Origin: a virus
Lineage: Duplodnaviria; Caudoviricetes
IMG/VR virus record: IMGVR_UViG_3300020042_002183
Location: 1 to 52,659 of that record
Length of the DNA stretch: 52,659 nt
Reading direction: 5' to 3' (one strand)
Shown here: positions 1 through 52,659 of the stretch, piece after piece
Position numbering within the stretch: the first letter of the stretch is position 1
Layout: every line of letters begins with the position of its first letter
The notes under the pieces: generated by a model
What the model saw: only the letters and a program-made list of their open reading frames with translations
What the model was told of the DNA's origin: nothing
The model's database searches: none
Translations under genes and position numbers: made by a program

Positions 1-121
1 CCAAACGCTGACATCATTGTGAACAGGAAGAACGCTACAAATATTGCGATCAAAGCCATTGGCCTGATGTTTTTAGATAGCCACGAATCACTACCCATGT
101 CAGAGCGCCAGCGGTCTGTGA
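1..121. repeat. Terminal direct repeat (copy 1) indicating circular assembly
   Basis: 1-121 is identical to 52539-52659, and the holin ORF reads through the junction. Confidence 0.97.
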
Positions 122-293
122 TGTTCTCCTGTTCTGCCTTGTACATTTCCGTGTCGTTTGCCATCTTGGCAAGCTCACCGTCCTGCGCCATCTGTGCAAG
201 TTCTAATTGAGCCTTGGCCTTGGCCTGTGGGTCAGGAATGAGTTTATCGATGAGCTTGCCACCGACTTCTAAAAGGGCTGTGAGGGGGAACAT
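1..293 (-). CDS. Holin (3TM/GTA-holin-like), 5' part; spans the origin, about 137 aa in total
   Basis: ATG at 293 gives MFPLTALLEVGGKLIDKLIPDPQAKAKAQLEL...RWRSDMGSDSWLSKNIRP, continuing into 52418..52636; lies directly upstream of the endolysin on the circle. Confidence 0.8.
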   Translation of the reverse strand, partial: MFPLTALLEVGGKLIDKLIPDPQAKAKAQLELAQMAQDGELAKMANDTEMYKAEQENITDRWRSDMGSDSWLSKNIRPMALIAIFVAFFLFTMMSAF

Positions 294-311
294 AATTTAC
301 CTTTCTAACAG

Positions 312-782
312 TTACTGCCGCTGCCCAAGGATGCCCAAGGTGAAATAAATAATAGCGCCGACCAAAATTAAAAAGACACTTGCCAGCAGCACAAGCTCAA
401 TGACCTCATCCATCTCTTTTTTGCGGTTAGCCGCAGCTTCTTTTTCACGCCGCGCATCATGTGCAGACTCCACATCCATTGCCGCTGCTCTAGACCGAAT
501 GCGGTTCCACACATCGATTTTCCCCGCCTGCATGAACAAGAGTTGCAACTCATCCTCAAACCGCTTGGCCTGATCCAAAGCCATCTCAATCTGGATGGCA
601 GTGCCCATTGACGACTTGGACTTTTTGGCCTGAACAACCGCCTTGGTTGCAGTGGACTTTGCGTCAAAATACTTGCCAAGGACGGGGCCAAGAGACGATA
701 CATCGTCAACAGTCTTGCTGACCTTCTTGATCAGCGCAACTGCTGCCTGTATACCTGCTAGGGCCGTGAGTGGATCAATCAC
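312..782 (-). CDS. Hypothetical coiled-coil protein with C-terminal transmembrane helix
   Basis: 156-aa ORF with hydrophobic C-terminus (LVLLASVFLILVGAIIYFTLGIL), adjacent to the holin. Confidence 0.75.
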   Translation of the reverse strand: MIDPLTALAGIQAAVALIKKVSKTVDDVSSLGPVLGKYFDAKSTATKAVVQAKKSKSSMGTAIQIEMALDQAKRFEDELQLLFMQAGKIDVWNRIRSRAAAMDVESAHDARREKEAAANRKKEMDEVIELVLLASVFLILVGAIIYFTLGILGQRQ

Positions 783-936
783 TTTCGTTCTCCGCTACTT
801 TCTTAGGTTCAGGCTTGCCTTTCTCACGCCACTGGAGACACCAAACTTCTTTGCGGTCGGATGACCACGACCACCTTACGCACTCAACTGCTGGCGCTTG
901 AACCACAGGAGGCGGAGGTGGTAGGGCATCAGGCAT
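775..936 (-). CDS. Small hypothetical protein (53 aa)
   Basis: ATG at 936 overlaps the end of the upstream ORF; [36 protein letters not shown]. Confidence 0.55.
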
Positions 937-1087
937 CAGCAGGCTCTGGCGTGTTGCCCTCTGCCAGCCATGCAAGGTAGGCTTGGTAGTCTGTGTTCGC
1001 TGGGTCGAAGGGAATGACTGCACCATCAACCAAGCGTCTGATGCAATCTGCAATTGTGTTATCAAAGTTCAATAGTTGTTGGTACAT
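929..1087 (-). CDS. Tail fibre assembly/chaperone-like small protein (52 aa, not in ORF track)
   Basis: Hand-translated [51 protein letters not shown]; IP.DP.N.DYQ.YL.W...GN.P pattern typical of genes following tail fibres. Confidence 0.75.
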
Positions 1088-1089
1088 TT

Positions 1090-2181
1090 TTATAGCTCCG
1101 CTGCAAAATCAACATAGGCTGCTGTGCTTGTTCCAACCCAAATACAAGGCCGATTTGCAGTTCCCCCACTTGAAATAGTAAAACGCTGTTGAGCGCTATC
1201 AGAACCAGCGTATAACGTCCCAAGTGTGACGTTTGCAGTAGTCGTAGTAATGTCGTTTGCGGCGGTTGTGCTTTGGCTAACTGTAGGTGAACTACGCATT
1301 GTTGTTGGGTATTTAACAAAGAAAGAACCCGCCGTAGAACTTGTAAAAAACCCTGTGCCAAATCCAGTTTCAGTTCCTGTTCCGGCAACCATCCGTGCAT
1401 AATACCGCTGACAAAGCGCCAACTCCGTCCCATAAGGTATGTAATCAAACGATGTAGCTGTGCTGCCTTTTTCAAGCTGCACGCCTGTGACCTGCCATGT
1501 TGCAGCGTTAGTTCCGATAACGGAAACAGCGCCTGTTGCTGAGTAGTAATTAGCCGCAGCCCATGCACCAGCAGTTCCGCTAAGTGTAGAGCCAACACCA
1601 AGACCGAAATAAACCCGTAGACCAATGCCGTTAGTTGCGCCGATCCAAGTTCCTGATGTATCGCCAGCAATGGTTACTGTTTTTTGTTCCCAAGTACTTG
1701 CCACGCTAATTGTGTATGTAAACGGAAACGATCTTGTTCTTGCAGAATTTTGTAATGCGCCGCCAAATGTTCCTGTTAAAGAAGATTTAACATAAAAAGA
1801 CAGGGTAATAGTTGCTGCTGACGCGCTACCAAAAACTAAATCAGCAGTGTTAAATCCTTCTATATATTGCCCAACAATTAAATCCTGTGACGCTCCAAGA
1901 GAAGCATCCGCTGCTGTTACAGTAAACTTTTGTGAAAAATTAAACCCAGTCGGCGCGTTTGTTTCTTGAGTTACTGTAACTGTTCCATCCGTATTTTCTT
2001 CCATTTCCCATCTGTCTATGGTGTACACACTAGCAGGGGAAACAAAACTTGTTCCTCTTTGTGAAATCACCATCGCGCCGTTGATGATGCGGTTCTTGAA
2101 CCCGAAGCCCGTGGCAGCGGTGGTCTGTACGCTGCTGTCGTTGAAGGTGACTCCATCTGTCCCACTAATTGATACTGTCAT
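1090..2181 (-). CDS. Tail fibre / receptor-binding protein with carbohydrate-binding-like domain
   Basis: [16 protein letters not shown]...[15 protein letters not shown]...ELALCQRYY motifs of phage fibre lectin-like domains. Confidence 0.8.
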
Positions 2182-2220
2182 ATCTTTCCTTCTGAGAATA
2201 CGTTTACAAACACTGCGCCT

Positions 2221-2499
2221 TTATAGCGTCTGCGAACCAGTGGTAACGGGTTGAACCAGTTCAGGCTGTGGCGGTGATTCTGGAATCTGCACAATCGCCA
2301 GACTTATTTGGCTGTAGTAAAAGCCCATCGCAGTTACATCATCTGCACATTCAAGCCAGAACAATGGTGGCGCAACTTCAAACTGAGCGTCTGAAACCTG
2401 TGCTACACGCTGACCAAGTACAGTGTAAACAGGTGTTTGCCCATCCCATGCAGAGATGTAAGAAACTTGTTCGTTTGGGGAAATTAATGCGTTTTTCAT
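2221..2499 (-). CDS. Hypothetical tail-associated protein
   Basis: 92-aa ORF between fibre genes. Confidence 0.7.
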   Translation of the reverse strand: MKNALISPNEQVSYISAWDGQTPVYTVLGQRVAQVSDAQFEVAPPLFWLECADDVTAMGFYYSQISLAIVQIPESPPQPELVQPVTTGSQTL

Positions 2500-2501
2500 T
2501 T

Positions 2502-3290
2502 TTAAAACTCCACAACAACAACGCCGCTAGAACCAGCGCCACCAGCAGCGTCAGTTGCAGTAGCCGCTATACCGCCACCGCCGCCATTACCAAATCCGGT
2601 TGCCGCAGGCCCAACTTGAGTTCCACCAGTAATCAGTGCAGGAGAACCTCCACCGCCCCCTAGAAGGCCAGCACCCCCGTACCGATTTACATCTGAAACC
2701 GCTGTTGTTGGGCTGCCTGACGAACCGCCACCACCACCACCTGTATACAAATTGAGAGCTGTATCAATGGAGCCTTTAAAGCCGTTAGAGCCAGTAATGT
2801 TTATATCTCCACCAGAACCAGCGCCGCCAGCAGCGCCATTACCCCCTGTAGAGCCAACGGTATTAGTTGCTGCGGTTGAGCCTCCAGTAGCGGAACAATA
2901 CGAGCCAAACGAAGATGTAAGAGTCGCTGTGCCAACAGTTACTGTTATAAGATCGCCCGGTGTAAGTCCGGTGACAAACTCAATAGCAGCACCACCCGCG
3001 CCACCACCACCAGCCGATGAGGTGGTTCCAGTAGCCGCGCCACCATTACCGCCGCCACCAATTACGGTTACTTTGACTGCTGTGACTCCCGTGGGGACAG
3101 TAAATGTTCCAGAGCTTGTAAATACTTGGCCTCTACCACCTATGTAGGCGTTGGCTGGTATTGATGCTAATGTAACCAATGTGCCTGTTTCGTCAGGCAG
3201 CGTCAGTGTGCGGTTTGTGTTTGTGACAGGGGCTAACAGGGTGACCGTACCCGTGCCGGTAGCGCCTCCTTGAACGGCTAATAGACTCAT
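2502..3290 (-). CDS. Glycine-rich tail fibre protein
   Basis: Likely start MSLLAVQGG at 3290 with GGAGG RBS; FTSSGTFTVPTGVT.VKVTVIGGGG glycine-rich domain ending GVVVVEF. Confidence 0.8.
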   Translation of the reverse strand: MSLLAVQGGATGTGTVTLLAPVTNTNRTLTLPDETGTLVTLASIPANAYIGGRGQVFTSSGTFTVPTGVTAVKVTVIGGGGNGGAATGTTSSAGGGGAGGAAIEFVTGLTPGDLITVTVGTATLTSSFGSYCSATGGSTAATNTVGSTGGNGAAGGAGSGGDINITGSNGFKGSIDTALNLYTGGGGGGSSGSPTTAVSDVNRYGGAGLLGGGGGSPALITGGTQVGPAATGFGNGGGGGIAATATDAAGGAGSSGVVVVEF

Positions 3291-3342
3291 GCTGCCTCCA
3301 GTGCGGTGATGCGGGTTGTCAGGGCTGTGATAAGGGCTTTCA

Positions 3343-3546
3343 TTACCAACCAGCCATGCTGACGTATTTCTGACCATCAGCACCGCAGTCAGCAAGGAAA
3401 TCAGCCTTCTGCTCAATGCTGTAATTGCGGCACTTGACCCGCTTGAGTTCTACTGGCAAGCCATCGCTGCCAAGGATTTCTTCAATCCATGTGGCCTCTA
3501 AAGTGTTTGATTTAATGTCGTGGCAGACTGCGGCAAGATAAGACAT
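3343..3546 (-). CDS. Hypothetical protein (67 aa)
   Basis: Start MSYLAAVCHD at 3546 preceded by AGGAG. Confidence 0.7.
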   Translation of the reverse strand: MSYLAAVCHDIKSNTLEATWIEEILGSDGLPVELKRVKCRNYSIEQKADFLADCGADGQKYVSMAGW

Positions 3547-3559
3547 GGTTTGCTCCTGA

Positions 3560-4453
3560 TTAAGATGTTGCGCCTTTGATGACGGCAAAGTTGATTACGA
3601 CAGCTTCTGAAAGTGAGCCACCAGTTATGTTTGTAAGTCTGATATTAAAGACTCCACCACTTACAAATGCTGGTTGAACTGTGTAGCTACTACCAGCAGA
3701 GACAACAACCACAACGACATCTGTAGCGGTAATTATGGAATTATTTATGCTGAAAGAAACAGTAGAACCAGACCCCAGTGCAGCGTTGTTTGTTGTTACC
3801 TGACCCGTAGGCTTGTTTAGGGTGACTGCCGTTCCCTTGTTTGTTGCTTGGGTGACAGTGCCACCAGCACCTGTTCCGTAACCAAGACCGGCAGCATTAG
3901 TGACCAGCAAGTTACCGCTGGAGTCGATACGCATACGCTCTGCTCTAGTGCCGCTAACTCTGGTCTGGAAACTAAGAGCGCCAGCCCCGCTTGATTCGTA
4001 TAAGTTTCCAATGTACGACTCAGAATTAGTTCCACCTAAAAAATATATACCAGCGCCGCTTCCTGCCGTTGTGCTGGCGTTAGTAATTTCTAGACCCCAC
4101 GATGTAGTGGCATCAAAGCCAGCACTGGCTACTGTTGTATTGCTGGTATTGGTCGCCCTAATCGCGCCGGTTACATCTACCTTATAAGCTGGCGAACTTG
4201 TCCCAATACCCAACCCTGTTGAGGTGAGGCGAGTACCTTCTGTGCCAGCAACAGATGTTGCAACAGTGTCAGCAGCGGGGAAGAAGATGCCTGTGTTGGT
4301 GTCGCCTGTGGTGGTGATAGCAGGCAATGCCGCTGTGCCAGCCGCAAAGGTTGTCACACCCGTCACAGCTAGGGTCGTTGCAATAGTCTCAGCCGCAGTG
4401 TTCACCACGCCTGGAGTGTTAATTCCACTTGTTCCGTCAATAGTAACTGCCAT
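3560..4453 (-). CDS. Tail fibre protein
   Basis: GDTNTGIFFPAADT, GLGIGTSSP and ERMRIDSSGNLLV fibre repeats. Confidence 0.82.
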   Translation of the reverse strand: MAVTIDGTSGINTPGVVNTAAETIATTLAVTGVTTFAAGTAALPAITTTGDTNTGIFFPAADTVATSVAGTEGTRLTSTGLGIGTSSPAYKVDVTGAIRATNTSNTTVASAGFDATTSWGLEITNASTTAGSGAGIYFLGGTNSESYIGNLYESSGAGALSFQTRVSGTRAERMRIDSSGNLLVTNAAGLGYGTGAGGTVTQATNKGTAVTLNKPTGQVTTNNAALGSGSTVSFSINNSIITATDVVVVVVSAGSSYTVQPAFVSGGVFNIRLTNITGGSLSEAVVINFAVIKGATS

Positions 4454-4461
4454 ATATTTCC

Positions 4462-6210
4462 TTAAACTACAACCCAGCGACTGCCGCTAGGAACTGTAAC
4501 GACTACGCCACCAGACACGCTCATTGGCCCTGCACTCATGGCGCTGCTTCCGCTTGGGATGCTGTAGCTTGTTGCCACGGTGTTGGAGTTCACCACCAAT
4601 CCGTTTGATGCCACCAATGCACTTGCTTGCAACTCGCCAGTAGAAGGCTTGTACAAATACTTGGCATTGCTGGTAAAAATTAATGTTGGTATGCCGCTGG
4701 TTGCTGATGCAAAAAGCGGGAAAAGATTTGTTGCTGTTGCGGTGTCGTTGTTTATCTCTGAGCCGCCTCCAACAGCAGACCATGCAGTGCCGTTGTATCC
4801 CTCAAATTGAGTTGTCGTGCTGTTGAAGCGCAAATATCCTGTTGCGGCAGTTGGACGCTCACCCGTTGTACCAACAGGAATCAAAATTGCATCTGTGGAA
4901 CTAATTGCCAACTTTACTGCTGGAGAAGCTGTCCCAACCCCCACATTACCAGCAGAGGTGATACGCATGCGCTCAGTAGGCGTTGAAGCACCATCAGCAG
5001 TGGTGCTAAAAGTCAAACGTCCGGGCATGTCGTTTGTGCCGGGAGTGCCGTCTACTTCTCCCAAAATACTTGCTGCTTCAATTAAGTTGGTTCCGTCAGC
5101 ACCATAAAATGCTATCGTGCCAAGGTCGTCATTATTAGAAAGGATTGCGTTACTGCCTACTGTTGAACTCCTAGATTTTGTTAAGTATATAAAATTTGCG
5201 GAGTTATTTGCTGAATACCTTCCTAACCACATAGCAGCATAATTATTAGCACCTAATTGCTGATATGCTGGAGTTATCCCGCTGATTGTTTGCGCTGTAG
5301 TGTTTCCCACAAGCACTGTTCCAGTCGAATCAATTGCAAATGCCGTTGCATCTGTACTAGTAGCGTCCTCAACCAACAAAGCATTGCCTGAACCAAGCTG
5401 AGTGATGCGAAGGGCAGCGTTGGTGTTGTCAGTGGTGGAAATAACCGTGGCTTTGCTGAATGTAGCAATACCAGTGGTGTCTGCCAGAACAATGCTGGCT
5501 GTGCCGTCTTTGGCCTTGATATTGGTTACTTCAAGGTTGGTGGCATCAACAGTTGTTGCGTTGACGGTAGTGATGTTGCCCGTTGTGGAAGCCAGCGTGG
5601 TGATGGTCATCACGCCAGTAGAGTCAGCAATTGTTGCAGACGCTGTGCCGTCCTTGGCCTTAATGTTGGTGACTTCAAGGTTTGTGGCATCAACATCAGT
5701 AAAAGCAACGGCTGTGTTTTGCAGTGCAACTTGAAACCAAAGCATGGCTGTTGTGCCAAGCGTATCGGTTGACTTGAAGGTGGTTGCAAATTGCTCACCA
5801 CCATTGAGCGTACCAGAGCGCACAGAGATGATGCGTCCCGCAATCTCAGACGAACTGTTGGTGTCAATTGATCTAGTCCATGCGCCAGCAGAGGCAACAT
5901 ACACGCCATTGTTTTGACTCAATGTCTGATCTTTGACCAACACACGCTGATTAGCAGTCACTGAAACACCATCAATTGTTTGAGTGCCAGACAAAGTGAT
6001 ATTTGCTGTGGTGGCAACAAGCACCGACAAAATTGAAACAGAGCTTCCTGAAGCCAGCACCTGCACCACACCACTACTGTCCTTGTAATACAAGATACCG
6101 TCGTTAGTGTTGATTGCCAACTCACCATTGGTCAAGTCAGCAGCAAGGGGCGTATTGCCAGCGCTGGTGCTGTAGTAAAGCTGGATGGGGGTAAAGCCTG
6201 ACTGTGCCAT
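4462..6210 (-). CDS. Long tail fibre protein
   Basis: GELAINTNDG.LYYKD N-terminus, NITLSGTQTIDGV...RVLVKDQT..QNNGVY module, ERMRITSAGNVGVGT; Thr/Ser/Gly rich. Confidence 0.85.
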   Translation of the reverse strand: MAQSGFTPIQLYYSTSAGNTPLAADLTNGELAINTNDGILYYKDSSGVVQVLASGSSVSILSVLVATTANITLSGTQTIDGVSVTANQRVLVKDQTLSQNNGVYVASAGAWTRSIDTNSSSEIAGRIISVRSGTLNGGEQFATTFKSTDTLGTTAMLWFQVALQNTAVAFTDVDATNLEVTNIKAKDGTASATIADSTGVMTITTLASTTGNITTVNATTVDATNLEVTNIKAKDGTASIVLADTTGIATFSKATVISTTDNTNAALRITQLGSGNALLVEDATSTDATAFAIDSTGTVLVGNTTAQTISGITPAYQQLGANNYAAMWLGRYSANNSANFIYLTKSRSSTVGSNAILSNNDDLGTIAFYGADGTNLIEAASILGEVDGTPGTNDMPGRLTFSTTADGASTPTERMRITSAGNVGVGTASPAVKLAISSTDAILIPVGTTGERPTAATGYLRFNSTTTQFEGYNGTAWSAVGGGSEINNDTATATNLFPLFASATSGIPTLIFTSNAKYLYKPSTGELQASALVASNGLVVNSNTVATSYSIPSGSSAMSAGPMSVSGGVVVTVPSGSRWVVV

Positions 6211-6225
6211 TTTCTGTCCTTAAAT

Positions 6226-6501
6226 TTATGGAGTGATAACCTTGCCGCCATACGCTGGCGACTGGTCATCAACGCCGTCCAGTGCCAAATCTGGCCTTGG
6301 GAATCTGATCGTTATTTTCTCTGTTTTTCGGGCAGCAAGTCGATAGGGATCAAACTCATCTGCACAGCCTTGTCCGCAAACAAGGAGACCGGGGAAGTTG
6401 GGATCATTTCGTGACTCAGCATGTGGGCGCTTCATCTTGCACCTATCACACACAAAGACAGCTATGTCGGACATCCCCGTGGTGTCAAGGAATCTTGCCA
6501 T
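6226..6501 (-). CDS. Cys-rich (CxxC...CxxxC) conserved phage protein
   Basis: Start MARFLDTTG at 6501 after GAGG; CDRC and CGQGC. Confidence 0.7.
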   Translation of the reverse strand: MARFLDTTGMSDIAVFVCDRCKMKRPHAESRNDPNFPGLLVCGQGCADEFDPYRLAARKTEKITIRFPRPDLALDGVDDQSPAYGGKVITP

Positions 6502-6505
6502 GATG

Positions 6506-7576
6506 TCACCTCGTGTAGACCGAAATATTCGGGGCGTAGTAGATCGGTGACTTGTCCCGCTCTTCCTGCTCTGCAAGGTTAAAGGCTTTCTCGCCCTGAG
6601 CTTCCAAGTACATGATGCGCTGCATGTCCACACCCGGCAACTCCAGCGCCATCTGGTGCGCCAGCATCGCTTGGATGGCGTACTGCCACCTCTGGGGGAT
6701 TTCAAGCTCATTTGTAAGCGCACCGACATCCATGATCTGGCGTGAGTACCACACAGTCATCTGGACAAATGGATCTGATGGGACGGGCCACAAGTAGATC
6801 GAAGCCTGCGGGATTGTGCGGTCAAACCAATACTGAAATGGCTGGTTGGCCGTGAAATTCTTGTTGGGCAAGTTGGTGTAGTCGTCTCGATTCAACCGCG
6901 CCATGGTGATTTCCGTGGCGTTGTTGCCAAAATACAACTCCCGCACACTCAGCGTGTTGCCGCCAGTCTCGCGCATGCGGTAGTACTGGGCGTTCACCCC
7001 TGTCTCGATGTCGTACCAGACCCATTCGCCGTCAACCCATGCGGTAACACCGGGGGCGTAGAGCGTAGTCCATGTTGACCCGTCATTGGATGTCTCAAAC
7101 ACCACATTAAACGAGCCTGTGACCCCCGCCATGACACCAATTGAGCCAATGTAGACGGTGTCACCAGTGCCAAAATTGACCGCAATGTTGCCGTTTATGG
7201 CGTTCTGGGTGCATTTGGTTGTGATGTCGTCGTCAAAGGCGTTTGCAGCCACGCCAGACGAGGCTGTGTAGCCCCCAGTCGAGTTGGGTGTAGGACGGCT
7301 CATACGGCGGTACAGAGCCTGCAATACATCGTTCCCGCCTACTGGCAGGTCATAGACATACTTGTCTGGCTGGATGCCGTAGACCTTCTTGCTGATGCAC
7401 CAGTATTGGATCCCCATGTTGATGAGGTTGGACAAGAGGTAGTACAGCGACTCTCGTGCAGAGATCTGTTGCTCAGAAGTCAGTTCCTCAGCCAGCTTGC
7501 CTGCCCGACGAGCGCCATGGTCAATGTATGTCTGGACATTGATAACCGTTGTTCCGACTGTTCCTGAGTAAGACAT
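6506..7576 (-). CDS. Head-tail adaptor-like virion protein with inserted discoidin (F5/8C)-like domain
   Basis: 356 aa; adaptor-like N and C termini (YLWPVP...EIPQRWQYAI) flank ANAFDDD...FETSNDGSTWTTL...YYRMRE. Confidence 0.6.
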   Translation of the reverse strand: MSYSGTVGTTVINVQTYIDHGARRAGKLAEELTSEQQISARESLYYLLSNLINMGIQYWCISKKVYGIQPDKYVYDLPVGGNDVLQALYRRMSRPTPNSTGGYTASSGVAANAFDDDITTKCTQNAINGNIAVNFGTGDTVYIGSIGVMAGVTGSFNVVFETSNDGSTWTTLYAPGVTAWVDGEWVWYDIETGVNAQYYRMRETGGNTLSVRELYFGNNATEITMARLNRDDYTNLPNKNFTANQPFQYWFDRTIPQASIYLWPVPSDPFVQMTVWYSRQIMDVGALTNELEIPQRWQYAIQAMLAHQMALELPGVDMQRIMYLEAQGEKAFNLAEQEERDKSPIYYAPNISVYTR

Positions 7577-7588
7577 TGTTTTTCCTTG

Positions 7589-7843
7589 TCAGCATTTCCA
7601 CCTGTTAAGCGCCGCTGCTTTACGGGTTGGTTTGCCTTTTTCGTCTTTCATCGGCCCCGGCACACCGCTCATACGAGCGCAAAAAGAATCTTTTCGTGCG
7701 CCGCCTTGAGGTTGTGGTGCTTTCAAATTGCTACCAGTTGCTGCATTGTATTTGGCTCGACCTTTGGCAGTTAGTCCAGCCCCTTTAGAAGCAGGCAACT
7801 TTTCGCCACGGCCAATAGCAAGAGAGGGGGGTTTTTTTGCCAT
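7589..7843 (-). CDS. Small basic protein (DUF6321-like)
   Basis: GLTAKGRAKYN...NLKAP...RKDSFCARM...ALNRWKC. Confidence 0.7.
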   Translation of the reverse strand: MAKKPPSLAIGRGEKLPASKGAGLTAKGRAKYNAATGSNLKAPQPQGGARKDSFCARMSGVPGPMKDEKGKPTRKAAALNRWKC

Positions 7844-7845
7844 GA

Positions 7846-8085
7846 TTAAGACCTATGTTTGGCTGTTTTTTGCGCAATTTTTTTAGGTTGCGCTACGAAT
7901 TGTTTCCCCGCAGCTTTGCCAGCACGTTTTGCACGAGTTGTCGCAGCGTACTCAGCAGAGCTAAGACTTTTGATCGCAGCTTCTGGTAAATATCGTTCAC
8001 CAGTGTCAGAAGATTTTTTACCACTTTTGGTTCTCCATTTTTGATCACCCCAAGCTTTCAATGATTGCTGAGGCTTTTTAATCAC
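7846..8085 (-). CDS. Small basic protein (DUF5872 C-terminal-half-like)
   Basis: QQSLKAWGDQKWRTKSG...TGERYLP; GTG start at 8085 overlaps the end of the upstream gene. Confidence 0.7.
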   Translation of the reverse strand: MIKKPQQSLKAWGDQKWRTKSGKKSSDTGERYLPEAAIKSLSSAEYAATTRAKRAGKAAGKQFVAQPKKIAQKTAKHRS

Positions 8086-8530
8086 GATAACCACCACCTG
8101 CTTCTTTGTAGCGCTTTGCTACAACCTGTGCTTTACGGGCTGACCATTGACCAGCGCCTGTGCCTGCCGTATTTTCAGACTTAACGGCGTTGAAGATGCG
8201 CTTGCGCAACTCTGGCTTGGTGTAATTGCCTGCTGCGTTTACTGTTGACTTGCCGCCTTCTTTGTAAGAAGCAGTTTTAGCCGCATTTGCAAAATCGCTA
8301 GATTTGGGTGAACCCTTGCTACCAACACTGCGCATTTTCTCGCCAGAACCGGAGGCTATACGTTGTTTCTTTGCGGCAATATTTGCATACAAACCACCAC
8401 CCGCCATCTTGGCATCTTGTTTGACAAACTCTTTGCCAACCTTGGCGGGGATGCCGGTCTTCTTGGCAAACTCAGGGTTGTGCGCAACTGCCGCCATCAA
8501 ACGATGCTGGGCTGGGGATTTACTGGGCAT
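8078..8530 (-). CDS. Basic protein (DUF5872 N-terminal-half-like)
   Basis: NYTKPELRKRI...GQWSARKAQ..AKRYK..GGGY. Confidence 0.7.
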   Translation of the reverse strand: MPSKSPAQHRLMAAVAHNPEFAKKTGIPAKVGKEFVKQDAKMAGGGLYANIAAKKQRIASGSGEKMRSVGSKGSPKSSDFANAAKTASYKEGGKSTVNAAGNYTKPELRKRIFNAVKSENTAGTGAGQWSARKAQVVAKRYKEAGGGYRD

Positions 8531-8765
8531 TTTTCATCTCCATCATGCGATCAAGTTTTTCGCCTAACTTGTCAATTCGATCAAGCACTCGATTGATGTC
8601 AACATGCACCTCGTTCTTGGTAACGTACTCCTTGGCAATTTCTTCGCGGGTGCGATTTAGCAAGATAGTGATGCGCTGAAGTTCAGCAGACTTCTCCCGA
8701 AGAATCCAGCCCATGACTGAGGTAGCCATGGTCAAAACCGCAACCCAGAGTGTGCTCATCTCCAT
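8520..8765 (-). CDS. Hypothetical protein, N-terminal TM helix plus coiled coil
   Basis: MEMSTLWVAVLTMATSVMGWIL...TREEIAKEYVTK. Confidence 0.7.
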   Translation of the reverse strand: MEMSTLWVAVLTMATSVMGWILREKSAELQRITILLNRTREEIAKEYVTKNEVHVDINRVLDRIDKLGEKLDRMMEMKNAQ

Positions 8766-8767
8766 GA

Positions 8768-9172
8768 TCAAGCATATCCTTTGACCATCTCTAAGATGCA
8801 CCAATAAGTGTCACCAGAGCTTGCGTCAGCCGTGCTGAACACAATGTCACCAGTAACGCCAGCACCGCCATTGTTGGTAATGCCGCCAAATTCTGTCATG
8901 TCAAGCGTCTGCGTTGCACCGGGCGACGACAAAAAGAACGGCACATCCGTTGTGGCATCCCAAAACATTCTGACTTCCATGCCGTGGTTGGCGATGTAGA
9001 TTTTGGTGACTGTAACTCTGTCACACGCAGCGCCTGATGCGCTTGCAGCAAGTGCAGAAACATCTACCTTTAAAACCGCAGACTCACCAGTACCGTCACT
9101 GATGTTTGTAAATTTCATGATTACCGTGCGCTCACCATCTATAAGCGTTTGGCTCGTAACTGCATCAGCCAT
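8768..9172 (-). CDS. Hypothetical virion structural protein
   Basis: Start MADAVTSQ after GGAG; beta-rich, in capsid operon. Confidence 0.7.
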   Translation of the reverse strand: MADAVTSQTLIDGERTVIMKFTNISDGTGESAVLKVDVSALAASASGAACDRVTVTKIYIANHGMEVRMFWDATTDVPFFLSSPGATQTLDMTEFGGITNNGGAGVTGDIVFSTADASSGDTYWCILEMVKGYA

Positions 9173-9188
9173 ATATCTCTCCAATTAG

Positions 9189-9212
9189 AAGCGGGGGCCG
9201 AAGCCCCCACTT
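9189..9212 (-). promoter_or_regulatory. C(UUCG)G tetraloop hairpin between stop codon and RBS
   Basis: AAGTGGGGGC-TTCG-GCCCCCGCTT on minus strand; no U-tract. Confidence 0.7.
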
Positions 9213-9216
9213 TGGT

Positions 9217-10461
9217 TTAGCAGACTTTGCCGCCGCGCTTTTTGGGCACGGGAGACACAGTCACAGACTTTTCAGTCTTGGTAACTGATTTTGGCTCTTT
9301 ATCAGAGACAGCACCCATTCCCAGCATGCGTTTTGCGCCTTGGAACACGCGCTTAGGTGCGCCGAGAATCATTTCCCTCATCTCTTCGTTGTCAGCGCGT
9401 TCTGCATTCTTTTCAGCTTGCATACGAGCATTCTCACGAGCAATGATTGGGTCATAGTCAGTCTCAGCACCGCCACCGGCCTGCATCTTCCTAACTCCGC
9501 CACCCTTTTTAAAAGTACCAGCCTGACGGTTGGTGCTTACAGGTTTTGATGGGGGTTTATTCCCCTGTGGCATTTTCTGAGGGCGACCATCATCTTGGAC
9601 TGATCCACCCTCAGCAAACTTTTTTGGAGCACCGCCTTTTTTGTAGCCGCCACCCATCATGCGATTGCGCATCATGCCGTCGTCCATCATGGGGTTACCC
9701 ATCATGCCGCCGCCAACCATGCCGCCATCCATCATGGCCTTGCCACCCTTCTTGTAGCCGCCTGCACCAGAAGTCACGCCGCCAGTTGCATAGTTGGACT
9801 TGCCATTGTTCTTGGCAGTAACCATCTTTGTTTGGCCGCTTGTTGACTTGATGATGCCGCCAGCTTTGTAGCCACCTGCACCAGAGCTTACGCCGCCAGT
9901 CTTCATGCCCTTTGTGCGATACGGATACTTTTCATTCAAAGATTTTTCGATATTCTTTCCACGCTCTGTACCAGTCATGTAATGAATATCGTCCGCCACC
10001 TGCATAGCGCCCTCTTTTACATGGTCTTTGACTGACTCAAAAAAGCCTTTTTTATCAGGCATTTTTTTTGTCTCACCGCCAGTAGCCATTTTGCCGCCAT
10101 GTTTTAGCTTGAGCGAAGTGCCTTTACCGCCTTTGTGCTCTTGAGCATCGTGCTGTAAGAAAGCTTTCTTGATCATGGCCTTGTCTTGCGACTTGTCCAT
10201 TTTCCCGCCCTCTTTCATGGTAGTTGGCATGGTAGCCATGGCTTTTTTGCGTTTCGCCATGGATGGCTTTTTAGGAGCCATCGCCATATCCATGCCACCA
10301 CGAGGAGCGCCCAAAGAACCCTTCATAGAGGAGAACGATGGCATTTTGTCGCCCATCATGTCCCCGCCCATGGCTTTCATTACAGCGCCGCCTTTTTTGA
10401 GCTTCAGTTCAACCGAAGGCTCAGTGGTCATCATTTTGACCATTGGTTTGAATTGACCCAT
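9217..10461 (-). CDS. Lys/Met/Gly-rich basic protein with about 13 [YFML]xxGG motifs; putative internal virion protein
   Basis: 414 aa low-complexity protein: LKKGG, MKEGG, LKHGG, MATGG, MKTGG, YKAGG, YATGG, YKKGG x2, FAEGG, FKKGG, MQAGG. Confidence 0.7.
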   Translation of the reverse strand: MGQFKPMVKMMTTEPSVELKLKKGGAVMKAMGGDMMGDKMPSFSSMKGSLGAPRGGMDMAMAPKKPSMAKRKKAMATMPTTMKEGGKMDKSQDKAMIKKAFLQHDAQEHKGGKGTSLKLKHGGKMATGGETKKMPDKKGFFESVKDHVKEGAMQVADDIHYMTGTERGKNIEKSLNEKYPYRTKGMKTGGVSSGAGGYKAGGIIKSTSGQTKMVTAKNNGKSNYATGGVTSGAGGYKKGGKAMMDGGMVGGGMMGNPMMDDGMMRNRMMGGGYKKGGAPKKFAEGGSVQDDGRPQKMPQGNKPPSKPVSTNRQAGTFKKGGGVRKMQAGGGAETDYDPIIARENARMQAEKNAERADNEEMREMILGAPKRVFQGAKRMLGMGAVSDKEPKSVTKTEKSVTVSPVPKKRGGKVC

Positions 10462-10463
10462 GA

Positions 10464-11156
10464 TTAACGCTCCTTCGCAACGAAGACGTAATCCACAGTC
10501 ATTGTCTTTGCAACGGCTTCACCATTTTGAAGAGCAATTGTCACAGTCAAATCTTCGTCATCAACCAAGTTGGTGGTCACAGAAGTGCCGCCCACAACGC
10601 CGTTTACGGAGTATTGAATGCTTGATGCGCCATCGTAGTAAAACCCAAGACTAATAAATGTGTCGTTAGCCATAGTAGCCACGCTAGAGGTCGTAGTTGC
10701 TGTGTTGTTCTTCTCAACCAACAGGCTTACCGAAGTAGAGCCGTCTGCCTTGATGAAAAACACACCATCCGATACGTCAAGCGGGGTTGTATCGGTAATT
10801 TGAAGACCAATAACCACATCAGACTGAGTCGCATCACTTACCTTGAATCGAGCCTCAAAGAAAAGCTCTTTGCCTGAAGCAAAGCGATATGACTCGCCTA
10901 CTTTTTGCAAAGAAACGAGATCATCATCTGCGGCAGTGTTGGTGATCAAAAGTAAACCACCATCGCCGTCAGTCAAAGCCTGAGTAGCACCAGCTTGAGT
11001 CTCAGTTACAGTCCAATTTCCAGCTACATAGTAGTCGAAATCTTCGTAGTAAGTGTGAAACTTTGTTGGTGCTGGCATTGTTAGATCAGCAAACAGAGAA
11101 TCTTCCCCGACGTTTGTAACGCCATTGGGAAAACGAGTTACGAGTAGATTTGCCAT
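10464..11156 (-). CDS. Putative capsid decoration / lectin-fold virion protein
   Basis: 230 aa beta-rich, immediately downstream of MCP, strong AGGAG RBS. Confidence 0.6.
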   Translation of the reverse strand: MANLLVTRFPNGVTNVGEDSLFADLTMPAPTKFHTYYEDFDYYVAGNWTVTETQAGATQALTDGDGGLLLITNTAADDDLVSLQKVGESYRFASGKELFFEARFKVSDATQSDVVIGLQITDTTPLDVSDGVFFIKADGSTSVSLLVEKNNTATTTSSVATMANDTFISLGFYYDGASSIQYSVNGVVGGTSVTTNLVDDEDLTVTIALQNGEAVAKTMTVDYVFVAKER

Positions 11157-11174
11157 TGTTTTTTCTCCTGTAGA

Positions 11175-11198
11175 GAATGAGGGCCGAAGCCCCCACTC
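11175..11198 (-). promoter_or_regulatory. C(UUCG)G hairpin downstream of MCP
   Basis: GAGTGGGGGC-TTCG-GCCCTCATTC, 10-bp stem, no U-tract. Confidence 0.7.
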
Positions 11199-11204
11199 GG
11201 ATAA

Positions 11205-12119
11205 TTAAACGCCGGGTGTACCAAACATGGCGCGAGGATCAGTGAAGCCGACATCGTAACGCTCTGTCGCTTTGTAGCGCATAGAGTCAGTCTCGAAGTC
11301 ACCTTCCATGGTCTTCTCCAGCTTGCGACGCATCATGAGCTTCATGCCTTCAGGAGCGTCTGTCTGCACCCACCATGCGGTAGGAGAAGTCAAACGGCTG
11401 ATGATGGCAGCGCCCTCGTCGATCAGACCAATCGATTTGATTGGGTTGATGTCGTTGTTGGCGTTACCAGCACGGAGAACAGACTTCAGCAGAACTTCAG
11501 CTTGCATCTCGTTGCCGGGAGCCACGACCAATTGCTTGGGAACCAAACGGATCTTCTTGCCATTGTTGTCCACTGCTTGGCGAATCTGAATCAGCATCTG
11601 CTCAAGCGATGTCTGGCTCAGGTTGGCGGCGGTGGTCAGCAAGTTGCTGAAAGTACCGTTCACGATTGGGTGAGAGGCGGAGTTCAGTTGAACGCCGTCA
11701 CCACCGGGGTACGAGCTATTGAAAGCACGGTTGAGCACGTTGGCCGACAGTGTTTCCTTGGTCTCGATCAGGGACTGAGCGAGGTGACGGGCATACACTT
11801 GACCGATACGGATGTGGTCGCCGTCTTCCACCAACACTTTGGTCAGCGCGAAGGCGAGGCCATACACGTTGTACACATAGCGTTTGAGGAATAAGACACC
11901 ACCTTGTTGGTACGTCACAGGGGAGCCGTCAGGCAACTGTGGAGCCGCACCGAAACCGTACAGGACAGGTTCTTCGTGGTAGTTACGGGGGATGCCTGTT
12001 TCCTCGCGGAAAACACGCGACCATTCGTCTTGACGAAGGTCGTAGACACCATCAAAGCATTCATTGAGAATGGGTTCGACAATACTTCTAAAGTCGGTAC
12101 TGCGCATTGGAGCGGCCAT
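11205..12119 (-). CDS. Major capsid protein (HK97 fold, Mu gpT-like)
   Basis: 304 aa; position after scaffold and decoration genes; GDGVQLNSASHP, PKQLVVAP, DFETDSMRYKATERY..GFTDPR motifs. Confidence 0.88.
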   Translation of the reverse strand: MAAPMRSTDFRSIVEPILNECFDGVYDLRQDEWSRVFREETGIPRNYHEEPVLYGFGAAPQLPDGSPVTYQQGGVLFLKRYVYNVYGLAFALTKVLVEDGDHIRIGQVYARHLAQSLIETKETLSANVLNRAFNSSYPGGDGVQLNSASHPIVNGTFSNLLTTAANLSQTSLEQMLIQIRQAVDNNGKKIRLVPKQLVVAPGNEMQAEVLLKSVLRAGNANNDINPIKSIGLIDEGAAIISRLTSPTAWWVQTDAPEGMKLMMRRKLEKTMEGDFETDSMRYKATERYDVGFTDPRAMFGTPGV

Positions 12120-12133
12120 GGTCTACTCCTTTC

Positions 12134-12733
12134 TTAGAAAGCGTTGATGTTTGCAACGGTCTGATGCTCAGAAATCGTCACTCGCAAAATTACATAAGTA
12201 TCTCCCCAAGCATTGTCGGGGTACGGAGCAAGGTCTACGACACGCAACTGAGCCACAGCGGATGTGGTTGCAGTTGACACGCCAAGAGTTGCTTGAGACA
12301 AACCAGTGACGGATGAGCCTGCTGATGCATTGCTCAAGTCAAACTGAGCGTTCAGCAGAGTTTGCGCAATAGTTGCATCAGACTGAATCTCATAAACGAT
12401 CAGAGGATCGTTGTAGAAATAGACTACAACCGAACCAGTCTGAAAGCTCTCGCTTGCAGGCCAGTAGTTAGAGATGCGACGACGACCAGTGGTGTCAGTC
12501 CACTCGCAACCAGAGAAGGCTCCGACAAATGCATCGCCAGCGGTAGCTACTTCAATGTAGCCAGCAGCGTTGTATTTGACAGCTTGGTTCTTGAGGATGT
12601 TGGTTCCATAACCAACGTTATTGATGCCGCTCGTAGAGACGGCCAGAATGCCATTGGCAAGCGCCTGAGCACGATCCAAACCAGAAGGATGGAATGCGGG
12701 ACGCAAGCCGAATGGAGCGTTTGTTGCAGACAT
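12134..12733 (-). CDS. Capsid cement/decoration-like protein
   Basis: NAPFGLRP start, directly upstream of MCP. Confidence 0.6.
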   Translation of the reverse strand: MSATNAPFGLRPAFHPSGLDRAQALANGILAVSTSGINNVGYGTNILKNQAVKYNAAGYIEVATAGDAFVGAFSGCEWTDTTGRRRISNYWPASESFQTGSVVVYFYNDPLIVYEIQSDATIAQTLLNAQFDLSNASAGSSVTGLSQATLGVSTATTSAVAQLRVVDLAPYPDNAWGDTYVILRVTISEHQTVANINAF

Positions 12734-12757
12734 AGTCTTACTCCTATTTCGGTGTCC

Positions 12758-13300
12758 CTAGCCTTGAAAGATTGGCATAGGAACAGATTGGTCAAAATTG
12801 CCAAATCCTTCGCCTTCAACCTGACCCAATGACTTCCCAGAGCTATCGCGCCTTCCCTGAAGTTGCTCCACTTGAACGCGAACCTTGTCGGCCTCGTTCA
12901 TTGGTTCTTCATGGTGCATGTGCATCATGATGTCTTGGTAAACGTCCATAGGAAGTTTGCACAAGATCATCTCGTTGCATGCGATAAATCCAGTGTACTC
13001 ACCAGCTTTTACACGGTAGTTTTCGTATCCGGGATGTTCGTCCGTTTTCACAGGTACATACCCTTGACGAAACCGCTTTTCAATGGTGTCGTATGTATTG
13101 GTTGTTGATAGCCAGCAAAGATGCCATCCCGGTACATCGGGGGCTTTTGGCAGTGCGCTTTGGTTCCATTCATCGGTAAACATCTTGCGACGCTCGTTTG
13201 ACGAAATGAATTTTTCCTGCGGCGGTTCACGGCTTTCGTCCTGTGAAGAACGAGCTTCTCTACCACCAGCAGAAAGAGATTTTTTGAGACGGGATTCCAT
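12758..13300 (-). CDS. Conserved hypothetical head-morphogenesis protein
   Basis: 180 aa; PGWHLCWLS...GYVPV...MILCKLP, between scaffold and MCP. Confidence 0.7.
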   Translation of the reverse strand: MESRLKKSLSAGGREARSSQDESREPPQEKFISSNERRKMFTDEWNQSALPKAPDVPGWHLCWLSTTNTYDTIEKRFRQGYVPVKTDEHPGYENYRVKAGEYTGFIACNEMILCKLPMDVYQDIMMHMHHEEPMNEADKVRVQVEQLQGRRDSSGKSLGQVEGEGFGNFDQSVPMPIFQG

Positions 13301-13303
13301 GGC

Positions 13304-14284
13304 TTAACCTTTCAGATTTTGTTGACGTGCTTCGATTGCGTAACGTTTGATCATCTTGTTGCGTTTTTCTGAGTCGTCCCAGAACCCCGCCTCCTTCATT
13401 GCCGACACTTGATCCTTGGTCAGCGTAAAGGTGTTGCGGTTTGATCCGCCTGATGAGAACTCACGTCCAGAGTCGCCCACAATATTCCTTCTCGGTTTAC
13501 CAGAGGTCACACCCCTCTCGGTATCTTGATTGTAACGATGCGGCATGTAATTACGCAAGCGTTTATCAAGTTCTGTGAAGTATCCCGAATCGGCGGGATC
13601 AAATCCTTCATTTGTTAAAGCTTCGTCCAGCTTCTTAGCGATCTGGCTGTCCACATCACCCAAGTCAGCGTTGAACCAAGGATTGCGCTCCATCCATGTA
13701 TTTACATTTCGGGCAACCCGTGGGTCAGGAGTAATGCTCCCCTCGTTCTGAGGGCGTACAGCCTGCTTCTTGAACCCTTGCAGTTGTTCAATCTTGCGGC
13801 GGCTCTCGTACCACATGTCCTGTGCTTTTGTTAAAGCTTCGCCGTCTCGTGCGTTGGTAGCCTCGGACAGCTTCATCTTGGCGTACTGAAGGCGCATCTC
13901 TTGGTCTTCAATGGCCTTGTCAAGCTGGGCGAGGTCGGATGCGTGGTGTTTTTTCTCCACAACCATGAGTCGTTCCATTAACTCTTGGTTCTTGCGTTCC
14001 AGCATTTGCAGCTTCACGTCCTTCTCGACATTGGATCGCTTGGCAAGCTCTCGCTTGGCACGGCGTTTTTCTCGCCGCGCTCGTTGGTAATCGGTCTCGT
14101 CAGGAGGGGCTACCTCGTCACCACTTGCGTCTACCTCGCCACCAGCGGCAAGGGAGTCATCGTGGTCTTCATCTTCATGGTCGTCGCCTTGAATGTGATC
14201 GGGCAGTTCAATGACAGCGGAGCCGTCTTGACCTTCGTTGACGACAATCTTCTCGTCGTCTTTGTTGTTCGGTTCTGTGCTCAT
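13304..14284 (-). CDS. Capsid scaffolding protein
   Basis: Acidic N-terminus, long coiled coil, W..RNPWF motif, C-terminal TLTKDQV.AMK.AG helix-loop-helix; between portal and MCP. Confidence 0.75.
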   Translation of the reverse strand: MSTEPNNKDDEKIVVNEGQDGSAVIELPDHIQGDDHEDEDHDDSLAAGGEVDASGDEVAPPDETDYQRARREKRRAKRELAKRSNVEKDVKLQMLERKNQELMERLMVVEKKHHASDLAQLDKAIEDQEMRLQYAKMKLSEATNARDGEALTKAQDMWYESRRKIEQLQGFKKQAVRPQNEGSITPDPRVARNVNTWMERNPWFNADLGDVDSQIAKKLDEALTNEGFDPADSGYFTELDKRLRNYMPHRYNQDTERGVTSGKPRRNIVGDSGREFSSGGSNRNTFTLTKDQVSAMKEAGFWDDSEKRNKMIKRYAIEARQQNLKG

Positions 14285-14715
14285 AAGAAGGCTTTCATAG
14301 CTAGGGGATCACCAACAACCCGTGCGATAACTTCGTGATCGTTCAGGATCATGAACAAAGCAGGGTCTTCCATAACATCCTCACCGGGGACTTTCACCTC
14401 CCAACGGTCACCGCCCCACTTGGGGACTCGGATGTAGTCACCGACAGCGCACCACGAGCCTTCAGGCCACGGGAGCATCGTGTCGCGGTGTTTGAAAGCA
14501 AGAGGGCCAACCTCGACGACTTTCGCCACCATGTTGTTCCACTTCTCGGTTTCCTTGGTCTCCTCGACCAAAATAATCCCAGCACTAGTTACCTTCTTTT
14601 TGGTTCGGCGCAGTTGCACCAAAACTCGTCCACCAAGAGGCTTCGCACCGGGTTCTACGCTCGGGAATGCCCAAGCTAACTCAGCTTCGTCAGAAGCTAC
14701 CAATGTGTTACTCAT
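14281..14715 (-). CDS. groES: GroES-like co-chaperonin
   Basis: KPLGGRVLVQ...TSAGIIL...AKVVEVGP...VGD...ILNDHEVIA Cpn10 signature. Confidence 0.88.
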   Translation of the reverse strand: MSNTLVASDEAELAWAFPSVEPGAKPLGGRVLVQLRRTKKKVTSAGIILVEETKETEKWNNMVAKVVEVGPLAFKHRDTMLPWPEGSWCAVGDYIRVPKWGGDRWEVKVPGEDVMEDPALFMILNDHEVIARVVGDPLAMKAFL

Positions 14716-14893
14716 CGTCTCTCTCTTCCTTTAACATTGTGTTTAATATTTCGTAGGCTTCTGTTAAGCCTGCGTATTGCCCCACCATGCGCGTGTACAC
14801 GTCCCATGAAGCCGCATTACCTGCTGCTAGGGATGAAGCTATTTCAGCTTGACGTGTTTTGATCGCGCCGATGAAATCGGAAAGGGTTCTCAT
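14708..14893 (-). CDS. Hypothetical protein (61 aa)
   Basis: LAAGNAASWDVYTRMVGQYAGL; overlaps both neighbours. Confidence 0.75.
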   Translation of the reverse strand: MRTLSDFIGAIKTRQAEIASSLAAGNAASWDVYTRMVGQYAGLTEAYEILNTMLKEERDDE

Positions 14894-15036
14894 TTTTGTT
14901 TTGCTGGCAGGCTTCCCTTCTTAGATTGCTGTGGGTTGCCCTTGGGTTGTAGGGAAGAGCCATCGAGCTTTTCGCCCATAGCGATGCGTTTGTGCATTGG
15001 AATGCCCATGCTGTCTTGCGGTTTACTGGTAGCCAT
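14890..15036 (-). CDS. Small basic hypothetical protein (48 aa, not in ORF track)
   Basis: MATSKPQDSMGIPMHKRIAMGEKLDG...; AGGAG RBS; stop overlaps next ATG (ATGA). Confidence 0.6.
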   Translation of the reverse strand: MATSKPQDSMGIPMHKRIAMGEKLDGSSLQPKGNPQQSKKGSLPAKQK

Positions 15037-17563
15037 TCATGTCTCCTTGAGGACGGTTAAGGATTGCGGGTATCAGCCGCTCTTGCATAGCCCGTTGAAC
15101 ATCTCTGTTCATCCGCGCCAATTCGATGCGTTCTTTGGTCTCGTTGTCGCCAATAGCGATGGCAAGCTTGAGTTGGTTCTCCTCGTCTGCCAGTGCCATC
15201 TCGTCTTGGTGCTGTTGGCCCTTGAGCGCCATTTCCTGCTGATCTCGTGCAGCCCTGCGCTGGGTCTCCGCCATGCTGGTTTCCTGAAGCACCTTGGCCT
15301 CTGGGGGCAAGGGTTGCTGTGGAGCAAACTGCTGGGCGGTTTGGATCATCTGTGTGATCACAGGCATAACACCAGAGAACACCTTCTCGCTGTCCATAGT
15401 GACGTGCTGAGAGGCCAAGGCGTACAGCTTGTCGATGTTGGCCGTGAAGCGGCTGTCTTCGTACTGGCTGACTGCCCTGCTGTTTTCTTTGTTGACGTAG
15501 CCGTTCATGCGATGCAGATACCACAGCGTCAAGTGCTGCTTGATGTGCTCCAGCAGGGTAGGCACAAACTGAGGAGCCATCAGTGGGTTGCTACCAAAGA
15601 TTGGGTCTTTGCCGAAGTCCAAGTGGGTTTGCAGGTGCGCCAAGTGGTCTTGGGTGATGAAGGCAAAGGCTGGCTGGCCCAGAGCCATAGCCACATTCTC
15701 GTCGGCAGGGCTTCGCTGTTCGGCAGGAGGGGTGTTGACCAGCAGTTCGTTGATGCTTGGGATCTTGATCTGCTTCATGAACCGCTCAATCACAGCCTTT
15801 TGGTTGAATTGCTGCGGGTGCTTCTCCATGATCTGCATGACAGCCTGAATTTGGGCCATACGCTGGGTCTCAGAGAAGATGTGCGGGTCAGAAACAGGCA
15901 CAACGTCCGTGTTTTGGGCAAAATCTTCTTTCCTGATCTGCAAATCCGCCACCAACTCGCCTTTGCGCTGGTCATCCAAGTACCAACGGTTCAAACGGGA
16001 CAGGATCTTGAGCACTCGGGCTTGGCTGGCATGCAAACGAGCGTGGATTGAGCTAAAAACAGCCGCTCCCTGCTCAATCAGCGCCTGAGTCGTGCCAACT
16101 GGGGTGTTAGAGTTGACATCAGCGATCTTTTCCTCAGCCGTGGTGACCACGCCCTTGGCAGCTTTCTCCAAATAGCCCATCAATTGGAACAAAACAGGGC
16201 TTGGCGGGTTAAATGGCATGGGCATGGCGATCTTCTTGATGTCATCGACACCCGGAGCGCCCTCAATCTCCGCAATCTGCGTGACCTCCACCTGCTGAGA
16301 CTGCCCCGAGATCTTGGCTCCCTTGAGCTTGAGCATCGTCGCAGTGTTGTTGATGTGGGCAGAGTCCAGCAATGCCCTCAAAGCGCCTGTAAGGGCCGCT
16401 GAGAGGCCTCCAATCAGGTGCGGCAGGCCAACGGCATAGGCTCCACGCCATGGAATGAACTTGAACTCGACGATCCAGTCCAACTTGGTCATGGTTTCGT
16501 CGCCTTCTTCCCAGTTACGGTACAGGCCAATGACTTCGTTGTCCAACTCGTCAATCATCAGAATGTAAGGAGCCATCTCACCCTTGGTGTAGGGGTCATC
16601 ATCCAGTTCCAGCGAAGTGTAGATATGGAAAACCGTGCGCAATCCGTCCTCGTTGTCCTCAAACTTTTTGCCCTCGATCTTGTTGGTTGCCTTTTGAGCA
16701 CCCGATTGGTCGGGTTCCATAGTGGCACGGATGATGTCAATGTCTCGGTACAGCCCACTGGATATACGGCGCTTAAATTCAAAGGAGGTGATCTCGTGAA
16801 CCTCGGTCACACGCTGGGCGGTGTAAAAGTTTGCCGCTGAAAACGGGACGTAGACACGGTCAATTGGCAGGAACTCGCAGCAGGGACGGGCTTTTTTCTC
16901 GTCGTACCAGAGCTTGATGTACTGAGAGCCGCCCAACGGAAGCTGGGTCAGCATCTGTTCCTGCTCGTCACGGAACTCTTCGATCTGCTCGGTCAACTGC
17001 CAGTTCATATAGTCGCGCTTGCGCTCTGCTATGGCGGTCTTTTCCTCGGTCACCTCGCCCATGATCTTGGTGCGGGTAGGCCCGTCTGGTGGGAACATCT
17101 CTTTAATAGCACGGGCGGCAAAGTCCACGCAGGCTTCAGCCATAACAGGGTGGACGACCTTGGATGCGCCGTTGAAGTTAGCCCCACCGGGAGCATCGTT
17201 GCCCATACCCGTGCGGCGGATGCCTTCCTCGTACTGCTTGTCTCGCTGCTCACGGGCTGACTTGTCCTTGAGCACAAGCTCGACATAGCGCATGGCAGTC
17301 ATGTCCAGCGCCATCAGGTCAGACGACTCAGCCAAGTTGGCGTAGAAGTCCTCATTCTCTTCAGGGCCACCGTAGCCGTCCAAGTTCACCACGGCAGAGC
17401 CGTCAGGCAACTCCTCAATGTCCGCCCCCTTGGTCATCAACTCGATGTCAACAGAGCCGTCAGGGTTCTCCATCATCCCCTGCTGGCCCATTTGAGCCTG
17501 CGGGTCTGGCATGCCCTCAATGAATCGTCCGTCGTTCTGATCTATCGGCATTTGTGTTGCCAT
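15023..17563 (-). CDS. Portal protein
   Basis: 846 aa; GASKVVHPVMAEACVDF.ARAIKE, LPLGGS, PVGTTQALIEQG...SSIHARLH motifs and a Gln-rich barrel-like C-terminus. Confidence 0.88.
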   Translation of the reverse strand: MATQMPIDQNDGRFIEGMPDPQAQMGQQGMMENPDGSVDIELMTKGADIEELPDGSAVVNLDGYGGPEENEDFYANLAESSDLMALDMTAMRYVELVLKDKSAREQRDKQYEEGIRRTGMGNDAPGGANFNGASKVVHPVMAEACVDFAARAIKEMFPPDGPTRTKIMGEVTEEKTAIAERKRDYMNWQLTEQIEEFRDEQEQMLTQLPLGGSQYIKLWYDEKKARPCCEFLPIDRVYVPFSAANFYTAQRVTEVHEITSFEFKRRISSGLYRDIDIIRATMEPDQSGAQKATNKIEGKKFEDNEDGLRTVFHIYTSLELDDDPYTKGEMAPYILMIDELDNEVIGLYRNWEEGDETMTKLDWIVEFKFIPWRGAYAVGLPHLIGGLSAALTGALRALLDSAHINNTATMLKLKGAKISGQSQQVEVTQIAEIEGAPGVDDIKKIAMPMPFNPPSPVLFQLMGYLEKAAKGVVTTAEEKIADVNSNTPVGTTQALIEQGAAVFSSIHARLHASQARVLKILSRLNRWYLDDQRKGELVADLQIRKEDFAQNTDVVPVSDPHIFSETQRMAQIQAVMQIMEKHPQQFNQKAVIERFMKQIKIPSINELLVNTPPAEQRSPADENVAMALGQPAFAFITQDHLAHLQTHLDFGKDPIFGSNPLMAPQFVPTLLEHIKQHLTLWYLHRMNGYVNKENSRAVSQYEDSRFTANIDKLYALASQHVTMDSEKVFSGVMPVITQMIQTAQQFAPQQPLPPEAKVLQETSMAETQRRAARDQQEMALKGQQHQDEMALADEENQLKLAIAIGDNETKERIELARMNRDVQRAMQERLIPAILNRPQGDMNGYQ

Positions 17564-17578
17564 GGTTGCATCCTTTGA

Positions 17579-20500
17579 TTATTCATTTAGGGGCGATTGT
17601 CTCGCAGTTTTGAATCGCTTCATTAACGGAGACATAGAAGCGCGTTTCTTGTAAGAATTCGATGCTTTAACATTGCCACCCCTCTTGTATTCGCTTGGCT
17701 TCTTTAACTCTGTAATGTAGTCAGAGTAGTCGTCTAAGAACCGCTCGTCGATAGGTTGAGAGATTCTTTCGTTGCGCTTTTCGATTGCCCCAATTGCGGC
17801 GTTGCGCAAGCTTTCCTTGTTGTAGGGCTTGAGGTTTTCACGCTCCATCAACTCACGCTTGATTGGGTTGAGGGTGCGATGAAACAGGGCTTCTACATTG
17901 ATGTTGTCCTCAAGGCGACCAAGGTGCTCCCCGCTGAAATTGGTGTCGTATGGGTACTTGCCAGCAGACGGGGACAGTTGCATGCCGCCGGGGGTGTTCC
18001 GCATGACTGTAGAGCCAATGAAGCCCTTGTCCACGCCGCGCAATGGCTCGTAGGTAGTGGCATTCATCAAGTCTTCAGCATTGAACCCAAGCTTTTCTTG
18101 CGAACCCTTTTGCCAAACGATCCTGTCAGCAATTGCTTTGCGGAGTTCGCCAGAGGGGACTTTGAGTCCTTCCCCTGTGTAGATCTGGTTTAGACCTTCT
18201 GGGTCGGTAAATCCCTTGAACTCGGCAAACGGCTTCTTGCCTTTGTATTTTGCTTCGGGCGGGGTGTAGTTCTTCACCATGTCGCTCAACTCGTCAGCTT
18301 GTTTCTGTGTCAATTCACCAGTCATCAATTTGTAGTTGATCCAGTCAAAGCTGAACTCGCTGTACGGAAGGGCGTAATCCTCGGCACGGTAACCCATGGT
18401 GATCGGAAAGTGGAGCAACTCTCCAGTACCGCCGCTGGCAATGTTTTCCTTTACAGCGGTATCTGCACGAGTCTTGACTCGCTTGGATATTTCTTCACCA
18501 GACGATCCAGCTACGCCTTTGTTCACATGAATAGTGTCGAAAGCATATGGGATGCCGCCATGGGTCACATCAAATATCTGGTTCGGCAGATCGACTCCAG
18601 AAAGCTGAGTTGTACGCACGTTGCGGCTCTGGCTATCCCATGGGATCACCATGCCGCTCCCGCCTTTGAACTTGCTTGGGTCAAACGGATCGTTGGGGTT
18701 TAAGCCAAAAGCAGGTTCATTGACAAAGCGTGTGCCAACCAAGGGGTCAGGCTTTTGCGGTGTGCTTTGGCGATAGCCAACGGATGGCGCTGTTTGCCTT
18801 GCCAGTTCTTGGCGCTTGCCCTCAGCGTCCGCAGCGGCCTGACGCTTGGCACGAGCCTCAGCGCCCAACCGTTTGGCAATGTCTGGCTCTTCGTCAATCA
18901 GGTTGGAAACGATGATTCCCGGCTTGCTCTTGATCACCAAGCTTGGCTTGGCTGCTGCTTTTGCAGCTTTCCCCAACTTGGCCGCACCGCCAATGGCGTA
19001 TCCAGCAGCAGGTGATGCGCTGTTCTGTGGGCTGGGTGCGCCAACATCGTTCTCGCCTTCGACAGCGCCGCCCATGGCGTACACATCGGGTAGCTTGATA
19101 GGTGGCCGCTCAAATCCCTCTGGCAGCACCATGTTGTCAGTCATCTCAAGCTCTTTCCTGAGCGCTTCAATGTACTCCTCTTGACTGCGGCGAGGGAAAT
19201 CACGCAACTCAGAGTTTGGTGACAGTTGCACCAAGCTGGACGGCTCTCCAGACTCGGCCATAGCCCGACTGCGGTGGCGACCTTCATGCCCAGAAATAAA
19301 TGGCATGAGCGGCAATCCCTGCTCTTCCTTGCTGATGTTGAGATACGGCATTTCATTGAAGCCACCCTGCACACGCTGCAAATGTTGGATGTATTCGTCG
19401 GTTGGAACGGTTCTCTTGTCAATATCACCCTGCCTTGCCAATTCCGCAGCTTTGGGGCCAATATCTGACCTTGAGCGATCTTGCAATTCCTTGGCGTACC
19501 TCTGGAAGTCGGCTGGATTCATAGTCATCAAAGCCTTGGCGTTATCTCCAAGGAACGCCTCCCTGAACGCCTGCTCTTTGTACATGCGCTCAAGGTTGGG
19601 GATCTCGTCAGCAGCGCGTTCAACACGCCGTGCGCCGTATTGACCCTTGCTTTGGAGGACTTCCTCTTTGACACGACCAAGTTTGCTTGGAATGATGATG
19701 CTGGGAGCGTTAGGAAGCTCGGAGAGCACGATCTTTTCAGGAACACGGACAGCCTGCTTTGCAGCTTTGCCAGCCTTGCCAGCTTTAACAGCCCCACCGA
19801 ACTGGAACTGCTTGTCCTCAAGCTCCATCCGCATAGTGTCGGGATTGTCAGAAAAGCGGACAGCTTCGTCATCCATGGCAGGCTGTTCCAAAGCCTCCAT
19901 GCCAACGGCTCCAGTGCCCACAGGAACGCCGATCTGCTGATACAGGGGTAACCCCTTCTCGTTGATGTCCTGACGCATCTCAGGGGTCACCTGTAGGCTG
20001 TGGACGGGCTTTGCGTTGAGGTCGTCAAGCTTGGCGTGGAAGATGGCCTTTTCGTCTGGAGACATTGCGGCATAAGCTTGCGGCGTGACCCCCAGCTTCA
20101 TGGCGGCATCACTGCGGCCATCTGGGCTTCGTATACCAATTTCATCGACCTGAACGCCGTACTGCTTGCCCAGCTTGTTAAGGTAGTCAGGCAGCATCTT
20201 GTCGTAGAAGCTCTTCATGCCCTCACCGCCAACTTGAAGGTCAACACCTCCCAAAGCGCCACTGGTTTCTTGGTCATTCAGGATTTTTTCAGCCACCTCT
20301 TTTCCAAGGTGATCCGACAACTCTCCTTGACTAACCGTTTTTGGCTCGGTCAATGCCATGCCGTCTTTTTCTGGAGTGAATGTAATTCTTCCATCGGGAT
20401 CTCTCTCCCAAATGACCGCATCCACATGCTTGCTCAGGTCATATCGGTCAGCCTGCTCTGCGCCTTTTGTCAAAGCAACCCTGTCGTAGCCACCCTCAGC

Positions 20501-23500
20501 GGCCTCTTGCATTACCCTGCGTAGAGCCAGTTCGTGCCAGTCTTTTTTAAACGGGGCATCAGGGAGTTTTTCCTGCTGGGATCTCTCGAACAATTGGCGC
20601 TCCTGCGCCTCCAAGTCATCAACTTTTCGTCGGTGAGAATCGACCATTTTTGTGATGTCACTGAATCGAGCCTCTTTGATATAGACTGGCGCTCCATTTT
20701 CAGTCACAACATTGACAAGACTATCTCCAGAAAGTTCTGGCAAATCAAGGTCGCGGTTTATTGCATTTTTACCTTCAATCCATTTAATACCCTCATCGCC
20801 TTGCTGCGCAATGAAGTCAGAAACCTTCATTTGCTGGCCGTCTATTTCTCCAAACCTTGACTTGTATGCCTCTTTGTAGCCCTGCTTGCGGCCCTTTTGA
20901 TGCCAATCGGATTGGATCTCCTCAACGTGCAAGATCTTTTCGCCGTTGGGGCCAGTGCGGTCACTGACACGGATGCTTGCCAGAATGTTAGGTTCACCAC
21001 CAAAGTGTCCTGCAACGCCGGGAAAGCCCTCACCTTTGGCGGCTGGCATCTTCAGCAATATCTCGCGGTAGTTCTCACCACCGGGTATGGTGAACTTCTC
21101 ATGGCGGGGGCTGGGCCTGCCAATCCCATGATTGATCGATCCATCATCAATCAAAGATAGACGGGCTTCCTCGCGCAACTCTTCCATATTGTTTTTTATG
21201 TTGAACAAGTAGTTTTCTTCAGCCAACTCATTAATGTCGTCACCACGCTCGGCATAGTAACGAGCGCTCTCAACAGCTTTGTCGTAAGCCAGTTTGTCAG
21301 CCAACTCGTCAATCTCTTTTTGGTTTGGGTTGCCTAACACCTTCTCTTCAATCTTGACAGGGGGTCGAGCCTCCAACTCCTTGACAAACTGATCCTTGGT
21401 CATCTTGGGCATGGCCTCGATGTCGGCCAGCTTGCGGCCCTTGAGTTCAGTTGCCTTGATTCCGGGCGTTGACTTGATCTCAGCCATGAACTCCTTGCCA
21501 GTGCCCATGGGACGCTTTAAACCAAGCGCAGCCCTGTCAACAGCGGAGTAGAAGCCCTTACCAGCTTTGGCGGCTTTAACAGCCCCACCGATTTGGAAAT
21601 GCCGATCACCGAGTTCCATACGCATGGTGTCAGGGTTGTCGGAAATGCGGACAGCGCCACCCTGCGCAAACTCAGGTTCAGCGTCTGGGGTGGGATTGAA
21701 CATCTGTTGGTAACGAGCCGTCTCTTCGGGATCAATGTAGGGCTTGAGTTCAACTCCCTTGTCGCGCAGGAAGGCTTGCTCAGTCTCATTAAAAGCATCA
21801 GAGGTGGGGCGTAAGCCCGTGTTGCGAAGATCCTTAACTTCAGACCATTGGCCGCTCCTGACAAAGTCTTGCACGAATGGTATGTAGTCGTCTTTAGGCT
21901 TGGCGTTGCCCTTACCTTTAATCTGAAGGATGCTGTCTGGCTGTGGTTGGACTCCAGCCTCTTTCAACGCTTGCGCTGTATTCTCGTCGGTCAATTCTTC
22001 GACATCAGGGTTACGCCTGCGCCATTGCATAACGTGCTCACGATACTGTGCTTTTTCAGCAGGGGACAAACGAGCAAAAGCCTCGCCGCTGACGGGATAC
22101 GGGTTTTGGTTTGGCTTCACCTCAACCGTTACATGAGGTTCACCCTTGGCATCGCGCAGGCTGTAAATACGGGAGCGACCTTCCAGCACGTCAGGGCAAT
22201 AGCCACCAACGCAGTGACCCATGGTGTCACCCTCGTATTTGAGGGCATCTTCAAGCCTTGTTTCGCTCATGTTTTTTAGAGCTTCGTCAAGGGTATCGCC
22301 AGCAGCCGCCTGCTTCCCGTCTGGGCCAATGATTTTCACGCCTTCTGAATACTCTGATTTGTACGGCTCCGCTCTGAATCCCTCTGGCAAATCCGTCAAG
22401 TCCGCTGGCTTGGTCAACTCAATCCATCGATAGCCCTCGTCTCCATAGTCCTTGTAGACAGGAAAGCCCTCTTGCTGCTTGATGGCGGTATCGCGCATCC
22501 TGATCGCCATCTCCTGATCAAAATCGGCGGCACGGCGAACAGCTTGCTCCATGCTCACCTTGTTCAGTTGTTCAGGGGTAATCCGACCAGCGGCTACATC
22601 TTGACGCAGGACATCCACAACATGGCCGAAGTTAAGACCTCCAATGGCACTGGAATAAATTGGGGTCTCTGGATCTACTTTTGTTATCCAAGGACTCTCA
22701 AGAGCTATTTTTAAAAGCTTGTCATTCATGGAGCCACGGATCGTCATGTAGTTTGTGTATGCATCCTCAAAATCTTTGCCAAAATTACCGCCAATCATGG
22801 CGGCTTTGTCTTTGTAGGGAAGATTTTTTAGAGCACTCACTACGCCTTCTGGCTGATTTTTTGAGACTAAAAATTTGTCAAAGGCATTGTTTATGGCAAT
22901 CTTGGTGTCGTTCAAAACGCGATCTGCGTCTTGCGCTTGAGCAAGTTTTGCTGGCTGGGCTTGAATGTCTCCAGCCCTATAAGACACGATTGCATCATCA
23001 GCCCTTTGCTCATACATGTTGGCTGGATCGGATCTAGCCACCCCACTTTCATCAAACCCGGCCTTCGTCCGCTTTTCAGCCAAATATTCTGGAACGTTAC
23101 GATAATCCGCTAAATCTTCGTCAGGCAGATTCGAGATGTATTTATTGGCAAAATCTCTTTGGGCAAACGCATCTGTTGCTGCGGCTTCCGCCTCCCTTGA
23201 CAAGTTAGCTTTACGCCTCGGATCAACTTCCTCGGCTGCTCTTTGCCTAATCCGTTCAGCACGATCTAAATCCTTTTTGAACTGCTCATTAATCTCATCG
23301 TAGCGGCGATCAATCATCAGGCGCACAGGATCGTCAGGGGTAGCCATTTCCTTCTTGACATAGTTTGTCAAGTTGCTGTCAATCCATTTATCAATTGCGG
23401 CTTCGCCTTTGGTTTGATCTAACTGGTAGCGCACCCTGTCAAGTTGATCTTGATTTAGCGATGGGTCTTTCAGTAAAGCCTCGTGTTTGGAAATGCGTTC

Positions 23501-24295
23501 AGCAGGTGTCTCTCCTGCAATCGTCCGAGTCTTGAGATGCTTCAGATCCTTCTCAACACTGCCTGATGCAAAGTTGCCGCCCTTTGGCTTGACGACATAT
23601 TGTGGAGCCACTGGAGACAGCACCGATGCCAGTGCGCCTTGGCCCTCCACGCCCTTGGCGATCTGCTCTGCGGTCATGCGGCCCAAGCTCTTAGCGCCCT
23701 TGCCTGCCAGTCTTGCGGCGGCGTTGCCAGCCTTGACAGTGCCGTACAGGCCAGCATCAGCAGCCAAGTTGCCAACAAATTGAGCGGCGGCTCCCGTAGG
23801 GCTGTAGGTCAGATCCTTGCCGGGTAGCACCCTCTGGAAGTCCTCAGACGATGGCAGAAACGACCTCTCGCTTACGCCGGGGATCAGCATGCGGCCAAGG
23901 GTCTCGACATCACCGCCCAAACCGCCCACACCAGAGACTAAGCCACGAAAGGCTGACAGTGGTGCATTGGCCGAGGCTTCGCGGTCATTGAAGGCGCGTT
24001 TGCCCTTCATCTGGGGGTAGACACCGAATGCAGGCTGGGAGGCTTGGGATGCTTCGCGGAACGATGGCGCAGTAGCTGGGGGTTGCAATCCAGCCATGAA
24101 GCTCTTTAGATCTACGTCTTTTGGGTTGGACGGAGTTAAGCGAGAAAAGTCGTCGAATTCTTGACGGCGCTCGTCGGCGTAGAAGTCACGAAGCTGCTGC
24201 CTTTGCCGATCAAGCTCTTGCGGTGCTGGCTCAAGCTTCAGTTGTTTTTTGACCTGATCAAGCGTCAAGGTCTGTGGGGCACGAGGGTTGGGCAT
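17579..24295 (-). CDS. Giant polyvalent protein (PcfJ-like, EIQSDWHQ-type and ParB-like modules)
   Basis: 2238 aa; EGDTMGHCVGGY...IYSLRD...PHVTVEV; GGENYREILL...HVEEIQSDWHQKGR; GHEGRHR; modules separated by repeated linkers. Confidence 0.7.
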   Translation of the reverse strand: MPNPRAPQTLTLDQVKKQLKLEPAPQELDRQRQQLRDFYADERRQEFDDFSRLTPSNPKDVDLKSFMAGLQPPATAPSFREASQASQPAFGVYPQMKGKRAFNDREASANAPLSAFRGLVSGVGGLGGDVETLGRMLIPGVSERSFLPSSEDFQRVLPGKDLTYSPTGAAAQFVGNLAADAGLYGTVKAGNAAARLAGKGAKSLGRMTAEQIAKGVEGQGALASVLSPVAPQYVVKPKGGNFASGSVEKDLKHLKTRTIAGETPAERISKHEALLKDPSLNQDQLDRVRYQLDQTKGEAAIDKWIDSNLTNYVKKEMATPDDPVRLMIDRRYDEINEQFKKDLDRAERIRQRAAEEVDPRRKANLSREAEAAATDAFAQRDFANKYISNLPDEDLADYRNVPEYLAEKRTKAGFDESGVARSDPANMYEQRADDAIVSYRAGDIQAQPAKLAQAQDADRVLNDTKIAINNAFDKFLVSKNQPEGVVSALKNLPYKDKAAMIGGNFGKDFEDAYTNYMTIRGSMNDKLLKIALESPWITKVDPETPIYSSAIGGLNFGHVVDVLRQDVAAGRITPEQLNKVSMEQAVRRAADFDQEMAIRMRDTAIKQQEGFPVYKDYGDEGYRWIELTKPADLTDLPEGFRAEPYKSEYSEGVKIIGPDGKQAAAGDTLDEALKNMSETRLEDALKYEGDTMGHCVGGYCPDVLEGRSRIYSLRDAKGEPHVTVEVKPNQNPYPVSGEAFARLSPAEKAQYREHVMQWRRRNPDVEELTDENTAQALKEAGVQPQPDSILQIKGKGNAKPKDDYIPFVQDFVRSGQWSEVKDLRNTGLRPTSDAFNETEQAFLRDKGVELKPYIDPEETARYQQMFNPTPDAEPEFAQGGAVRISDNPDTMRMELGDRHFQIGGAVKAAKAGKGFYSAVDRAALGLKRPMGTGKEFMAEIKSTPGIKATELKGRKLADIEAMPKMTKDQFVKELEARPPVKIEEKVLGNPNQKEIDELADKLAYDKAVESARYYAERGDDINELAEENYLFNIKNNMEELREEARLSLIDDGSINHGIGRPSPRHEKFTIPGGENYREILLKMPAAKGEGFPGVAGHFGGEPNILASIRVSDRTGPNGEKILHVEEIQSDWHQKGRKQGYKEAYKSRFGEIDGQQMKVSDFIAQQGDEGIKWIEGKNAINRDLDLPELSGDSLVNVVTENGAPVYIKEARFSDITKMVDSHRRKVDDLEAQERQLFERSQQEKLPDAPFKKDWHELALRRVMQEAAEGGYDRVALTKGAEQADRYDLSKHVDAVIWERDPDGRITFTPEKDGMALTEPKTVSQGELSDHLGKEVAEKILNDQETSGALGGVDLQVGGEGMKSFYDKMLPDYLNKLGKQYGVQVDEIGIRSPDGRSDAAMKLGVTPQAYAAMSPDEKAIFHAKLDDLNAKPVHSLQVTPEMRQDINEKGLPLYQQIGVPVGTGAVGMEALEQPAMDDEAVRFSDNPDTMRMELEDKQFQFGGAVKAGKAGKAAKQAVRVPEKIVLSELPNAPSIIIPSKLGRVKEEVLQSKGQYGARRVERAADEIPNLERMYKEQAFREAFLGDNAKALMTMNPADFQRYAKELQDRSRSDIGPKAAELARQGDIDKRTVPTDEYIQHLQRVQGGFNEMPYLNISKEEQGLPLMPFISGHEGRHRSRAMAESGEPSSLVQLSPNSELRDFPRRSQEEYIEALRKELEMTDNMVLPEGFERPPIKLPDVYAMGGAVEGENDVGAPSPQNSASPAAGYAIGGAAKLGKAAKAAAKPSLVIKSKPGIIVSNLIDEEPDIAKRLGAEARAKRQAAADAEGKRQELARQTAPSVGYRQSTPQKPDPLVGTRFVNEPAFGLNPNDPFDPSKFKGGSGMVIPWDSQSRNVRTTQLSGVDLPNQIFDVTHGGIPYAFDTIHVNKGVAGSSGEEISKRVKTRADTAVKENIASGGTGELLHFPITMGYRAEDYALPYSEFSFDWINYKLMTGELTQKQADELSDMVKNYTPPEAKYKGKKPFAEFKGFTDPEGLNQIYTGEGLKVPSGELRKAIADRIVWQKGSQEKLGFNAEDLMNATTYEPLRGVDKGFIGSTVMRNTPGGMQLSPSAGKYPYDTNFSGEHLGRLEDNINVEALFHRTLNPIKRELMERENLKPYNKESLRNAAIGAIEKRNERISQPIDERFLDDYSDYITELKKPSEYKRGGNVKASNSYKKRASMSPLMKRFKTARQSPLNE

Positions 24296-24352
24296 TGTGA
24301 CCTCGGAAATGTAGTTGCTACATCATACCTTCCCACGCCTTGCAAGGAAAGA

Positions 24353-24585
24353 GGCTACTCGCTGCGTCTGAGAGCATCAACAAAGTCTTTTTCACGGACT
24401 TCTACCGTGTCAGCATCCGCTTTCGCCTACACGGCTGGGGACTCGGGACGAACATCCATCGCTTCCCAACGATAGCTTCTAAATCCCCATGCGTGTAGGT
24501 TGTCAGTGGCCGGTGCGGTATCTGGTCATCGTTTCCAATGTGTCTTGACTTGCCCATGCTCCGTTTGCTTTCCTCACCACCAACA
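24353..24585 (-). ncRNA. Candidate structured non-coding RNA (three abutting stem modules)
   Basis: Intergenic between terL and the giant gene; e.g. CCTACACG/CGTGTAGG plus TGGGGATT/AGTCCCCA stems enclosing a GGGA-capped hairpin. Confidence 0.5.
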
Positions 24586-24597
24586 GAGTTAATGTTA

Positions 24598-26010
24598 TCA
24601 CACCGCATACGGGTTTTCGACCTTCTTGCTGTACTCAAGGTAGTCGTCATCGTCGTCCTCCCTTGGCGGCGGGTCGATGTTCAACCAACCAGCATCTCGC
24701 AGGAAGCGCAGGGCTTGGGTGCAGGCATCCACGAAGTCGTCGTGGGTGGACTCGGGGAACGAGCAGATCTGGCTCACGAAGCCTTCCGCCCAGTCCCGCA
24801 CATAGCCCTTGTTGACCGTAGACTCGGGTATCCAGACCCGCCCAGCCATGATGATGTTGGAGACAATCGACAGGCGCTGGACTTTGTCCGCTTTGCCGGG
24901 GTTGTACGCCCTAACGGGCAGGTGAGCGCGTTGCAAGTCCTGTATTAGGGAAATCCCTGATGACTTGTCCTCCACCAGAATCAGGTCAACCCGCTTCTTG
25001 TTGTTGCCCTCACCGAAGACGGTGTCGTACTCCTCAATGACCTTGGGGCGCAGGTCGGGGTACTGGAGCCTGTCCTGCCAGCAGTCGATCACAATCACGC
25101 TCATAGCCCCATCTATGGGCTTGAACACCCCAAAGGTGATGCAGGCCGTTGGGTCGTTCATGGTCTTGTCCGTGTAGGCGCAGTCGTAGCTTTGCAGGAT
25201 GTACTCAAACTTTGGCAACTCCTTCTTGGGAGGCCACAGCTTGAACCACTCCCGCTTGACCATGCCGCCCTCTTCTGGGTCGATGATCTCGGCGTAGATC
25301 TCCTGCCGCCCCAGCTTGGTTCCCTCGTACTGAAGGATCTGCTTTTGAAAGCTGGGCGCAAGGTTGTCGATGTTTGAGTAGGTCGAGGCGGTGGTCAGCA
25401 CCACATCGTCGCCATCCTTGCCAATAAGCTCAATGATCAAGTCTTTGGGCTTAGGGGTGGTGGTGCACAGGATGCGGGTCTTCTTGCCCAGCCGTACCCC
25501 GAACATGATCTGATCCCATGCGTCCTGCAGGTATTCCCAAGCGGCAAGCTCGTCGCACCATGCGCCATGGAACTGCGGCCCCCTGAACCGCTCAGGCTCA
25601 CTGGCTGGGATGCCTTTGATCAGGGAGCCATTGGTCAGGCGTAGCTCGTGGGCGGTCTTGTTGTAGTCGGCCACCAGAATCGGGGGGATGACGGCTATCA
25701 GCCCTGAGTCGCCCTCAAAGCAGGTTGCCCTGACATCAGCGGATGTAGGGGCGGCTACGAGCCATCGGGTTTTAGGTTGCTGCCATGCCCACCATCCGAT
25801 CTGCTCGGCGGCTGTGCGGGTCTTTCCTGCCCCCCTACCAGCCAACAGTAGCCAGATCGTCCACCAGTCGCCTGCTGGGAGGACTTGGTGCTGGTGGGCG
25901 ATGGTGAGCCAATTTGCCCTCCAGTCGAAGGCGGCGCGGGTTTCAGGATTGAGCAGAGAGTATTTCCGTTTGGTCTCGTCATCCTGAAGTACATCAGCGA
26001 GTTCAGACAT
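24598..26010 (-). CDS. terL: Terminase large subunit
   Basis: Walker A AGRGAGKT, Walker B AWCDELAAW, TTTP motif III, C-terminal nuclease HDDFVDACTQAL. Confidence 0.95.
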   Translation of the reverse strand: MSELADVLQDDETKRKYSLLNPETRAAFDWRANWLTIAHQHQVLPAGDWWTIWLLLAGRGAGKTRTAAEQIGWWAWQQPKTRWLVAAPTSADVRATCFEGDSGLIAVIPPILVADYNKTAHELRLTNGSLIKGIPASEPERFRGPQFHGAWCDELAAWEYLQDAWDQIMFGVRLGKKTRILCTTTPKPKDLIIELIGKDGDDVVLTTASTYSNIDNLAPSFQKQILQYEGTKLGRQEIYAEIIDPEEGGMVKREWFKLWPPKKELPKFEYILQSYDCAYTDKTMNDPTACITFGVFKPIDGAMSVIVIDCWQDRLQYPDLRPKVIEEYDTVFGEGNNKKRVDLILVEDKSSGISLIQDLQRAHLPVRAYNPGKADKVQRLSIVSNIIMAGRVWIPESTVNKGYVRDWAEGFVSQICSFPESTHDDFVDACTQALRFLRDAGWLNIDPPPREDDDDDYLEYSKKVENPYAV

Positions 26011-26551
26011 TGGACTCGGTCTGGCGTTTGAGTTCCACCGCCTTCAGAATCGTCTCAAAGATCCCTAAGTCCACCTTGGCCTCCAGCGGGTTCTCAGGGT
26101 CGCCACCCACCTGCATACGGTCACCATACTTCTTGGGCTTGAGCTTCATGGCCGTCCACTTCCTCGCATCAATGCGGTTTCTTTGCCACAATAGAAATGC
26201 ATTGTCCAGCTTGTGCTCGATGAGTGCCCCAGTCTTCTTGTCAAACACCTTGATGATCTCGGGTTGCTCGTCAGCAATGGCAATGATCTCATCAGCCAGT
26301 GTGTCAGCCTGATCTTCCCGTGCGCGTGCGTAAAGGTCGCAAAAGTCAGGGTAGGCGGCTAACCAACGGTACACAGTCGCCCTGTTTGGCATGTCCTCGC
26401 TCTTGGTGATAGTTCTGAGGCTATCCCCCTCTGAGAGTCTTACACAGATGACATTTGCTAGATCAGGGCCGTATTTGGTAGGCCTGCCCATGACTGGCTT
26501 TGCGGCTGGGGTCTCGGCCTGCGGTTCAATTAGTTTCTTTGCTCTCGCCAT
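26003..26551 (-). CDS. terS: Terminase small subunit (Sf6 gp1-like)
   Basis: GRPTKY...ICVRLSEGDSLRTI...MPNRATVYRWL...YARAREDQAD...IDARKW...KLKPKKYGD; upstream of terL. Confidence 0.9.
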   Translation of the reverse strand: MARAKKLIEPQAETPAAKPVMGRPTKYGPDLANVICVRLSEGDSLRTITKSEDMPNRATVYRWLAAYPDFCDLYARAREDQADTLADEIIAIADEQPEIIKVFDKKTGALIEHKLDNAFLLWQRNRIDARKWTAMKLKPKKYGDRMQVGGDPENPLEAKVDLGIFETILKAVELKRQTESNV

Positions 26552-26584
26552 TTGGATTGCTCCTTTAACAGCGAGTGTAAATCA

Positions 26585-26980
26585 TTATTGCCTGCGTACT
26601 ACTACCACTACACGGGAATTGCCGTGGAGTCTTGCGGGTTCTCCCGTTCCAAGTTTGAAGTGTTGTCTCCATCCCCTACCCGATGTGAAGTAGATGTCCC
26701 CCGTGCGTAGGAGTTTAAAGTGGGTGCTGGGGGGTAAGCTGGACAGGTACACGCCACCGGGGGTCATTGATACCCTCTTGCCGCCCTCTATCCGTTGGCG
26801 CACCTCATTGATCTTGATGGAGGTCTCCAACGACTTGATGATGCCCTGAAGGGTTGCGATGGCGTTTGCGGCCAGTGCTGGCTCCTTGGCGCACCATTCC
26901 TTTGACCAGATGACCTCGGGCACTGGTACGGGTTTATCTGCCCCAAATCGAGCGAATGTTGCTTTTAGTTTTTCAATCAC
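26585..26980 (-). CDS. Hypothetical protein
   Basis: 131 aa, GTG start with AGGAG RBS. Confidence 0.7.
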   Translation of the reverse strand: MIEKLKATFARFGADKPVPVPEVIWSKEWCAKEPALAANAIATLQGIIKSLETSIKINEVRQRIEGGKRVSMTPGGVYLSSLPPSTHFKLLRTGDIYFTSGRGWRQHFKLGTGEPARLHGNSRVVVVVRRQ

Positions 26981-27051
26981 TTGCGTTCTCCCTTGTTAAT
27001 GCTTGCTTGCCACAGCATGTATCTTACTTTAACTTTGTCATAGGGTTGCCG

Positions 27052-27180
27052 TCATTGAGCGACCTCCTGAACTTTGTTTTGTATGAGTCCGATGCCTTTG
27101 TCAGCCACCTTTGCCATGCCCGTAAACCCTACGGTACAAGCGGCAACGCCCAAGATGAACCCGCAGATAAAGTTAAGCAT
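27052..27180 (-). CDS. Small membrane protein (42 aa, not in ORF track)
   Basis: MLNFICGFILGVAACTVGFTGMAKVADKGIGLIQNKVQEVAQ; TGATG coupling with upstream gene. Confidence 0.6.
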   Translation of the reverse strand: MLNFICGFILGVAACTVGFTGMAKVADKGIGLIQNKVQEVAQ

Positions 27181-27608
27181 CAGCGTTTGCCTTTCGTTAC
27201 ATTCCAGTCGGTAGCTTGGTTGCGGTTTGCTACAGCGCGTGTGGTGTATTCAATCTTGTTTCTGTTTCGTCTTGTCTGTTGTCCCTGTGACTCCAAAGCG
27301 TTGTTTGCATTCCCTTCTTTTTCGGTGTCGTAGGTTGAGTCTTTAAGTTTGCGCAGCAGGGCCACGTCTTTTCCAGGCGGCTGATCCCACAGACGCTTGC
27401 TGATCTTGGACAAGTGCGATGCCACGAACACTCGAATGCCAACCTTCCATGGGAACCCGTTGCGAGGTATACGGCGCAACGCAGGCTCGATTTCGGTTAC
27501 CTTCTTGCCAGTGATTCCGTGAAACATAGACATGGCATCCCATACGTTTCCCGCCTTACGCCATGTCTTAATAAGGGAAGCATCCCAATACTCTTGATTG
27601 GTACTCAT
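27180..27608 (-). CDS. Hypothetical protein
   Basis: 142-aa ORF coupled to both neighbours. Confidence 0.7.
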   Translation of the reverse strand: MSTNQEYWDASLIKTWRKAGNVWDAMSMFHGITGKKVTEIEPALRRIPRNGFPWKVGIRVFVASHLSKISKRLWDQPPGKDVALLRKLKDSTYDTEKEGNANNALESQGQQTRRNRNKIEYTTRAVANRNQATDWNVTKGKR

Positions 27609-27811
27609 GCGTTCTTCTCCCTCAGCTTGGCTTCAATCATTTCGGCTATATGCCTTTCCCGTGATGGCTTATTAGAATTTAAAATTTTGTTTCTTTCTTC
27701 ATCCGTAAGCCCTGCCCACGGCTTCTTGTAGACCTGTGTGTCATCGTCCTCCAAGGCTCGCATCTTGGCTTCGCGCTCAAGGCGCTGGAATTCTTCATCT
27801 TCTTCAGTCAT
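27605..27811 (-). CDS. Hypothetical early protein
   Basis: PWAGLTDEE...IEAKLREKN motif typical of small phage early ORFs. Confidence 0.7.
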   Translation of the reverse strand: MTEEDEEFQRLEREAKMRALEDDDTQVYKKPWAGLTDEERNKILNSNKPSRERHIAEMIEAKLREKNA

Positions 27812-28041
27812 GCTTGTCCCCTTGCTCGGATTTTGAATGCCATATCTTTTATATGCCCGTCAGTAACTATGTAGTCGTAAACATAGTCACACATCTTTGC
27901 ACACGCCTCACGCTCCTCATCCACCCCAAGTTGTTTTAGCTTGTCGCACAGCACGTGAAAGCCAACAAGGTTGATGTCGCTATCCCAGCCTTTCACTTTG
28001 CAGACTTGCAGCAAATCGTGTTTAATTTCATCCTGTGTCAT
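27808..28041 (-). CDS. Hypothetical early protein
   Basis: MTQDEI...EEREACAKMCD...IRARG. Confidence 0.7.
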   Translation of the reverse strand: MTQDEIKHDLLQVCKVKGWDSDINLVGFHVLCDKLKQLGVDEEREACAKMCDYVYDYIVTDGHIKDMAFKIRARGQA

Positions 28042-28244
28042 GCGTCCGCCCACTTCTGTTCAATCGAACACCACACCACACGGCAACCTTCAGTGATGCA
28101 ATACCCGCCCACAACATCGTCAAGCTGCCCACCAAGTCGGTAGTAGCTGTCCTCTTTGAAGGCCATGAGTTCCTCACCAGCAGCAAGCTGCACAGTGATA
28201 GTGCGTACCCCGTCCTTGCGCGTGTAGTCTTTAACGACTTTCAT
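28038..28244 (-). CDS. Hypothetical protein
   Basis: Start MKVVKDY at 28244 with ATGA coupling. Confidence 0.6.
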   Translation of the reverse strand: MKVVKDYTRKDGVRTITVQLAAGEELMAFKEDSYYRLGGQLDDVVGGYCITEGCRVVWCSIEQKWADA

Positions 28245-28516
28245 ATCAGTAAGCTCCAAATCCAAACGCCAGTGAAAAACGCCATTGCAAAGAACACCAT
28301 CAGCACTGCCATAGCAGCACCAATCATCAGCCGTCCCACTGTGTGCCATGTATCTGGCACTGGGTCTATGTCGGCTGGTACTGACGGATACGGCTTGACC
28401 TTACGGATGGCTGGCTCCCCCGTATCGAGAGTAGCGTTGGTGAAGTCACAACCCCACATGCACGGGCGTTTGTGAGGGCAAATAGCCCGCCCTGTGTCGC
28501 AACCCTTATCCATCAT
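28241..28516 (-). CDS. Hypothetical membrane protein
   Basis: Cys cluster at N-terminus, C-terminal TM helix. Confidence 0.65.
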   Translation of the reverse strand: MMDKGCDTGRAICPHKRPCMWGCDFTNATLDTGEPAIRKVKPYPSVPADIDPVPDTWHTVGRLMIGAAMAVLMVFFAMAFFTGVWIWSLLI

Positions 28517-28776
28517 GCTTTCCTCGCTTTCAGCATTGCGTCTGCCATTGCATAGCTCTCTTCGGCAATAATTGTTGGTGTGCCGCCGTCGTTATTCGCA
28601 ATAACGAGGCCGTGGAAATTAACCCCCTCAGAGTGCTGCAACACCCTACCCGTCTCAGCAATCAAAGACTGCATCGCCTTGGACGCAAAGTAGTCGCGCA
28701 GAGTCATGCCGTCATAGAGCGGATTTTCAATGCCGGGGTGGCATGGGAACGCTGGCCCACCTGTGTCGCAGTTCAT
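28513..28776 (-). CDS. Conserved small phage protein
   Basis: GGPAFP...GMTLRDYFASKAMQ...YAMADAMLKAR family motif. Confidence 0.8.
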   Translation of the reverse strand: MNCDTGGPAFPCHPGIENPLYDGMTLRDYFASKAMQSLIAETGRVLQHSEGVNFHGLVIANNDGGTPTIIAEESYAMADAMLKARKA

Positions 28777-28985
28777 GTCGGCTCCTTTGGTTCGTCAATC
28801 GCCAGATATGCTTTCAAACGCTTGACTCGGTTTTTGTTATAAGCAACCATTGCCTGCGCATACTCCACACCAGTCTCGGCCTTTAACAAATCGTGCTCGG
28901 CATGGATTAGTTCATGCGCTATCGCCTGTGCTGGTGTGACGGTCTTGATCATCAGCTTGAGTTCTGTCCATAGGTACTTAAACAT
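28773..28985 (-). CDS. Hypothetical protein
   Basis: 70-aa helical ORF with GAGG RBS. Confidence 0.7.
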   Translation of the reverse strand: MFKYLWTELKLMIKTVTPAQAIAHELIHAEHDLLKAETGVEYAQAMVAYNKNRVKRLKAYLAIDEPKEPT

Positions 28986-28992
28986 GCTGGCC

Positions 28993-29127
28993 TCACTTCA
29001 CAAGAACGTCAAAGAACAACAGCAACAGGATCACTCCTGTGCCAACCAAAACGATAGCCCCCAATACGCTAATCAACAATGATCTGGCTTGATCATGGTT
29101 TTGCTGAGTAAAGTAGGTCTGTTTCAT
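28993..29127 (-). CDS. Small membrane protein (44 aa, not in ORF track)
   Basis: MKQTYFTQQNHDQARSLLISVLGAIVLVGTGVILLLLFFDVLVK; GGAG RBS. Confidence 0.6.
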   Translation of the reverse strand: MKQTYFTQQNHDQARSLLISVLGAIVLVGTGVILLLLFFDVLVK

Positions 29128-29129
29128 TT

Positions 29130-29411
29130 TTACTCCGATAACTCAACGGCCAGAAGTTTGCTGATGCGCTCATTGATCTCATCAACGGACTTCTGGAAGT
29201 CAGCCATGACTTTTTGCTTCTGCTTCTCCAGCGCAGCAATCTGCTGGGCGCGGGGGTCGTAGTCTTCAGGGACTTCGATCTCAATCTCCTGCTCACCTAC
29301 ATAAGTCTGGTGCTCAGAGTCACTTATCTTGCCGTACATAACCAAAAATCTGGCTGTCTCCTCCCAAGAATATTGCTGGTGATAAATGTGGACGGTGGTT
29401 TTGATTTTCAT
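29130..29411 (-). CDS. Hypothetical protein
   Basis: 93 aa, AAGGAG RBS. Confidence 0.75.
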   Translation of the reverse strand: MKIKTTVHIYHQQYSWEETARFLVMYGKISDSEHQTYVGEQEIEIEVPEDYDPRAQQIAALEKQKQKVMADFQKSVDEINERISKLLAVELSE

Positions 29412-29426
29412 GGTGATCTCCTTGGT

Positions 29427-29708
29427 TTAATAATCTTCGCCAGCACGGGCTGGTGCCGCACCCAGAAACTCTGGGTTGTATTCATCGCTGTAGTAACTCT
29501 CAGTGAACGGGCCTGTCAACTTATCCGCAAATTCGGTGACATACTTTTCTTCTTGTTCGGTAAGAATGCAAGTCAAGTCCATGTCGATCTGATAGCCAAA
29601 AGCATCGCCACTGCAATTAAGAATGTGCATGTCACTGATACCGTGCTGAATGGCGCGGCGCACTGTTTCTATGACTTCCAATTTGTTAACGAAAAAATAT
29701 TGTTTCAT
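29427..29708 (-). CDS. Hypothetical protein
   Basis: Start MKQYFF at 29708 after AAGGAG. Confidence 0.7.
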   Translation of the reverse strand: MKQYFFVNKLEVIETVRRAIQHGISDMHILNCSGDAFGYQIDMDLTCILTEQEEKYVTEFADKLTGPFTESYYSDEYNPEFLGAAPARAGEDY

Positions 29709-29737
29709 GGTGTTCTCCTTGTGCAATGTGTTGCGGG

Positions 29738-29986
29738 TTATGAGTGCAGTTCCAAAGCCTTTTGCTTGATTTCTTTCAGATAGTGAGCGCCGTAAATGCT
29801 TTGGCCTTCACTGGTCACAAACTCCCACCACTGCGATGGTGTCCCACGCTTCAGGTCGTATTGCTTGAAACCATTGCGCTCAACACGCAAATATCCAACC
29901 ACCGAGCCATTGCTGGTCACTCGGTATTCACCAAGGTGTAGGTCTCTGTCAACCCACGGCTTGAGTTTTATGAATTTGACTTTCAT
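29738..29986 (-). CDS. Hypothetical protein
   Basis: Start MKVKFIKL at 29986 after AGGAG. Confidence 0.7.
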   Translation of the reverse strand: MKVKFIKLKPWVDRDLHLGEYRVTSNGSVVGYLRVERNGFKQYDLKRGTPSQWWEFVTSEGQSIYGAHYLKEIKQKALELHS

Positions 29987-30023
29987 ATCGTTCTCCTGAT
30001 GGGGGCCGAAGCCCCGTTGGTTA
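29982..30023 (-). repeat. Stop-hairpin-RBS-ATG intergenic repeat, copy A
   Basis: TAACCAACGGGGCTTCGGCCCCCATCAGGAGAACGATATGAA; 37/42 identical to 30441-30482. Confidence 0.85.
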
Positions 30024-30314
30024 TGCTGATGCCGTCTCAATCTCGCCAATGGCACTGTCAATGCTGTCCACAGCGCTCTCTAGCTCACTCACAGCGTTCT
30101 CCAAAGCGTTAGCGGCCTCTTCCATAGCCTGACCCTTGTCGCCGTTTTGAAGACCTTCTGGCAGGTTGTCAAACTTCTCACGCTCCTCGTCAGCCAGCGA
30201 TTGAATCTCGTCTTTGATGGACTCGTACTGACTGCGGATGTCGTCGAGCTGGCCCTTGAGGGATTCAAGGGACTCGTTGAAGTCAGCGAGGGTCTTGCGG
30301 GTTGCATTGTTCAT
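30021..30314 (-). CDS. Acidic helical-hairpin (WXG100-like) protein
   Basis: 97 aa, 24 D/E vs 8 K/R; DEEREKFDNLPEGLQNGDKGQAM turn. Confidence 0.75.
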   Translation of the reverse strand: MNNATRKTLADFNESLESLKGQLDDIRSQYESIKDEIQSLADEEREKFDNLPEGLQNGDKGQAMEEAANALENAVSELESAVDSIDSAIGEIETASA

Positions 30315-30445
30315 GCCGCCACCTGCAATGCGTCACGACGTTTCTGAGCCAGCCTACAAGCGGCAAGACCAACATAGCCATTGCGCTTGAGCCAACGCTC
30401 AAACTGTTCGTCTGACAGGTTGATAATTTTTTGTGTGATGTTCAT
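30311..30445 (-). CDS. Small hypothetical protein (44 aa, not in ORF track)
   Basis: MNITQKIINLSDEQFERWLKRNGYVGLAACRLAQKRRDALQVAA; AGGAG RBS; ATGA overlap. Confidence 0.65.
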   Translation of the reverse strand: MNITQKIINLSDEQFERWLKRNGYVGLAACRLAQKRRDALQVAA

Positions 30446-30482
30446 AGTGTTCTCCTAATAGGGGCCGAAGCCCCGTTGATTA
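30441..30482 (-). repeat. Stop-hairpin-RBS-ATG intergenic repeat, copy B
   Basis: TAATCAACGGGGCTTCGGCCCCTATTAGGAGAACACTATGAA. Confidence 0.85.
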
Positions 30483-30755
30483 ACGTGATGTAACTTTGAC
30501 AGAGAACACAGCAGTGATGCTGGTGTACTTGGCAAGCACCTCTTCGGTGATGCCGAGGTCGGCGTACAGCTTCTTGCTGTCAACCACCTTGCGGTTGCAT
30601 TCGACATAGGTGGCCTTGAAGAGGTTGCCCTCAACAGACACGCCACCGTCTTTGATGACATCCTTGATGGCATCGGCTTGTTTGGTCAACTCAGCAATCT
30701 GAGCGAGGATGTGGCCGAGGGCATCGACTTGGGTCAGGGGCAGATCGTTTTTCAT
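30480..30755 (-). CDS. Hypothetical protein
   Basis: 91 aa, first gene after an AT-rich promoter-like region. Confidence 0.75.
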   Translation of the reverse strand: MKNDLPLTQVDALGHILAQIAELTKQADAIKDVIKDGGVSVEGNLFKATYVECNRKVVDSKKLYADLGITEEVLAKYTSITAVFSVKVTSR

Positions 30756-30799
30756 TTCGGTTCCTTTGTATCGTTCCTGCGTATTGCAGTGAAGATAAG

Positions 30800-30814
30800 T
30801 TTAACTGAGTTAAA
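30800..30814. promoter_or_regulatory. Palindromic operator-like site
   Basis: TTTAACT-G-AGTTAAA perfect 7-1-7 palindrome in the intergenic region heading the early gene cluster. Confidence 0.55.
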
Positions 30815-30852
30815 GCAAAGAAACCGTCCAAGTCGAAAATAAATGTAGGGAC

Positions 30853-31140
30853 TTACCCTAAGTGCAACAGTTTTTGTACATCGTCCAGCAAATCGTCCTC
30901 GTCGTACCCGTAGCGCTCAGGGAAGCCCTTGGTTCCCAGCCCATGGAAGCCCGTCTTGCCTCTGTGGTGCTCAGGACACAGGGGAATGACTTCCATGTGG
31001 CTAGAGCGCCTTCCAGCCCCCGTCCCAGCCCTTTTGTGATGGAGTTCAGCAGGGGTTCCCTCGTACCCCATGCGCCTGCAAACCAAACATCCAAGCTCCG
31101 CCACCCTTGACATGTACCGCTTCTCGGCCTTGGTGGTCAT
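30853..31140 (-). CDS. Ref-like (recombination enhancement) HNH nuclease
   Basis: Start MTTKAEK at 31140; VAELGCLVC...PAELHH.R.G.G.G.RSSH..VIPLCPEHHRG. Confidence 0.8.
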   Translation of the reverse strand: MTTKAEKRYMSRVAELGCLVCRRMGYEGTPAELHHKRAGTGAGRRSSHMEVIPLCPEHHRGKTGFHGLGTKGFPERYGYDEDDLLDDVQKLLHLG

Positions 31141-31481
31141 GTCACAGCTTTGTCGATGGCCCTGTTGGACGCTTCCTGAGACCGCCAGACATCGATTCGG
31201 GCTTGGGCGGCTACCAGCATCCACCGCAGGTACTCCTCGGCCTTCACGGCCTCTCTGATGGCCTCCAGATGGGCTTTGTAGGTCGGGTGGCTGTACGCCT
31301 CCCTCTCCTGAGCGTTGACGGCCTCAAAGCCTTGGGTAAGGGCATCCTTGCATAGCTCTGCCTTCAGGGTCTTGCGGTACTCCTCCATGTAGGTCTTGTC
31401 AGCCCTAGCCTTGGCGTACTCCTTAGCCTTGAGCACCATGTAGTCGATGGAGTCGTGCGGGTCAATTGTACGATCACTCAT
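31137..31481 (-). CDS. Conserved helical hypothetical protein
   Basis: EREAYSHPTY...ARIDVWRSQEASNR. Confidence 0.75.
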   Translation of the reverse strand: MSDRTIDPHDSIDYMVLKAKEYAKARADKTYMEEYRKTLKAELCKDALTQGFEAVNAQEREAYSHPTYKAHLEAIREAVKAEEYLRWMLVAAQARIDVWRSQEASNRAIDKAVT

Positions 31482-31879
31482 GCCAACACCTTGACTCGGC
31501 CATCACGATAGGTCAATTTATTTCCGATGCGGCTTGGGTGATCCTCGTGGTGCTCTGCTCCATTGCGGATAAGTTTGATCTTTAACTCCGACCCATCGTA
31601 TGGCTGGTGAATGATTGCGGCCCGGTGAGATGACGGCAGCTTCTCCTTAACCGCACCCAGTTCGGCAAGCTTGTCCCGCCCTAGCTTGGTCAGCGAAATC
31701 ATCCCGCCCTCGTTGTTTGCCAAACCATCCCGCCACAAAGGCTCTGTCACCGCCTCGTTAAACCGAACAATCGACATGTGGGCAAGGCTTGTCCTAAGCT
31801 GCTCAGGCGACCTCGGGAAGCGATCCAACGACTGCATGGCCCGATGGATTAAAGAGTTGCGGGTGTACTTGGAATTCAT
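31478..31879 (-). CDS. Hypothetical protein (winged-helix-like)
   Basis: Start MNSKYTRNS at 31879; ISLTKLGR wing-like motif. Confidence 0.6.
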   Translation of the reverse strand: MNSKYTRNSLIHRAMQSLDRFPRSPEQLRTSLAHMSIVRFNEAVTEPLWRDGLANNEGGMISLTKLGRDKLAELGAVKEKLPSSHRAAIIHQPYDGSELKIKLIRNGAEHHEDHPSRIGNKLTYRDGRVKVLA

Positions 31880-31901
31880 GTTTGTCTCTCTTGTTAAAGT
31901 T

Positions 31902-32252
31902 TCACTTAAATTCGGCCACAAGTCGCTTTTGACTTGAGCCAGCAATGCGGTAAATGATGATGGGCTGGAAGTGGCAATCATTGACCCCCAGCGCGTCGGC
32001 CATGCCGTCCAGCCCAGCCTTGGCGGCGGCAAGGCAGTTGTCAGCGTCCCTACGGCGCTTGTCGGTCATGTAAAAGGTGACGGTCAGGTGTAAGTCGCCA
32101 CCAGCGTGTTTCCAGCCTCCTGCCTGTTGTTTGGTGAGCCAAAAGCTGTTTTCCCGGTACTTGACCTTGTCGGCATGGGTAACCCCCCAGTGCTTGCCCT
32201 TAGAGCGATTAGGGAACAGCTTAGGCGGCGGAAAATCAAGTTCTATGATCAT
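31902..32252 (-). CDS. rusA: RusA-family Holliday junction resolvase
   Basis: DKRRRDADNCLAAAKAGLDGMADALGVND catalytic motif. Confidence 0.85.
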   Translation of the reverse strand: MIIELDFPPPKLFPNRSKGKHWGVTHADKVKYRENSFWLTKQQAGGWKHAGGDLHLTVTFYMTDKRRRDADNCLAAAKAGLDGMADALGVNDCHFQPIIIYRIAGSSQKRLVAEFK

Positions 32253-32530
32253 TTGAGCGTTGCCTCTTTTCTCATGCGTGTGACCAAGTCGTCAAGGGCA
32301 GGCTTGCCCCGCCTTTTCTCGATGTCATGCTTTACGCCATCCCACCACGATTGCGTGGCTAATCGGCCCAGTGCTCCAAGCTTCTTGTTGTACCTTGAAA
32401 TCCACTCCCTCGCCTCGCATTGGCGCATATGCTGCAATGTCTCCTGTGAGACGCAAACATTCGAGGGTGCAAGCCTCGGAGTGGGAAGAGCCTTCCCTGA
32501 TTTGATCGAGGATTTTGTTGGCTTGCTCAC
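32249..32530 (-). CDS. Hypothetical protein
   Basis: HMRQCEAREWI...IEKRRG...L; true start may be further downstream. Confidence 0.6.
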   Translation of the reverse strand: MSKPTKSSIKSGKALPTPRLAPSNVCVSQETLQHMRQCEAREWISRYNKKLGALGRLATQSWWDGVKHDIEKRRGKPALDDLVTRMRKEATLK

Positions 32531-32537
32531 GATTCAT
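32325..32537 (-). CDS. Hypothetical protein overlapping the previous ORF
   Basis: MNREQANKILDQIREG...LRLTGD, amphipathic and protein-like. Confidence 0.5.
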   Translation of the reverse strand: MNREQANKILDQIREGSSHSEACTLECLRLTGDIAAYAPMRGEGVDFKVQQEAWSTGPISHAIVVGWRKA

Positions 32538-32937
32538 CGCTCTTCACCTTCTCGCCAAACGAGCGGCGCAACTCGGCCAGCTTTGCCAGCGCTTCGCTCT
32601 TGATGATCTCGGCACGAGCCGTCTCGTACTGGGTTGGCTGCTTGGTGATCATGGTGTGCGGTTTCTCAGGAATCCTTGGCCCACTGTTGCAGGTCAGGCG
32701 GAAAGCCACCGCCGAAGGAATAAATGTCGGCGGAAGGTGCTCAACAGCGTAGATCAGGCTGGGCTTATAGGTCAAGAACCGACCCAACTCTTTGGCCCAG
32801 ACATGGCGCACAAGGCTTGGGTCAATGTTTTCCCAATGACGGGAGAACGAAGCACCGTAGACAGCCCCCATGTAGCCGAAGATGTAGTCCAAGCCCTCTT
32901 CTATCGAGCAGAAGTCAGTTTCCGAGTAGTTTGACAT
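32527..32937 (-). CDS. Replication protein P-like (helicase loader)
   Basis: Follows the initiator; YGASFSRHW...WAKEL...IPSAVAFR..C pattern; GGAGG RBS. Confidence 0.55.
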   Translation of the reverse strand: MSNYSETDFCSIEEGLDYIFGYMGAVYGASFSRHWENIDPSLVRHVWAKELGRFLTYKPSLIYAVEHLPPTFIPSAVAFRLTCNSGPRIPEKPHTMITKQPTQYETARAEIIKSEALAKLAELRRSFGEKVKSDES

Positions 32938-33652
32938 TGTTGCCACCTCCAACTAAACCACGAGTCAATCCCTGAAGGACGGTTGAATTTCGGTCACCCT
33001 GAGTCTTGAACGAAGCCTCTTTGGCCTCCTTGGCCCACCAAGCCGCTTTGAATGCTCCCCAGCCCCGCAGGCAGCACTCCTTGATCATTGCGTCAACAGT
33101 CAGGTCAGTCTTATGGCATTCAGCCATCATTTGTTTCCAAGCTGTCTCAGTCAACGGCAGCTTCTTGGCCTTCCTGATCTCCAACCAATCACTCCACACC
33201 TTGGCATCAACGCCCGAAGGGCAGAGCACCGCAGGTGCTTTCTTCTGTGTCTTGGGTAATGTGTCTTGTGTCTTGGGTAATGTGTTATGTGTAGCATTGC
33301 GATCGGATTGCGTTGGCAATGCGTCCGCATCATCTTTTCCCTTATGCCACCTAGCCTTTGCGCTTTCGGATGCCTTGCGAGACTTTTCCCCTGTCTTTTC
33401 AATCTCCTTACTGATGCGCTCTTTCCACCATCCGTCCGCTGTACAAACGAAGAACTCGCGCAGTACGGACGTAATGCAATCGCTATGCGGACGCATGCGG
33501 ATCAGCTTGGAGATCTGATCGATGTCGTCAGGCAGGGGGCGCTCGTGAAGGTAGCACCAGTCGAGCATGCGCCGATAGGCGAGGTCTTCCAACGGGTCGA
33601 GGTGAGCCGTATGCGACTGGTAGTCGCCAATGTTGAACTGGTAGTAGTGCAT
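32915..33652 (-). CDS. Replication initiator, DUF1376/YdaU family
   Basis: MHYYQFNIGDYQSHTAHL...EDLAYRRMLD.CY..E.PLP N-terminus; W.DW...RKAKK..LT C-terminal domain. Confidence 0.88.
   Translation of the reverse strand: MHYYQFNIGDYQSHTAHLDPLEDLAYRRMLDWCYLHERPLPDDIDQISKLIRMRPHSDCITSVLREFFVCTADGWWKERISKEIEKTGEKSRKASESAKARWHKGKDDADALPTQSDRNATHNTLPKTQDTLPKTQKKAPAVLCPSGVDAKVWSDWLEIRKAKKLPLTETAWKQMMAECHKTDLTVDAMIKECCLRGWGAFKAAWWAKEAKEASFKTQGDRNSTVLQGLTRGLVGGGNNVKLLGN
33246..33287. repeat. 21-bp tandem repeat x2 inside initiator (candidate origin iterons)
   Basis: TGTGTCTTGGGTAATGTGTCT / TGTGTCTTGGGTAATGTGTTA in the linker region, as with lambda ori inside gene O. Confidence 0.6.
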
Positions 33653-33662
33653 ATCAACCTTA

Positions 33663-33739
33663 CTTCATAGGTACGCTTCACCGAAAGAAACATTGGCAGG
33701 ACGGTGAAGGATCGTCTTTTCGGGAGCTACCCTAGCCAA
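33663..33739 (-). ncRNA. Structured 5' leader of the replication initiator
   Basis: TTGGC/GCCAA closing stem, GGG-TAGCT-CCC and GACG-loop-CGTC hairpins; CTTCACCG complementary to downstream CGGTGAAG. Confidence 0.55.
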
Positions 33740-33752
33740 GTTCTAAATTATC

Positions 33753-33956
33753 TTACACCAAAAACTTATCAGGACGCAACTCGTGCCGCATGACCAAGCC
33801 CTGTGTCGCAAGCTCAATGCTGATTGCCAACGACTTGGATGCCCTACGCTTGCCATGGATCAGCAGGGAAATGTAGGTCGCAGTGATGCCGAGATGCTCT
33901 GCCATCTCAATCTTTGAACCCCGTGGCTCTGTTGCGAAATACTCTGCCAATGTCAT
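33753..33956 (-). CDS. Cro/YdaS-like HTH transcriptional regulator
   Basis: EMAEHLGITATYISLLIHGKRRAS...IELATQGLV.RHELRPD. Confidence 0.85.
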   Translation of the reverse strand: MTLAEYFATEPRGSKIEMAEHLGITATYISLLIHGKRRASKSLAISIELATQGLVMRHELRPDKFLV

Positions 33957-33969
33957 GCCGTCTCCTTGT

Positions 33970-34046
33970 TGGTTGCAGGGGGAGGATTTGAACCTCCGAC
34001 CCTTCGGGTATGAACCGAGTGCTCCACCAGACTGAGCTACCCTGCT
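33970..34046 (-). tRNA. tRNA-Met (anticodon CAT), CCA encoded
   Basis: AGCAGGG TA GCTC AGTCTGGTG GAGC A CTCGG TTCATAC CCGAA GGGTC GGAGG TTCAAAT CCTCC CCCTGCA A CCA; 77-nt cloverleaf. Confidence 0.92.
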
Positions 34047-34052
34047 GCCCTG

Positions 34053-34119
34053 ACTATAACATGGTTAAAAAGCAACATGGATAAAAATATTTAACTGTGT
34101 TTGATTTTTGTGGTGTAAT
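34053..34119. promoter_or_regulatory. Divergent promoter region with operator-like boxes
   Basis: Rightward TTAACT-17-TGTAAT (34091-34119); leftward extended -10 TGnTATAGT (34053-34061); AAC-N3-GTT boxes. Confidence 0.55.
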
Positions 34120-34152
34120 ACGTCTACGTCGATACGACGGCAAGGAGAAAAC

Positions 34153-34350
34153 ATGATGACCACGACACCGCTTGTGAACACAAGCATCGACATGGACGAC
34201 TTCAAGTCCTACCTCAACAGCGTAGACACGCTTCTCATCCTCACCAAGTCCAGCCGTGTTGATCCCATAGAGCTTGAAAAAGTCAGGGTAGCAGTAGCTC
34301 ACGACACGGCGTTCTTTTCCGAACTCATCAAACAAGCAGAGGCCGCATGA
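34153..34350 (+). CDS. Hypothetical protein
   Basis: ATG at 34153 after AAGGAG. Confidence 0.7.
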   Translation: MMTTTPLVNTSIDMDDFKSYLNSVDTLLILTKSSRVDPIELEKVRVAVAHDTAFFSELIKQAEAA

Positions 34351-34664
34351 TCCCACTACGAGCGAAATGGTTCAACACCAAAACGGGCATTGTCGGCATC
34401 GTGTATGCCCAAGATGAATTTGACCCAGAGATCAAAGAATTTTTTATCGGTGTTGCTCAAGGAATTCACGAGCCGATTGACATTGCAAACATCGCCAATG
34501 TTGGGGCACTGTTCCCCGAAGACATCGGCAACTTACTTTTTGGAATCACAGATGACGACACAAGCCCAGCAGGAATATCAGGAATGGCAGAACAACCCCA
34601 AGCTCCAGCAGGAGTACCAACAGTGGAGACTAAAAGACGACCTAGAAAATCTAAAGCGGATTGA
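34347..34664 (+). CDS. Hypothetical protein
   Basis: 105 aa; WFNTKTGIVGIV...FFIGVAQG..E..DI..IA..GA.FP. Confidence 0.7.
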   Translation: MIPLRAKWFNTKTGIVGIVYAQDEFDPEIKEFFIGVAQGIHEPIDIANIANVGALFPEDIGNLLFGITDDDTSPAGISGMAEQPQAPAGVPTVETKRRPRKSKAD

Positions 34665-34713
34665 CCCCAACTTTCAAAACCAGTTCAACCAAATTTTTGG
34701 AGCAGATAAATGA
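34552..34713 (+). CDS. Small hypothetical protein overlapping the previous gene's tail
   Basis: MTTQAQQEYQEWQNNPKLQQEYQQW...; stop overlaps the SSB start (ATGA). Confidence 0.5.
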   Translation: MTTQAQQEYQEWQNNPKLQQEYQQWRLKDDLENLKRIDPNFQNQFNQIFGADK

Positions 34714-35357
34714 TTCTCGAAGATACAGGCAGTAATTTTAAACCCGTCCCCGCAGGAGCGCACCTTGCTCGTTGCTATCGCATCATTGACATGGGGACAC
34801 AAGAAACCAGCTTTGAGGGCGTTACGGACTACAAGCGCAAGCTCAAATTCGTGTGGGAAGTCCATGGCGAAGAAGAGGATGGAACCCCCCTCAAAACAGA
34901 AAAGAACGAGCCGTTTATCATCACCAAGGACTACACGAATACTTGGGGTGAAAAGGGCACTCTGCGCAAGGATTTGCAATCTTGGCGTGGCAAAGAGTTC
35001 ACCAACGAAGAGCAACGCCGCTTTGACATCAAGAATGTGCTCGACAAGTGGTGCATGATCAATGTCACCCACAAGGCAGGAAAGAGCGCTGGCAAGGTTT
35101 ACGCCAATGTCACCGCCCTCACCCCCGTTCCCTCGCGGATCAAGTCCATGGGGCTTCCTGCGGCCTTCAACAAGGCTCAAATTTTTACCATGTCTGAGCC
35201 TGACATGGTAATGTTTGAAACCTTCTCTGAGTGGCTGAAAAAACAAATTATGAGCAGCCCTGAGTGGAAAACCCTTCAGAACAGTCCAGCCAAAGAGTCC
35301 AAGGAGTCCAAAGCCTCCAGCGGGTTTGACGACATGGACGACGACATTCCGTTCTGA
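34710..35357 (+). CDS. ssb: Phage single-stranded DNA-binding protein
   Basis: PAGAHLARCYRIIDMGTQ OB-type N-terminus; acidic tail DDMDDDIPF. Confidence 0.8.
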   Translation: MILEDTGSNFKPVPAGAHLARCYRIIDMGTQETSFEGVTDYKRKLKFVWEVHGEEEDGTPLKTEKNEPFIITKDYTNTWGEKGTLRKDLQSWRGKEFTNEEQRRFDIKNVLDKWCMINVTHKAGKSAGKVYANVTALTPVPSRIKSMGLPAAFNKAQIFTMSEPDMVMFETFSEWLKKQIMSSPEWKTLQNSPAKESKESKASSGFDDMDDDIPF

Positions 35358-35365
35358 GGTGGCGT

Positions 35366-35689
35366 ATGAGCGATTTCAAAAAACTGTTTCGACGCGATGC
35401 GATGGATACCTCAATATCTGCCGCCGCCAGCATCTACCCAGATTTGAAAAAGCTCCAATTGGAGGTGCTGGTTTTTGCCAAGCACCGTCCAAATGGCTTT
35501 ACTGATGAGCAGATGAACGAGTTCTTTGAGACCCACCGATCCACCTTCAGGGCAAGGCGCTCTGAATTGGTGGACAAGGGGCTTGTTGTCGATAGCGGCA
35601 AGCGCTGGGCAATGACAAATGGCAGGAATGCCACTGTGTGGATGTGCAGAGAATTTGCAGACCCACAACTAACTCTTGAAGGACTTTGA
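35366..35689 (+). CDS. Winged-helix DNA-binding protein
   Basis: GFTDEQM...STFRARRSELVDKGLVVDSG.R....GR.A.VW. Confidence 0.7.
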   Translation: MSDFKKLFRRDAMDTSISAAASIYPDLKKLQLEVLVFAKHRPNGFTDEQMNEFFETHRSTFRARRSELVDKGLVVDSGKRWAMTNGRNATVWMCREFADPQLTLEGL

Positions 35690-35973
35690 TGAAATACCTC
35701 ATCTTGCTATTGGCTTTAACAGGATGCGCTTCTGGGTCGTCTCAAAATGCCAGCATGGAGCAATCCAACCATATCTCCACCAACGGGAACCAAACCCTGC
35801 TCTTAGACAGACAAGTGCAGGAGATGACTCGCAACGAGGTGATCATGGCGATCCACGATTGCGAAGGAAACGGTCTTCGGGCTGTTGTCCAAACCACCAA
35901 GCGTCGCATCAACGGCACGGCATCTGACATTGTCTTCAACGTCACTTGCGCCCCTCGTCTTCGCTTTTTTTAA
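35686..35973 (+). CDS. Lipoprotein
   Basis: MMKYLILLLALTGC signal peptide with LTGC lipobox. Confidence 0.8.
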   Translation: MMKYLILLLALTGCASGSSQNASMEQSNHISTNGNQTLLLDRQVQEMTRNEVIMAIHDCEGNGLRAVVQTTKRRINGTASDIVFNVTCAPRLRFF

Positions 35974-35982
35974 GGAGGCATC

Positions 35983-36291
35983 ATGAAGAAAAAAAAATTG
36001 TCTTACTTAAAAGTTGATATTGATTACATTGATCCCGTAACAATGGAAAAAGTTTGTTCTTTTAATCAATGTATTGATAAATTTACCGTGGAGTTGCAAG
36101 AAGAGATAACAACATATCCAAGATGGAAAGATGGACTACCTCTTGTAAAGACTTCATATTTTCACGCTTGTTCTGATTGTGGTCGTAAACACAAATCCAG
36201 AGCAGACAAAATAAAAAGTACAAGCAGTTTTTATGAAGCCGCCGCTGGTGGTGGAAATGAATTAAACAAAATGGAAAGAGAATCAAAATGA
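35983..36291 (+). CDS. AT-rich hypothetical protein with CxxC
   Basis: AAGGAGG RBS; CSDCGR; low GC. Confidence 0.7.
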   Translation: MKKKKLSYLKVDIDYIDPVTMEKVCSFNQCIDKFTVELQEEITTYPRWKDGLPLVKTSYFHACSDCGRKHKSRADKIKSTSSFYEAAAGGGNELNKMERESK

Positions 36292-37061
36292 CCACACTTG
36301 TTGCAAGAGCATCGGAGTCCCTGCATTGGTACAACCGTGATGGCTCACCCCAGTACACGGTCAAGGCCAAGAACGGGAGTAATCGCTCCACAACCCTGCG
36401 TGACGCTCGAACTATGAGCTTGGTTCCTTCGGTAACCACCATCATCAAGAGCGCCGCCAGCCCCGGCCTAGAGGCTTGGAAGCTCAACCAGATGCTTCTT
36501 GCCGCCCTGACCCTTCCACGCGCTCCTGACGAGGCTGAGACCTCGTTTGTCCAGCGAGTCATTGCTGACTCCAAGGAACACGCCAAGATGGCCGCAGAGC
36601 GTGGAACCAAGGTGCATGAGGCGGTTGAGTCCTTCTACAACGGGGTCATGCAGGCAGACATGATGGAGTATCAGGTCGGTGTCTACACCAAGCTTGAGGA
36701 CACCTACGGCATCACAAAGTTCGATTGTGAGAAGTCGTTTGCCCATGAGCTTGGGTTTGGCGGCAAGGTGGACTTGTTCTCCAGCACGGCGTTTGAGGGC
36801 AAGGGGCTGGTGCTGGACATCAAGAGCAAGGAGTTCACCGATCCCGCCAAGGTGGATGCCTACGACGAGCACATGATGCAGTTGTCGGCTTATCGCGTGG
36901 GGCTGGGCATACCAGACGCAGTGACAGCCAACGTATTTGTCTCGGTGCTACAACCCGGCCTTGTCGTGGTCAAGGAATGGACACCCGAGGAAGCAAACCG
37001 TGGCTGGACTATGTTCCAGTCCCTGCTCAACTTTTGGCAAGCCAAAAACCAACACAAGTAA
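36288..37061 (+). CDS. PD-(D/E)XK exonuclease (Cas4/RecB-like)
   Basis: PSVTTII, RGTKVH, EKSF, GGKVDL, LDIKSK, QLSAY motifs. Confidence 0.85.
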   Translation: MTTLVARASESLHWYNRDGSPQYTVKAKNGSNRSTTLRDARTMSLVPSVTTIIKSAASPGLEAWKLNQMLLAALTLPRAPDEAETSFVQRVIADSKEHAKMAAERGTKVHEAVESFYNGVMQADMMEYQVGVYTKLEDTYGITKFDCEKSFAHELGFGGKVDLFSSTAFEGKGLVLDIKSKEFTDPAKVDAYDEHMMQLSAYRVGLGIPDAVTANVFVSVLQPGLVVVKEWTPEEANRGWTMFQSLLNFWQAKNQHK

Positions 37062-37068
37062 GGAATCT

Positions 37069-37221
37069 ATGTTTGGAGCACTCATCGGATTCGGCTGCTT
37101 TGCAGCGTGGCTCACCCACATCTTCACTTGCTTTTCACAAGGCTTGTGGGGGTTTCTTGTTGCTGGCGCAATCATGTTTCCAATTGGAATCTTGCACGGC
37201 ATTTATCTTTGGTTCAAGTGA
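37069..37221 (+). CDS. Small two-TM membrane protein
   Basis: MFGALIGFGCFAAWLTHIFTCF...GFLVAGAIMFPIGILHGIYLWF. Confidence 0.7.
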   Translation: MFGALIGFGCFAAWLTHIFTCFSQGLWGFLVAGAIMFPIGILHGIYLWFK

Positions 37222-37232
37222 AAGGAAAAATT

Positions 37233-37784
37233 ATGAAATTCGGAGAAGCAATTACTTTATTGAATGCTGGTCATCCAGTAACTCGCCATGGCTGGAATGG
37301 GAAAGGCATGTTCTTGATTCGTGCAGGGGGCTACATGGTTGAGGCTGACGAGGTAAAGCCAAACGGGCCTATCAATGCAGAGTTCTTAAAACGCCATGGC
37401 TTGACCCACTTGGAAATTTTGCCGCACATTGACATGTGGACAGTCAACTCAGAAGGCAGGCAGGCTTACCTACCCGGCTGGTTGGCATCGCAATCAGACA
37501 TGCTTGCTGATGACTGGATGGAGTACAAAGAGCCTGTTGAAGAAGAACCCCATCGGATTACCTTATCGAGTGAACGAGTTCAGGCTCTGAAATTGGCTGG
37601 ATTTTGGAATGATTCAGTTAAACGGGATCAGATGATCAGAAAATATGCTGACTTGGTTAGAGAGTTAAAAGAGCATGAAGAGGAATCTGTGCCTACCAAA
37701 AAGCCAAAAAAACTTCACTGGACTCAAACCGCAAAAGGCAGAAAAATCATGGCAAACCGCAAACCACGAGGGTCTAAGAAATGA
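37233..37784 (+). CDS. tad2: Tad2/DUF2829 anti-defence sponge with C-terminal scaffold-like segment and basic tail
   Basis: MKFGEAI..L..G..V.R.GWNGKGMFL...PHIDM...PGWLASQSDMLADDW DUF2829 signature; ATG at 37233 after AGGA. Confidence 0.85.
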   Translation: MKFGEAITLLNAGHPVTRHGWNGKGMFLIRAGGYMVEADEVKPNGPINAEFLKRHGLTHLEILPHIDMWTVNSEGRQAYLPGWLASQSDMLADDWMEYKEPVEEEPHRITLSSERVQALKLAGFWNDSVKRDQMIRKYADLVRELKEHEEESVPTKKPKKLHWTQTAKGRKIMANRKPRGSKK

Positions 37785-38011
37785 CCAGCCCATGCCTGAC
37801 TGCTGACAAGGTCAGCGAAGTCTTTCGCAAGCTTCATCTTGAGGAGAACTACAACTTCCTCCAAGAAGACCTGCAAAAGCTTGCTGATGCCTTTGTAATG
37901 GCCGCAGAGCCTGCAATAACCGCCGCAGAGCGGGACAAGTGCGTGACCTTTGTGCGTTCTCTGAACACTCAGGTTGCGCAATCCTTAAAGGGATTCAAAG
38001 GCGAGGTCTAA
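37781..38011 (+). CDS. Hypothetical protein
   Basis: 76 aa, ATGA coupling to tad2. Confidence 0.7.
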   Translation: MTSPCLTADKVSEVFRKLHLEENYNFLQEDLQKLADAFVMAAEPAITAAERDKCVTFVRSLNTQVAQSLKGFKGEV

Positions 38012-38037
38012 AAAAAACCCTCCCCAAAAGGGAAGGG
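38010..38037 (-). terminator. Rho-independent terminator at the convergence of late and early operons
   Basis: Minus strand CCCTTCCC-TTTTG-GGGAGGG followed by T8. Confidence 0.7.
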
Positions 38038-38113
38038 CCGTGAAAGCTCCGTCTGTCGTGGCAACTGCGGGAGCTACTGGGGGAGACTACCCAGTATTTG
38101 GGCGCTCACAGGG

Positions 38114-39562
38114 TTATCGCCCTGTGGGCGTTTGATTTGCCTGACTCAATGGGCTGGATTGGCGCATGTAGTCGATGATCAGGTTTGCCATGGGAGCGGC
38201 CATAGCCAGTCCGCCACCAACCACTCGCGTCACTGGGTGCGGAATAATAGCTGCGGCAGAACCCAGCGCACCCAAACCAGAGATGCCTGCGCCCAGCATG
38301 TCGCCGCGCCTGTACCTCTCGGCAGCATCGTTGGCCTCAGTAATCGCTCCAAAGCCTCCCAAAGCGCCTGTGGCGGCTGGGCCGATCACGGGGATGTCCA
38401 TGGCCCTGCGACCCATATTGATCGCCTGACGGGCCAACGAAGGCCTCTGCTGTGGCAATGCTCCCGATGGGGCTTGGGGCATGGGAGCGCCCATGGAAGG
38501 CTCACCCGGACGAATGCTGCCGATGTCTGGGACCATTGGTGGTGGGCGTGGGCCACTCATAGGCCGTGGCCCTGCCGTGGGGCGTGGCTCAACGGTGGGG
38601 TAAAGAACACCAGAGGCCGAAGAGGTCATTCCCGGCGCTTGGGCCAGTATTTGCCTAACCTGCGGGTTGGTGGCCCTCATCTCGTTGGCAACCGCCGCCC
38701 TTCGGGAAGTCTCGGTTTGGTAGCCCTCTTGACGAGCACGACCCGTGGTTCCCAAAGTATCGCCCTGACCGCCCTGCAAGATGCGGGTGGACTGAGCAGA
38801 TGGCCCAGAGTTCAAGGTCGGCTCTAGAGGCGAAATGGAAGCAACTGAGGGCGTTGACAATCCACCTGAAGGGTTTGGCAACGCGCCAGCAGGCGCTTTG
38901 TTTGCCAATGCTTGTGCAATTTTTTCAGCCGTTCTGTCCAACCTATTGTTGTTCATGCGACTGCGGGTATCCATGTAGGTGCTTGCAGTTGCGCCTAAGC
39001 CAGCGCCACCCATTTGCATAAGTTGCATGCGATCTTGTGCAGCCTGCCGCGCCATGTCTCCTTCAGAAACCACAACAGATCCGTTACCCTCGGAAGTTGC
39101 GGCTGCTGGTGGTTGCTCTTCACTCATCAACACAGAAGGAATATTGTCGTTGGTGAATTTGCCAATTCGGTCAATGTAATTCAGTGCATTTGGCCCCAAA
39201 TCTGCATAGTCATTGGTTTCAAAGAACTTGAGATCGGGGCCACTGTGATAGCCAGCCAATACCCTTATGGGGTCGGCTTTTATGCGTGGGTCTTCCGAAA
39301 GTTGCCGTATCAAAAGCAAGCCACCACGGATGTTGTCGTCCTCGTCGTAAGGATCGACCTTCAGCCCCTTGGCGGTAGCTGGCATAAGTTGCATGGGGCC
39401 GATTGCACCCTTCTCGGACGTTCTGTCCTTGAACATGTTCTCTGCCATGGCGATGCTAAGAGCAAAGTCTGGGTTTACCCCATACGCAGGCGCTCTTTCA
39501 AGAATCTTTCGAGCAACACGCGCTTGGTTCTCATCAAGCATGGATTTTGGTTCATCAGCCAT
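38114..39562 (-). CDS. Virion ejection protein with N-terminal lytic transglycosylase (SLT) domain
   Basis: IAMAEN...SEKGAIGPMQLMPATA...DNIRGG...LAGYHSG SLT motifs. Confidence 0.85.
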   Translation of the reverse strand: MADEPKSMLDENQARVARKILERAPAYGVNPDFALSIAMAENMFKDRTSEKGAIGPMQLMPATAKGLKVDPYDEDDNIRGGLLLIRQLSEDPRIKADPIRVLAGYHSGPDLKFFETNDYADLGPNALNYIDRIGKFTNDNIPSVLMSEEQPPAAATSEGNGSVVVSEGDMARQAAQDRMQLMQMGGAGLGATASTYMDTRSRMNNNRLDRTAEKIAQALANKAPAGALPNPSGGLSTPSVASISPLEPTLNSGPSAQSTRILQGGQGDTLGTTGRARQEGYQTETSRRAAVANEMRATNPQVRQILAQAPGMTSSASGVLYPTVEPRPTAGPRPMSGPRPPPMVPDIGSIRPGEPSMGAPMPQAPSGALPQQRPSLARQAINMGRRAMDIPVIGPAATGALGGFGAITEANDAAERYRRGDMLGAGISGLGALGSAAAIIPHPVTRVVGGGLAMAAPMANLIIDYMRQSSPLSQANQTPTGR

Positions 39563-39564
39563 GT

Positions 39565-41157
39565 TTATTGCCTCGGTTTTTGTTTGGATTTTTCAATGGC
39601 TTCTCTAACTTTATCCAATTCCGTTCTTTTGTCAGCAGAGCCGCTACTTGGGGAGCCGCCTGCACTTGGAGGCGCATTCTTTTTGGGCGCGTCTGGCGGA
39701 TACACAATTGATGAGATCCGCTTCCTGTAGGCGGAAAACAAGTCATCGAACTCTTGCGTAGCCTCAAAATCTTCAAACTGCATTGTCCCCTTGAGCTTCC
39801 TTGCAACTGCTCGATCAAAGTTGGCCTTCTCTTTCATGAACGCCAATTTTTTAAGGTACGCATCGTAAGGGTCTTTTGCGTTTGGCCCCATTTGATTGAC
39901 CATGCTTTGCTCAAAGTTAGATACAGATGTGCCAGAACCCAAACCTTGGCGTTGTTGAAATTGCCACTGAGCTTCAATTTGCGCCAGTTGAGCAAGGGCG
40001 CTAAGTGTTGCTTCGTCGGTCACATATTGTTGGGCAACTTTTCTAAACGAAGGAATACTGATGGACAAAGAGCCAATCCTAATGCCCTCATCAGCCACCG
40101 ACCCTATTGCTGAAAGCATGTCTGGCTTTTCGAGCACACCCAAAACATCGCGCAACTTGGGGTTTGCCTTTATGAGAGCTTCGGCTCTATCAAACAATGG
40201 CAACAGTGCCAACGAAGCATCGCCAGTCTGCTTGTACTTTGTTGTTGCGTCCACGCTTGCTGCGGCTGATTTTTCAAGAATCTGTTTTTTCCGCGCCGCT
40301 TCCGCTTCAATATCACCTTTTGTAATTGGCGCAGGTGATACAGCAGGCGCTCCAGCGCTTAACGGCGGAGTAATTTTTGTGCCGTCTTGGGGCGGAGTTT
40401 GTCCCGTTGGAGTTGCGCCAATTACCGATGAGGGAGCATCGCCGCTTGGAAGTGGTTTGGTTGCAGCGTCAACGATAGACCAATATGTTTTCCAGTCTTT
40501 GGCTGCCTTTGCTGCATCAAGCGCTGTTGCTTCTGATTTTGTAAAGTCAACAGCGCCAGCTTTTTTGCCATCGGGCCAAATAATGTTGCGCGTCACTGGG
40601 GCTTCGCCGGGTGTGGCGTTCCACACAGGCGGAGACTTGCTGGTATCCCAATAACCTCCAGCCTGCACCTTCATTTGCTTATCTTTTGCATCCAAATACT
40701 TGTACAGCAATTCGCCTTTATCTGGATACTGCGAAGCAACTTTTGCAGCTAATTCAGGTGTGATTTTAGAAAATCCTGCTGGAAACCTTTGCCCACCCAC
40801 CTCTATTGTGTCGCCGCTAAAAAGCTGGTTCACCATTTGAGAACCTCGTGTAGCTTGGCGTTGACCCAACTCACCCTGAGCCAATTGCAAGCGAAGTGCA
40901 GCCCTCTCTCTGGCCGTCTTTTCCTCAGCAGTAGCAGCTTCGGTGTACCCCTTGGCGGCGTTGCCAAGAGACTCGCCAAACGAGCCAGTCTGGGTAGGCG
41001 CAAGAAAGCCCTGCGCAATCGCCATCAATTGAGGATCGAAAGGCATCTTCCTTGACTTTAGCGATTGGCTCAAGTCTTTGTACTGATCTTTGATCTCAAG
41101 GATCAAGTCCTGATCTTCTGGATCAGGCGAGTAGAGTGATGGTAGTTTTTCTGCCAT
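39565..41157 (-). CDS. Internal virion / ejection protein
   Basis: 530 aa helical; AQGFLAPTQTGSFGESLGNAA, GTSVSNFE; within the ejection cluster. Confidence 0.65.
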   Translation of the reverse strand: MAEKLPSLYSPDPEDQDLILEIKDQYKDLSQSLKSRKMPFDPQLMAIAQGFLAPTQTGSFGESLGNAAKGYTEAATAEEKTARERAALRLQLAQGELGQRQATRGSQMVNQLFSGDTIEVGGQRFPAGFSKITPELAAKVASQYPDKGELLYKYLDAKDKQMKVQAGGYWDTSKSPPVWNATPGEAPVTRNIIWPDGKKAGAVDFTKSEATALDAAKAAKDWKTYWSIVDAATKPLPSGDAPSSVIGATPTGQTPPQDGTKITPPLSAGAPAVSPAPITKGDIEAEAARKKQILEKSAAASVDATTKYKQTGDASLALLPLFDRAEALIKANPKLRDVLGVLEKPDMLSAIGSVADEGIRIGSLSISIPSFRKVAQQYVTDEATLSALAQLAQIEAQWQFQQRQGLGSGTSVSNFEQSMVNQMGPNAKDPYDAYLKKLAFMKEKANFDRAVARKLKGTMQFEDFEATQEFDDLFSAYRKRISSIVYPPDAPKKNAPPSAGGSPSSGSADKRTELDKVREAIEKSKQKPRQ

Positions 41158-41167
41158 GATTTATTCC

Positions 41168-42244
41168 TTAGGAATCCCACCAGTCAACATAGTTGTCGTC
41201 GGTCTCATCGTTGCCATAATCAATTGAAATTGGCGGTAAATCCCCAACAGGGTAATTTCGGTCAGGGCTGTACACTGGATAGCTAATAGCTCCACCACCA
41301 TAGCCGCCACCGTAGCCACCACCACCGCTACCACCGCCAATGCTGCCTATCAATTTACCCAGCCAATCCATGCCGCCACCCACAAGGCTTCTACCTAAAC
41401 CATCTTTTCCTGAGCCGCCAAACAAAGCGCCAAGCAATGCAGAGCCGCCTGTAATTTGCGACAAAGGTGAGTTGGAGTAAACGCCAGCCTTTGGCCCCAA
41501 GAAAGTCTCTGTCGTGCTCATTGGCACGTTGTAGCCCCGCATGAGGGCCGAGGCGTTCATGGCGTTTTGTAGCGGCGCATTGATACGAGCCTGCTCCAGT
41601 GCCTGCTGTTGAGCGCCAGCCCCCAGTTGAGCGTTTATGCCAGCCAAACCCAAGTCTTGTTGCGCTTTTGCCAAAGAACCTTGAACTTGAGCGGCCTGAG
41701 TCTTTTGCTGGGCATTTGCCAGTGCCGCTTGCAGTGCTTGGCTGTACCCAGATGACAAGGCTCCCTGCTGCTGACCAGTCAGGTTGGTTTGGATGTCCTC
41801 CAAAGTCTGACCAGTTGCATTCGCGTATCGTTGACCACCCAAACCACCAGAACCCACAAACGCGCCCTTGAGTTGAGGGATGAGGCTTCTGTTGACGTTT
41901 TTGTTGGTCAGTCGAGCCATCTCGTCCACCACATTGCTGGTGTACGGATTAAGCATGGTTTGAACGCCCTCTGGGGTAATGCCAGCCGCGCCTTGAGAGG
42001 CCGTGTTAATGGCAGAGGTCAGCGCAGGCTTGTAGGAGCCAGCCACATTCGGAAGATTGGCAAATGCCTGCTGCTGCAATGGACTAAAACCTGCAACCAA
42101 CTGGCTTGCAGGCAGACCCATTTGCTGTATGCCTGTCTTAGACAGGGCCGACATATAGTCGTTGTAATAGCTTGGCGCAGCGGAACTGGTCGAGGTCGTC
42201 GTTCTTACGTCTGGGAGCGCTCCACCTTGGAATATTGATGCCAT
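41168..42244 (-). CDS. DNA pilot / ejection protein
   Basis: Gln/Gly/Ala rich; VAGFSPLQQQAF, LNPYTSNVV, GAFVGSGGLGGQR. Confidence 0.65.
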   Translation of the reverse strand: MASIFQGGALPDVRTTTSTSSAAPSYYNDYMSALSKTGIQQMGLPASQLVAGFSPLQQQAFANLPNVAGSYKPALTSAINTASQGAAGITPEGVQTMLNPYTSNVVDEMARLTNKNVNRSLIPQLKGAFVGSGGLGGQRYANATGQTLEDIQTNLTGQQQGALSSGYSQALQAALANAQQKTQAAQVQGSLAKAQQDLGLAGINAQLGAGAQQQALEQARINAPLQNAMNASALMRGYNVPMSTTETFLGPKAGVYSNSPLSQITGGSALLGALFGGSGKDGLGRSLVGGGMDWLGKLIGSIGGGSGGGGYGGGYGGGAISYPVYSPDRNYPVGDLPPISIDYGNDETDDNYVDWWDS

Positions 42245-42256
42245 GGTCTTTTTTCC

Positions 42257-44719
42257 TTATGCTGTTACATAGTCCAACGGGGACTTTTTGGCTGGGGGCG
42301 GCAAGTCTTTTGGCTTTGTAGATCTTGCGCGTTCACGGATACTGTGCATCATGTCGTAGAGTTTATCTGTTCCAGCCTTGGTTGAGCCGTTGCCAAGTGC
42401 GGAAACCACATCAGCAGGGAAGACAAACTCGCCGTCAGCCAGCCATGCGGGAATGTCATCAGATTGGCCGTCACCCTCACCTGCGACATGCTTGCCGTGT
42501 TTAAAGTTCTCCCGCCCTTGACTGACAGTTGGCAAGACTCCGCTGGCGTTCAGGGGCATGGTTTTGCCGCCACGAGCCATCAGGGGGGATGCCATGATCG
42601 CTCCACCTCTTGCTGCCAACGCCGTTGGTTCAAAATCTTGAGAGTAAGGCGATGGTGAATATGGGCTGAGTGAATCCGATTCTACGGAGTCTGCTTTTGC
42701 CATCTCAACTGGTTGTCCGTAGTTGTAGTACGGGTTTTCAGCAACAAGGGGATCAACAGGATTCACGGATTCGTTTGAATCTCGATAAGTCTCTGGGCTG
42801 AATTGTTTGGTCATCATTTTTGCCAAGTCACCTTCTCCGCCTTGGCTTGTTGCTTTTTGGACTGCATAAAGCTGAGAGAGTGGGTCGATGAACTTATCTT
42901 TGGACAACCCAATGCTTAATAATTCATCCCCTAAAGGATTGTCTGTGGGCAAAGCGCCCTTTTGCGTACCAAGCTGTGCGCCAGCACCGTTAAAAATACC
43001 GGGCAACGATCCGCTTGATCTTGAGTTGCCTGTTGCGCCGCTTGTCCCTCCAGTGTTTTCTTCTCCGTAGAACCCAGAAGAGTCAGATCCTCCGCCAATA
43101 GAGGGATCGGGGGCGGTATAAATACCAGAACCCCCCACCGATGGGCTTCCAGATCCGCTAAATCCTAGACCAGACAGCACCGAGTCAAGCGCGTTGGCAA
43201 TACTGCTTAAATTTGAAGACTCGGGAACTCCTGTAACGGAATTAACTGCGTTAGAGATTTCGCCGCTGATTGCCCTGCCAGCGCCGCTTACATTCATTCC
43301 CAAACCAACAAGCCCCGGACTTACCCCTAAAGAATTTGCAATAGCGCTGGTCAACGCAGATGTTGCCGCACTGGATGCAGCTTTTCCGTAGTTTCCTTCA
43401 ATCATCCCCGAGACAACACCCATCGGGACACCGAAGTGATTTGCAACCATAGACAACCCAGCGCCAAGTGCTGTCTGTCCTATGGTTGATTTTCCAGAGA
43501 TTAAGCCGTCAGCAAGCTTGGCAGCATTCATCATTAAACTAAAACCGGGCGGAGCTATTGCGCCTACGATAGTTGGGAGATATTGAGTCAAATAGTGGTT
43601 AGCCGTCTGCGACGCAAGAGCTTGATCTATCGTCTGACCCGGAAAGCCGGGGACATCCTTCCCACCATAGCCCATTGCCTGCATTGTTGCCAAGTCGGCA
43701 TAGCTAACCCCCGGACTATGCTGTGGGCCAGTGGCCCCTAAGCCGAAAGCGGTTCCAAACCCTTCGGTGACTGCCATCATTGCGTCAAGCGGGTTCATGC
43801 CCGTGATTGAAGCCAAGGTATTAGCCGCACTGACCGCCTGAGTGTTGGTTAATGGGCCGTCGTAGGCTTGGCTTATTGGGGCTGTGCTGGGTGCAGCAGG
43901 GGTCAGGCCAGTACCAACCGTATCGGCTAACCCCGAAGTAAACCCTCTGCCGTCCCCCAAATTAGCGCCTGCTGCTGCGTAGCCAGCAGAGGCATCAATA
44001 GAATCAATATCATTTACATCCGCAGAGGGATCAGGGGAAGAACCAAAACTACGGCTACCGCCAGTCGTATTGGCTAACCCCGAAGTGAACCCCGTGCCGT
44101 CTCCAACAGCGGCTCCTTGAGCCGCGTCAGCAGCAGCCGCTGCGGCTGCATCAGCGGCGTTAGAGGCGGTTTCGCCGGGGTCGCTTACGCCGTTGGAGTC
44201 AGTGTTAGAACCACCACCACTATCGCTGCTGCTGCTGTCACCACCACCGCTACCGCCATCACTGCCACCGTCACCGCCGTCACCCTGATACGAGGGGACA
44301 TTCTTAGGGCCGTAGTGATCGTGCTCATCCACGCCAGAGTTATGGATGTCCATCCTCTCCAAAAACTCGGCCTGCTCATCCGTCACATAGACAAGACGAG
44401 CCATGGGGTGATCTTCAGACGACTTCCACTTTGCAGGAACGTTTTTAGCAGCTTCTCCGCTGCCCGTTGTGTTTGACACTTCTACATCGTCAGTAGCAAA
44501 AAACGGCAGTCCAGACGGGCCATCAAAAGTTGTCAGGGGCTTTCCGCTTTTCTCGCCCTGCTTTTTCAGCAGTTCGATCTCTTCCTCAGTGATGTACGCC
44601 AGATGCGTCTGCAAGCCATTGTTTGGCTCCCAGTACCTTGGGGCGGATTTGATCTTGTGGTCGCTGTACCACTGCGAACTTGTCCAAGAACCGTTTTTCA
44701 AATTCGATGTATTTTTCAT
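42257..44719 (-). CDS. Ejection-type protein with two LAYIT-like modules and a C-terminal GDGQSDDIPA..GEFV domain
   Basis: 820 aa; LAYITEEEIELLK..GPSGLPFF and LVYVTDEQAEFL..GPKNVPSY; VAGEGDGQSDDIPAWLADGEFVFPADVV. Confidence 0.65.
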   Translation of the reverse strand: MKNTSNLKNGSWTSSQWYSDHKIKSAPRYWEPNNGLQTHLAYITEEEIELLKKQGEKSGKPLTTFDGPSGLPFFATDDVEVSNTTGSGEAAKNVPAKWKSSEDHPMARLVYVTDEQAEFLERMDIHNSGVDEHDHYGPKNVPSYQGDGGDGGSDGGSGGGDSSSSDSGGGSNTDSNGVSDPGETASNAADAAAAAAADAAQGAAVGDGTGFTSGLANTTGGSRSFGSSPDPSADVNDIDSIDASAGYAAAGANLGDGRGFTSGLADTVGTGLTPAAPSTAPISQAYDGPLTNTQAVSAANTLASITGMNPLDAMMAVTEGFGTAFGLGATGPQHSPGVSYADLATMQAMGYGGKDVPGFPGQTIDQALASQTANHYLTQYLPTIVGAIAPPGFSLMMNAAKLADGLISGKSTIGQTALGAGLSMVANHFGVPMGVVSGMIEGNYGKAASSAATSALTSAIANSLGVSPGLVGLGMNVSGAGRAISGEISNAVNSVTGVPESSNLSSIANALDSVLSGLGFSGSGSPSVGGSGIYTAPDPSIGGGSDSSGFYGEENTGGTSGATGNSRSSGSLPGIFNGAGAQLGTQKGALPTDNPLGDELLSIGLSKDKFIDPLSQLYAVQKATSQGGEGDLAKMMTKQFSPETYRDSNESVNPVDPLVAENPYYNYGQPVEMAKADSVESDSLSPYSPSPYSQDFEPTALAARGGAIMASPLMARGGKTMPLNASGVLPTVSQGRENFKHGKHVAGEGDGQSDDIPAWLADGEFVFPADVVSALGNGSTKAGTDKLYDMMHSIRERARSTKPKDLPPPAKKSPLDYVTA

Positions 44720-44733
44720 TTCACATCTCTGAT

Positions 44734-44994
44734 TTAAGTTGATGCTGGGTTCACTGCACCCATGAGAGCAATTGCCCAGTCATGCCAATTAAGGAACCCC
44801 TCTGTCGAGGGTGCACCTTCATTTGCAAATACATCAATTGCTTTTAAGCCGTTACCCCACTCACGCCAATCCGTAGTTGCGGAAGGAATCATCAGTTGTT
44901 GCGGAGCGTACAACTCGCACATCAAGCTTGCCCACGACTCAAAGGTGTGGTTTCTTGGGTCGTACAGCAGACCAATATTAGTAACCACGGACAT
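44734..44994 (-). CDS. Hypothetical protein
   Basis: YDPRNHTFESWASLMCELY...WHDWA; ATG at 44994 after GGAG. Confidence 0.65.
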   Translation of the reverse strand: MSVVTNIGLLYDPRNHTFESWASLMCELYAPQQLMIPSATTDWREWGNGLKAIDVFANEGAPSTEGFLNWHDWAIALMGAVNPAST

Positions 44995-47900
44995 CTCCAA
45001 AGTCAACATTGGCAATAATTTTGCCGACCTGATAATCCCCGCCAGAGACATTGCTCACAAAGCGAAGGCGAAGCTCTCGACCCTGTTCACGCATGTCAAT
45101 TTTATTGGTATTGGGATCAAAAGGATAGGGGTCGCTTGTGGTGTCCTCTGCCTGCGCATAGGGTCGGCTTATGACAAAAAGCTCCATCTCGCCATCTTGG
45201 ATAAAGTCAGGCTCGACACGCTCAATGTGCAACCAACGGTTTTCGCCAACAGGGGACATTTGAGCAGGCCCACCAGAGACCCAGCCCAAATCGTTTGTTT
45301 CAAAGAAACTCTCGATGGCGTTGGAGTTGACTCCGTACACCTGATCCGTGCCTGTCTCGTGCCGCCACAGGGATACAAAGTCGCAGGTAGAGTCGATAAT
45401 TCCAGCAAAGTTGGATGACGGGGAGCCGGGGATCGTTGCCGTAAAACCTTGCCCAGCGGTGTAGCCCGTGCCCTTGTTGTTGACCACAAGCTTGGTGACA
45501 GTGCCGCCAGAAACTGTGATGGTGAGAGTTGCCCCAGTTCCGGGGCCACCCACCGCAGCAATGTAGGGATAGACACCATCCGTGTATCCAGCACCCGCTG
45601 CCGTGATCGAGGCTGTGTACATCCCGCCCGTAGTATTGATCTCGTTTGAGGCAATCACTGGGAAGCGGAAAACCTGAGAGAAGTACCCCGCAGACCGCTG
45701 GGAACCCAAGGCCGTACCAGCGTCGTACCAAGTCTTTTCCCTGATGTTGTAGATGATGGCATCGTTGCACTCTGTTGCGTCACCTCGGGGGTAGAACCAC
45801 CACACCTCACCAAACCGTGGAACTTTGGTCGCCCAAACTTTTTGACGCTGGTCATAGTTCAGGTTGTCAAAGAAGTAATTCTGGTTCATGGTGTTCGGGA
45901 CTTCCTGAACAACACCGTTGTACATGAGGAATCGGTCAGTGCCGATCCAATAGTAGATGCCGTCATACTCAATCACGCACTGAGACGACATGATGGACGA
46001 CTGGCTGGAGATGATGTCATAGCGCCAGTACTGGGCAGGCGTTCCCACACCGCCAATAAAAGACACGCGGATCAGGCTGTCAAGGCTCCAGAACAGGCCA
46101 GAAGGCGAATTTGAGCCACCCCTGACGGGTAAGCCCTTGACAATCTTTCCAGCGGCTACATTGACCTCGTTTGCGTCTGCGCTGTTCCAGTCCGTAGGGT
46201 CACCGGCAGAGCAGTTTTTGATCAATCCTGCGTTGCCGTACACAAAGACATAGGGATGCAGGGCAACCACGCCGCCGCTGACTTCAATAAAATTGTTGGT
46301 TGGGTTAGCGCCGCCCGTGTCCTTCATTGGAGCCATGGTCGTGCCTATGACTGGCCCAAAAAACACATTGGTGTCGGTGGTGCTGTCTATTTGGTTCAAG
46401 TTTTGGCCCGGATGCGCCAAAATATCGTTCACCCCACCCGCCACGTTGTACAGCGTGTCCAGTTGCCACAAATTGTTGACACTTGGGGTGAAATCATTTT
46501 CCGCCGTGTTAACAGCAATCTGAAAGCCTGAGCTTGCGTAGATTGATCCAACATTGAACTGAAAGCCTGAGCTTGCCGTGGTCGCCAAAATTGCAAACTG
46601 AAAGCCGTTGCTCTGCAAAACCGATGTCACAGGGATGCTAAAACCTCCTGCGCTACCAAGCGATGCCACATTAAACTGAAATCCAGAACTTGCGAAGGGG
46701 GCGGTCAGGACGCTTGTAAACCCTGAGCTTGTCACCACGGTTGCCACAGGGACTGCAAAGCCACTGCTTGCATAGGCTGCTACGACGGGAAAGGAGAATC
46801 CAGAACCAGTGCCACCGATGTTCGATGCGTTGGCCGACATCAAGTTTCCAGCCACATACCCAATCCCGCGATCTACCATGGTGACAGTTGTTACCGCCCC
46901 GCCATTAACCACAATATCAGCGGTTGAAAGGCTACCAGTGCCGCCAATCAACGACACGCCTGTAAAAGTGGCAACGCCAACCGTAGCGACAGGAACCGAA
47001 AACCCTGTACCTGTTCCGCCAATAAAAACTGAACTTACGGTCAACGAATCAGCAATCGCGTATCCATATCCCTTGTCTTGTGGGTTGACAAACGTGACAG
47101 CAGTAACAGCGCCTCCTGAAACAACAACTGTTACGACAGCGCCAGCACCAGATCCTGTCAAGCTGGTCACAGGAACACCGACGTATGTGCCGTTGACGTA
47201 AGTGTTGCCGGGAATAATTGTGCCAAGCGTTGCAATGCCGTTGCCTGTGTAACCAGAGCCACCGCTGATGGTTCCGATAGTGTTGATGCCATTGCCAATG
47301 TATTGGGCAAGGCAAGACATGCTGTTTGCCACTACATAGTTGTTACCCTTGTTGGTGATAGTGATTGCTGTCACCACATTGCCAGCCACGGTGATTTGCG
47401 CTGTTGCACCCGTGCCTGCACCACCTGTTAAGGGTACGTTTGTCCACACGCCGTTGGTGTAGTTTGTTCCTGCGGTGATGGCTCCAAAAGTTGCTATGCC
47501 GTTGGTGTTTCCGCCAATTGATGTAGCGGCAAACGACAAAGTGTCACCTACTGTGTACCCAACACCCCTGCTAGAAATTGCAAATGCGGTTACAGCACCA
47601 ACCGTGACCGTGATGTTGGCAGTTGCCAACTGACCAGTTCCGCCCGTCAACGGAATGTTGGGGTAAGTTCCATCAGGGTAGTTTGCTCCAGCGGTGGTGA
47701 TTGCGTTTGAGTTGACACCATTTCCGATAAAACTGGCAAGGCAGGTAAGCGTGTCGCCCACGGTGTAACCAGTGCCGGGTTTTGTCATTACAACTCCCAC
47801 CACGGTGTTGCCCGAGACGGTAATTGTTGCCACAGCGCCAGCGCCCGTGCCACCTGTCAGGGGAACGCTTGCAAAGCTTCCATTGGTGTACAAAGTGCCG

Positions 47901-50095
47901 CCGACAAGCGCAGTTCCGCTACCTACACCGTTGGTCACGCCAGCAAATGCGGCCGTAAGGTTGTCTGCAACAGCGTAGTTCACGCCGGGTTCTACCAGAG
48001 TCACATTGGACACAACTCCGCTCGTGATCGTTACGTTGGCCGTAGCTCCCGTACCCGTGCCACCCGTCAAAGGTGTGTCCCTAAAGATACCAAGCGCCGA
48101 AAGGGTGGTCGAGGTGACTGTCTGTGATTTGCTTACGTTGTATGAGCCAATCCCGCCAAATAGCTTGTATGTCAAGCCTGTGGGCGTTCCTGCTGTAGTC
48201 ACCACCGCAACACCCGACAAGGTTGTCAGCTTAAATGTGGTGGTTCCGTTGGTGTCGGAAATCAGGTAAGAAGTTGGATTTGCGTACCCAGTAATGCTTC
48301 CAGTGCCGCCAAACGTTCCGCTGATGGTGACCGTGTTACCTACTGCCAAAGTGGTTGCTGTGCAACTGAATTGCCCAGCGACACCAGTGATCACCACGGA
48401 TGCCAAAGTGGCTGTAGGCGTTCCGTAGGAAGTGATTGTGGTATCGGGAGAGACGTTAGTGCCCGTGATGGTTTGACCAAGGACATAGGAGCCTGAAGCC
48501 ACCGCAGTGATGTTCATCACGGTTCCAGCAATGTTTCCAGTGCCTGTTGCGGTGGTGGAACTTGTGTAAAAACTACCGCCAGTGATGCCGCCAAGGGAGC
48601 CAATGATGCCGCTCTTTTTGCCTATGTCGTCAGCAGGAGCGCTAAGGATGTCGCCTGCGGCATAGCCAAGTCCGTCGTCGGTCAACACCACTTGGGTCAC
48701 GGAGCCTGTGGTCACAGAATTGACCTGACACTGAAATCCAGTCGAGGTGGTGATGGTTGCTGGCGCTGCCTGAAATCCTGAACCAGAGCCACCAAGGTTG
48801 GTGTTGCTTGCCGTCAAGGTGTCGGTCACTGCGTAGCCAATACCCGCATACGACACTGAGCATGCAATGACAACGCCACCAGAGATCGTGATGGTTGCAA
48901 GAGCCAGAGAGCCAGTTCCAACCGTGTTGGTCAGTGGGACGTTTGAGTAGATCCCGTTGGGGTAGCCCGATCCAATGTTTGTTACCGAAATGGTAGCAAT
49001 GCCATTACCGATGCTGGCCGCAGTGGCCGAGAGCACATCGTTTGCAGCGTAGTTGTTGCCGCCCAAGACCATGGTGACATCAATAACATTGCCACCCGAA
49101 ACCGAAATGATGGCAGTCGCCCCAGTTCCAGATCCACCCGTGAGCGGAACATTTGAAAAGCTTCCGTTGGTGTAGTTTCCGCCGCTGACAATGTTGTACA
49201 CAGAGTCAATTGAATTTGTTCCAACGGTGACAGTTCCCTTGGCTCCAGAACCCGATCCTCCAATGAAAGAAACATTTGTGTAAGTTCCAGAGGTGTAGAA
49301 CTGACCGCCAACCAAGCCGCCGTAGGTGCTGATGATGCCGCTGCCGCCGCCAATGAAGTTGCTGGCGCAAGTCAAAACATCGTTCACGGTGTAGCCAACG
49401 CCAGCATTTTGAATTGCCACGCTGGTCACAGCGTTGCCAACCACCGTGATGTTTGCTGTTGCGCCAGATCCCGCCCCGCCTGTTGACGGGGAGCCTGATC
49501 CATAGGACAGCGGGACAGAAAGGTAGCTTCCATTTCCGTACAAAGTGCCGCCAACCAACGATGTTGTGGTTGCGATACCGTTACCAATTGATGCAGGCGC
49601 TACTGACAGCGTGTCGAGGTACGAGTAACCGTTGCCACCATTTACAAGCGTAACCGCTGTCACAGCATTCCCTGAAACAGTCATGTCAGCAGTTGCGCCA
49701 CTGCCAATTCCTGTCACTGTTGTGAGGGCGATGTTTTTGTAAGTCCCGTTTGTGTAATTTATTCCGCCAGCAGTAATTGCTGACAAGGTTAAGATCTTGC
49801 CGCCGAATGTAAAGTCACTGGTAGCCGATCCGACACCCACGTTGTTTAACGCAACAACTTGCAAACCATTTTCAAACCCGCTGTAAACACGGCTCAAACC
49901 AGAGGTTGAGTCTTGAAAAATGCCGCGAGATGGGCCTGCCAAATCATCGGTAATTTGCGAGTATCCAAGCATCTTTCTGGGTCGTCCACGCTGGAACCGA
50001 ACCCATTGACCATCAACGTAAAAGCTCTTGTCAAAGACAGTGCCGTCCCGCTGGATTCCAGCAAGCGTGTCTAGAGCAAAGACTTTTTCAGTCAT
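44978..50095 (-). CDS. Tail nozzle / DNA-stabilisation-type protein carrying a nested repeat insertion of about 1100 aa
   Basis: N-terminal WVRFQRGRPRKMLGY and C-terminal YWIGTDRFLMYNG..FGEVWWFYP..IIYNIREKTW core, interrupted at about aa 100-1198 by G..Y.NG.Y..VPLTGG.G.GA.A repeats. Confidence 0.75.
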   Translation of the reverse strand: MTEKVFALDTLAGIQRDGTVFDKSFYVDGQWVRFQRGRPRKMLGYSQITDDLAGPSRGIFQDSTSGLSRVYSGFENGLQVVALNNVGVGSATSDFTFGGKILTLSAITAGGINYTNGTYKNIALTTVTGIGSGATADMTVSGNAVTAVTLVNGGNGYSYLDTLSVAPASIGNGIATTTSLVGGTLYGNGSYLSVPLSYGSGSPSTGGAGSGATANITVVGNAVTSVAIQNAGVGYTVNDVLTCASNFIGGGSGIISTYGGLVGGQFYTSGTYTNVSFIGGSGSGAKGTVTVGTNSIDSVYNIVSGGNYTNGSFSNVPLTGGSGTGATAIISVSGGNVIDVTMVLGGNNYAANDVLSATAASIGNGIATISVTNIGSGYPNGIYSNVPLTNTVGTGSLALATITISGGVVIACSVSYAGIGYAVTDTLTASNTNLGGSGSGFQAAPATITTSTGFQCQVNSVTTGSVTQVVLTDDGLGYAAGDILSAPADDIGKKSGIIGSLGGITGGSFYTSSTTATGTGNIAGTVMNITAVASGSYVLGQTITGTNVSPDTTITSYGTPTATLASVVITGVAGQFSCTATTLAVGNTVTISGTFGGTGSITGYANPTSYLISDTNGTTTFKLTTLSGVAVVTTAGTPTGLTYKLFGGIGSYNVSKSQTVTSTTLSALGIFRDTPLTGGTGTGATANVTITSGVVSNVTLVEPGVNYAVADNLTAAFAGVTNGVGSGTALVGGTLYTNGSFASVPLTGGTGAGAVATITVSGNTVVGVVMTKPGTGYTVGDTLTCLASFIGNGVNSNAITTAGANYPDGTYPNIPLTGGTGQLATANITVTVGAVTAFAISSRGVGYTVGDTLSFAATSIGGNTNGIATFGAITAGTNYTNGVWTNVPLTGGAGTGATAQITVAGNVVTAITITNKGNNYVVANSMSCLAQYIGNGINTIGTISGGSGYTGNGIATLGTIIPGNTYVNGTYVGVPVTSLTGSGAGAVVTVVVSGGAVTAVTFVNPQDKGYGYAIADSLTVSSVFIGGTGTGFSVPVATVGVATFTGVSLIGGTGSLSTADIVVNGGAVTTVTMVDRGIGYVAGNLMSANASNIGGTGSGFSFPVVAAYASSGFAVPVATVVTSSGFTSVLTAPFASSGFQFNVASLGSAGGFSIPVTSVLQSNGFQFAILATTASSGFQFNVGSIYASSGFQIAVNTAENDFTPSVNNLWQLDTLYNVAGGVNDILAHPGQNLNQIDSTTDTNVFFGPVIGTTMAPMKDTGGANPTNNFIEVSGGVVALHPYVFVYGNAGLIKNCSAGDPTDWNSADANEVNVAAGKIVKGLPVRGGSNSPSGLFWSLDSLIRVSFIGGVGTPAQYWRYDIISSQSSIMSSQCVIEYDGIYYWIGTDRFLMYNGVVQEVPNTMNQNYFFDNLNYDQRQKVWATKVPRFGEVWWFYPRGDATECNDAIIYNIREKTWYDAGTALGSQRSAGYFSQVFRFPVIASNEINTTGGMYTASITAAGAGYTDGVYPYIAAVGGPGTGATLTITVSGGTVTKLVVNNKGTGYTAGQGFTATIPGSPSSNFAGIIDSTCDFVSLWRHETGTDQVYGVNSNAIESFFETNDLGWVSGGPAQMSPVGENRWLHIERVEPDFIQDGEMELFVISRPYAQAEDTTSDPYPFDPNTNKIDMREQGRELRLRFVSNVSGGDYQVGKIIANVDFGDVRGY

Positions 50096-51321
50096 TAAAA
50101 TACGCCCCCGCTAACACCCCCGGTGAACGTGCCCGAGCCATTCACGACAATACCGTTAACCGTTACAGATAGACGCTGTGTGCCAATCACGGAGAACGCC
50201 ACAGTGTTTGTGGTGTAGAACATACCCGTGTTGGTTTGCGCTATAAAGTTAATAGCGGGTGAGGCGGCTGTTCCAGAAATTAGAGAAATAGCCGTTGCAC
50301 CAATTTGCGTGGTGTTGGCGTTAAAAAAGTCCACGCCATCGCAGATGACCGTCACTTGCGAGGAGGGCGGTACTACCACGCCAGTGCCCGTTGCGGTTTT
50401 TACGGTCAGCGAGTTGCCGCCTGCGGATGTCTGGTTGCTGATGACATATAGATTCACCACGGGTGGGTAAACAATTGTCACTGAGGACGAGAGCGTTCCA
50501 GTAATCTCTTGGATAGTGTTTGCGGCTTCGTTGGCGGTCAGGGTGTATGAGCCGCCTGTGACCGCATAAGACAAAGCTGAGAACGAAAAGTCAGTGGCTT
50601 GACCGTAGCCAACGCTAAGGTAGTCAGTCCCAGTACAGACGATAAACGCAGAGTCACCCGGCTGGAAGAGCTTGGTTGCACTGCCGTCCAAAAGCTGTCC
50701 GCCAGATGTGTTGACAGTCAGCGTTCCCGTACCAGCGTTGCGAACCATGACAAACCAGTTGTCACCAACCACGTTTACCAGTGGAAGCGTAATGGTTCCT
50801 GCACCGCCAGTCCAAACATGCATTTCCGCACGGTCTGAGGAAACAAAAGTGTCATTGTTCGCAATGTACGAAACTGGATGGCTTTGGTTCAGTGTGGTGG
50901 ACTGTGCCACCAATCCAGCACCAGCCAGAGTTGTCGCATCAGAGGATGAAGTCCCTGTGCCAAAGGCAATGATGCCCCATGTGCCAGCGGTTGTAGCGTT
51001 GGTGGTGATGTAGATGTACTGCGCCTGCCCCGCAGCAACAGAGATGATCGTGTTGCCAGCGTAGTCCACCACGGTAAATGTGTTTGCGCCAATATTGCGA
51101 ATCAGAGCGTCTTGACCAACCGAAGCTTGGTTGGCCGGTGGCATGATCAGCTTAAGGCTACCCACTGTCGCCGTGATCTGCATGATCCGGGCGGCGTAGT
51201 TGACATTTGGCTCACTGTTGATAGGCCACTGTAGCTGGGTGTCTGCCGAGATTGTGTATGAAGCGTAACTTACGTCGGTTGGCTGTACGACGTTACCGCT
51301 GAAGGGGCTGTTAAAGCTCAT
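50095..51321 (-). CDS. Tail structural protein
   Basis: 408 aa Thr/Ser/Gly-rich, with repeated beta modules (LP......G.W...RN.GTG.LT). Confidence 0.7.
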   Translation of the reverse strand: MSFNSPFSGNVVQPTDVSYASYTISADTQLQWPINSEPNVNYAARIMQITATVGSLKLIMPPANQASVGQDALIRNIGANTFTVVDYAGNTIISVAAGQAQYIYITTNATTAGTWGIIAFGTGTSSSDATTLAGAGLVAQSTTLNQSHPVSYIANNDTFVSSDRAEMHVWTGGAGTITLPLVNVVGDNWFVMVRNAGTGTLTVNTSGGQLLDGSATKLFQPGDSAFIVCTGTDYLSVGYGQATDFSFSALSYAVTGGSYTLTANEAANTIQEITGTLSSSVTIVYPPVVNLYVISNQTSAGGNSLTVKTATGTGVVVPPSSQVTVICDGVDFFNANTTQIGATAISLISGTAASPAINFIAQTNTGMFYTTNTVAFSVIGTQRLSVTVNGIVVNGSGTFTGGVSGGVF

Positions 51322-51953
51322 GAGTCCACCACCATTGCTTGTCTATCGGCAATACGAAGCTTGTCCTCGACCATCAGCGCTTGCATGATGCCTTGGTACT
51401 GCTGTTGCCATATTGGAATCCTGCTGTCGTTCTTGAGGAACGGCATGGCTTGCAAAAGTGAGCCATACAGCAGGGCTTGAGGAGCGTAAATAGTGAACCA
51501 GTTGACTTGATTGGTTGAGTCCAGAGGCTGCACACGCTCGTAATAAATGACCTCGTAGGTGTATCCCGAGTTGGGGGTTGGGGCTACCAGCCAGTGCGTG
51601 TAGTCGTAGTCGCAATAGAACTTGGGAACTTCCGTTGCCGTAGCGTCAGGCCAATACTCGCGCATGTACTCGTACTTGCGAAGCAGGATTGGCTGGCGAC
51701 TGCCTGCAACCGTCACATTCATTGACACTGTTTTATGCCACCGCGCAGGCTTGTCAATGATCGGGGAGCTTGCCACCATGGTGCTGCTGTTGACAATCAG
51801 GTTTCCAAGAAACTTAATCTGGCTGGCAATAGTCTGTTCCGCCAACATGATGAACAAAGGAATTTTGTCAAGAGTAGCGGTATCGGTGCGCTCCAGATAA
51901 GACTGGATGTTTTCGACCAATGAGTCGTAGGTCATTACGGCGGCGACTGTCAT
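51318..51953 (-). CDS. Head-tail adaptor (tail tubular A-like)
   Basis: MTYDSLVENIQSYLER...IPLFIMLAE...APTPNSGY..E..YY...NWF...APQALLYGSL. Confidence 0.7.
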   Translation of the reverse strand: MTVAAVMTYDSLVENIQSYLERTDTATLDKIPLFIMLAEQTIASQIKFLGNLIVNSSTMVASSPIIDKPARWHKTVSMNVTVAGSRQPILLRKYEYMREYWPDATATEVPKFYCDYDYTHWLVAPTPNSGYTYEVIYYERVQPLDSTNQVNWFTIYAPQALLYGSLLQAMPFLKNDSRIPIWQQQYQGIMQALMVEDKLRIADRQAMVVDS

Positions 51954-51998
51954 TTTGCGACACCCTTTCTTTTGTTCATTTTAGGTGGTAAGTGCGCT

Positions 51999-52421
51999 CT
52001 AAGCAAACATTCGTGTCCCAGCCTTGTCGATGATTAACGCCTGCTTTCGTGGCGGAGTATTAACAGTGTTTGAGATACTGATGTGTGTCCAAGCATCAAA
52101 CTCACGGATGATCTGGTCGTATTCCAAGCCAGAAGCTATGACCGCCCTGACAACCTCATCAGGAGTCATACCGGGAACCCGAAAATCGCAAGCTACGCCG
52201 ACCCTATGCTGGCTGGAATCTCGACTTCCAACTGCATCATTCACAGCCTTACTGCGGAAGGCAGAGTTCACCATAATTGGCTTGCCATCCAGCGCTTCCT
52301 TGACCTGTTCCAAGAACTCAGCAAGGCGTTGGAGGTTGGCAGTTTCGGCTTCGTTTGGCGTGTTGTCCAGTGTGCGGTGGTTGGTAGCGGTCAGTTCCGC
52401 AAGGGTGAAGTGTGGGGTCAT
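51999..52421 (-). CDS. Endolysin, peptidase M15A
   Basis: HFTLAEL, NSAFRS..VN.AVG...SSQH..G.ACD, WTHIS zinc-peptidase motifs. Confidence 0.88.
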   Translation of the reverse strand: MTPHFTLAELTATNHRTLDNTPNEAETANLQRLAEFLEQVKEALDGKPIMVNSAFRSKAVNDAVGSRDSSQHRVGVACDFRVPGMTPDEVVRAVIASGLEYDQIIREFDAWTHISISNTVNTPPRKQALIIDKAGTRMFA

Positions 52422-52659
52422 TTCTTGCTCAGTTTCATGTCAGCCAACTTCTCGACTGTGCGTCCGCCAAAGTACGCGAGGAAAATAATCTGTCCCCACT
52501 GGCCCAGCAAGTTGACGTAGGACTCTTGTGCGTTGTAACCAAACGCTGACATCATTGTGAACAGGAAGAACGCTACAAATATTGCGATCAAAGCCATTGG
52601 CCTGATGTTTTTAGATAGCCACGAATCACTACCCATGTCAGAGCGCCAGCGGTCTGTGA
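52418..52659 (-). CDS. Holin, 3' part (continues from 293 across the origin)
   Basis: SDSWLSKNIRP...AYFGGRTVEK with TM helices. Confidence 0.8.
   Translation of the reverse strand, partial: TDRWRSDMGSDSWLSKNIRPMALIAIFVAFFLFTMMSAFGYNAQESYVNLLGQWGQIIFLAYFGGRTVEKLADMKLSKK
52539..52659. repeat. Terminal direct repeat (copy 2)
   Basis: Identical to 1-121. Confidence 0.97.

Follow-up and report, generated by a model that had tools for sequence, protein, structure and literature searches.

A hydrophobic–Gly–Gly peptide at the junctions and ends of candidate internal proteins of a podophage: a possible address for loading into the head

The window, by which we mean the whole analysed stretch of 52.7 kb, is a complete podophage genome in which several unrelated proteins share the seven-residue motif hydrophobic-[K/A]-x-G-G-x-V. 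We suggest, with a probability of roughly 45%, that this motif serves as a short linear address, or as an anchor, for proteins located inside the head. The earlier note on this DNA had offered two interpretations, a common address for loading into the head and a processing site; judged by the motif anatomy read from the sequence, the “common address” fits best and the cleavage half is the weaker one. We infer that the carriers are present in the virion, that the motif binds and that it has a binding partner.

To our knowledge, how tailed phages choose the proteins that they pack into the head and inject has been worked out only for a handful of systems (T4, P1, P22). The motif provides a concrete, testable peptide code, obtained from sequence alone, in a lineage that is frequently met in metagenomes of fresh water and the sea and includes the cultured Pelagibacter phage HTVC027P and phage DSL-LC04; it also marks the boundaries of polyvalent effector proteins. 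If the tag suffices for loading, it would explain the free swapping of effector modules and would give a handle for packing foreign proteins into phage heads, while a role as a cut site would instead point towards a protease yet to be recognised or a linker that cleaves itself.

The strict form of the motif, [YFML][AKQ]xGG, occurs 26 times in 59 ORFs (a hand-picked non-overlapping set from the 164 ORFs of at least 80 aa), against 4.77 copies expected and a maximum of 14 in 2000 composition-preserving shuffles per protein. By the same shuffles, 12 copies were observed versus 0.50 expected in a 414-aa protein, seven versus 0.53 in the giant protein described below and two versus 0.08 in a 150-aa protein (P=0.0025), while the single copy in the ejection-cluster protein with the GEFV domain (0.46 expected) is not significant alone. 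Nine candidate internal or ejected proteins hold 23 of the 26 copies (2.25 expected); 25 early ORFs contain none, nor do 14 ORFs for tail, fibre and lysis proteins, and two Gly-rich fibre proteins with 31 and 43 GG dipeptides have no match. All sites listed by the earlier note were found at their residues, and its view that the motif is common to unrelated proteins holds: the motif is enriched in, and confined to, head-module and ejection proteins and is kept in position in relatives. The small carriers are strongly basic, the 414-aa protein is basic, the scaffold acidic and the GEFV protein neutral; since the charge context differs between carriers, their common element is the hydrophobic–GG–Val core and not the charge.

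Because the search pattern was set post hoc, the relatives represent the independent test, and the motif holds there. Val at position +2 after GG, which is outside the search pattern, occupies 131/287, 115/186 and 15/40 distinct sites (38–62%) versus 8–15% for other GG sites, although these sites are related by descent and p-values would therefore overstate the case. Eight distinct proteins from the terminase–portal slot of relatives, each of at least 300 aa and without BLAST similarity to any window ORF, contain 23 motif copies against 3.0 expected (maximum of nine in 500 shuffles), and a 171-aa protein of MW202545 ends with FKKGGKVNW. Enrichment of the motif is seen in MW202545, HTVC027P and DSL-LC04, each with cargo genes next to the portal, and not in Caulobacter phage RW or CRP-902, both of which lack such genes. 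The terminases of relatives are free of it (0 in 30,419 aa).

The 414-aa Lys/Gly/Met-rich protein (9217..10461, minus strand), which we call the hub, is the richest carrier. The repetition reported for it stands, although the count of about 13 is better given as 12 strict copies plus looser ones such as KKRGG at 407. Its homologs share an invariant N-terminus, MGQFKPMVKM.TTEP..LKLKKGG (nt 10381–10461, minus strand); the densest motif array covers aa 186–330 (nt 9472–9906, minus strand), and the tail ...KKRGGKVC (nt 9220–9279, minus strand) closes with the sole Cys of the protein. In 26 homologs the GG pairs at aa 24–25, 85–86, 201–202, 276–277, 285–286 and 320–321 are invariant, and the spacers between them are hypervariable. 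The hub is predicted to be disordered: the mean pLDDT of its AF2 model is 52, with 248 of 414 residues below 50, and the motif copies lie in low-confidence segments, except for LKHGG 119–123, which straddles a boundary. Invariant GG with variable spacers and low pLDDT is what a linear motif in a disordered chain would be expected to show. The family comprises at least 5286 clusters, the best 120 of which have 7–12 motif copies each (median 10), and the density in hub homologs reaches 26.6 motifs per 1000 aa; no match to the hub was found in Pfam, PHROG or NCBIfam. The “multivalent hub” of the earlier note fits the conserved copies and the predicted disorder, but since the motif also occurs in relatives without a hub protein, the hub cannot be its obligatory receptor.

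The second main carrier is a 2238-aa polyvalent cargo protein (17579..24295, minus strand), the giant, which is encoded between the large terminase and the portal and consists of four modules (~aa 1–870, 915–1492, ~1515–1735 and ~1785–2200). Six sites, FAQGG 876, FQIGG 900, FQFGG 1497, YAMGG 1739, YAIGG 1766 and YKRGG 2203, lie as had been reported; the statement that the giant has the motif only at module boundaries is true for six of seven strict matches, because the seventh, LQVGG 1353, is inside a conserved domain. Relatives encode module 2 as an ORF of its own: 10 ORF N-termini map to giant aa 915–917 and at least 15 C-termini to aa 1492–1496. The motif-bearing linkers of the giant match gene boundaries in relatives, and they also correspond to the C-terminal tails of modules that stand alone.

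In linker 1 (aa 873–915, EPEFAQGGAVRISDNPDTMRMELGDRHFQIGGAVKAAKAGKGF; 21551..21679, minus strand; profile A3, 70.9 bits), two motif copies flank a conserved V-x-I-S-D-N-P-D-T-M-x-M-E-L element, which is also the C-terminal tail of the stand-alone module-2 proteins (motif plus SDNPDTM..EL). Linker positions N20, D22, M24 and E27 do not vary, and at least 90% of the sequences keep P21. Linker 2 (aa 1478–1514, AVRFSDNPDTMRMELEDKQFQFGGAVKAGKAGKAAKQ; 19754..19864, minus strand; 54.5 bits) is identical to linker 1 in 26 of 34 residues and in 12 of 24 comparable codons, which indicates conservation at the protein level; the two share one identical run of 17 nt. In linker 3 (aa 1736–1784; 18944..19090, minus strand), YAMGG and YAIGG are followed by a Lys/Ala-rich stretch; such stretches come after the linkers of the giant. 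In one relative (L002), the ORF of the homologous module ends ~20 aa past the point aligning with linker 3, with the tail YAKGG...GGEITADDLILEERML. The giant itself ends with a tail (aa 2200–2238; 17582..17698, minus strand) that contains YKRGGNV.

A strict copy within the last 40 aa was found in 56 of 151 linker carriers, these 56 forming three tail classes, and many copies are only 3–30 residues from the C-terminus. Behind the cargo motif there is often x-[I/F]-S-D-N-P-D-T-M-x-M-E-L or another short amphipathic tail; in some linker-carrier tails, Leu, Arg or Ser takes the place of Pro. Among 30 carriers of giant linkers scanned in relatives, we found 15 with PcfJ, nine with LPD23, six with ART-PolyVal and two with weak ParB_N hits; the giant has a PcfJ-like stretch at aa 684–730 (Pfam, 27.4 bits versus a cut-off of 25). 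By its sequence, the giant is of the Iyer–Aravind polyvalent kind, having several effector-type domains in one chain beside the portal–terminase genes.

The junction placement is repeated in small proteins. The 150-aa basic protein (8078..8530, minus strand) is tiled by three separate PHROG families (residues 1–43, 43–88 and 89–149), and the two sites named by the earlier note, MAGGG at aa 42 (nt 8393–8407, minus strand) and YKEGG at aa 89 (nt 8252–8266, minus strand), are exactly at the borders, where module swaps occur in relatives. Its N-terminal module is the only one among the candidate internal proteins with the PHROG label “virion structural protein”. The 84-aa DUF6321 protein (7589..7843, minus strand; E=2.5e-22; ending with ...RWKC) stands alone here, while most relatives have it as the third module of a ~174-aa fusion joined via M-K-x-G-G; there are at least 2674 fused forms, and in 101 of the 120 listed, the motif is located 74–84 aa from the C-terminus.

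In the 820-aa ejection-cluster protein (gene 42257–44719), AARGG 702 and MARGG 714 belong to ALAARGGAIMASPLMARGG (aa 700–718; 42566..42622, minus strand), just ahead of the SDDIPA...GEFV domain (nt 42386–42514, minus strand), as had been noticed before. All 67 distinct relatives have one to five copies of hydrophobic-x-x-G-G within 70 aa upstream of this domain, with two or more in 64 of them. The location of the motif at module junctions, claimed for this genome, is extended to protein termini and to relatives, and its presence at the ends and domain junctions of unrelated head-block proteins, in this phage and in uncultured relatives that number in the thousands, makes a common tag of the head cargo probable.

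On the address reading, a tag positioned in disordered linkers and at chain ends would mark what is carried within the heads of this lineage of podophages: the multivalent hub, the polyvalent effectors of the terminase–portal slot, the small basic module proteins and the ejection protein. The head would be assembled without a protease and with a separate scaffold, in line with the head plan (a separate scaffold and a 304-aa capsid protein) and with the lack of any protease found in the searches described below. Each copy of the tag may bind with low affinity to a site that a core component of the head displays repeatedly, several copies jointly providing avidity, and with a tag at each boundary, modules could be fused, split or swapped without loss of loading.

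Known systems offer partial parallels. The T4 capsid-targeting sequence is a short peptide common to unrelated internal proteins that sends them into the prohead, and in this the motif resembles it. The T4 peptide, however, is N-terminal, single and cut off by the prohead protease (gp21 type) after Leu/Ile-x-Glu, whereas the motif is internal or C-terminal, often multiple and different in sequence, and no prohead protease was found. The cargo-loading peptides of encapsulins, whose shell has the phage capsid fold, are short, Gly-rich, usually C-terminal, with spaced hydrophobic anchors, and dock on the inner face of the shell. The short terminal peptide common to unrelated cargo is found here as well, in the linker carriers, the stand-alone modules and the slot proteins, although the consensus is different, the compartment is a phage head filled with DNA, ejection of the cargo is probable and the binding to capsid is putative. 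CsoS2 of alpha-carboxysomes, which is disordered and basic, has many short conserved motifs with variable spacers and organises the shell interior, resembles the hub, with its predicted disorder, its basicity and its motif repeats; the sequence, shell and cargo are unrelated, and the likeness is an analogy only. We put forward only tentatively a narrower version of the address, namely an encapsulin-like code in this abundant aquatic lineage, in which the seven-residue peptide docks on the capsid inner surface or the portal and loads a changeable set of polyvalent anti-host effectors, together with small basic proteins and an ejection protein, into a head assembled without a protease, while the hub, like CsoS2, organises the interior. 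If this were true, any tagged protein would be packaged and injected.

The rival that survives best, which we regard as unlikely but worth serious attention, is cleavage at the motif during maturation: the linkers would be cut behind Gly-Gly, or else at the invariant Asn-Pro in the adjoining SDNPD element. A host protease may do this, or a phage protease that cannot yet be recognised, or the linkers may cleave themselves; the cuts could free separate effector modules and small basic peptides, possibly alongside targeting, as for the capsid-targeting peptide of T4. Junction placement in three unrelated protein families speaks for it, as does the occurrence of the modules in relatives as genes of their own whose boundaries fall at the motif, which is how a polyprotein cut site would look. 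A fused protein would be targeted by one tag already, so the presence of a copy at each internal junction suits cleavage no less than an address. The conserved linker residues N20 to E27 point in the same direction, and self-cleavage at Asn-Pro is known for the NPTH loop of FlhB/YscU and for reovirus mu1. Adenain, the adenovirus protease, with the consensus (M/L/I)-x-G-G|x, and ASFV pS273R use similar hydrophobic-x-Gly-Gly sites in basic core proteins and others; small residues ahead of the cut and a fixed upstream hydrophobic position are common to these sites and the motif. The hydrophobic residue of the motif, however, is five positions before the would-be cut (P5) instead of four (P4, as in adenovirus, ubiquitin-like and coronavirus PLpro sites), K, A or Q stands at the fourth, and no clan CE protease was found in the searches given below.

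The polyvalent proteins described by Iyer, Burroughs, Anand, de Souza and Aravind in 2017 (PMC5512222) for phages and conjugative elements resemble the giant and the linker carriers as strings of effector domains beside portal–terminase genes, and their processing by a zincin-like MPTase domain, frequent and not obligatory, is predicted in that paper, which also favours cleavage. The words “linker”, “glycine”, “low-complexity” and “disordered” do not occur in its main text, so the junction peptide is not described there. A zincin-like LHEMQHA stretch is present in 13 of 333 large linker-carrying proteins, and built-in processing is thus possible in some relatives. In the giant of the window, neither a peptidase family nor a HEMQH-type motif was detected; its sole HExxH is HEGRH, in GHEGRHRSRA, which looks ParB-like. 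In agreement with the earlier note, which had recognised no prohead protease gene, no protease family except an M15 cell-wall peptidase was found in Pfam (59 ORFs) or in partial searches of PHROGs (29 proteins) and NCBIfam (10 sequences: six whole proteins and four giant segments). The one protease candidate that was folded, a 180-aa head protein (12758–13300), is not borne out: its model (pLDDT 65) has no protease-like fold match, with no PDB match at E<=0.001 and Z<5 in a wide search, and its His60 and Cys108 are not kept in RW, CRP-902, HTVC027P and DSL-LC04. Cleavage would also achieve nothing obvious at the many copies near C-termini, the Pro is replaced in some tails, and the hub, if cut at each of its 12 copies, would fall into peptides of some 4 to 85 residues.

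It is less likely still that the motif is a physical element, either a flexible Gly-Gly hinge, its flanking residues holding the linkers extended for threading through the tail, or an aromatic “sticker” by which the Lys-rich proteins condense with each other and with DNA in the head. The predicted disorder of the hub, its net charge of about +40 (79 K+R versus 39 D+E) and 17% Gly agree with this, together with the Lys/Ala-rich stretches after the giant linkers, the basicity of the small carriers and the failure of genome comparison to yield a receptor gene. But a plain hinge needs no invariant register of hydrophobic residue, GG and Val across unrelated proteins and leaves the C-terminal placement unexplained, and the motif is also present in acidic and neutral contexts. 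We consider it improbable that the junctions are DNA-level homology patches for recombination and module shuffling, with the peptide merely their translation: swaps, fusions and splits exactly at the motif and the 17-nt run would suit such patches, but the linkers agree far better in residues than in codons, which indicates selection on the peptide, and the hub and GEFV motifs are invariant away from shuffling points. An artefact of chance or low complexity in Gly-rich proteins is hardly credible: the pattern was indeed set after seeing the data and the hub contains an internal duplication (TGGV.SGAGGYK.GG, twice), but the shuffles, the relatives with their conserved GG and the motif-free Gly-richest fibres contradict it, and with it the Gly-rich background and unconserved positions by which the earlier note would have had its proposal judged.

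Returning to the address, its docking component may be the inner face of the capsid protein or the portal. No gene is present in all motif-positive genomes and absent from the motif-negative ones, and any receptor must therefore be a core head protein that is kept by motif-less relatives too. The portal (15023..17563, minus strand; phrog_1216), a candidate receptor, has no motif copy, and none were found in 79 homologous ORFs (64,629 aa). The LAAGG of the scaffold-like protein (gene 13304–14284) is present at aa 45–49 of the acidic N-terminal part (14138..14152, minus strand), as reported earlier, but is a weak, facultative member, the strict motif being kept in 15 of 57 distinct full-length homologs. 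Another candidate receptor is the 304-aa major capsid protein (11205..12119, minus strand; Pfam Phage_capsid_4), whose single YQQGG at 70–74 is conserved but lies within the fold, and is thus also a weak member. The capsid protein is unusually conserved: across 39 relatives, it is 88–99% identical and their scaffolds 40–53%.

The strict motif [YFML][AKQ]xGG is over-represented in the window: 26 copies occur over 59 ORFs (non-overlapping, hand-picked out of 164 ORFs of at least 80 aa), while 4.77 were expected and the maximum among 2000 composition-preserving shuffles per protein was 14. The motif is enriched in the 414-aa protein that we call the hub (12 copies vs. 0.50 expected), in the giant 2238-aa polyvalent protein (7 vs. 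0.53), and in a 150-aa protein (2 vs. 0.08); the single copy in the 820-aa ejection-cluster protein with the SDDIPA...GEFV domain (the GEFV protein; 0.46 expected) is not significant alone. With the ORFs grouped by role, 23 copies (2.25 expected) fall into nine candidate internal or ejected proteins and three (0.51 expected) into eleven packaging and shell proteins, while none falls into the 25 early ORFs or the 14 ORFs for tail, fibre and lysis proteins. The two most Gly-rich fibre proteins, with 31 and 43 GG dipeptides, also have no strict copy. Each site listed in the earlier note was found at its residue, and the count of about 13 copies given there for the hub is reduced to 12 by the strict pattern. 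The giant protein has one strict copy beyond those listed earlier, LQVGG 1353, which is located inside a conserved domain, with no Val at the downstream position.

The window (52,659 bases) is a complete virus record with direct terminal repeats. According to the Pfam and PHROG annotation, its head module is arranged on the minus strand in the following order: the small terminase (26003-26551), the large terminase (24598-26010), the giant protein (17579-24295), the portal (15023-17563), a GroES-like protein (14281-14715; Cpn10 match, E=1.7e-7), a scaffold-like acidic coiled-coil protein (13304-14284), two small conserved proteins, the 304-aa major capsid protein (11205-12119), a 230-aa protein, the Lys/Gly/Met-rich hub (9217-10461), several small basic proteins (7589-8530), and an SU10-type adaptor (6506-7576). 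Late genes also form a second block (38114-44719), which encodes a transglycosylase protein, a relative of a “DNA ejection protein”, and the GEFV protein.

Several features of this arrangement deserve a separate mention. The GroES-like co-chaperonin gene lies between the portal and scaffold genes, and every relative examined, RW, CRP-902, HTVC027P, and DSL-LC04 among them, shows the same order. The SU10 adaptor family is matched by two different proteins, at 51318-51953 (E=2.6e-24) and at 6506-7576, the latter just under the cut-off (E=9.7e-6) and with a weak F5/8 type C match too. The major capsid protein is under unusually strong constraint: its identity in 39 relatives is 88-99% (mean over columns, 95%), compared with 40-53% for the scaffolds of the same relatives; portal identity ranges from 57% to 94% over 79 loci. 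Between Caulobacter phage RW and the window, the identity is 77% for the major capsid protein and 48% for the portal.

The earlier note named a lack of positional conservation as a result that would refute its reading; this is contradicted by the alignment of 26 hub homologs (43-65% identity), in which the GG pairs at 24-25, 85-86, 201-202, 276-277, 285-286, and 320-321 are invariant, while the intervening spacers differ in both length and sequence. In the AlphaFold2 model based on this alignment (mean pLDDT 52; 248 of the 414 residues below 50), every motif copy except one lies wholly within low-confidence segments, and the single confident helix spans residues 338-379. The hub family, unnamed and devoid of Pfam domains, is large: of 8000 candidates scored, at least 5286 clusters belong to it. 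Its best 120 members possess 7-12 strict copies (median 10), the FKPM N-terminus (118/120), and a Cys end (119/120). We had likened the invariant N-terminus to the SDNPDTM element of the giant protein linkers, but this was dropped because the linker profile gives the hub no score. The sole Cys of the hub is its last residue (codon 9220-9222), and in 119 of the 120 relatives Cys is found in the last three residues (...VKC). The DUF6321 module (7589-7843), unrelated to the hub, ends with ...RWKC or ...WKCN in 119 of 120 relatives; the Lys-Cys C-terminus common to both proteins could serve for anchoring, through a covalent link or a disulfide.

In the giant protein, the motif marks the borders of module 2 (aa 915-1492), which is a separate gene in relatives. 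The N-termini of 10 relatives’ ORFs map to aa 915-917, right after FQIGG 900 and a Lys/Ala stretch, and at least 15 C-termini map to aa 1492-1496, right before FQFGG 1497. The stand-alone module-2 proteins end with hydrophobic-K-x-G-G-x-V-x-[IF]-[ST]-D-N-P-D-x-M-x-L-E-L and about five further residues; therefore, what is a linker in the window represents a C-terminal tail elsewhere. In linkers 1 (aa 873-915; 21551-21679) and 2 (aa 1478-1514; 19754-19864), the motif is adjoined by V-x-[IF]-S-D-N-P-D-T-M-x-M-E-L, in which 25 sequences show no variation at N, D, M, and E and at least 90% of them keep P; some stand-alone tails have the SDNPD-type element without the Gly-Gly motif.

A word-index search with a 48-aa linker returned three proteins only, and a full profile of 25 linkers was used instead, which was searched against 1.84 billion representatives and matched 249 clusters at E<=0.001 (a probably spurious one among those listed is P0072, a Gram-positive surface protein). 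A strict copy starts within the last 40 residues in 56 of 151 linker-bearing proteins, and the tails comprise three classes: ...GGKVxISDNPDxMxLEL..KRK, ...GGEITADDLILEERPL, and ...GGAVDNGLIKVKNKRKA. The Pfam scan covered 30 chosen carriers of such linkers, eight of them picked for the HEMQH motif and most others taken from the best matches, with five (P0045, P0072, P0116, P0149, and P0151) from lower in the list; it revealed PcfJ in 15, LPD23 in 9, and ART-PolyVal in 6, while two carriers gave weak ParB_N matches and four had no match. By these domains, the family is assigned to the polyvalent proteins of Iyer et al. (PMC5512222).

Among the smaller proteins, the 150-aa protein matches three separate PHROG families, and its two motif copies represent their borders. 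In the usual form in relatives (about 174 aa), F-K-x-G-G joins the N-terminal to the middle module and M-K-x-G-G joins the latter to the DUF6321 module, and the motif is located 74-84 residues from the C-terminus in 101 of the 120 fused DUF6321 forms listed. In the window, DUF6321 is encoded by its own gene (7589-7843), starting with MAKKPPSLA where the fused forms have MKKGGVSLA. As for the GEFV protein (42257-44719, minus strand), all 67 distinct relatives have one to five hydrophobic-x-x-G-G copies within 70 residues upstream of SDDIPA...GEFV, and 64 have two or more; hence the weak copy in the window belongs to a conserved array. In the scaffold, by comparison, the motif is facultative (15/57 homologs). 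The GQSDDIPAWLADGEFVFPADVVSALG element of the GEFV protein (42386-42514) is almost invariant in the 67 relatives and weakly matches the tape-measure families phrog_6090 and phrog_25241. When PDB sequences were searched with the GEFV domain, the only match was a weak one to a tape-measure protein (8rk3, E=1.6). In MW202545, the SDDIPA...GEFV element occurs twice in tandem.

Relatives were collected by a portal search of IMG/VR, in which 593 of the 598 stretches matched were relatives; we retained 79 distinct loci and called 1469 plus-strand ORFs in them. Strict copies amount to 396 per 14,892 aa in hub homologs (26.6 per 1000) and 213 per 88,557 aa in giant homologs, while the portals (79 ORFs, 64,629 aa) and terminases (65 ORFs, 30,419 aa) have none. 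At the second position after GG, which is outside the search pattern, Val occurs at 131 of 287 distinct sites in hub homologs, 115 of 186 in giant homologs, and 15 of 40 in ORFs without a match, vs. 8-15% at the remaining GG sites of these proteins; the sites share descent, which inflates binomial p-values, although the contrast with other GG sites holds. The slot between the terminase and portal is occupied in relatives by eight distinct proteins of at least 300 aa without BLAST similarity to any window ORF, and these carry 23 strict copies (3.0 expected; maximum 9 in 500 shuffles), whereas unmatched ORFs outside this slot have 0.26 copies per 1000 aa.

Across lineages, shuffle tests on annotated head-side genes separated two groups. 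The strict motif, and its form with Val/Ile at +2, are enriched in MW202545 (18 copies vs. 3.6 expected; 9 vs. 0.38), DSL-LC04 (8 vs. 1.38; 7 vs. 0.14), and HTVC027P (7 vs. 1.56; 4 vs. 0.15), while Caulobacter phage RW (2 vs. 2.65) and CRP-902 (2 vs. 1.49) have no copy with Val/Ile at +2. The former three possess large genes between the terminase and portal or small motif-bearing genes just past the portal; both kinds of gene, as well as the hub, are absent from RW and CRP-902. Since no hub homolog was found in the motif-enriched DSL-LC04 and HTVC027P, the hub is not an obligatory partner of the motif. Over these five loci, three of which cover their genomes partly, no window gene was uniformly present in the motif-enriched genomes and absent from the others. 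In RW (locus L081), the place of the hub gene is occupied by a 501-aa protein (28153-29658), which looks like a homing-endonuclease or Cys-rich insertion, and the annotation splits the large terminase into two parts that flank a methyltransferase gene.

These results are consistent with a short linear motif that resides in predicted disordered segments and marks candidate head-internal proteins. The earlier note had proposed a common address for head loading or processing, and we favour the role of an address or anchor because many copies are terminal tags, because non-homologous proteins of one gene slot share the motif, because the flanking charge varies while the hydrophobic-GG-Val core stays constant, and because the head plan resembles that of phages which do not process their head proteins. 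We infer this non-processing type from the separate scaffold, the short capsid protein, and the lack of a protease among the families searched. A co-fold of the capsid protein, the scaffold, and giant linker 1 with alignment inputs scored 0.09 vs. a mark of 0.32 and is given no weight in either direction.

Cleavage at the motif stays a serious rival of the address or anchor role because the motif marks junctions of modules encoded separately elsewhere, and the adjoining invariant Asn-(Pro)-Asp might, by analogy with known cases, self-cleave. Searches of Pfam (59 ORFs), PHROGs (29), and NCBIfam (10 sequences) revealed no protease family besides the M15 cell-wall peptidase. The 180-aa head protein (12758-13300), conserved and with a His60...Asp71...Cys108 order suggestive of a hidden clan CE-like protease, was folded as a candidate (pLDDT 65) and rejected as a lead: a profile search of PDB sequences gave nothing below E=0.17, Foldseek found no PDB match at E<=0.001, a VIA-wide search gave Z<5 over the C-terminal helix only, all BFVD matches were uncharacterised phage proteins, and both His60 and Cys108 are replaced in four distant homologs. 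HEGRH in module 3 of the giant protein was rejected as a zincin motif as well; its context, GHEGRHRSRA, occurs in 20 of 333 large proteins and looks ParB-like, and the region has no Pfam match in the window protein. A zincin-like LHEMQHA stretch is found in 13 of 333 large carrier proteins and nowhere in the window. In a subset of linker-bearing polyvalent proteins from relatives (including P0085, P0032, P0047, P0074, P0093, and P0103), LHEMQHA[VI]Q is conserved about 190 residues past the LPD23 domain and, from its sequence, could represent a built-in zincin-like peptidase. A role of the junctions in DNA-level recombination is very unlikely, since the two linker copies of the giant protein are alike in 26 of 34 residues, whereas of the 24 codons that can be compared only 12 are identical.

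Peptides shared between proteins for targeting or processing are a known concept. In the literature titles and abstracts searched, we did not find the motif itself, its use at junctions and tails of polyvalent proteins, or the multivalent disordered family; among the publications listed for the motif pentapeptides, none is about phages, as judged by title. According to word counts, the main text of PMC5512222 does not describe the motif, although its supplements might list linker features.

Two further observations concern other parts of the genome. Lysis genes are located at both ends of the linear record: 3-293 encodes a three-TM holin of the GTA type, truncated where the window begins, and 51999-52421 encodes an M15 peptidase endolysin. 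The 225-aa protein encoded at 37107-37784 contains a domain similar to Tad2 (Thoeris anti-defence 2; E=3e-19).

Follow-up and report, generated by a model that had tools for sequence, protein, structure and literature searches.

What is a domain of the kind that soaks up immune signals doing in one polypeptide with a segment that resembles the end of a phage scaffold? The window analyzed here (the whole stretch of 52,659 nucleotides) is a complete 52.7-kb phage genome with terminal repeats, and the gene that raises this question (37233..37784, plus strand) encodes 183 aa arranged as module A, an acidic linker, module B, a further linker, and module C. A sequence-only reading had described it as a Tad2 sponge fused to a copy of the phage's own scaffold C-terminus, which might act as a capsid-targeting tag. 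Tad2 and other signal sponges are believed to work once the infected cell has made them; a capsid-borne sponge would act before phage gene expression and would change the view of when Thoeris and CBASS are evaded. The reading we favor, at a probability of roughly 0.35, is scaffold mimicry by which a sponge bound to DNA would be taken up into the capsid.

Module A is a Tad2-like domain

Module A (residues 1 to 97; 37233..37523, plus strand) belongs to the Tad2-like or DUF2829 domains and represents a 95-aa subtype with a long central insertion. It matched Pfam PF11195 ("Tad2-like") with an E value of 1.8e-19 and 70.4 bits (cut-off, 25) over profile positions 1 to 72 of 73, and it matched the solved chains 8wjd (SptTad2; E, 3.1e-11), 8kbi (E, 2.1e-10), 9kzr (AcrIIA7; E, 1.7e-9), and 8v3e (Tad2; E, 6.2e-7). 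The report on HgmTad2 (10.1101/2023.11.15.567273) gives the gcADPR contacts as W21, N22, G23, W87, L88, S90, T92, and D93. Mapped by alignment to the solved chains, with a one-residue offset in chain numbering that was itself inferred, seven of these eight are identical in module A (W21, N22, G23, W83, L84, S86, and D89), and T92 is replaced by S88, so that the earlier assignment of the N-terminal domain held when its ligand residues were checked. Module A is thus predicted to be a nucleotide sponge of the Tad2-like type whose gcADPR-type pocket is intact. In the AF2 model of the 183-aa protein, this domain was of low confidence (mean pLDDT, 62).

The same report lists R31, S47, F70, and N85 as cyclic-dinucleotide contacts in the insertion domain of HgmTad2, and none of the four is kept in module A (A31, P43, H65, and P81), in a region where the alignment is uncertain; these contacts mark the HgmTad2 subtype only and not the Tad2 family. 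None of the matched Tad2 chains (88 to 158 aa) aligns past residue 97, whereas the 183-aa protein adds 86 residues containing modules B and C. A protein of Ruegeria phage 45A6 that appeared to be a full-length relative (84% coverage) was rejected, because the alignment crosses a TGA stop into the next open reading frame (ORF) and lacks B and C.

Module B is shared with a scaffold-like protein

Module B (residues 108 to 151; 37554..37685, plus strand) is a scaffold-type helix-loop-helix with predicted helices at residues 113 to 122 and 128 to 151. Its part homologous to the scaffold end, 37554-37649, and the counterpart in the scaffold-like protein (residues 285 to 316; 13337..13432, minus strand) encode exactly the peptides quoted in the sequence-only reading, 17 of 32 residues being identical, and a basic tail follows as described there. 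In BLASTP, residues 109 to 139 of the 183-aa protein aligned without gaps to residues 286 to 316 of the 326-aa protein, with 17/31 identical and 26/31 positive (E, 9e-10). When each C-terminal piece was searched against the six-frame window by tblastn, only the reciprocal pair was significant (E, 8e-9 and 3e-9; next best, 0.075 to 0.88), and the window therefore holds no third copy of B. Furthermore, scored without gaps (BLOSUM62) against the six-frame window, the 32-mer gave 96, a value that none of 300 shuffles reached (mean, 26.7; standard deviation, 4.1; maximum, 40).

The likeness is old. At the DNA level, the B segment of the 183-aa gene and that of the scaffold gene share 57 of 96 positions, and only 12 of 32 third codon positions agree, implying an ancient duplication. 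The claim that the segment copies the phage's own scaffold end did not survive: B is 52% identical to its own scaffold, compared with 97, 83, and 66% to the B segments of orthologous genes in other phages, and it is also 66% identical to some foreign scaffolds. A recent duplication, or gene conversion from the resident scaffold, was accordingly rejected, since B lies nearer to the B of other phages and the DNA has diverged. B of the 183-aa gene is therefore an old paralogue of the helix-loop-helix at the C-terminus of the scaffold-like protein in this phage clade. When the two B segments were scanned separately, neither contained DNA repeats. The conserved columns are the same in accessory-gene B and scaffold B, a G being invariant and A, A, and W present in at least 90% of 45 sequences. 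B is internal in the 183-aa protein, with 44 residues after it, and terminal in scaffolds. In the three genomes that have both a full accessory B and a scaffold (the window, G005, and G006), no accessory B was seen to match the subtype of the scaffold encoded alongside it; G006 combines an FVL../..NF-type scaffold with an accessory B that is not of this type. ESM Atlas gave no usable match for residues 104 to 183, and neither Pfam (E values up to 1) nor PHROGs assigned B, C, or the small helix-type proteins described below to a family. A 1,689-aa eukaryote-like repeat protein (P0137) gave six matches, confined to the first helix of B, which were treated as chance or convergent.

The scaffold-like protein itself (326 aa; 13304..14284, minus strand) lies downstream of the portal gene and upstream of the major capsid protein gene. 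The minus-strand order is portal, two small ORFs (48 and 61 aa), a GroES-like gene, the 326-aa gene, genes of 180 and 199 aa, and the capsid protein gene, and the main head-gene order recurs in MW202545.1 and phage RLK. Its N-terminus is acidic, and the protein further comprises a long helical hairpin, a flexible linker, and a helix-loop-helix at the C-terminus; in its AF2 model (pLDDT, 82.7), helices span residues 62 to 144, 148 to 176, 290 to 298, and 305 to 325, residues 261 to 281 are disordered, and the C-terminal helix-turn-helix has a basic second helix. There was no Pfam match, phrog_28737 is annotated "unknown function," a PDB profile search with 42 scaffold-like proteins returned only coiled-coil noise, and Foldseek found no PDB entry at E≤0.001. 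In BFVD, entries named scaffolding protein appeared only from rank 9 onward (E, 3e-3; TM, 0.21), and ESM Atlas gave a weak language-model lead to PF09306 (0.87; 14% of members). The identification of this protein as the scaffold is thus supported by position, predicted architecture, and C-terminal helix-loop-helix, but not by a named scaffold family.

A B+C profile searched against 1.84 billion representative proteins gave 278 matches at E≤1e-3, and among the best 150 of these 278, B lies within 20 residues of the C-terminus in all 81 proteins of 300 to 380 aa. Among these listed matches, B is the hallmark C-terminus of a large scaffold-like family. The expectation that the segment would be conserved in relatives was likewise confirmed: in capsid-sampled relatives, at loci whose capsid protein is 65 to 93% identical, 41 ORFs carry B C-terminally, and 38 of these are full length (302 to 344 aa) and upstream of the capsid gene, the other 3 being cut by a contig end. 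In a clade with about 43% capsid identity, 25 of 27 loci encode a homologous protein whose C-terminus is another variant of this helix-loop-helix.

The gene is an allele of a syntenic accessory gene

The ATG of the 183-aa gene has an AAGGA Shine-Dalgarno sequence 8 to 9 nt 5' of it, and the stop codon of the gene overlaps the ATG of the next gene (ATGA), a 76-aa gene (37781..38011, plus strand) directly 3' of it. The 76-aa gene was found at 14 loci of relatives; at 10 of them it comes immediately after the gene with the tail, and at the other 4 it is further downstream. Directly 5' is a small hydrophobic ORF of about 52 aa (37062..37221, plus strand), conserved in several relatives. A PD-(D/E)XK-type exonuclease gene (36288..37061, plus strand; phrog_298 exonuclease, E, 3.6e-11; a weak match to Pfam PF12705) is a syntenic neighbor in the same plus-strand cassette, which adjoins a primosomal/replication gene. 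A terminator-like GC-rich hairpin with a T-run (38016..38039, minus strand) lies between the convergent 76-aa and SLT-domain genes. A promoter scan of positions 33500-38300 found 1 site, against 3.6 expected.

Comparison across loci shows that the 183-aa gene is a Tad2-carrying allele of a syntenic accessory gene that is sporadic within its clade. The commoner allele encodes a protein of 80 to 143 aa that starts with an amphipathic helix, continues through an acidic linker and, in some cases, B, and ends in the same tail. The N-terminal part is exchanged between alleles, being the short helix, one of three Tad2-like subtypes, or a gp49_66 domain. The Tad2-like subtypes measure 95, 75, and 68 aa and share at most 59% identity; each of them, like a PF13876 domain, is joined in frame to the same tail. 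These fusions are argued to have been selected, because all four join that tail in frame, and fused forms occur in several clusters and contigs (P0004, for example, on 15 contigs). In the window, the acidic linker (residues 98 to 107; 37524..37553, plus strand) is preceded by a W-M-E junction (residues 95 to 97; TGG ATG GAR), which is common to the Tad2-type allele and three helix-type alleles. In MW202545.1, an unfused Tad2-like gene and a gp49_66-like gene stand at the same place. A second gene with B or C was found in 0 of 19 long records sampled by capsid protein, and it was likewise not found in the cultured Caulobacter phage RLK or in MW202545.1. Of 16 accessory-gene loci, 4 have a full B, 4 have half of it, and 8 have none, C alone being constant; B is dispensable in orthologues, and the core function of the accessory gene therefore needs no B. 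The Tad2-scaffold fusion described earlier is real in that both parts are present, but the partner is a pre-existing small syntenic gene with an invariant tail and an optional B. Literature searches (Tad2 with scaffolding protein; DUF2829 with virion mass spectrometry) found no description of such a fusion.

Module C (residues 156 to 183; 37698..37781, plus strand) is this invariant basic tail, a predicted beta-hairpin (HWTQ/KIMA) with the consensus KKPHWTQT..GKKIMA.RK. Module C is under protein-level selection: the 15 tails compared differ at synonymous sites, yet all have KK.HWTQT..G. It stays invariant between phages that share only 40% identity in the capsid protein and only 23% in the scaffold. 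The last codons of the tail also contain a GAGG/AGGA Shine-Dalgarno sequence. In B-bearing sister proteins, module C gives way to Lys/Arg tails whose GRP cores are AT-hook-like; this substitution suggests, by analogy, that C may bind nucleic acid. Pfam gave no DNA-binding family for B or C. Two short, portable, strongly conserved peptide modules are thus defined, the scaffold-type helix-loop-helix and the KKPHWTQT..GKKIMA tail, and they are shuffled among scaffolds, small helix proteins, and counter-defence-type domains. The tail has no known family, and its binding partner is worth seeking.

Complex prediction with the capsid protein

Module B is presumed to pair with the 304-aa major capsid protein (11205..12119, minus strand; Pfam PF25209, E, 1.1e-10). 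Complex prediction of this protein with B of the 183-aa gene gave an ipSAE of 0.39 (runs of 0.39, 0.00, and 0.40), and the controls gave 0.00 as the best of three; contact agreement between runs was at least 0%, and partner pLDDT was at least 40. In calibration, 58 of 80 solved complexes passed the mark, as did 2 of 110 mismatched pairs; only 7 of the 80 solved complexes, and both passing mismatches, did so at 0.60 or under. These counts hold only roughly here, custom alignments having been used. The capsid homologue alignment was built from loci of relatives, a sequence search having given only sequences about 90% identical, and the prediction may draw on remembered solved scaffold-coat complexes. 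The result hints that B may bind the major capsid protein.

Capsid loading weighed against other explanations

Under scaffold mimicry, B would take the capsid-protein site used by the scaffold C-terminus, and a protein carrying B would co-assemble into procapsids. The basic tail would bind nucleic acid and hold the protein on packaged DNA as the scaffold leaves, so that the capsid would carry the sponge (or, in other alleles, the gp49_66 domain or the helix only). The sponge would then enter the next cell with the DNA, before phage genes are expressed there. The domain identities, the homology of B and its scaffold context, selection on C, allele swapping, and synteny are observations; binding of B to the capsid protein, binding of C to nucleic acid, packaging, and delivery are what we infer. 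For the capsid targeting proposed earlier, then, the complex prediction offers a hint in favor, while the replication-side cassette with its exonuclease and the 0 of 19 capsid-sampled relatives tell against it. Further points against capsid loading are that B is optional and internal, that one prediction run gave 0.00, that B is not matched to the scaffold subtype of its genome, and that no named scaffold family matches the 326-aa protein. A few dozen packaged sponges may also be too few against a signaling system, and the exonuclease/replication setting fits an intracellular DNA-related role as well.

Such a role is the substance of one alternative, in which B and C together would form a small nucleic-acid-binding unit of the replication/recombination cassette, and the protein would act cytoplasmically on nucleic acids (DNA or RNA) of the phage or the host. 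The Tad2-like domain would be a sponge held on the phage genome or would replace the oligomerizing N-terminal helix, and the scaffold likeness of B would reflect a shared small fold rather than shared capsid binding. Besides the synteny with the exonuclease and the nearby primosomal/replication gene, this account draws on the AT-hook-like tails that stand in for C, on the matches between the first helix of B and the P0137 repeat, and on the constancy of C despite capsid and scaffold divergence, which fits a universal partner such as nucleic acid; in addition, the DUF2829 protein AcrIIA7 is reported to bind tracrRNA (PMC13133391). Outside the accessory gene, however, B is extremely C-terminal in all 81 listed scaffold-sized proteins, a position that the capsid-binding element occupies in those scaffolds that have been studied; the capsid-B prediction exceeded all three controls, if weakly, and neither B nor C has a Pfam DNA-binding family. 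We consider this account rather unlikely.

The fusion might instead carry no targeting meaning, if recombination at TGG ATG GAR in an accessory-gene hot spot linked a Tad2-like gene with the 3' portion of the small gene resident there, whose tail would keep its own function or translational coupling while the sponge worked independently. The W-M-E junction common to both allele types, the stop overlapping the next ATG, the Shine-Dalgarno sequence in the tail's last codons, the unfused genes of MW202545.1, and the optional B all fit this. Mere coupling leaves aside that HWTQT is invariant upstream of any ribosome-binding site while synonymous sites vary, and chance joining must contend with three Tad2-like subtypes and PF13876 each in frame with the tail and with fused forms in several clusters; we regard this explanation as unlikely. 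An improbable one is that the small protein competes with the scaffold for the capsid-protein site, as an assembly modulator that tunes timing or size or as a decoy that masks the capsid protein from a host sensor, with the N-terminal helix or a tetrameric Tad2-like domain supplying oligomerization. Competition through a shared C-terminus has a precedent in CpmB (discussed below), the helix-type alleles are mini-scaffold-like (helix, acidic patch, and B), and the capsid-B prediction lends some support. Many alleles nevertheless have half a B or none, the invariant basic tail is left without a role, and the gene is sporadic in its clade and therefore not part of normal assembly.

Returning to scaffold mimicry, a broader and doubtful form of it would apply to a widespread clade of freshwater phages and make B and C a natural cargo-loading system that puts interchangeable counter-defence payloads (three Tad2-like subtypes and gp49_66) into the capsid. 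In it, B would be a portable mimic of the capsid-binding helix-loop-helix, C would bind DNA, and the payloads would reach the next cell along with the DNA. If the helix-loop-helix does bind capsid protein, it would be a natural tag for loading proteins into HK97-fold capsids.

Comparison with known systems

The helix-loop-helix of the P22 scaffold binds coat protein. Like it, the 326-aa protein has a C-terminal helix-turn-helix with a basic second helix; unlike it, the protein has no sequence match to Pfam PF09306, the weak language-model lead being the sole link. Cargo fused to the P22 scaffold end loads into P22 capsids (PMC9962691), and, unlike such engineered loading, the 183-aa case would be natural. 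According to PMC5644958, CpmB of SaPI1 binds the 80alpha capsid protein by a C-terminus shared with the phage scaffold, at the same site. The 183-aa protein is similarly a small non-scaffold protein that shares the C-terminal end of a scaffold. CpmB differs in being satellite encoded, in having a terminal helix-and-hook motif (RIIK), and in altering capsid size, whereas the present protein is encoded by the phage's own gene and has an internal helix-loop-helix, a basic tail, and a counter-defence-type domain; the two have no sequence similarity.

Packaged counter-defence proteins are small and often basic. IPI* of T4, one of them, has a capsid-targeting sequence and is loaded into heads at assembly and injected to block a host defence. 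The T4 targeting signal is N-terminal, binds the scaffold core, and is cut by the prohead protease. The 183-aa protein, unlike the T4 internal proteins, has no such signal, its N-terminus being the Tad2-like domain itself, and Pfam and PHROGs identified no prohead protease in the head module. In encapsulins, a short cargo-loading peptide docks cargo inside an HK97-fold shell; unlike B, these tags are terminal, differ in sequence, and serve a bacterial compartment rather than a virus. To our knowledge, no sponge-type protein is packaged. DarA and Hdf of P1 are head-loaded, injected counter-defence proteins, according to PMC12810830. If the broader, cargo-loading form of scaffold mimicry is correct, the 183-aa protein would be the first packaged immune-signal sponge, and its scaffold-mimic cargo tag would be the first that a phage itself encodes.

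A Tad2-like domain joined to a scaffold-type segment

The gene at 37233-37784 (+ strand), with an AAGGA ribosome-binding site ahead of its ATG, encodes 183 residues comprising a Tad2-like domain (module A, residues 1-97), a scaffold-type helix-loop-helix (module B, residues 108-151), and a basic tail (module C, residues 156-183). Residues 109-139 gave an ungapped alignment to positions 286-316 in the 326-residue product of 13304-14284 (- strand), with 17/31 identical and 26/31 positive positions (E = 9e-10); the ungapped score of the segment was 96, and 300 shuffles gave a mean of 26.7 (standard deviation, 4.1; maximum, 40). Together with the Pfam match of module A (PF11195, “Tad2-like”; E = 1.8e-19, 70.4 bits, cutoff 25), this alignment confirmed the fusion that the sequence-only reading had proposed. 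The pair was the sole significant match in a six-frame comparison across the window, which thus contains no third copy of the segment. At the DNA level, 57 of 96 bases were the same and third codon positions agreed at 12 of 32, indicating that the two B copies diverged long ago. Module B of the small gene was 97, 83, and 66% identical to that of orthologous small genes and 66% identical to some foreign scaffolds, versus 52% to its own scaffold. These identities mark it as an old paralogue of the scaffold end, and the earlier description of it as copied from the C-terminus of this phage's scaffold was overstated.

Module A also matched the solved Tad2/AcrIIA7 chains 8wjd (E = 3.1e-11) and 8kbi (E = 2.1e-10). 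In HgmTad2 (10.1101/2023.11.15.567273, section 11), gcADPR is contacted by W21, N22, G23, W87, L88, S90, T92, and D93, and the mutants W21A/N22A and S90A/T92A/D93A lost binding. Aligned to 8kbi by phmmer, the 183-aa protein has W21, N22, G23, W83, L84, S86, S88, and D89 at these positions, that is, seven of eight identical and the eighth a T-to-S change, given an inferred one-residue offset in chain numbering. The cyclic-dinucleotide contacts of the HgmTad2 insertion domain (R31, S47, F70, and N85) aligned to A31, P43, H65, and P81, so that specificity is not to be assumed here. “Tad2-like” is the safe name for the module, since DUF2829 also includes AcrIIA7, which is reported to act on tracrRNA (PMC13133391). 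Tad2-like alleles (37233-37523 and the related proteins P0010, P0012, and P0197) were near-identical in their first 27 and last 15 residues and carried three differing central insertions. The insertion is the cyclic-dinucleotide-binding part in HgmTad2 (10.1101/2023.11.15.567273), and it looks as though this specificity region has been swapped among alleles.

Module B as the scaffold end of the clade

On the - strand, the genes for the portal (846 aa), ORFs of 48 and 61 aa, a GroES-like protein, the 326-residue protein, proteins of 180 and 199 aa, and the capsid protein (11205-12119) follow one another, and the main head-gene order is identical in MW202545.1 and phage RLK. The AF2 model of the 326-residue protein (42 homologues; pLDDT, 82.7) had an acidic, disordered N-terminal part, two long helices (residues 62-144 and 148-176), a small domain made of helices, a linker predicted as disordered (261-281), and a confident C-terminal strand, helix, turn, and helix, the last helix being basic. 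Pfam gave no named family, the PHROG match (phrog_28737) was “unknown”, the PDB profile search returned coiled-coil noise only, Foldseek against PDB returned nothing, and a BFVD search gave rows named “scaffolding protein” only from rank 9 (E = 3e-3). The identification of 13304-14284 as the scaffold gene draws on gene position and predicted architecture, and the product is termed scaffold-like.

The GroES/Cpn10-like gene (14281-14715, - strand; PF00166, E = 1.7e-7), between the portal and scaffold-like genes, is kept at the same position in MW202545.1 and the related record G014. Between the scaffold-like and capsid genes sit two further conserved ORFs, one of 199 aa (12134-12733) and one of 180 aa (12758-13300), both on the - strand and matching only “unknown function” PHROGs; the head module yielded no recognisable prohead protease. 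A 2238-aa ORF (17579-24295, - strand) adjoins the portal gene; its sole Pfam match was a short PcfJ-like stretch (E = 3.3e-6), and it may encode a giant virion or ejected protein.

A profile of module B plus the tail, searched against 1.84 billion representative proteins, gave 278 matches at E ≤ 1e-3. Among the 150 matches listed, 81 were proteins of 300-380 aa, every one (81/81) with B at most 20 residues from the C-terminus, and 68 were shorter than 300 aa (4 with B and C, 22 with C only, and 42 with B only, many of the last being truncated scaffold ends). A 1689-aa eukaryote-like repeat protein, also among those listed, matched just the first helix of B and was taken as chance or convergence. 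In 80 loci reached through the capsid protein, 41 ORFs had a C-terminal B, all where capsid identity was 65-93%; 3 of them were cut by a contig end, and the other 38, full-length at 302-344 aa, lay upstream of the capsid gene. In the group with ~43% capsid identity, the homologous protein carried a variant form of this helix-loop-helix at its end in 25/27 loci. The terminal position of B in the scaffold-sized proteins and capsid-sampled ORFs indicates that B is the scaffold end of the clade, conserved in relatives and not peculiar to this genome. Occurrence of the tail-bearing accessory gene across the clade is sporadic: 0/19 capsid-sampled long records had a further gene with B or C, 16/19 having the scaffold's B alone, and in phage RLK and MW202545.1 the scaffold copy was the sole one.

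The window, 52,659 bp long, is a complete virus record that carries direct terminal repeats. By capsid protein, the closest cultured phages were Caulobacter RLK, RW, KcrB, and GB2A (77% identity), and the uncultured MW202545.1 was nearer (88%). The capsid protein belongs to a highly abundant family: of the 8,000 candidates scored, 7,230 had E ≤ 1e-10, and the 120 matches listed were 88-94% identical. The capsid protein was 88% identical between the window and the records G001, G005, and G006, and the adjoining scaffold-like proteins only 41-48%; the latter formed two C-terminal subtypes (..RYA versus ..NF/QF) paired with a near-identical capsid protein. In the 63.4-kb record G023, the scaffold end matched at 4883-5059 and again at 60678-60854, close to both ends, probably owing to long terminal redundancy arising from assembly.

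A variable accessory gene with a constant tail

Residues 100-183, used as a query, retrieved 11 proteins, and a viral-contig scan located 16 loci. Their architectures were the following: Tad2-like domain with B and C (window, P0003, and P0004); with half of B and C (P0008, L007, and L008); with C alone (P0009, P0010, P0012, L009, and L010); a PF13876 gp49_66 domain with C (P0011 and P0165); and a short amphipathic helix and acidic linker, with or without B, followed by C (P0005-7 and L011-L022). Of the 16 loci, 4 had a complete module B, 4 had half of it, and 8 lacked it, and C was present in 16/16. In the conserved neighbourhood, genes for proteins of 215 and 95 aa and for a PD-(D/E)XK exonuclease are followed by a small hydrophobic ORF, then by the tail-bearing gene and the 76-aa gene; judged by synteny, 37233-37784 is one allele of an accessory gene. 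A W-M-E junction (TGG ATG GAR) was common to Tad2-type and three helix-type alleles, and the same tail was fused to three Tad2-like subtypes (95, 75, and 68 aa) that share at most 59% identity and are distinguished by their central insertions, the 75-aa subtype being nearest to the unfused MW202545.1 gene (68%). In its behaviour, the locus resembles a small island in which accessory genes vary.

In the syntenic place of MW202545.1 (L005, 908-1740), a gp49_66-like gene, whose basic tail is of another kind, precedes a Tad2-like gene that is unfused and extended at the N-terminus. In Ruegeria phage 45A6 (L003, 2851-3576), the Tad2-like ORF stops at TGA and the next annotated ORF begins one codon on in the same frame, which could be read-through or merely tight packing. 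Convergent to the tail-bearing gene, the block at 38114-44719 (- strand) includes ORFs of 482 aa, with an SLT domain, of 530 aa, and of 358 aa, the last matching a “DNA ejection protein” PHROG weakly (E = 2.6e-5). Their products are likely virion proteins, either internal or ejected.

Across an alignment of 15 tails, the residues KK.HWTQT..G, A, and R were invariant and the His, Thr, and Pro codons varied synonymously, indicating selection on the protein. The stop codon overlaps the ATG of the next gene, with a Shine-Dalgarno sequence within the last codons, which may account for the conserved “RG”, though not for HWTQT. AF2 gave the tail as a beta-hairpin (strands 162-165 and 171-174; pLDDT, 74-82) with Lys/Arg on its flanks, and no family matched it. 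In the B-bearing sister proteins P0140, P0176, P0204, P0209, P0230, and P0154, the tail is swapped for Lys/Arg stretches with GRP cores, which we take to resemble AT-hooks; by analogy with these replacements, we infer that module C would bind nucleic acid. The 131-aa protein P0269, from the representative search, had two tandem LHWTQTPEG...R..W motifs resembling module C and no B module, Tad2-like or gp49_66 domain, or significant Pfam match; such a tail may exist on its own as a small, more widely distributed unit.

Predicted capsid binding and possible packaging

Complex prediction of the capsid protein (64-sequence alignment) with residues 100-150 of the 183-aa protein (45 B segments) gave an ipSAE of 0.39 (runs, 0.39, 0.00, and 0.40), and the best of three controls gave 0.00; at least 0% of contacts were in agreement across runs, and partner pLDDT was at least 40. 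In calibration, the mark was reached by 58/80 solved complexes and 2/110 mismatches; 7 of the 80 solved complexes and both passing mismatches fell at ≤0.60, counts that are rough since own alignments were used. Likeness to solved scaffold-coat complexes could contribute to the score. The model weakly supports binding of B to the capsid protein and slightly raises its odds; one of the three runs speaks against it.

The reading given most weight, at a probability of about 0.35, is that scaffold mimicry loads the protein into procapsids: B, as a mimic of the scaffold's capsid-binding end, would draw it in, C would keep it bound to DNA, and the payload would move along with the genome. Against such packaging count the optional B beside a constant C, a cassette that resembles DNA metabolism, the internal rather than terminal position of B in the 183-aa protein, and the sporadic occurrence of the gene; sponge packaged in small amounts may also have little effect. 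A cytoplasmic protein tethered to DNA, for which the constant tail and the neighbouring exonuclease speak and against which the weak capsid prediction counts, is rather doubtful. That the fusion carries no targeting meaning is unlikely; the optional B speaks for it, and the fusion of three Tad2-like subtypes and of a gp49_66 domain to one tail speaks against it. Distinctly improbable is an assembly modulator or decoy like CpmB, which the weak capsid prediction favours and the lack of B in many alleles disfavours.

Tad2-like domains and scaffold mimicry are each already known; new are their combination, the portability of B across several payloads, and the invariant tail without a family. The literature search found nothing related linking Tad2 with a scaffolding protein, although supplements, which lay outside it, might list domain architectures, and nothing on DUF2829 with mass spectrometry and the virion; 10.1101/2025.08.24.671296 mentions no C-terminal extensions, capsid, or virion, its lone “fusion” being an expression tag.

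Loading by packaging, as in the reading placed at about 0.35, has known parallels. T4 IPI* is a packaged counter-defence protein. The P1 Dar proteins are likewise packaged counter-defence proteins (PMC12810830), SaPI1 CpmB binds the capsid protein via the C-terminus of the 80alpha scaffold (PMC5644958), and P22 capsids take up cargo that is joined to the scaffold (PMC9962691). CpmB, the P22 scaffold fusions, and T4 IPI* with P1 Dar are each a precedent for one proposed step.
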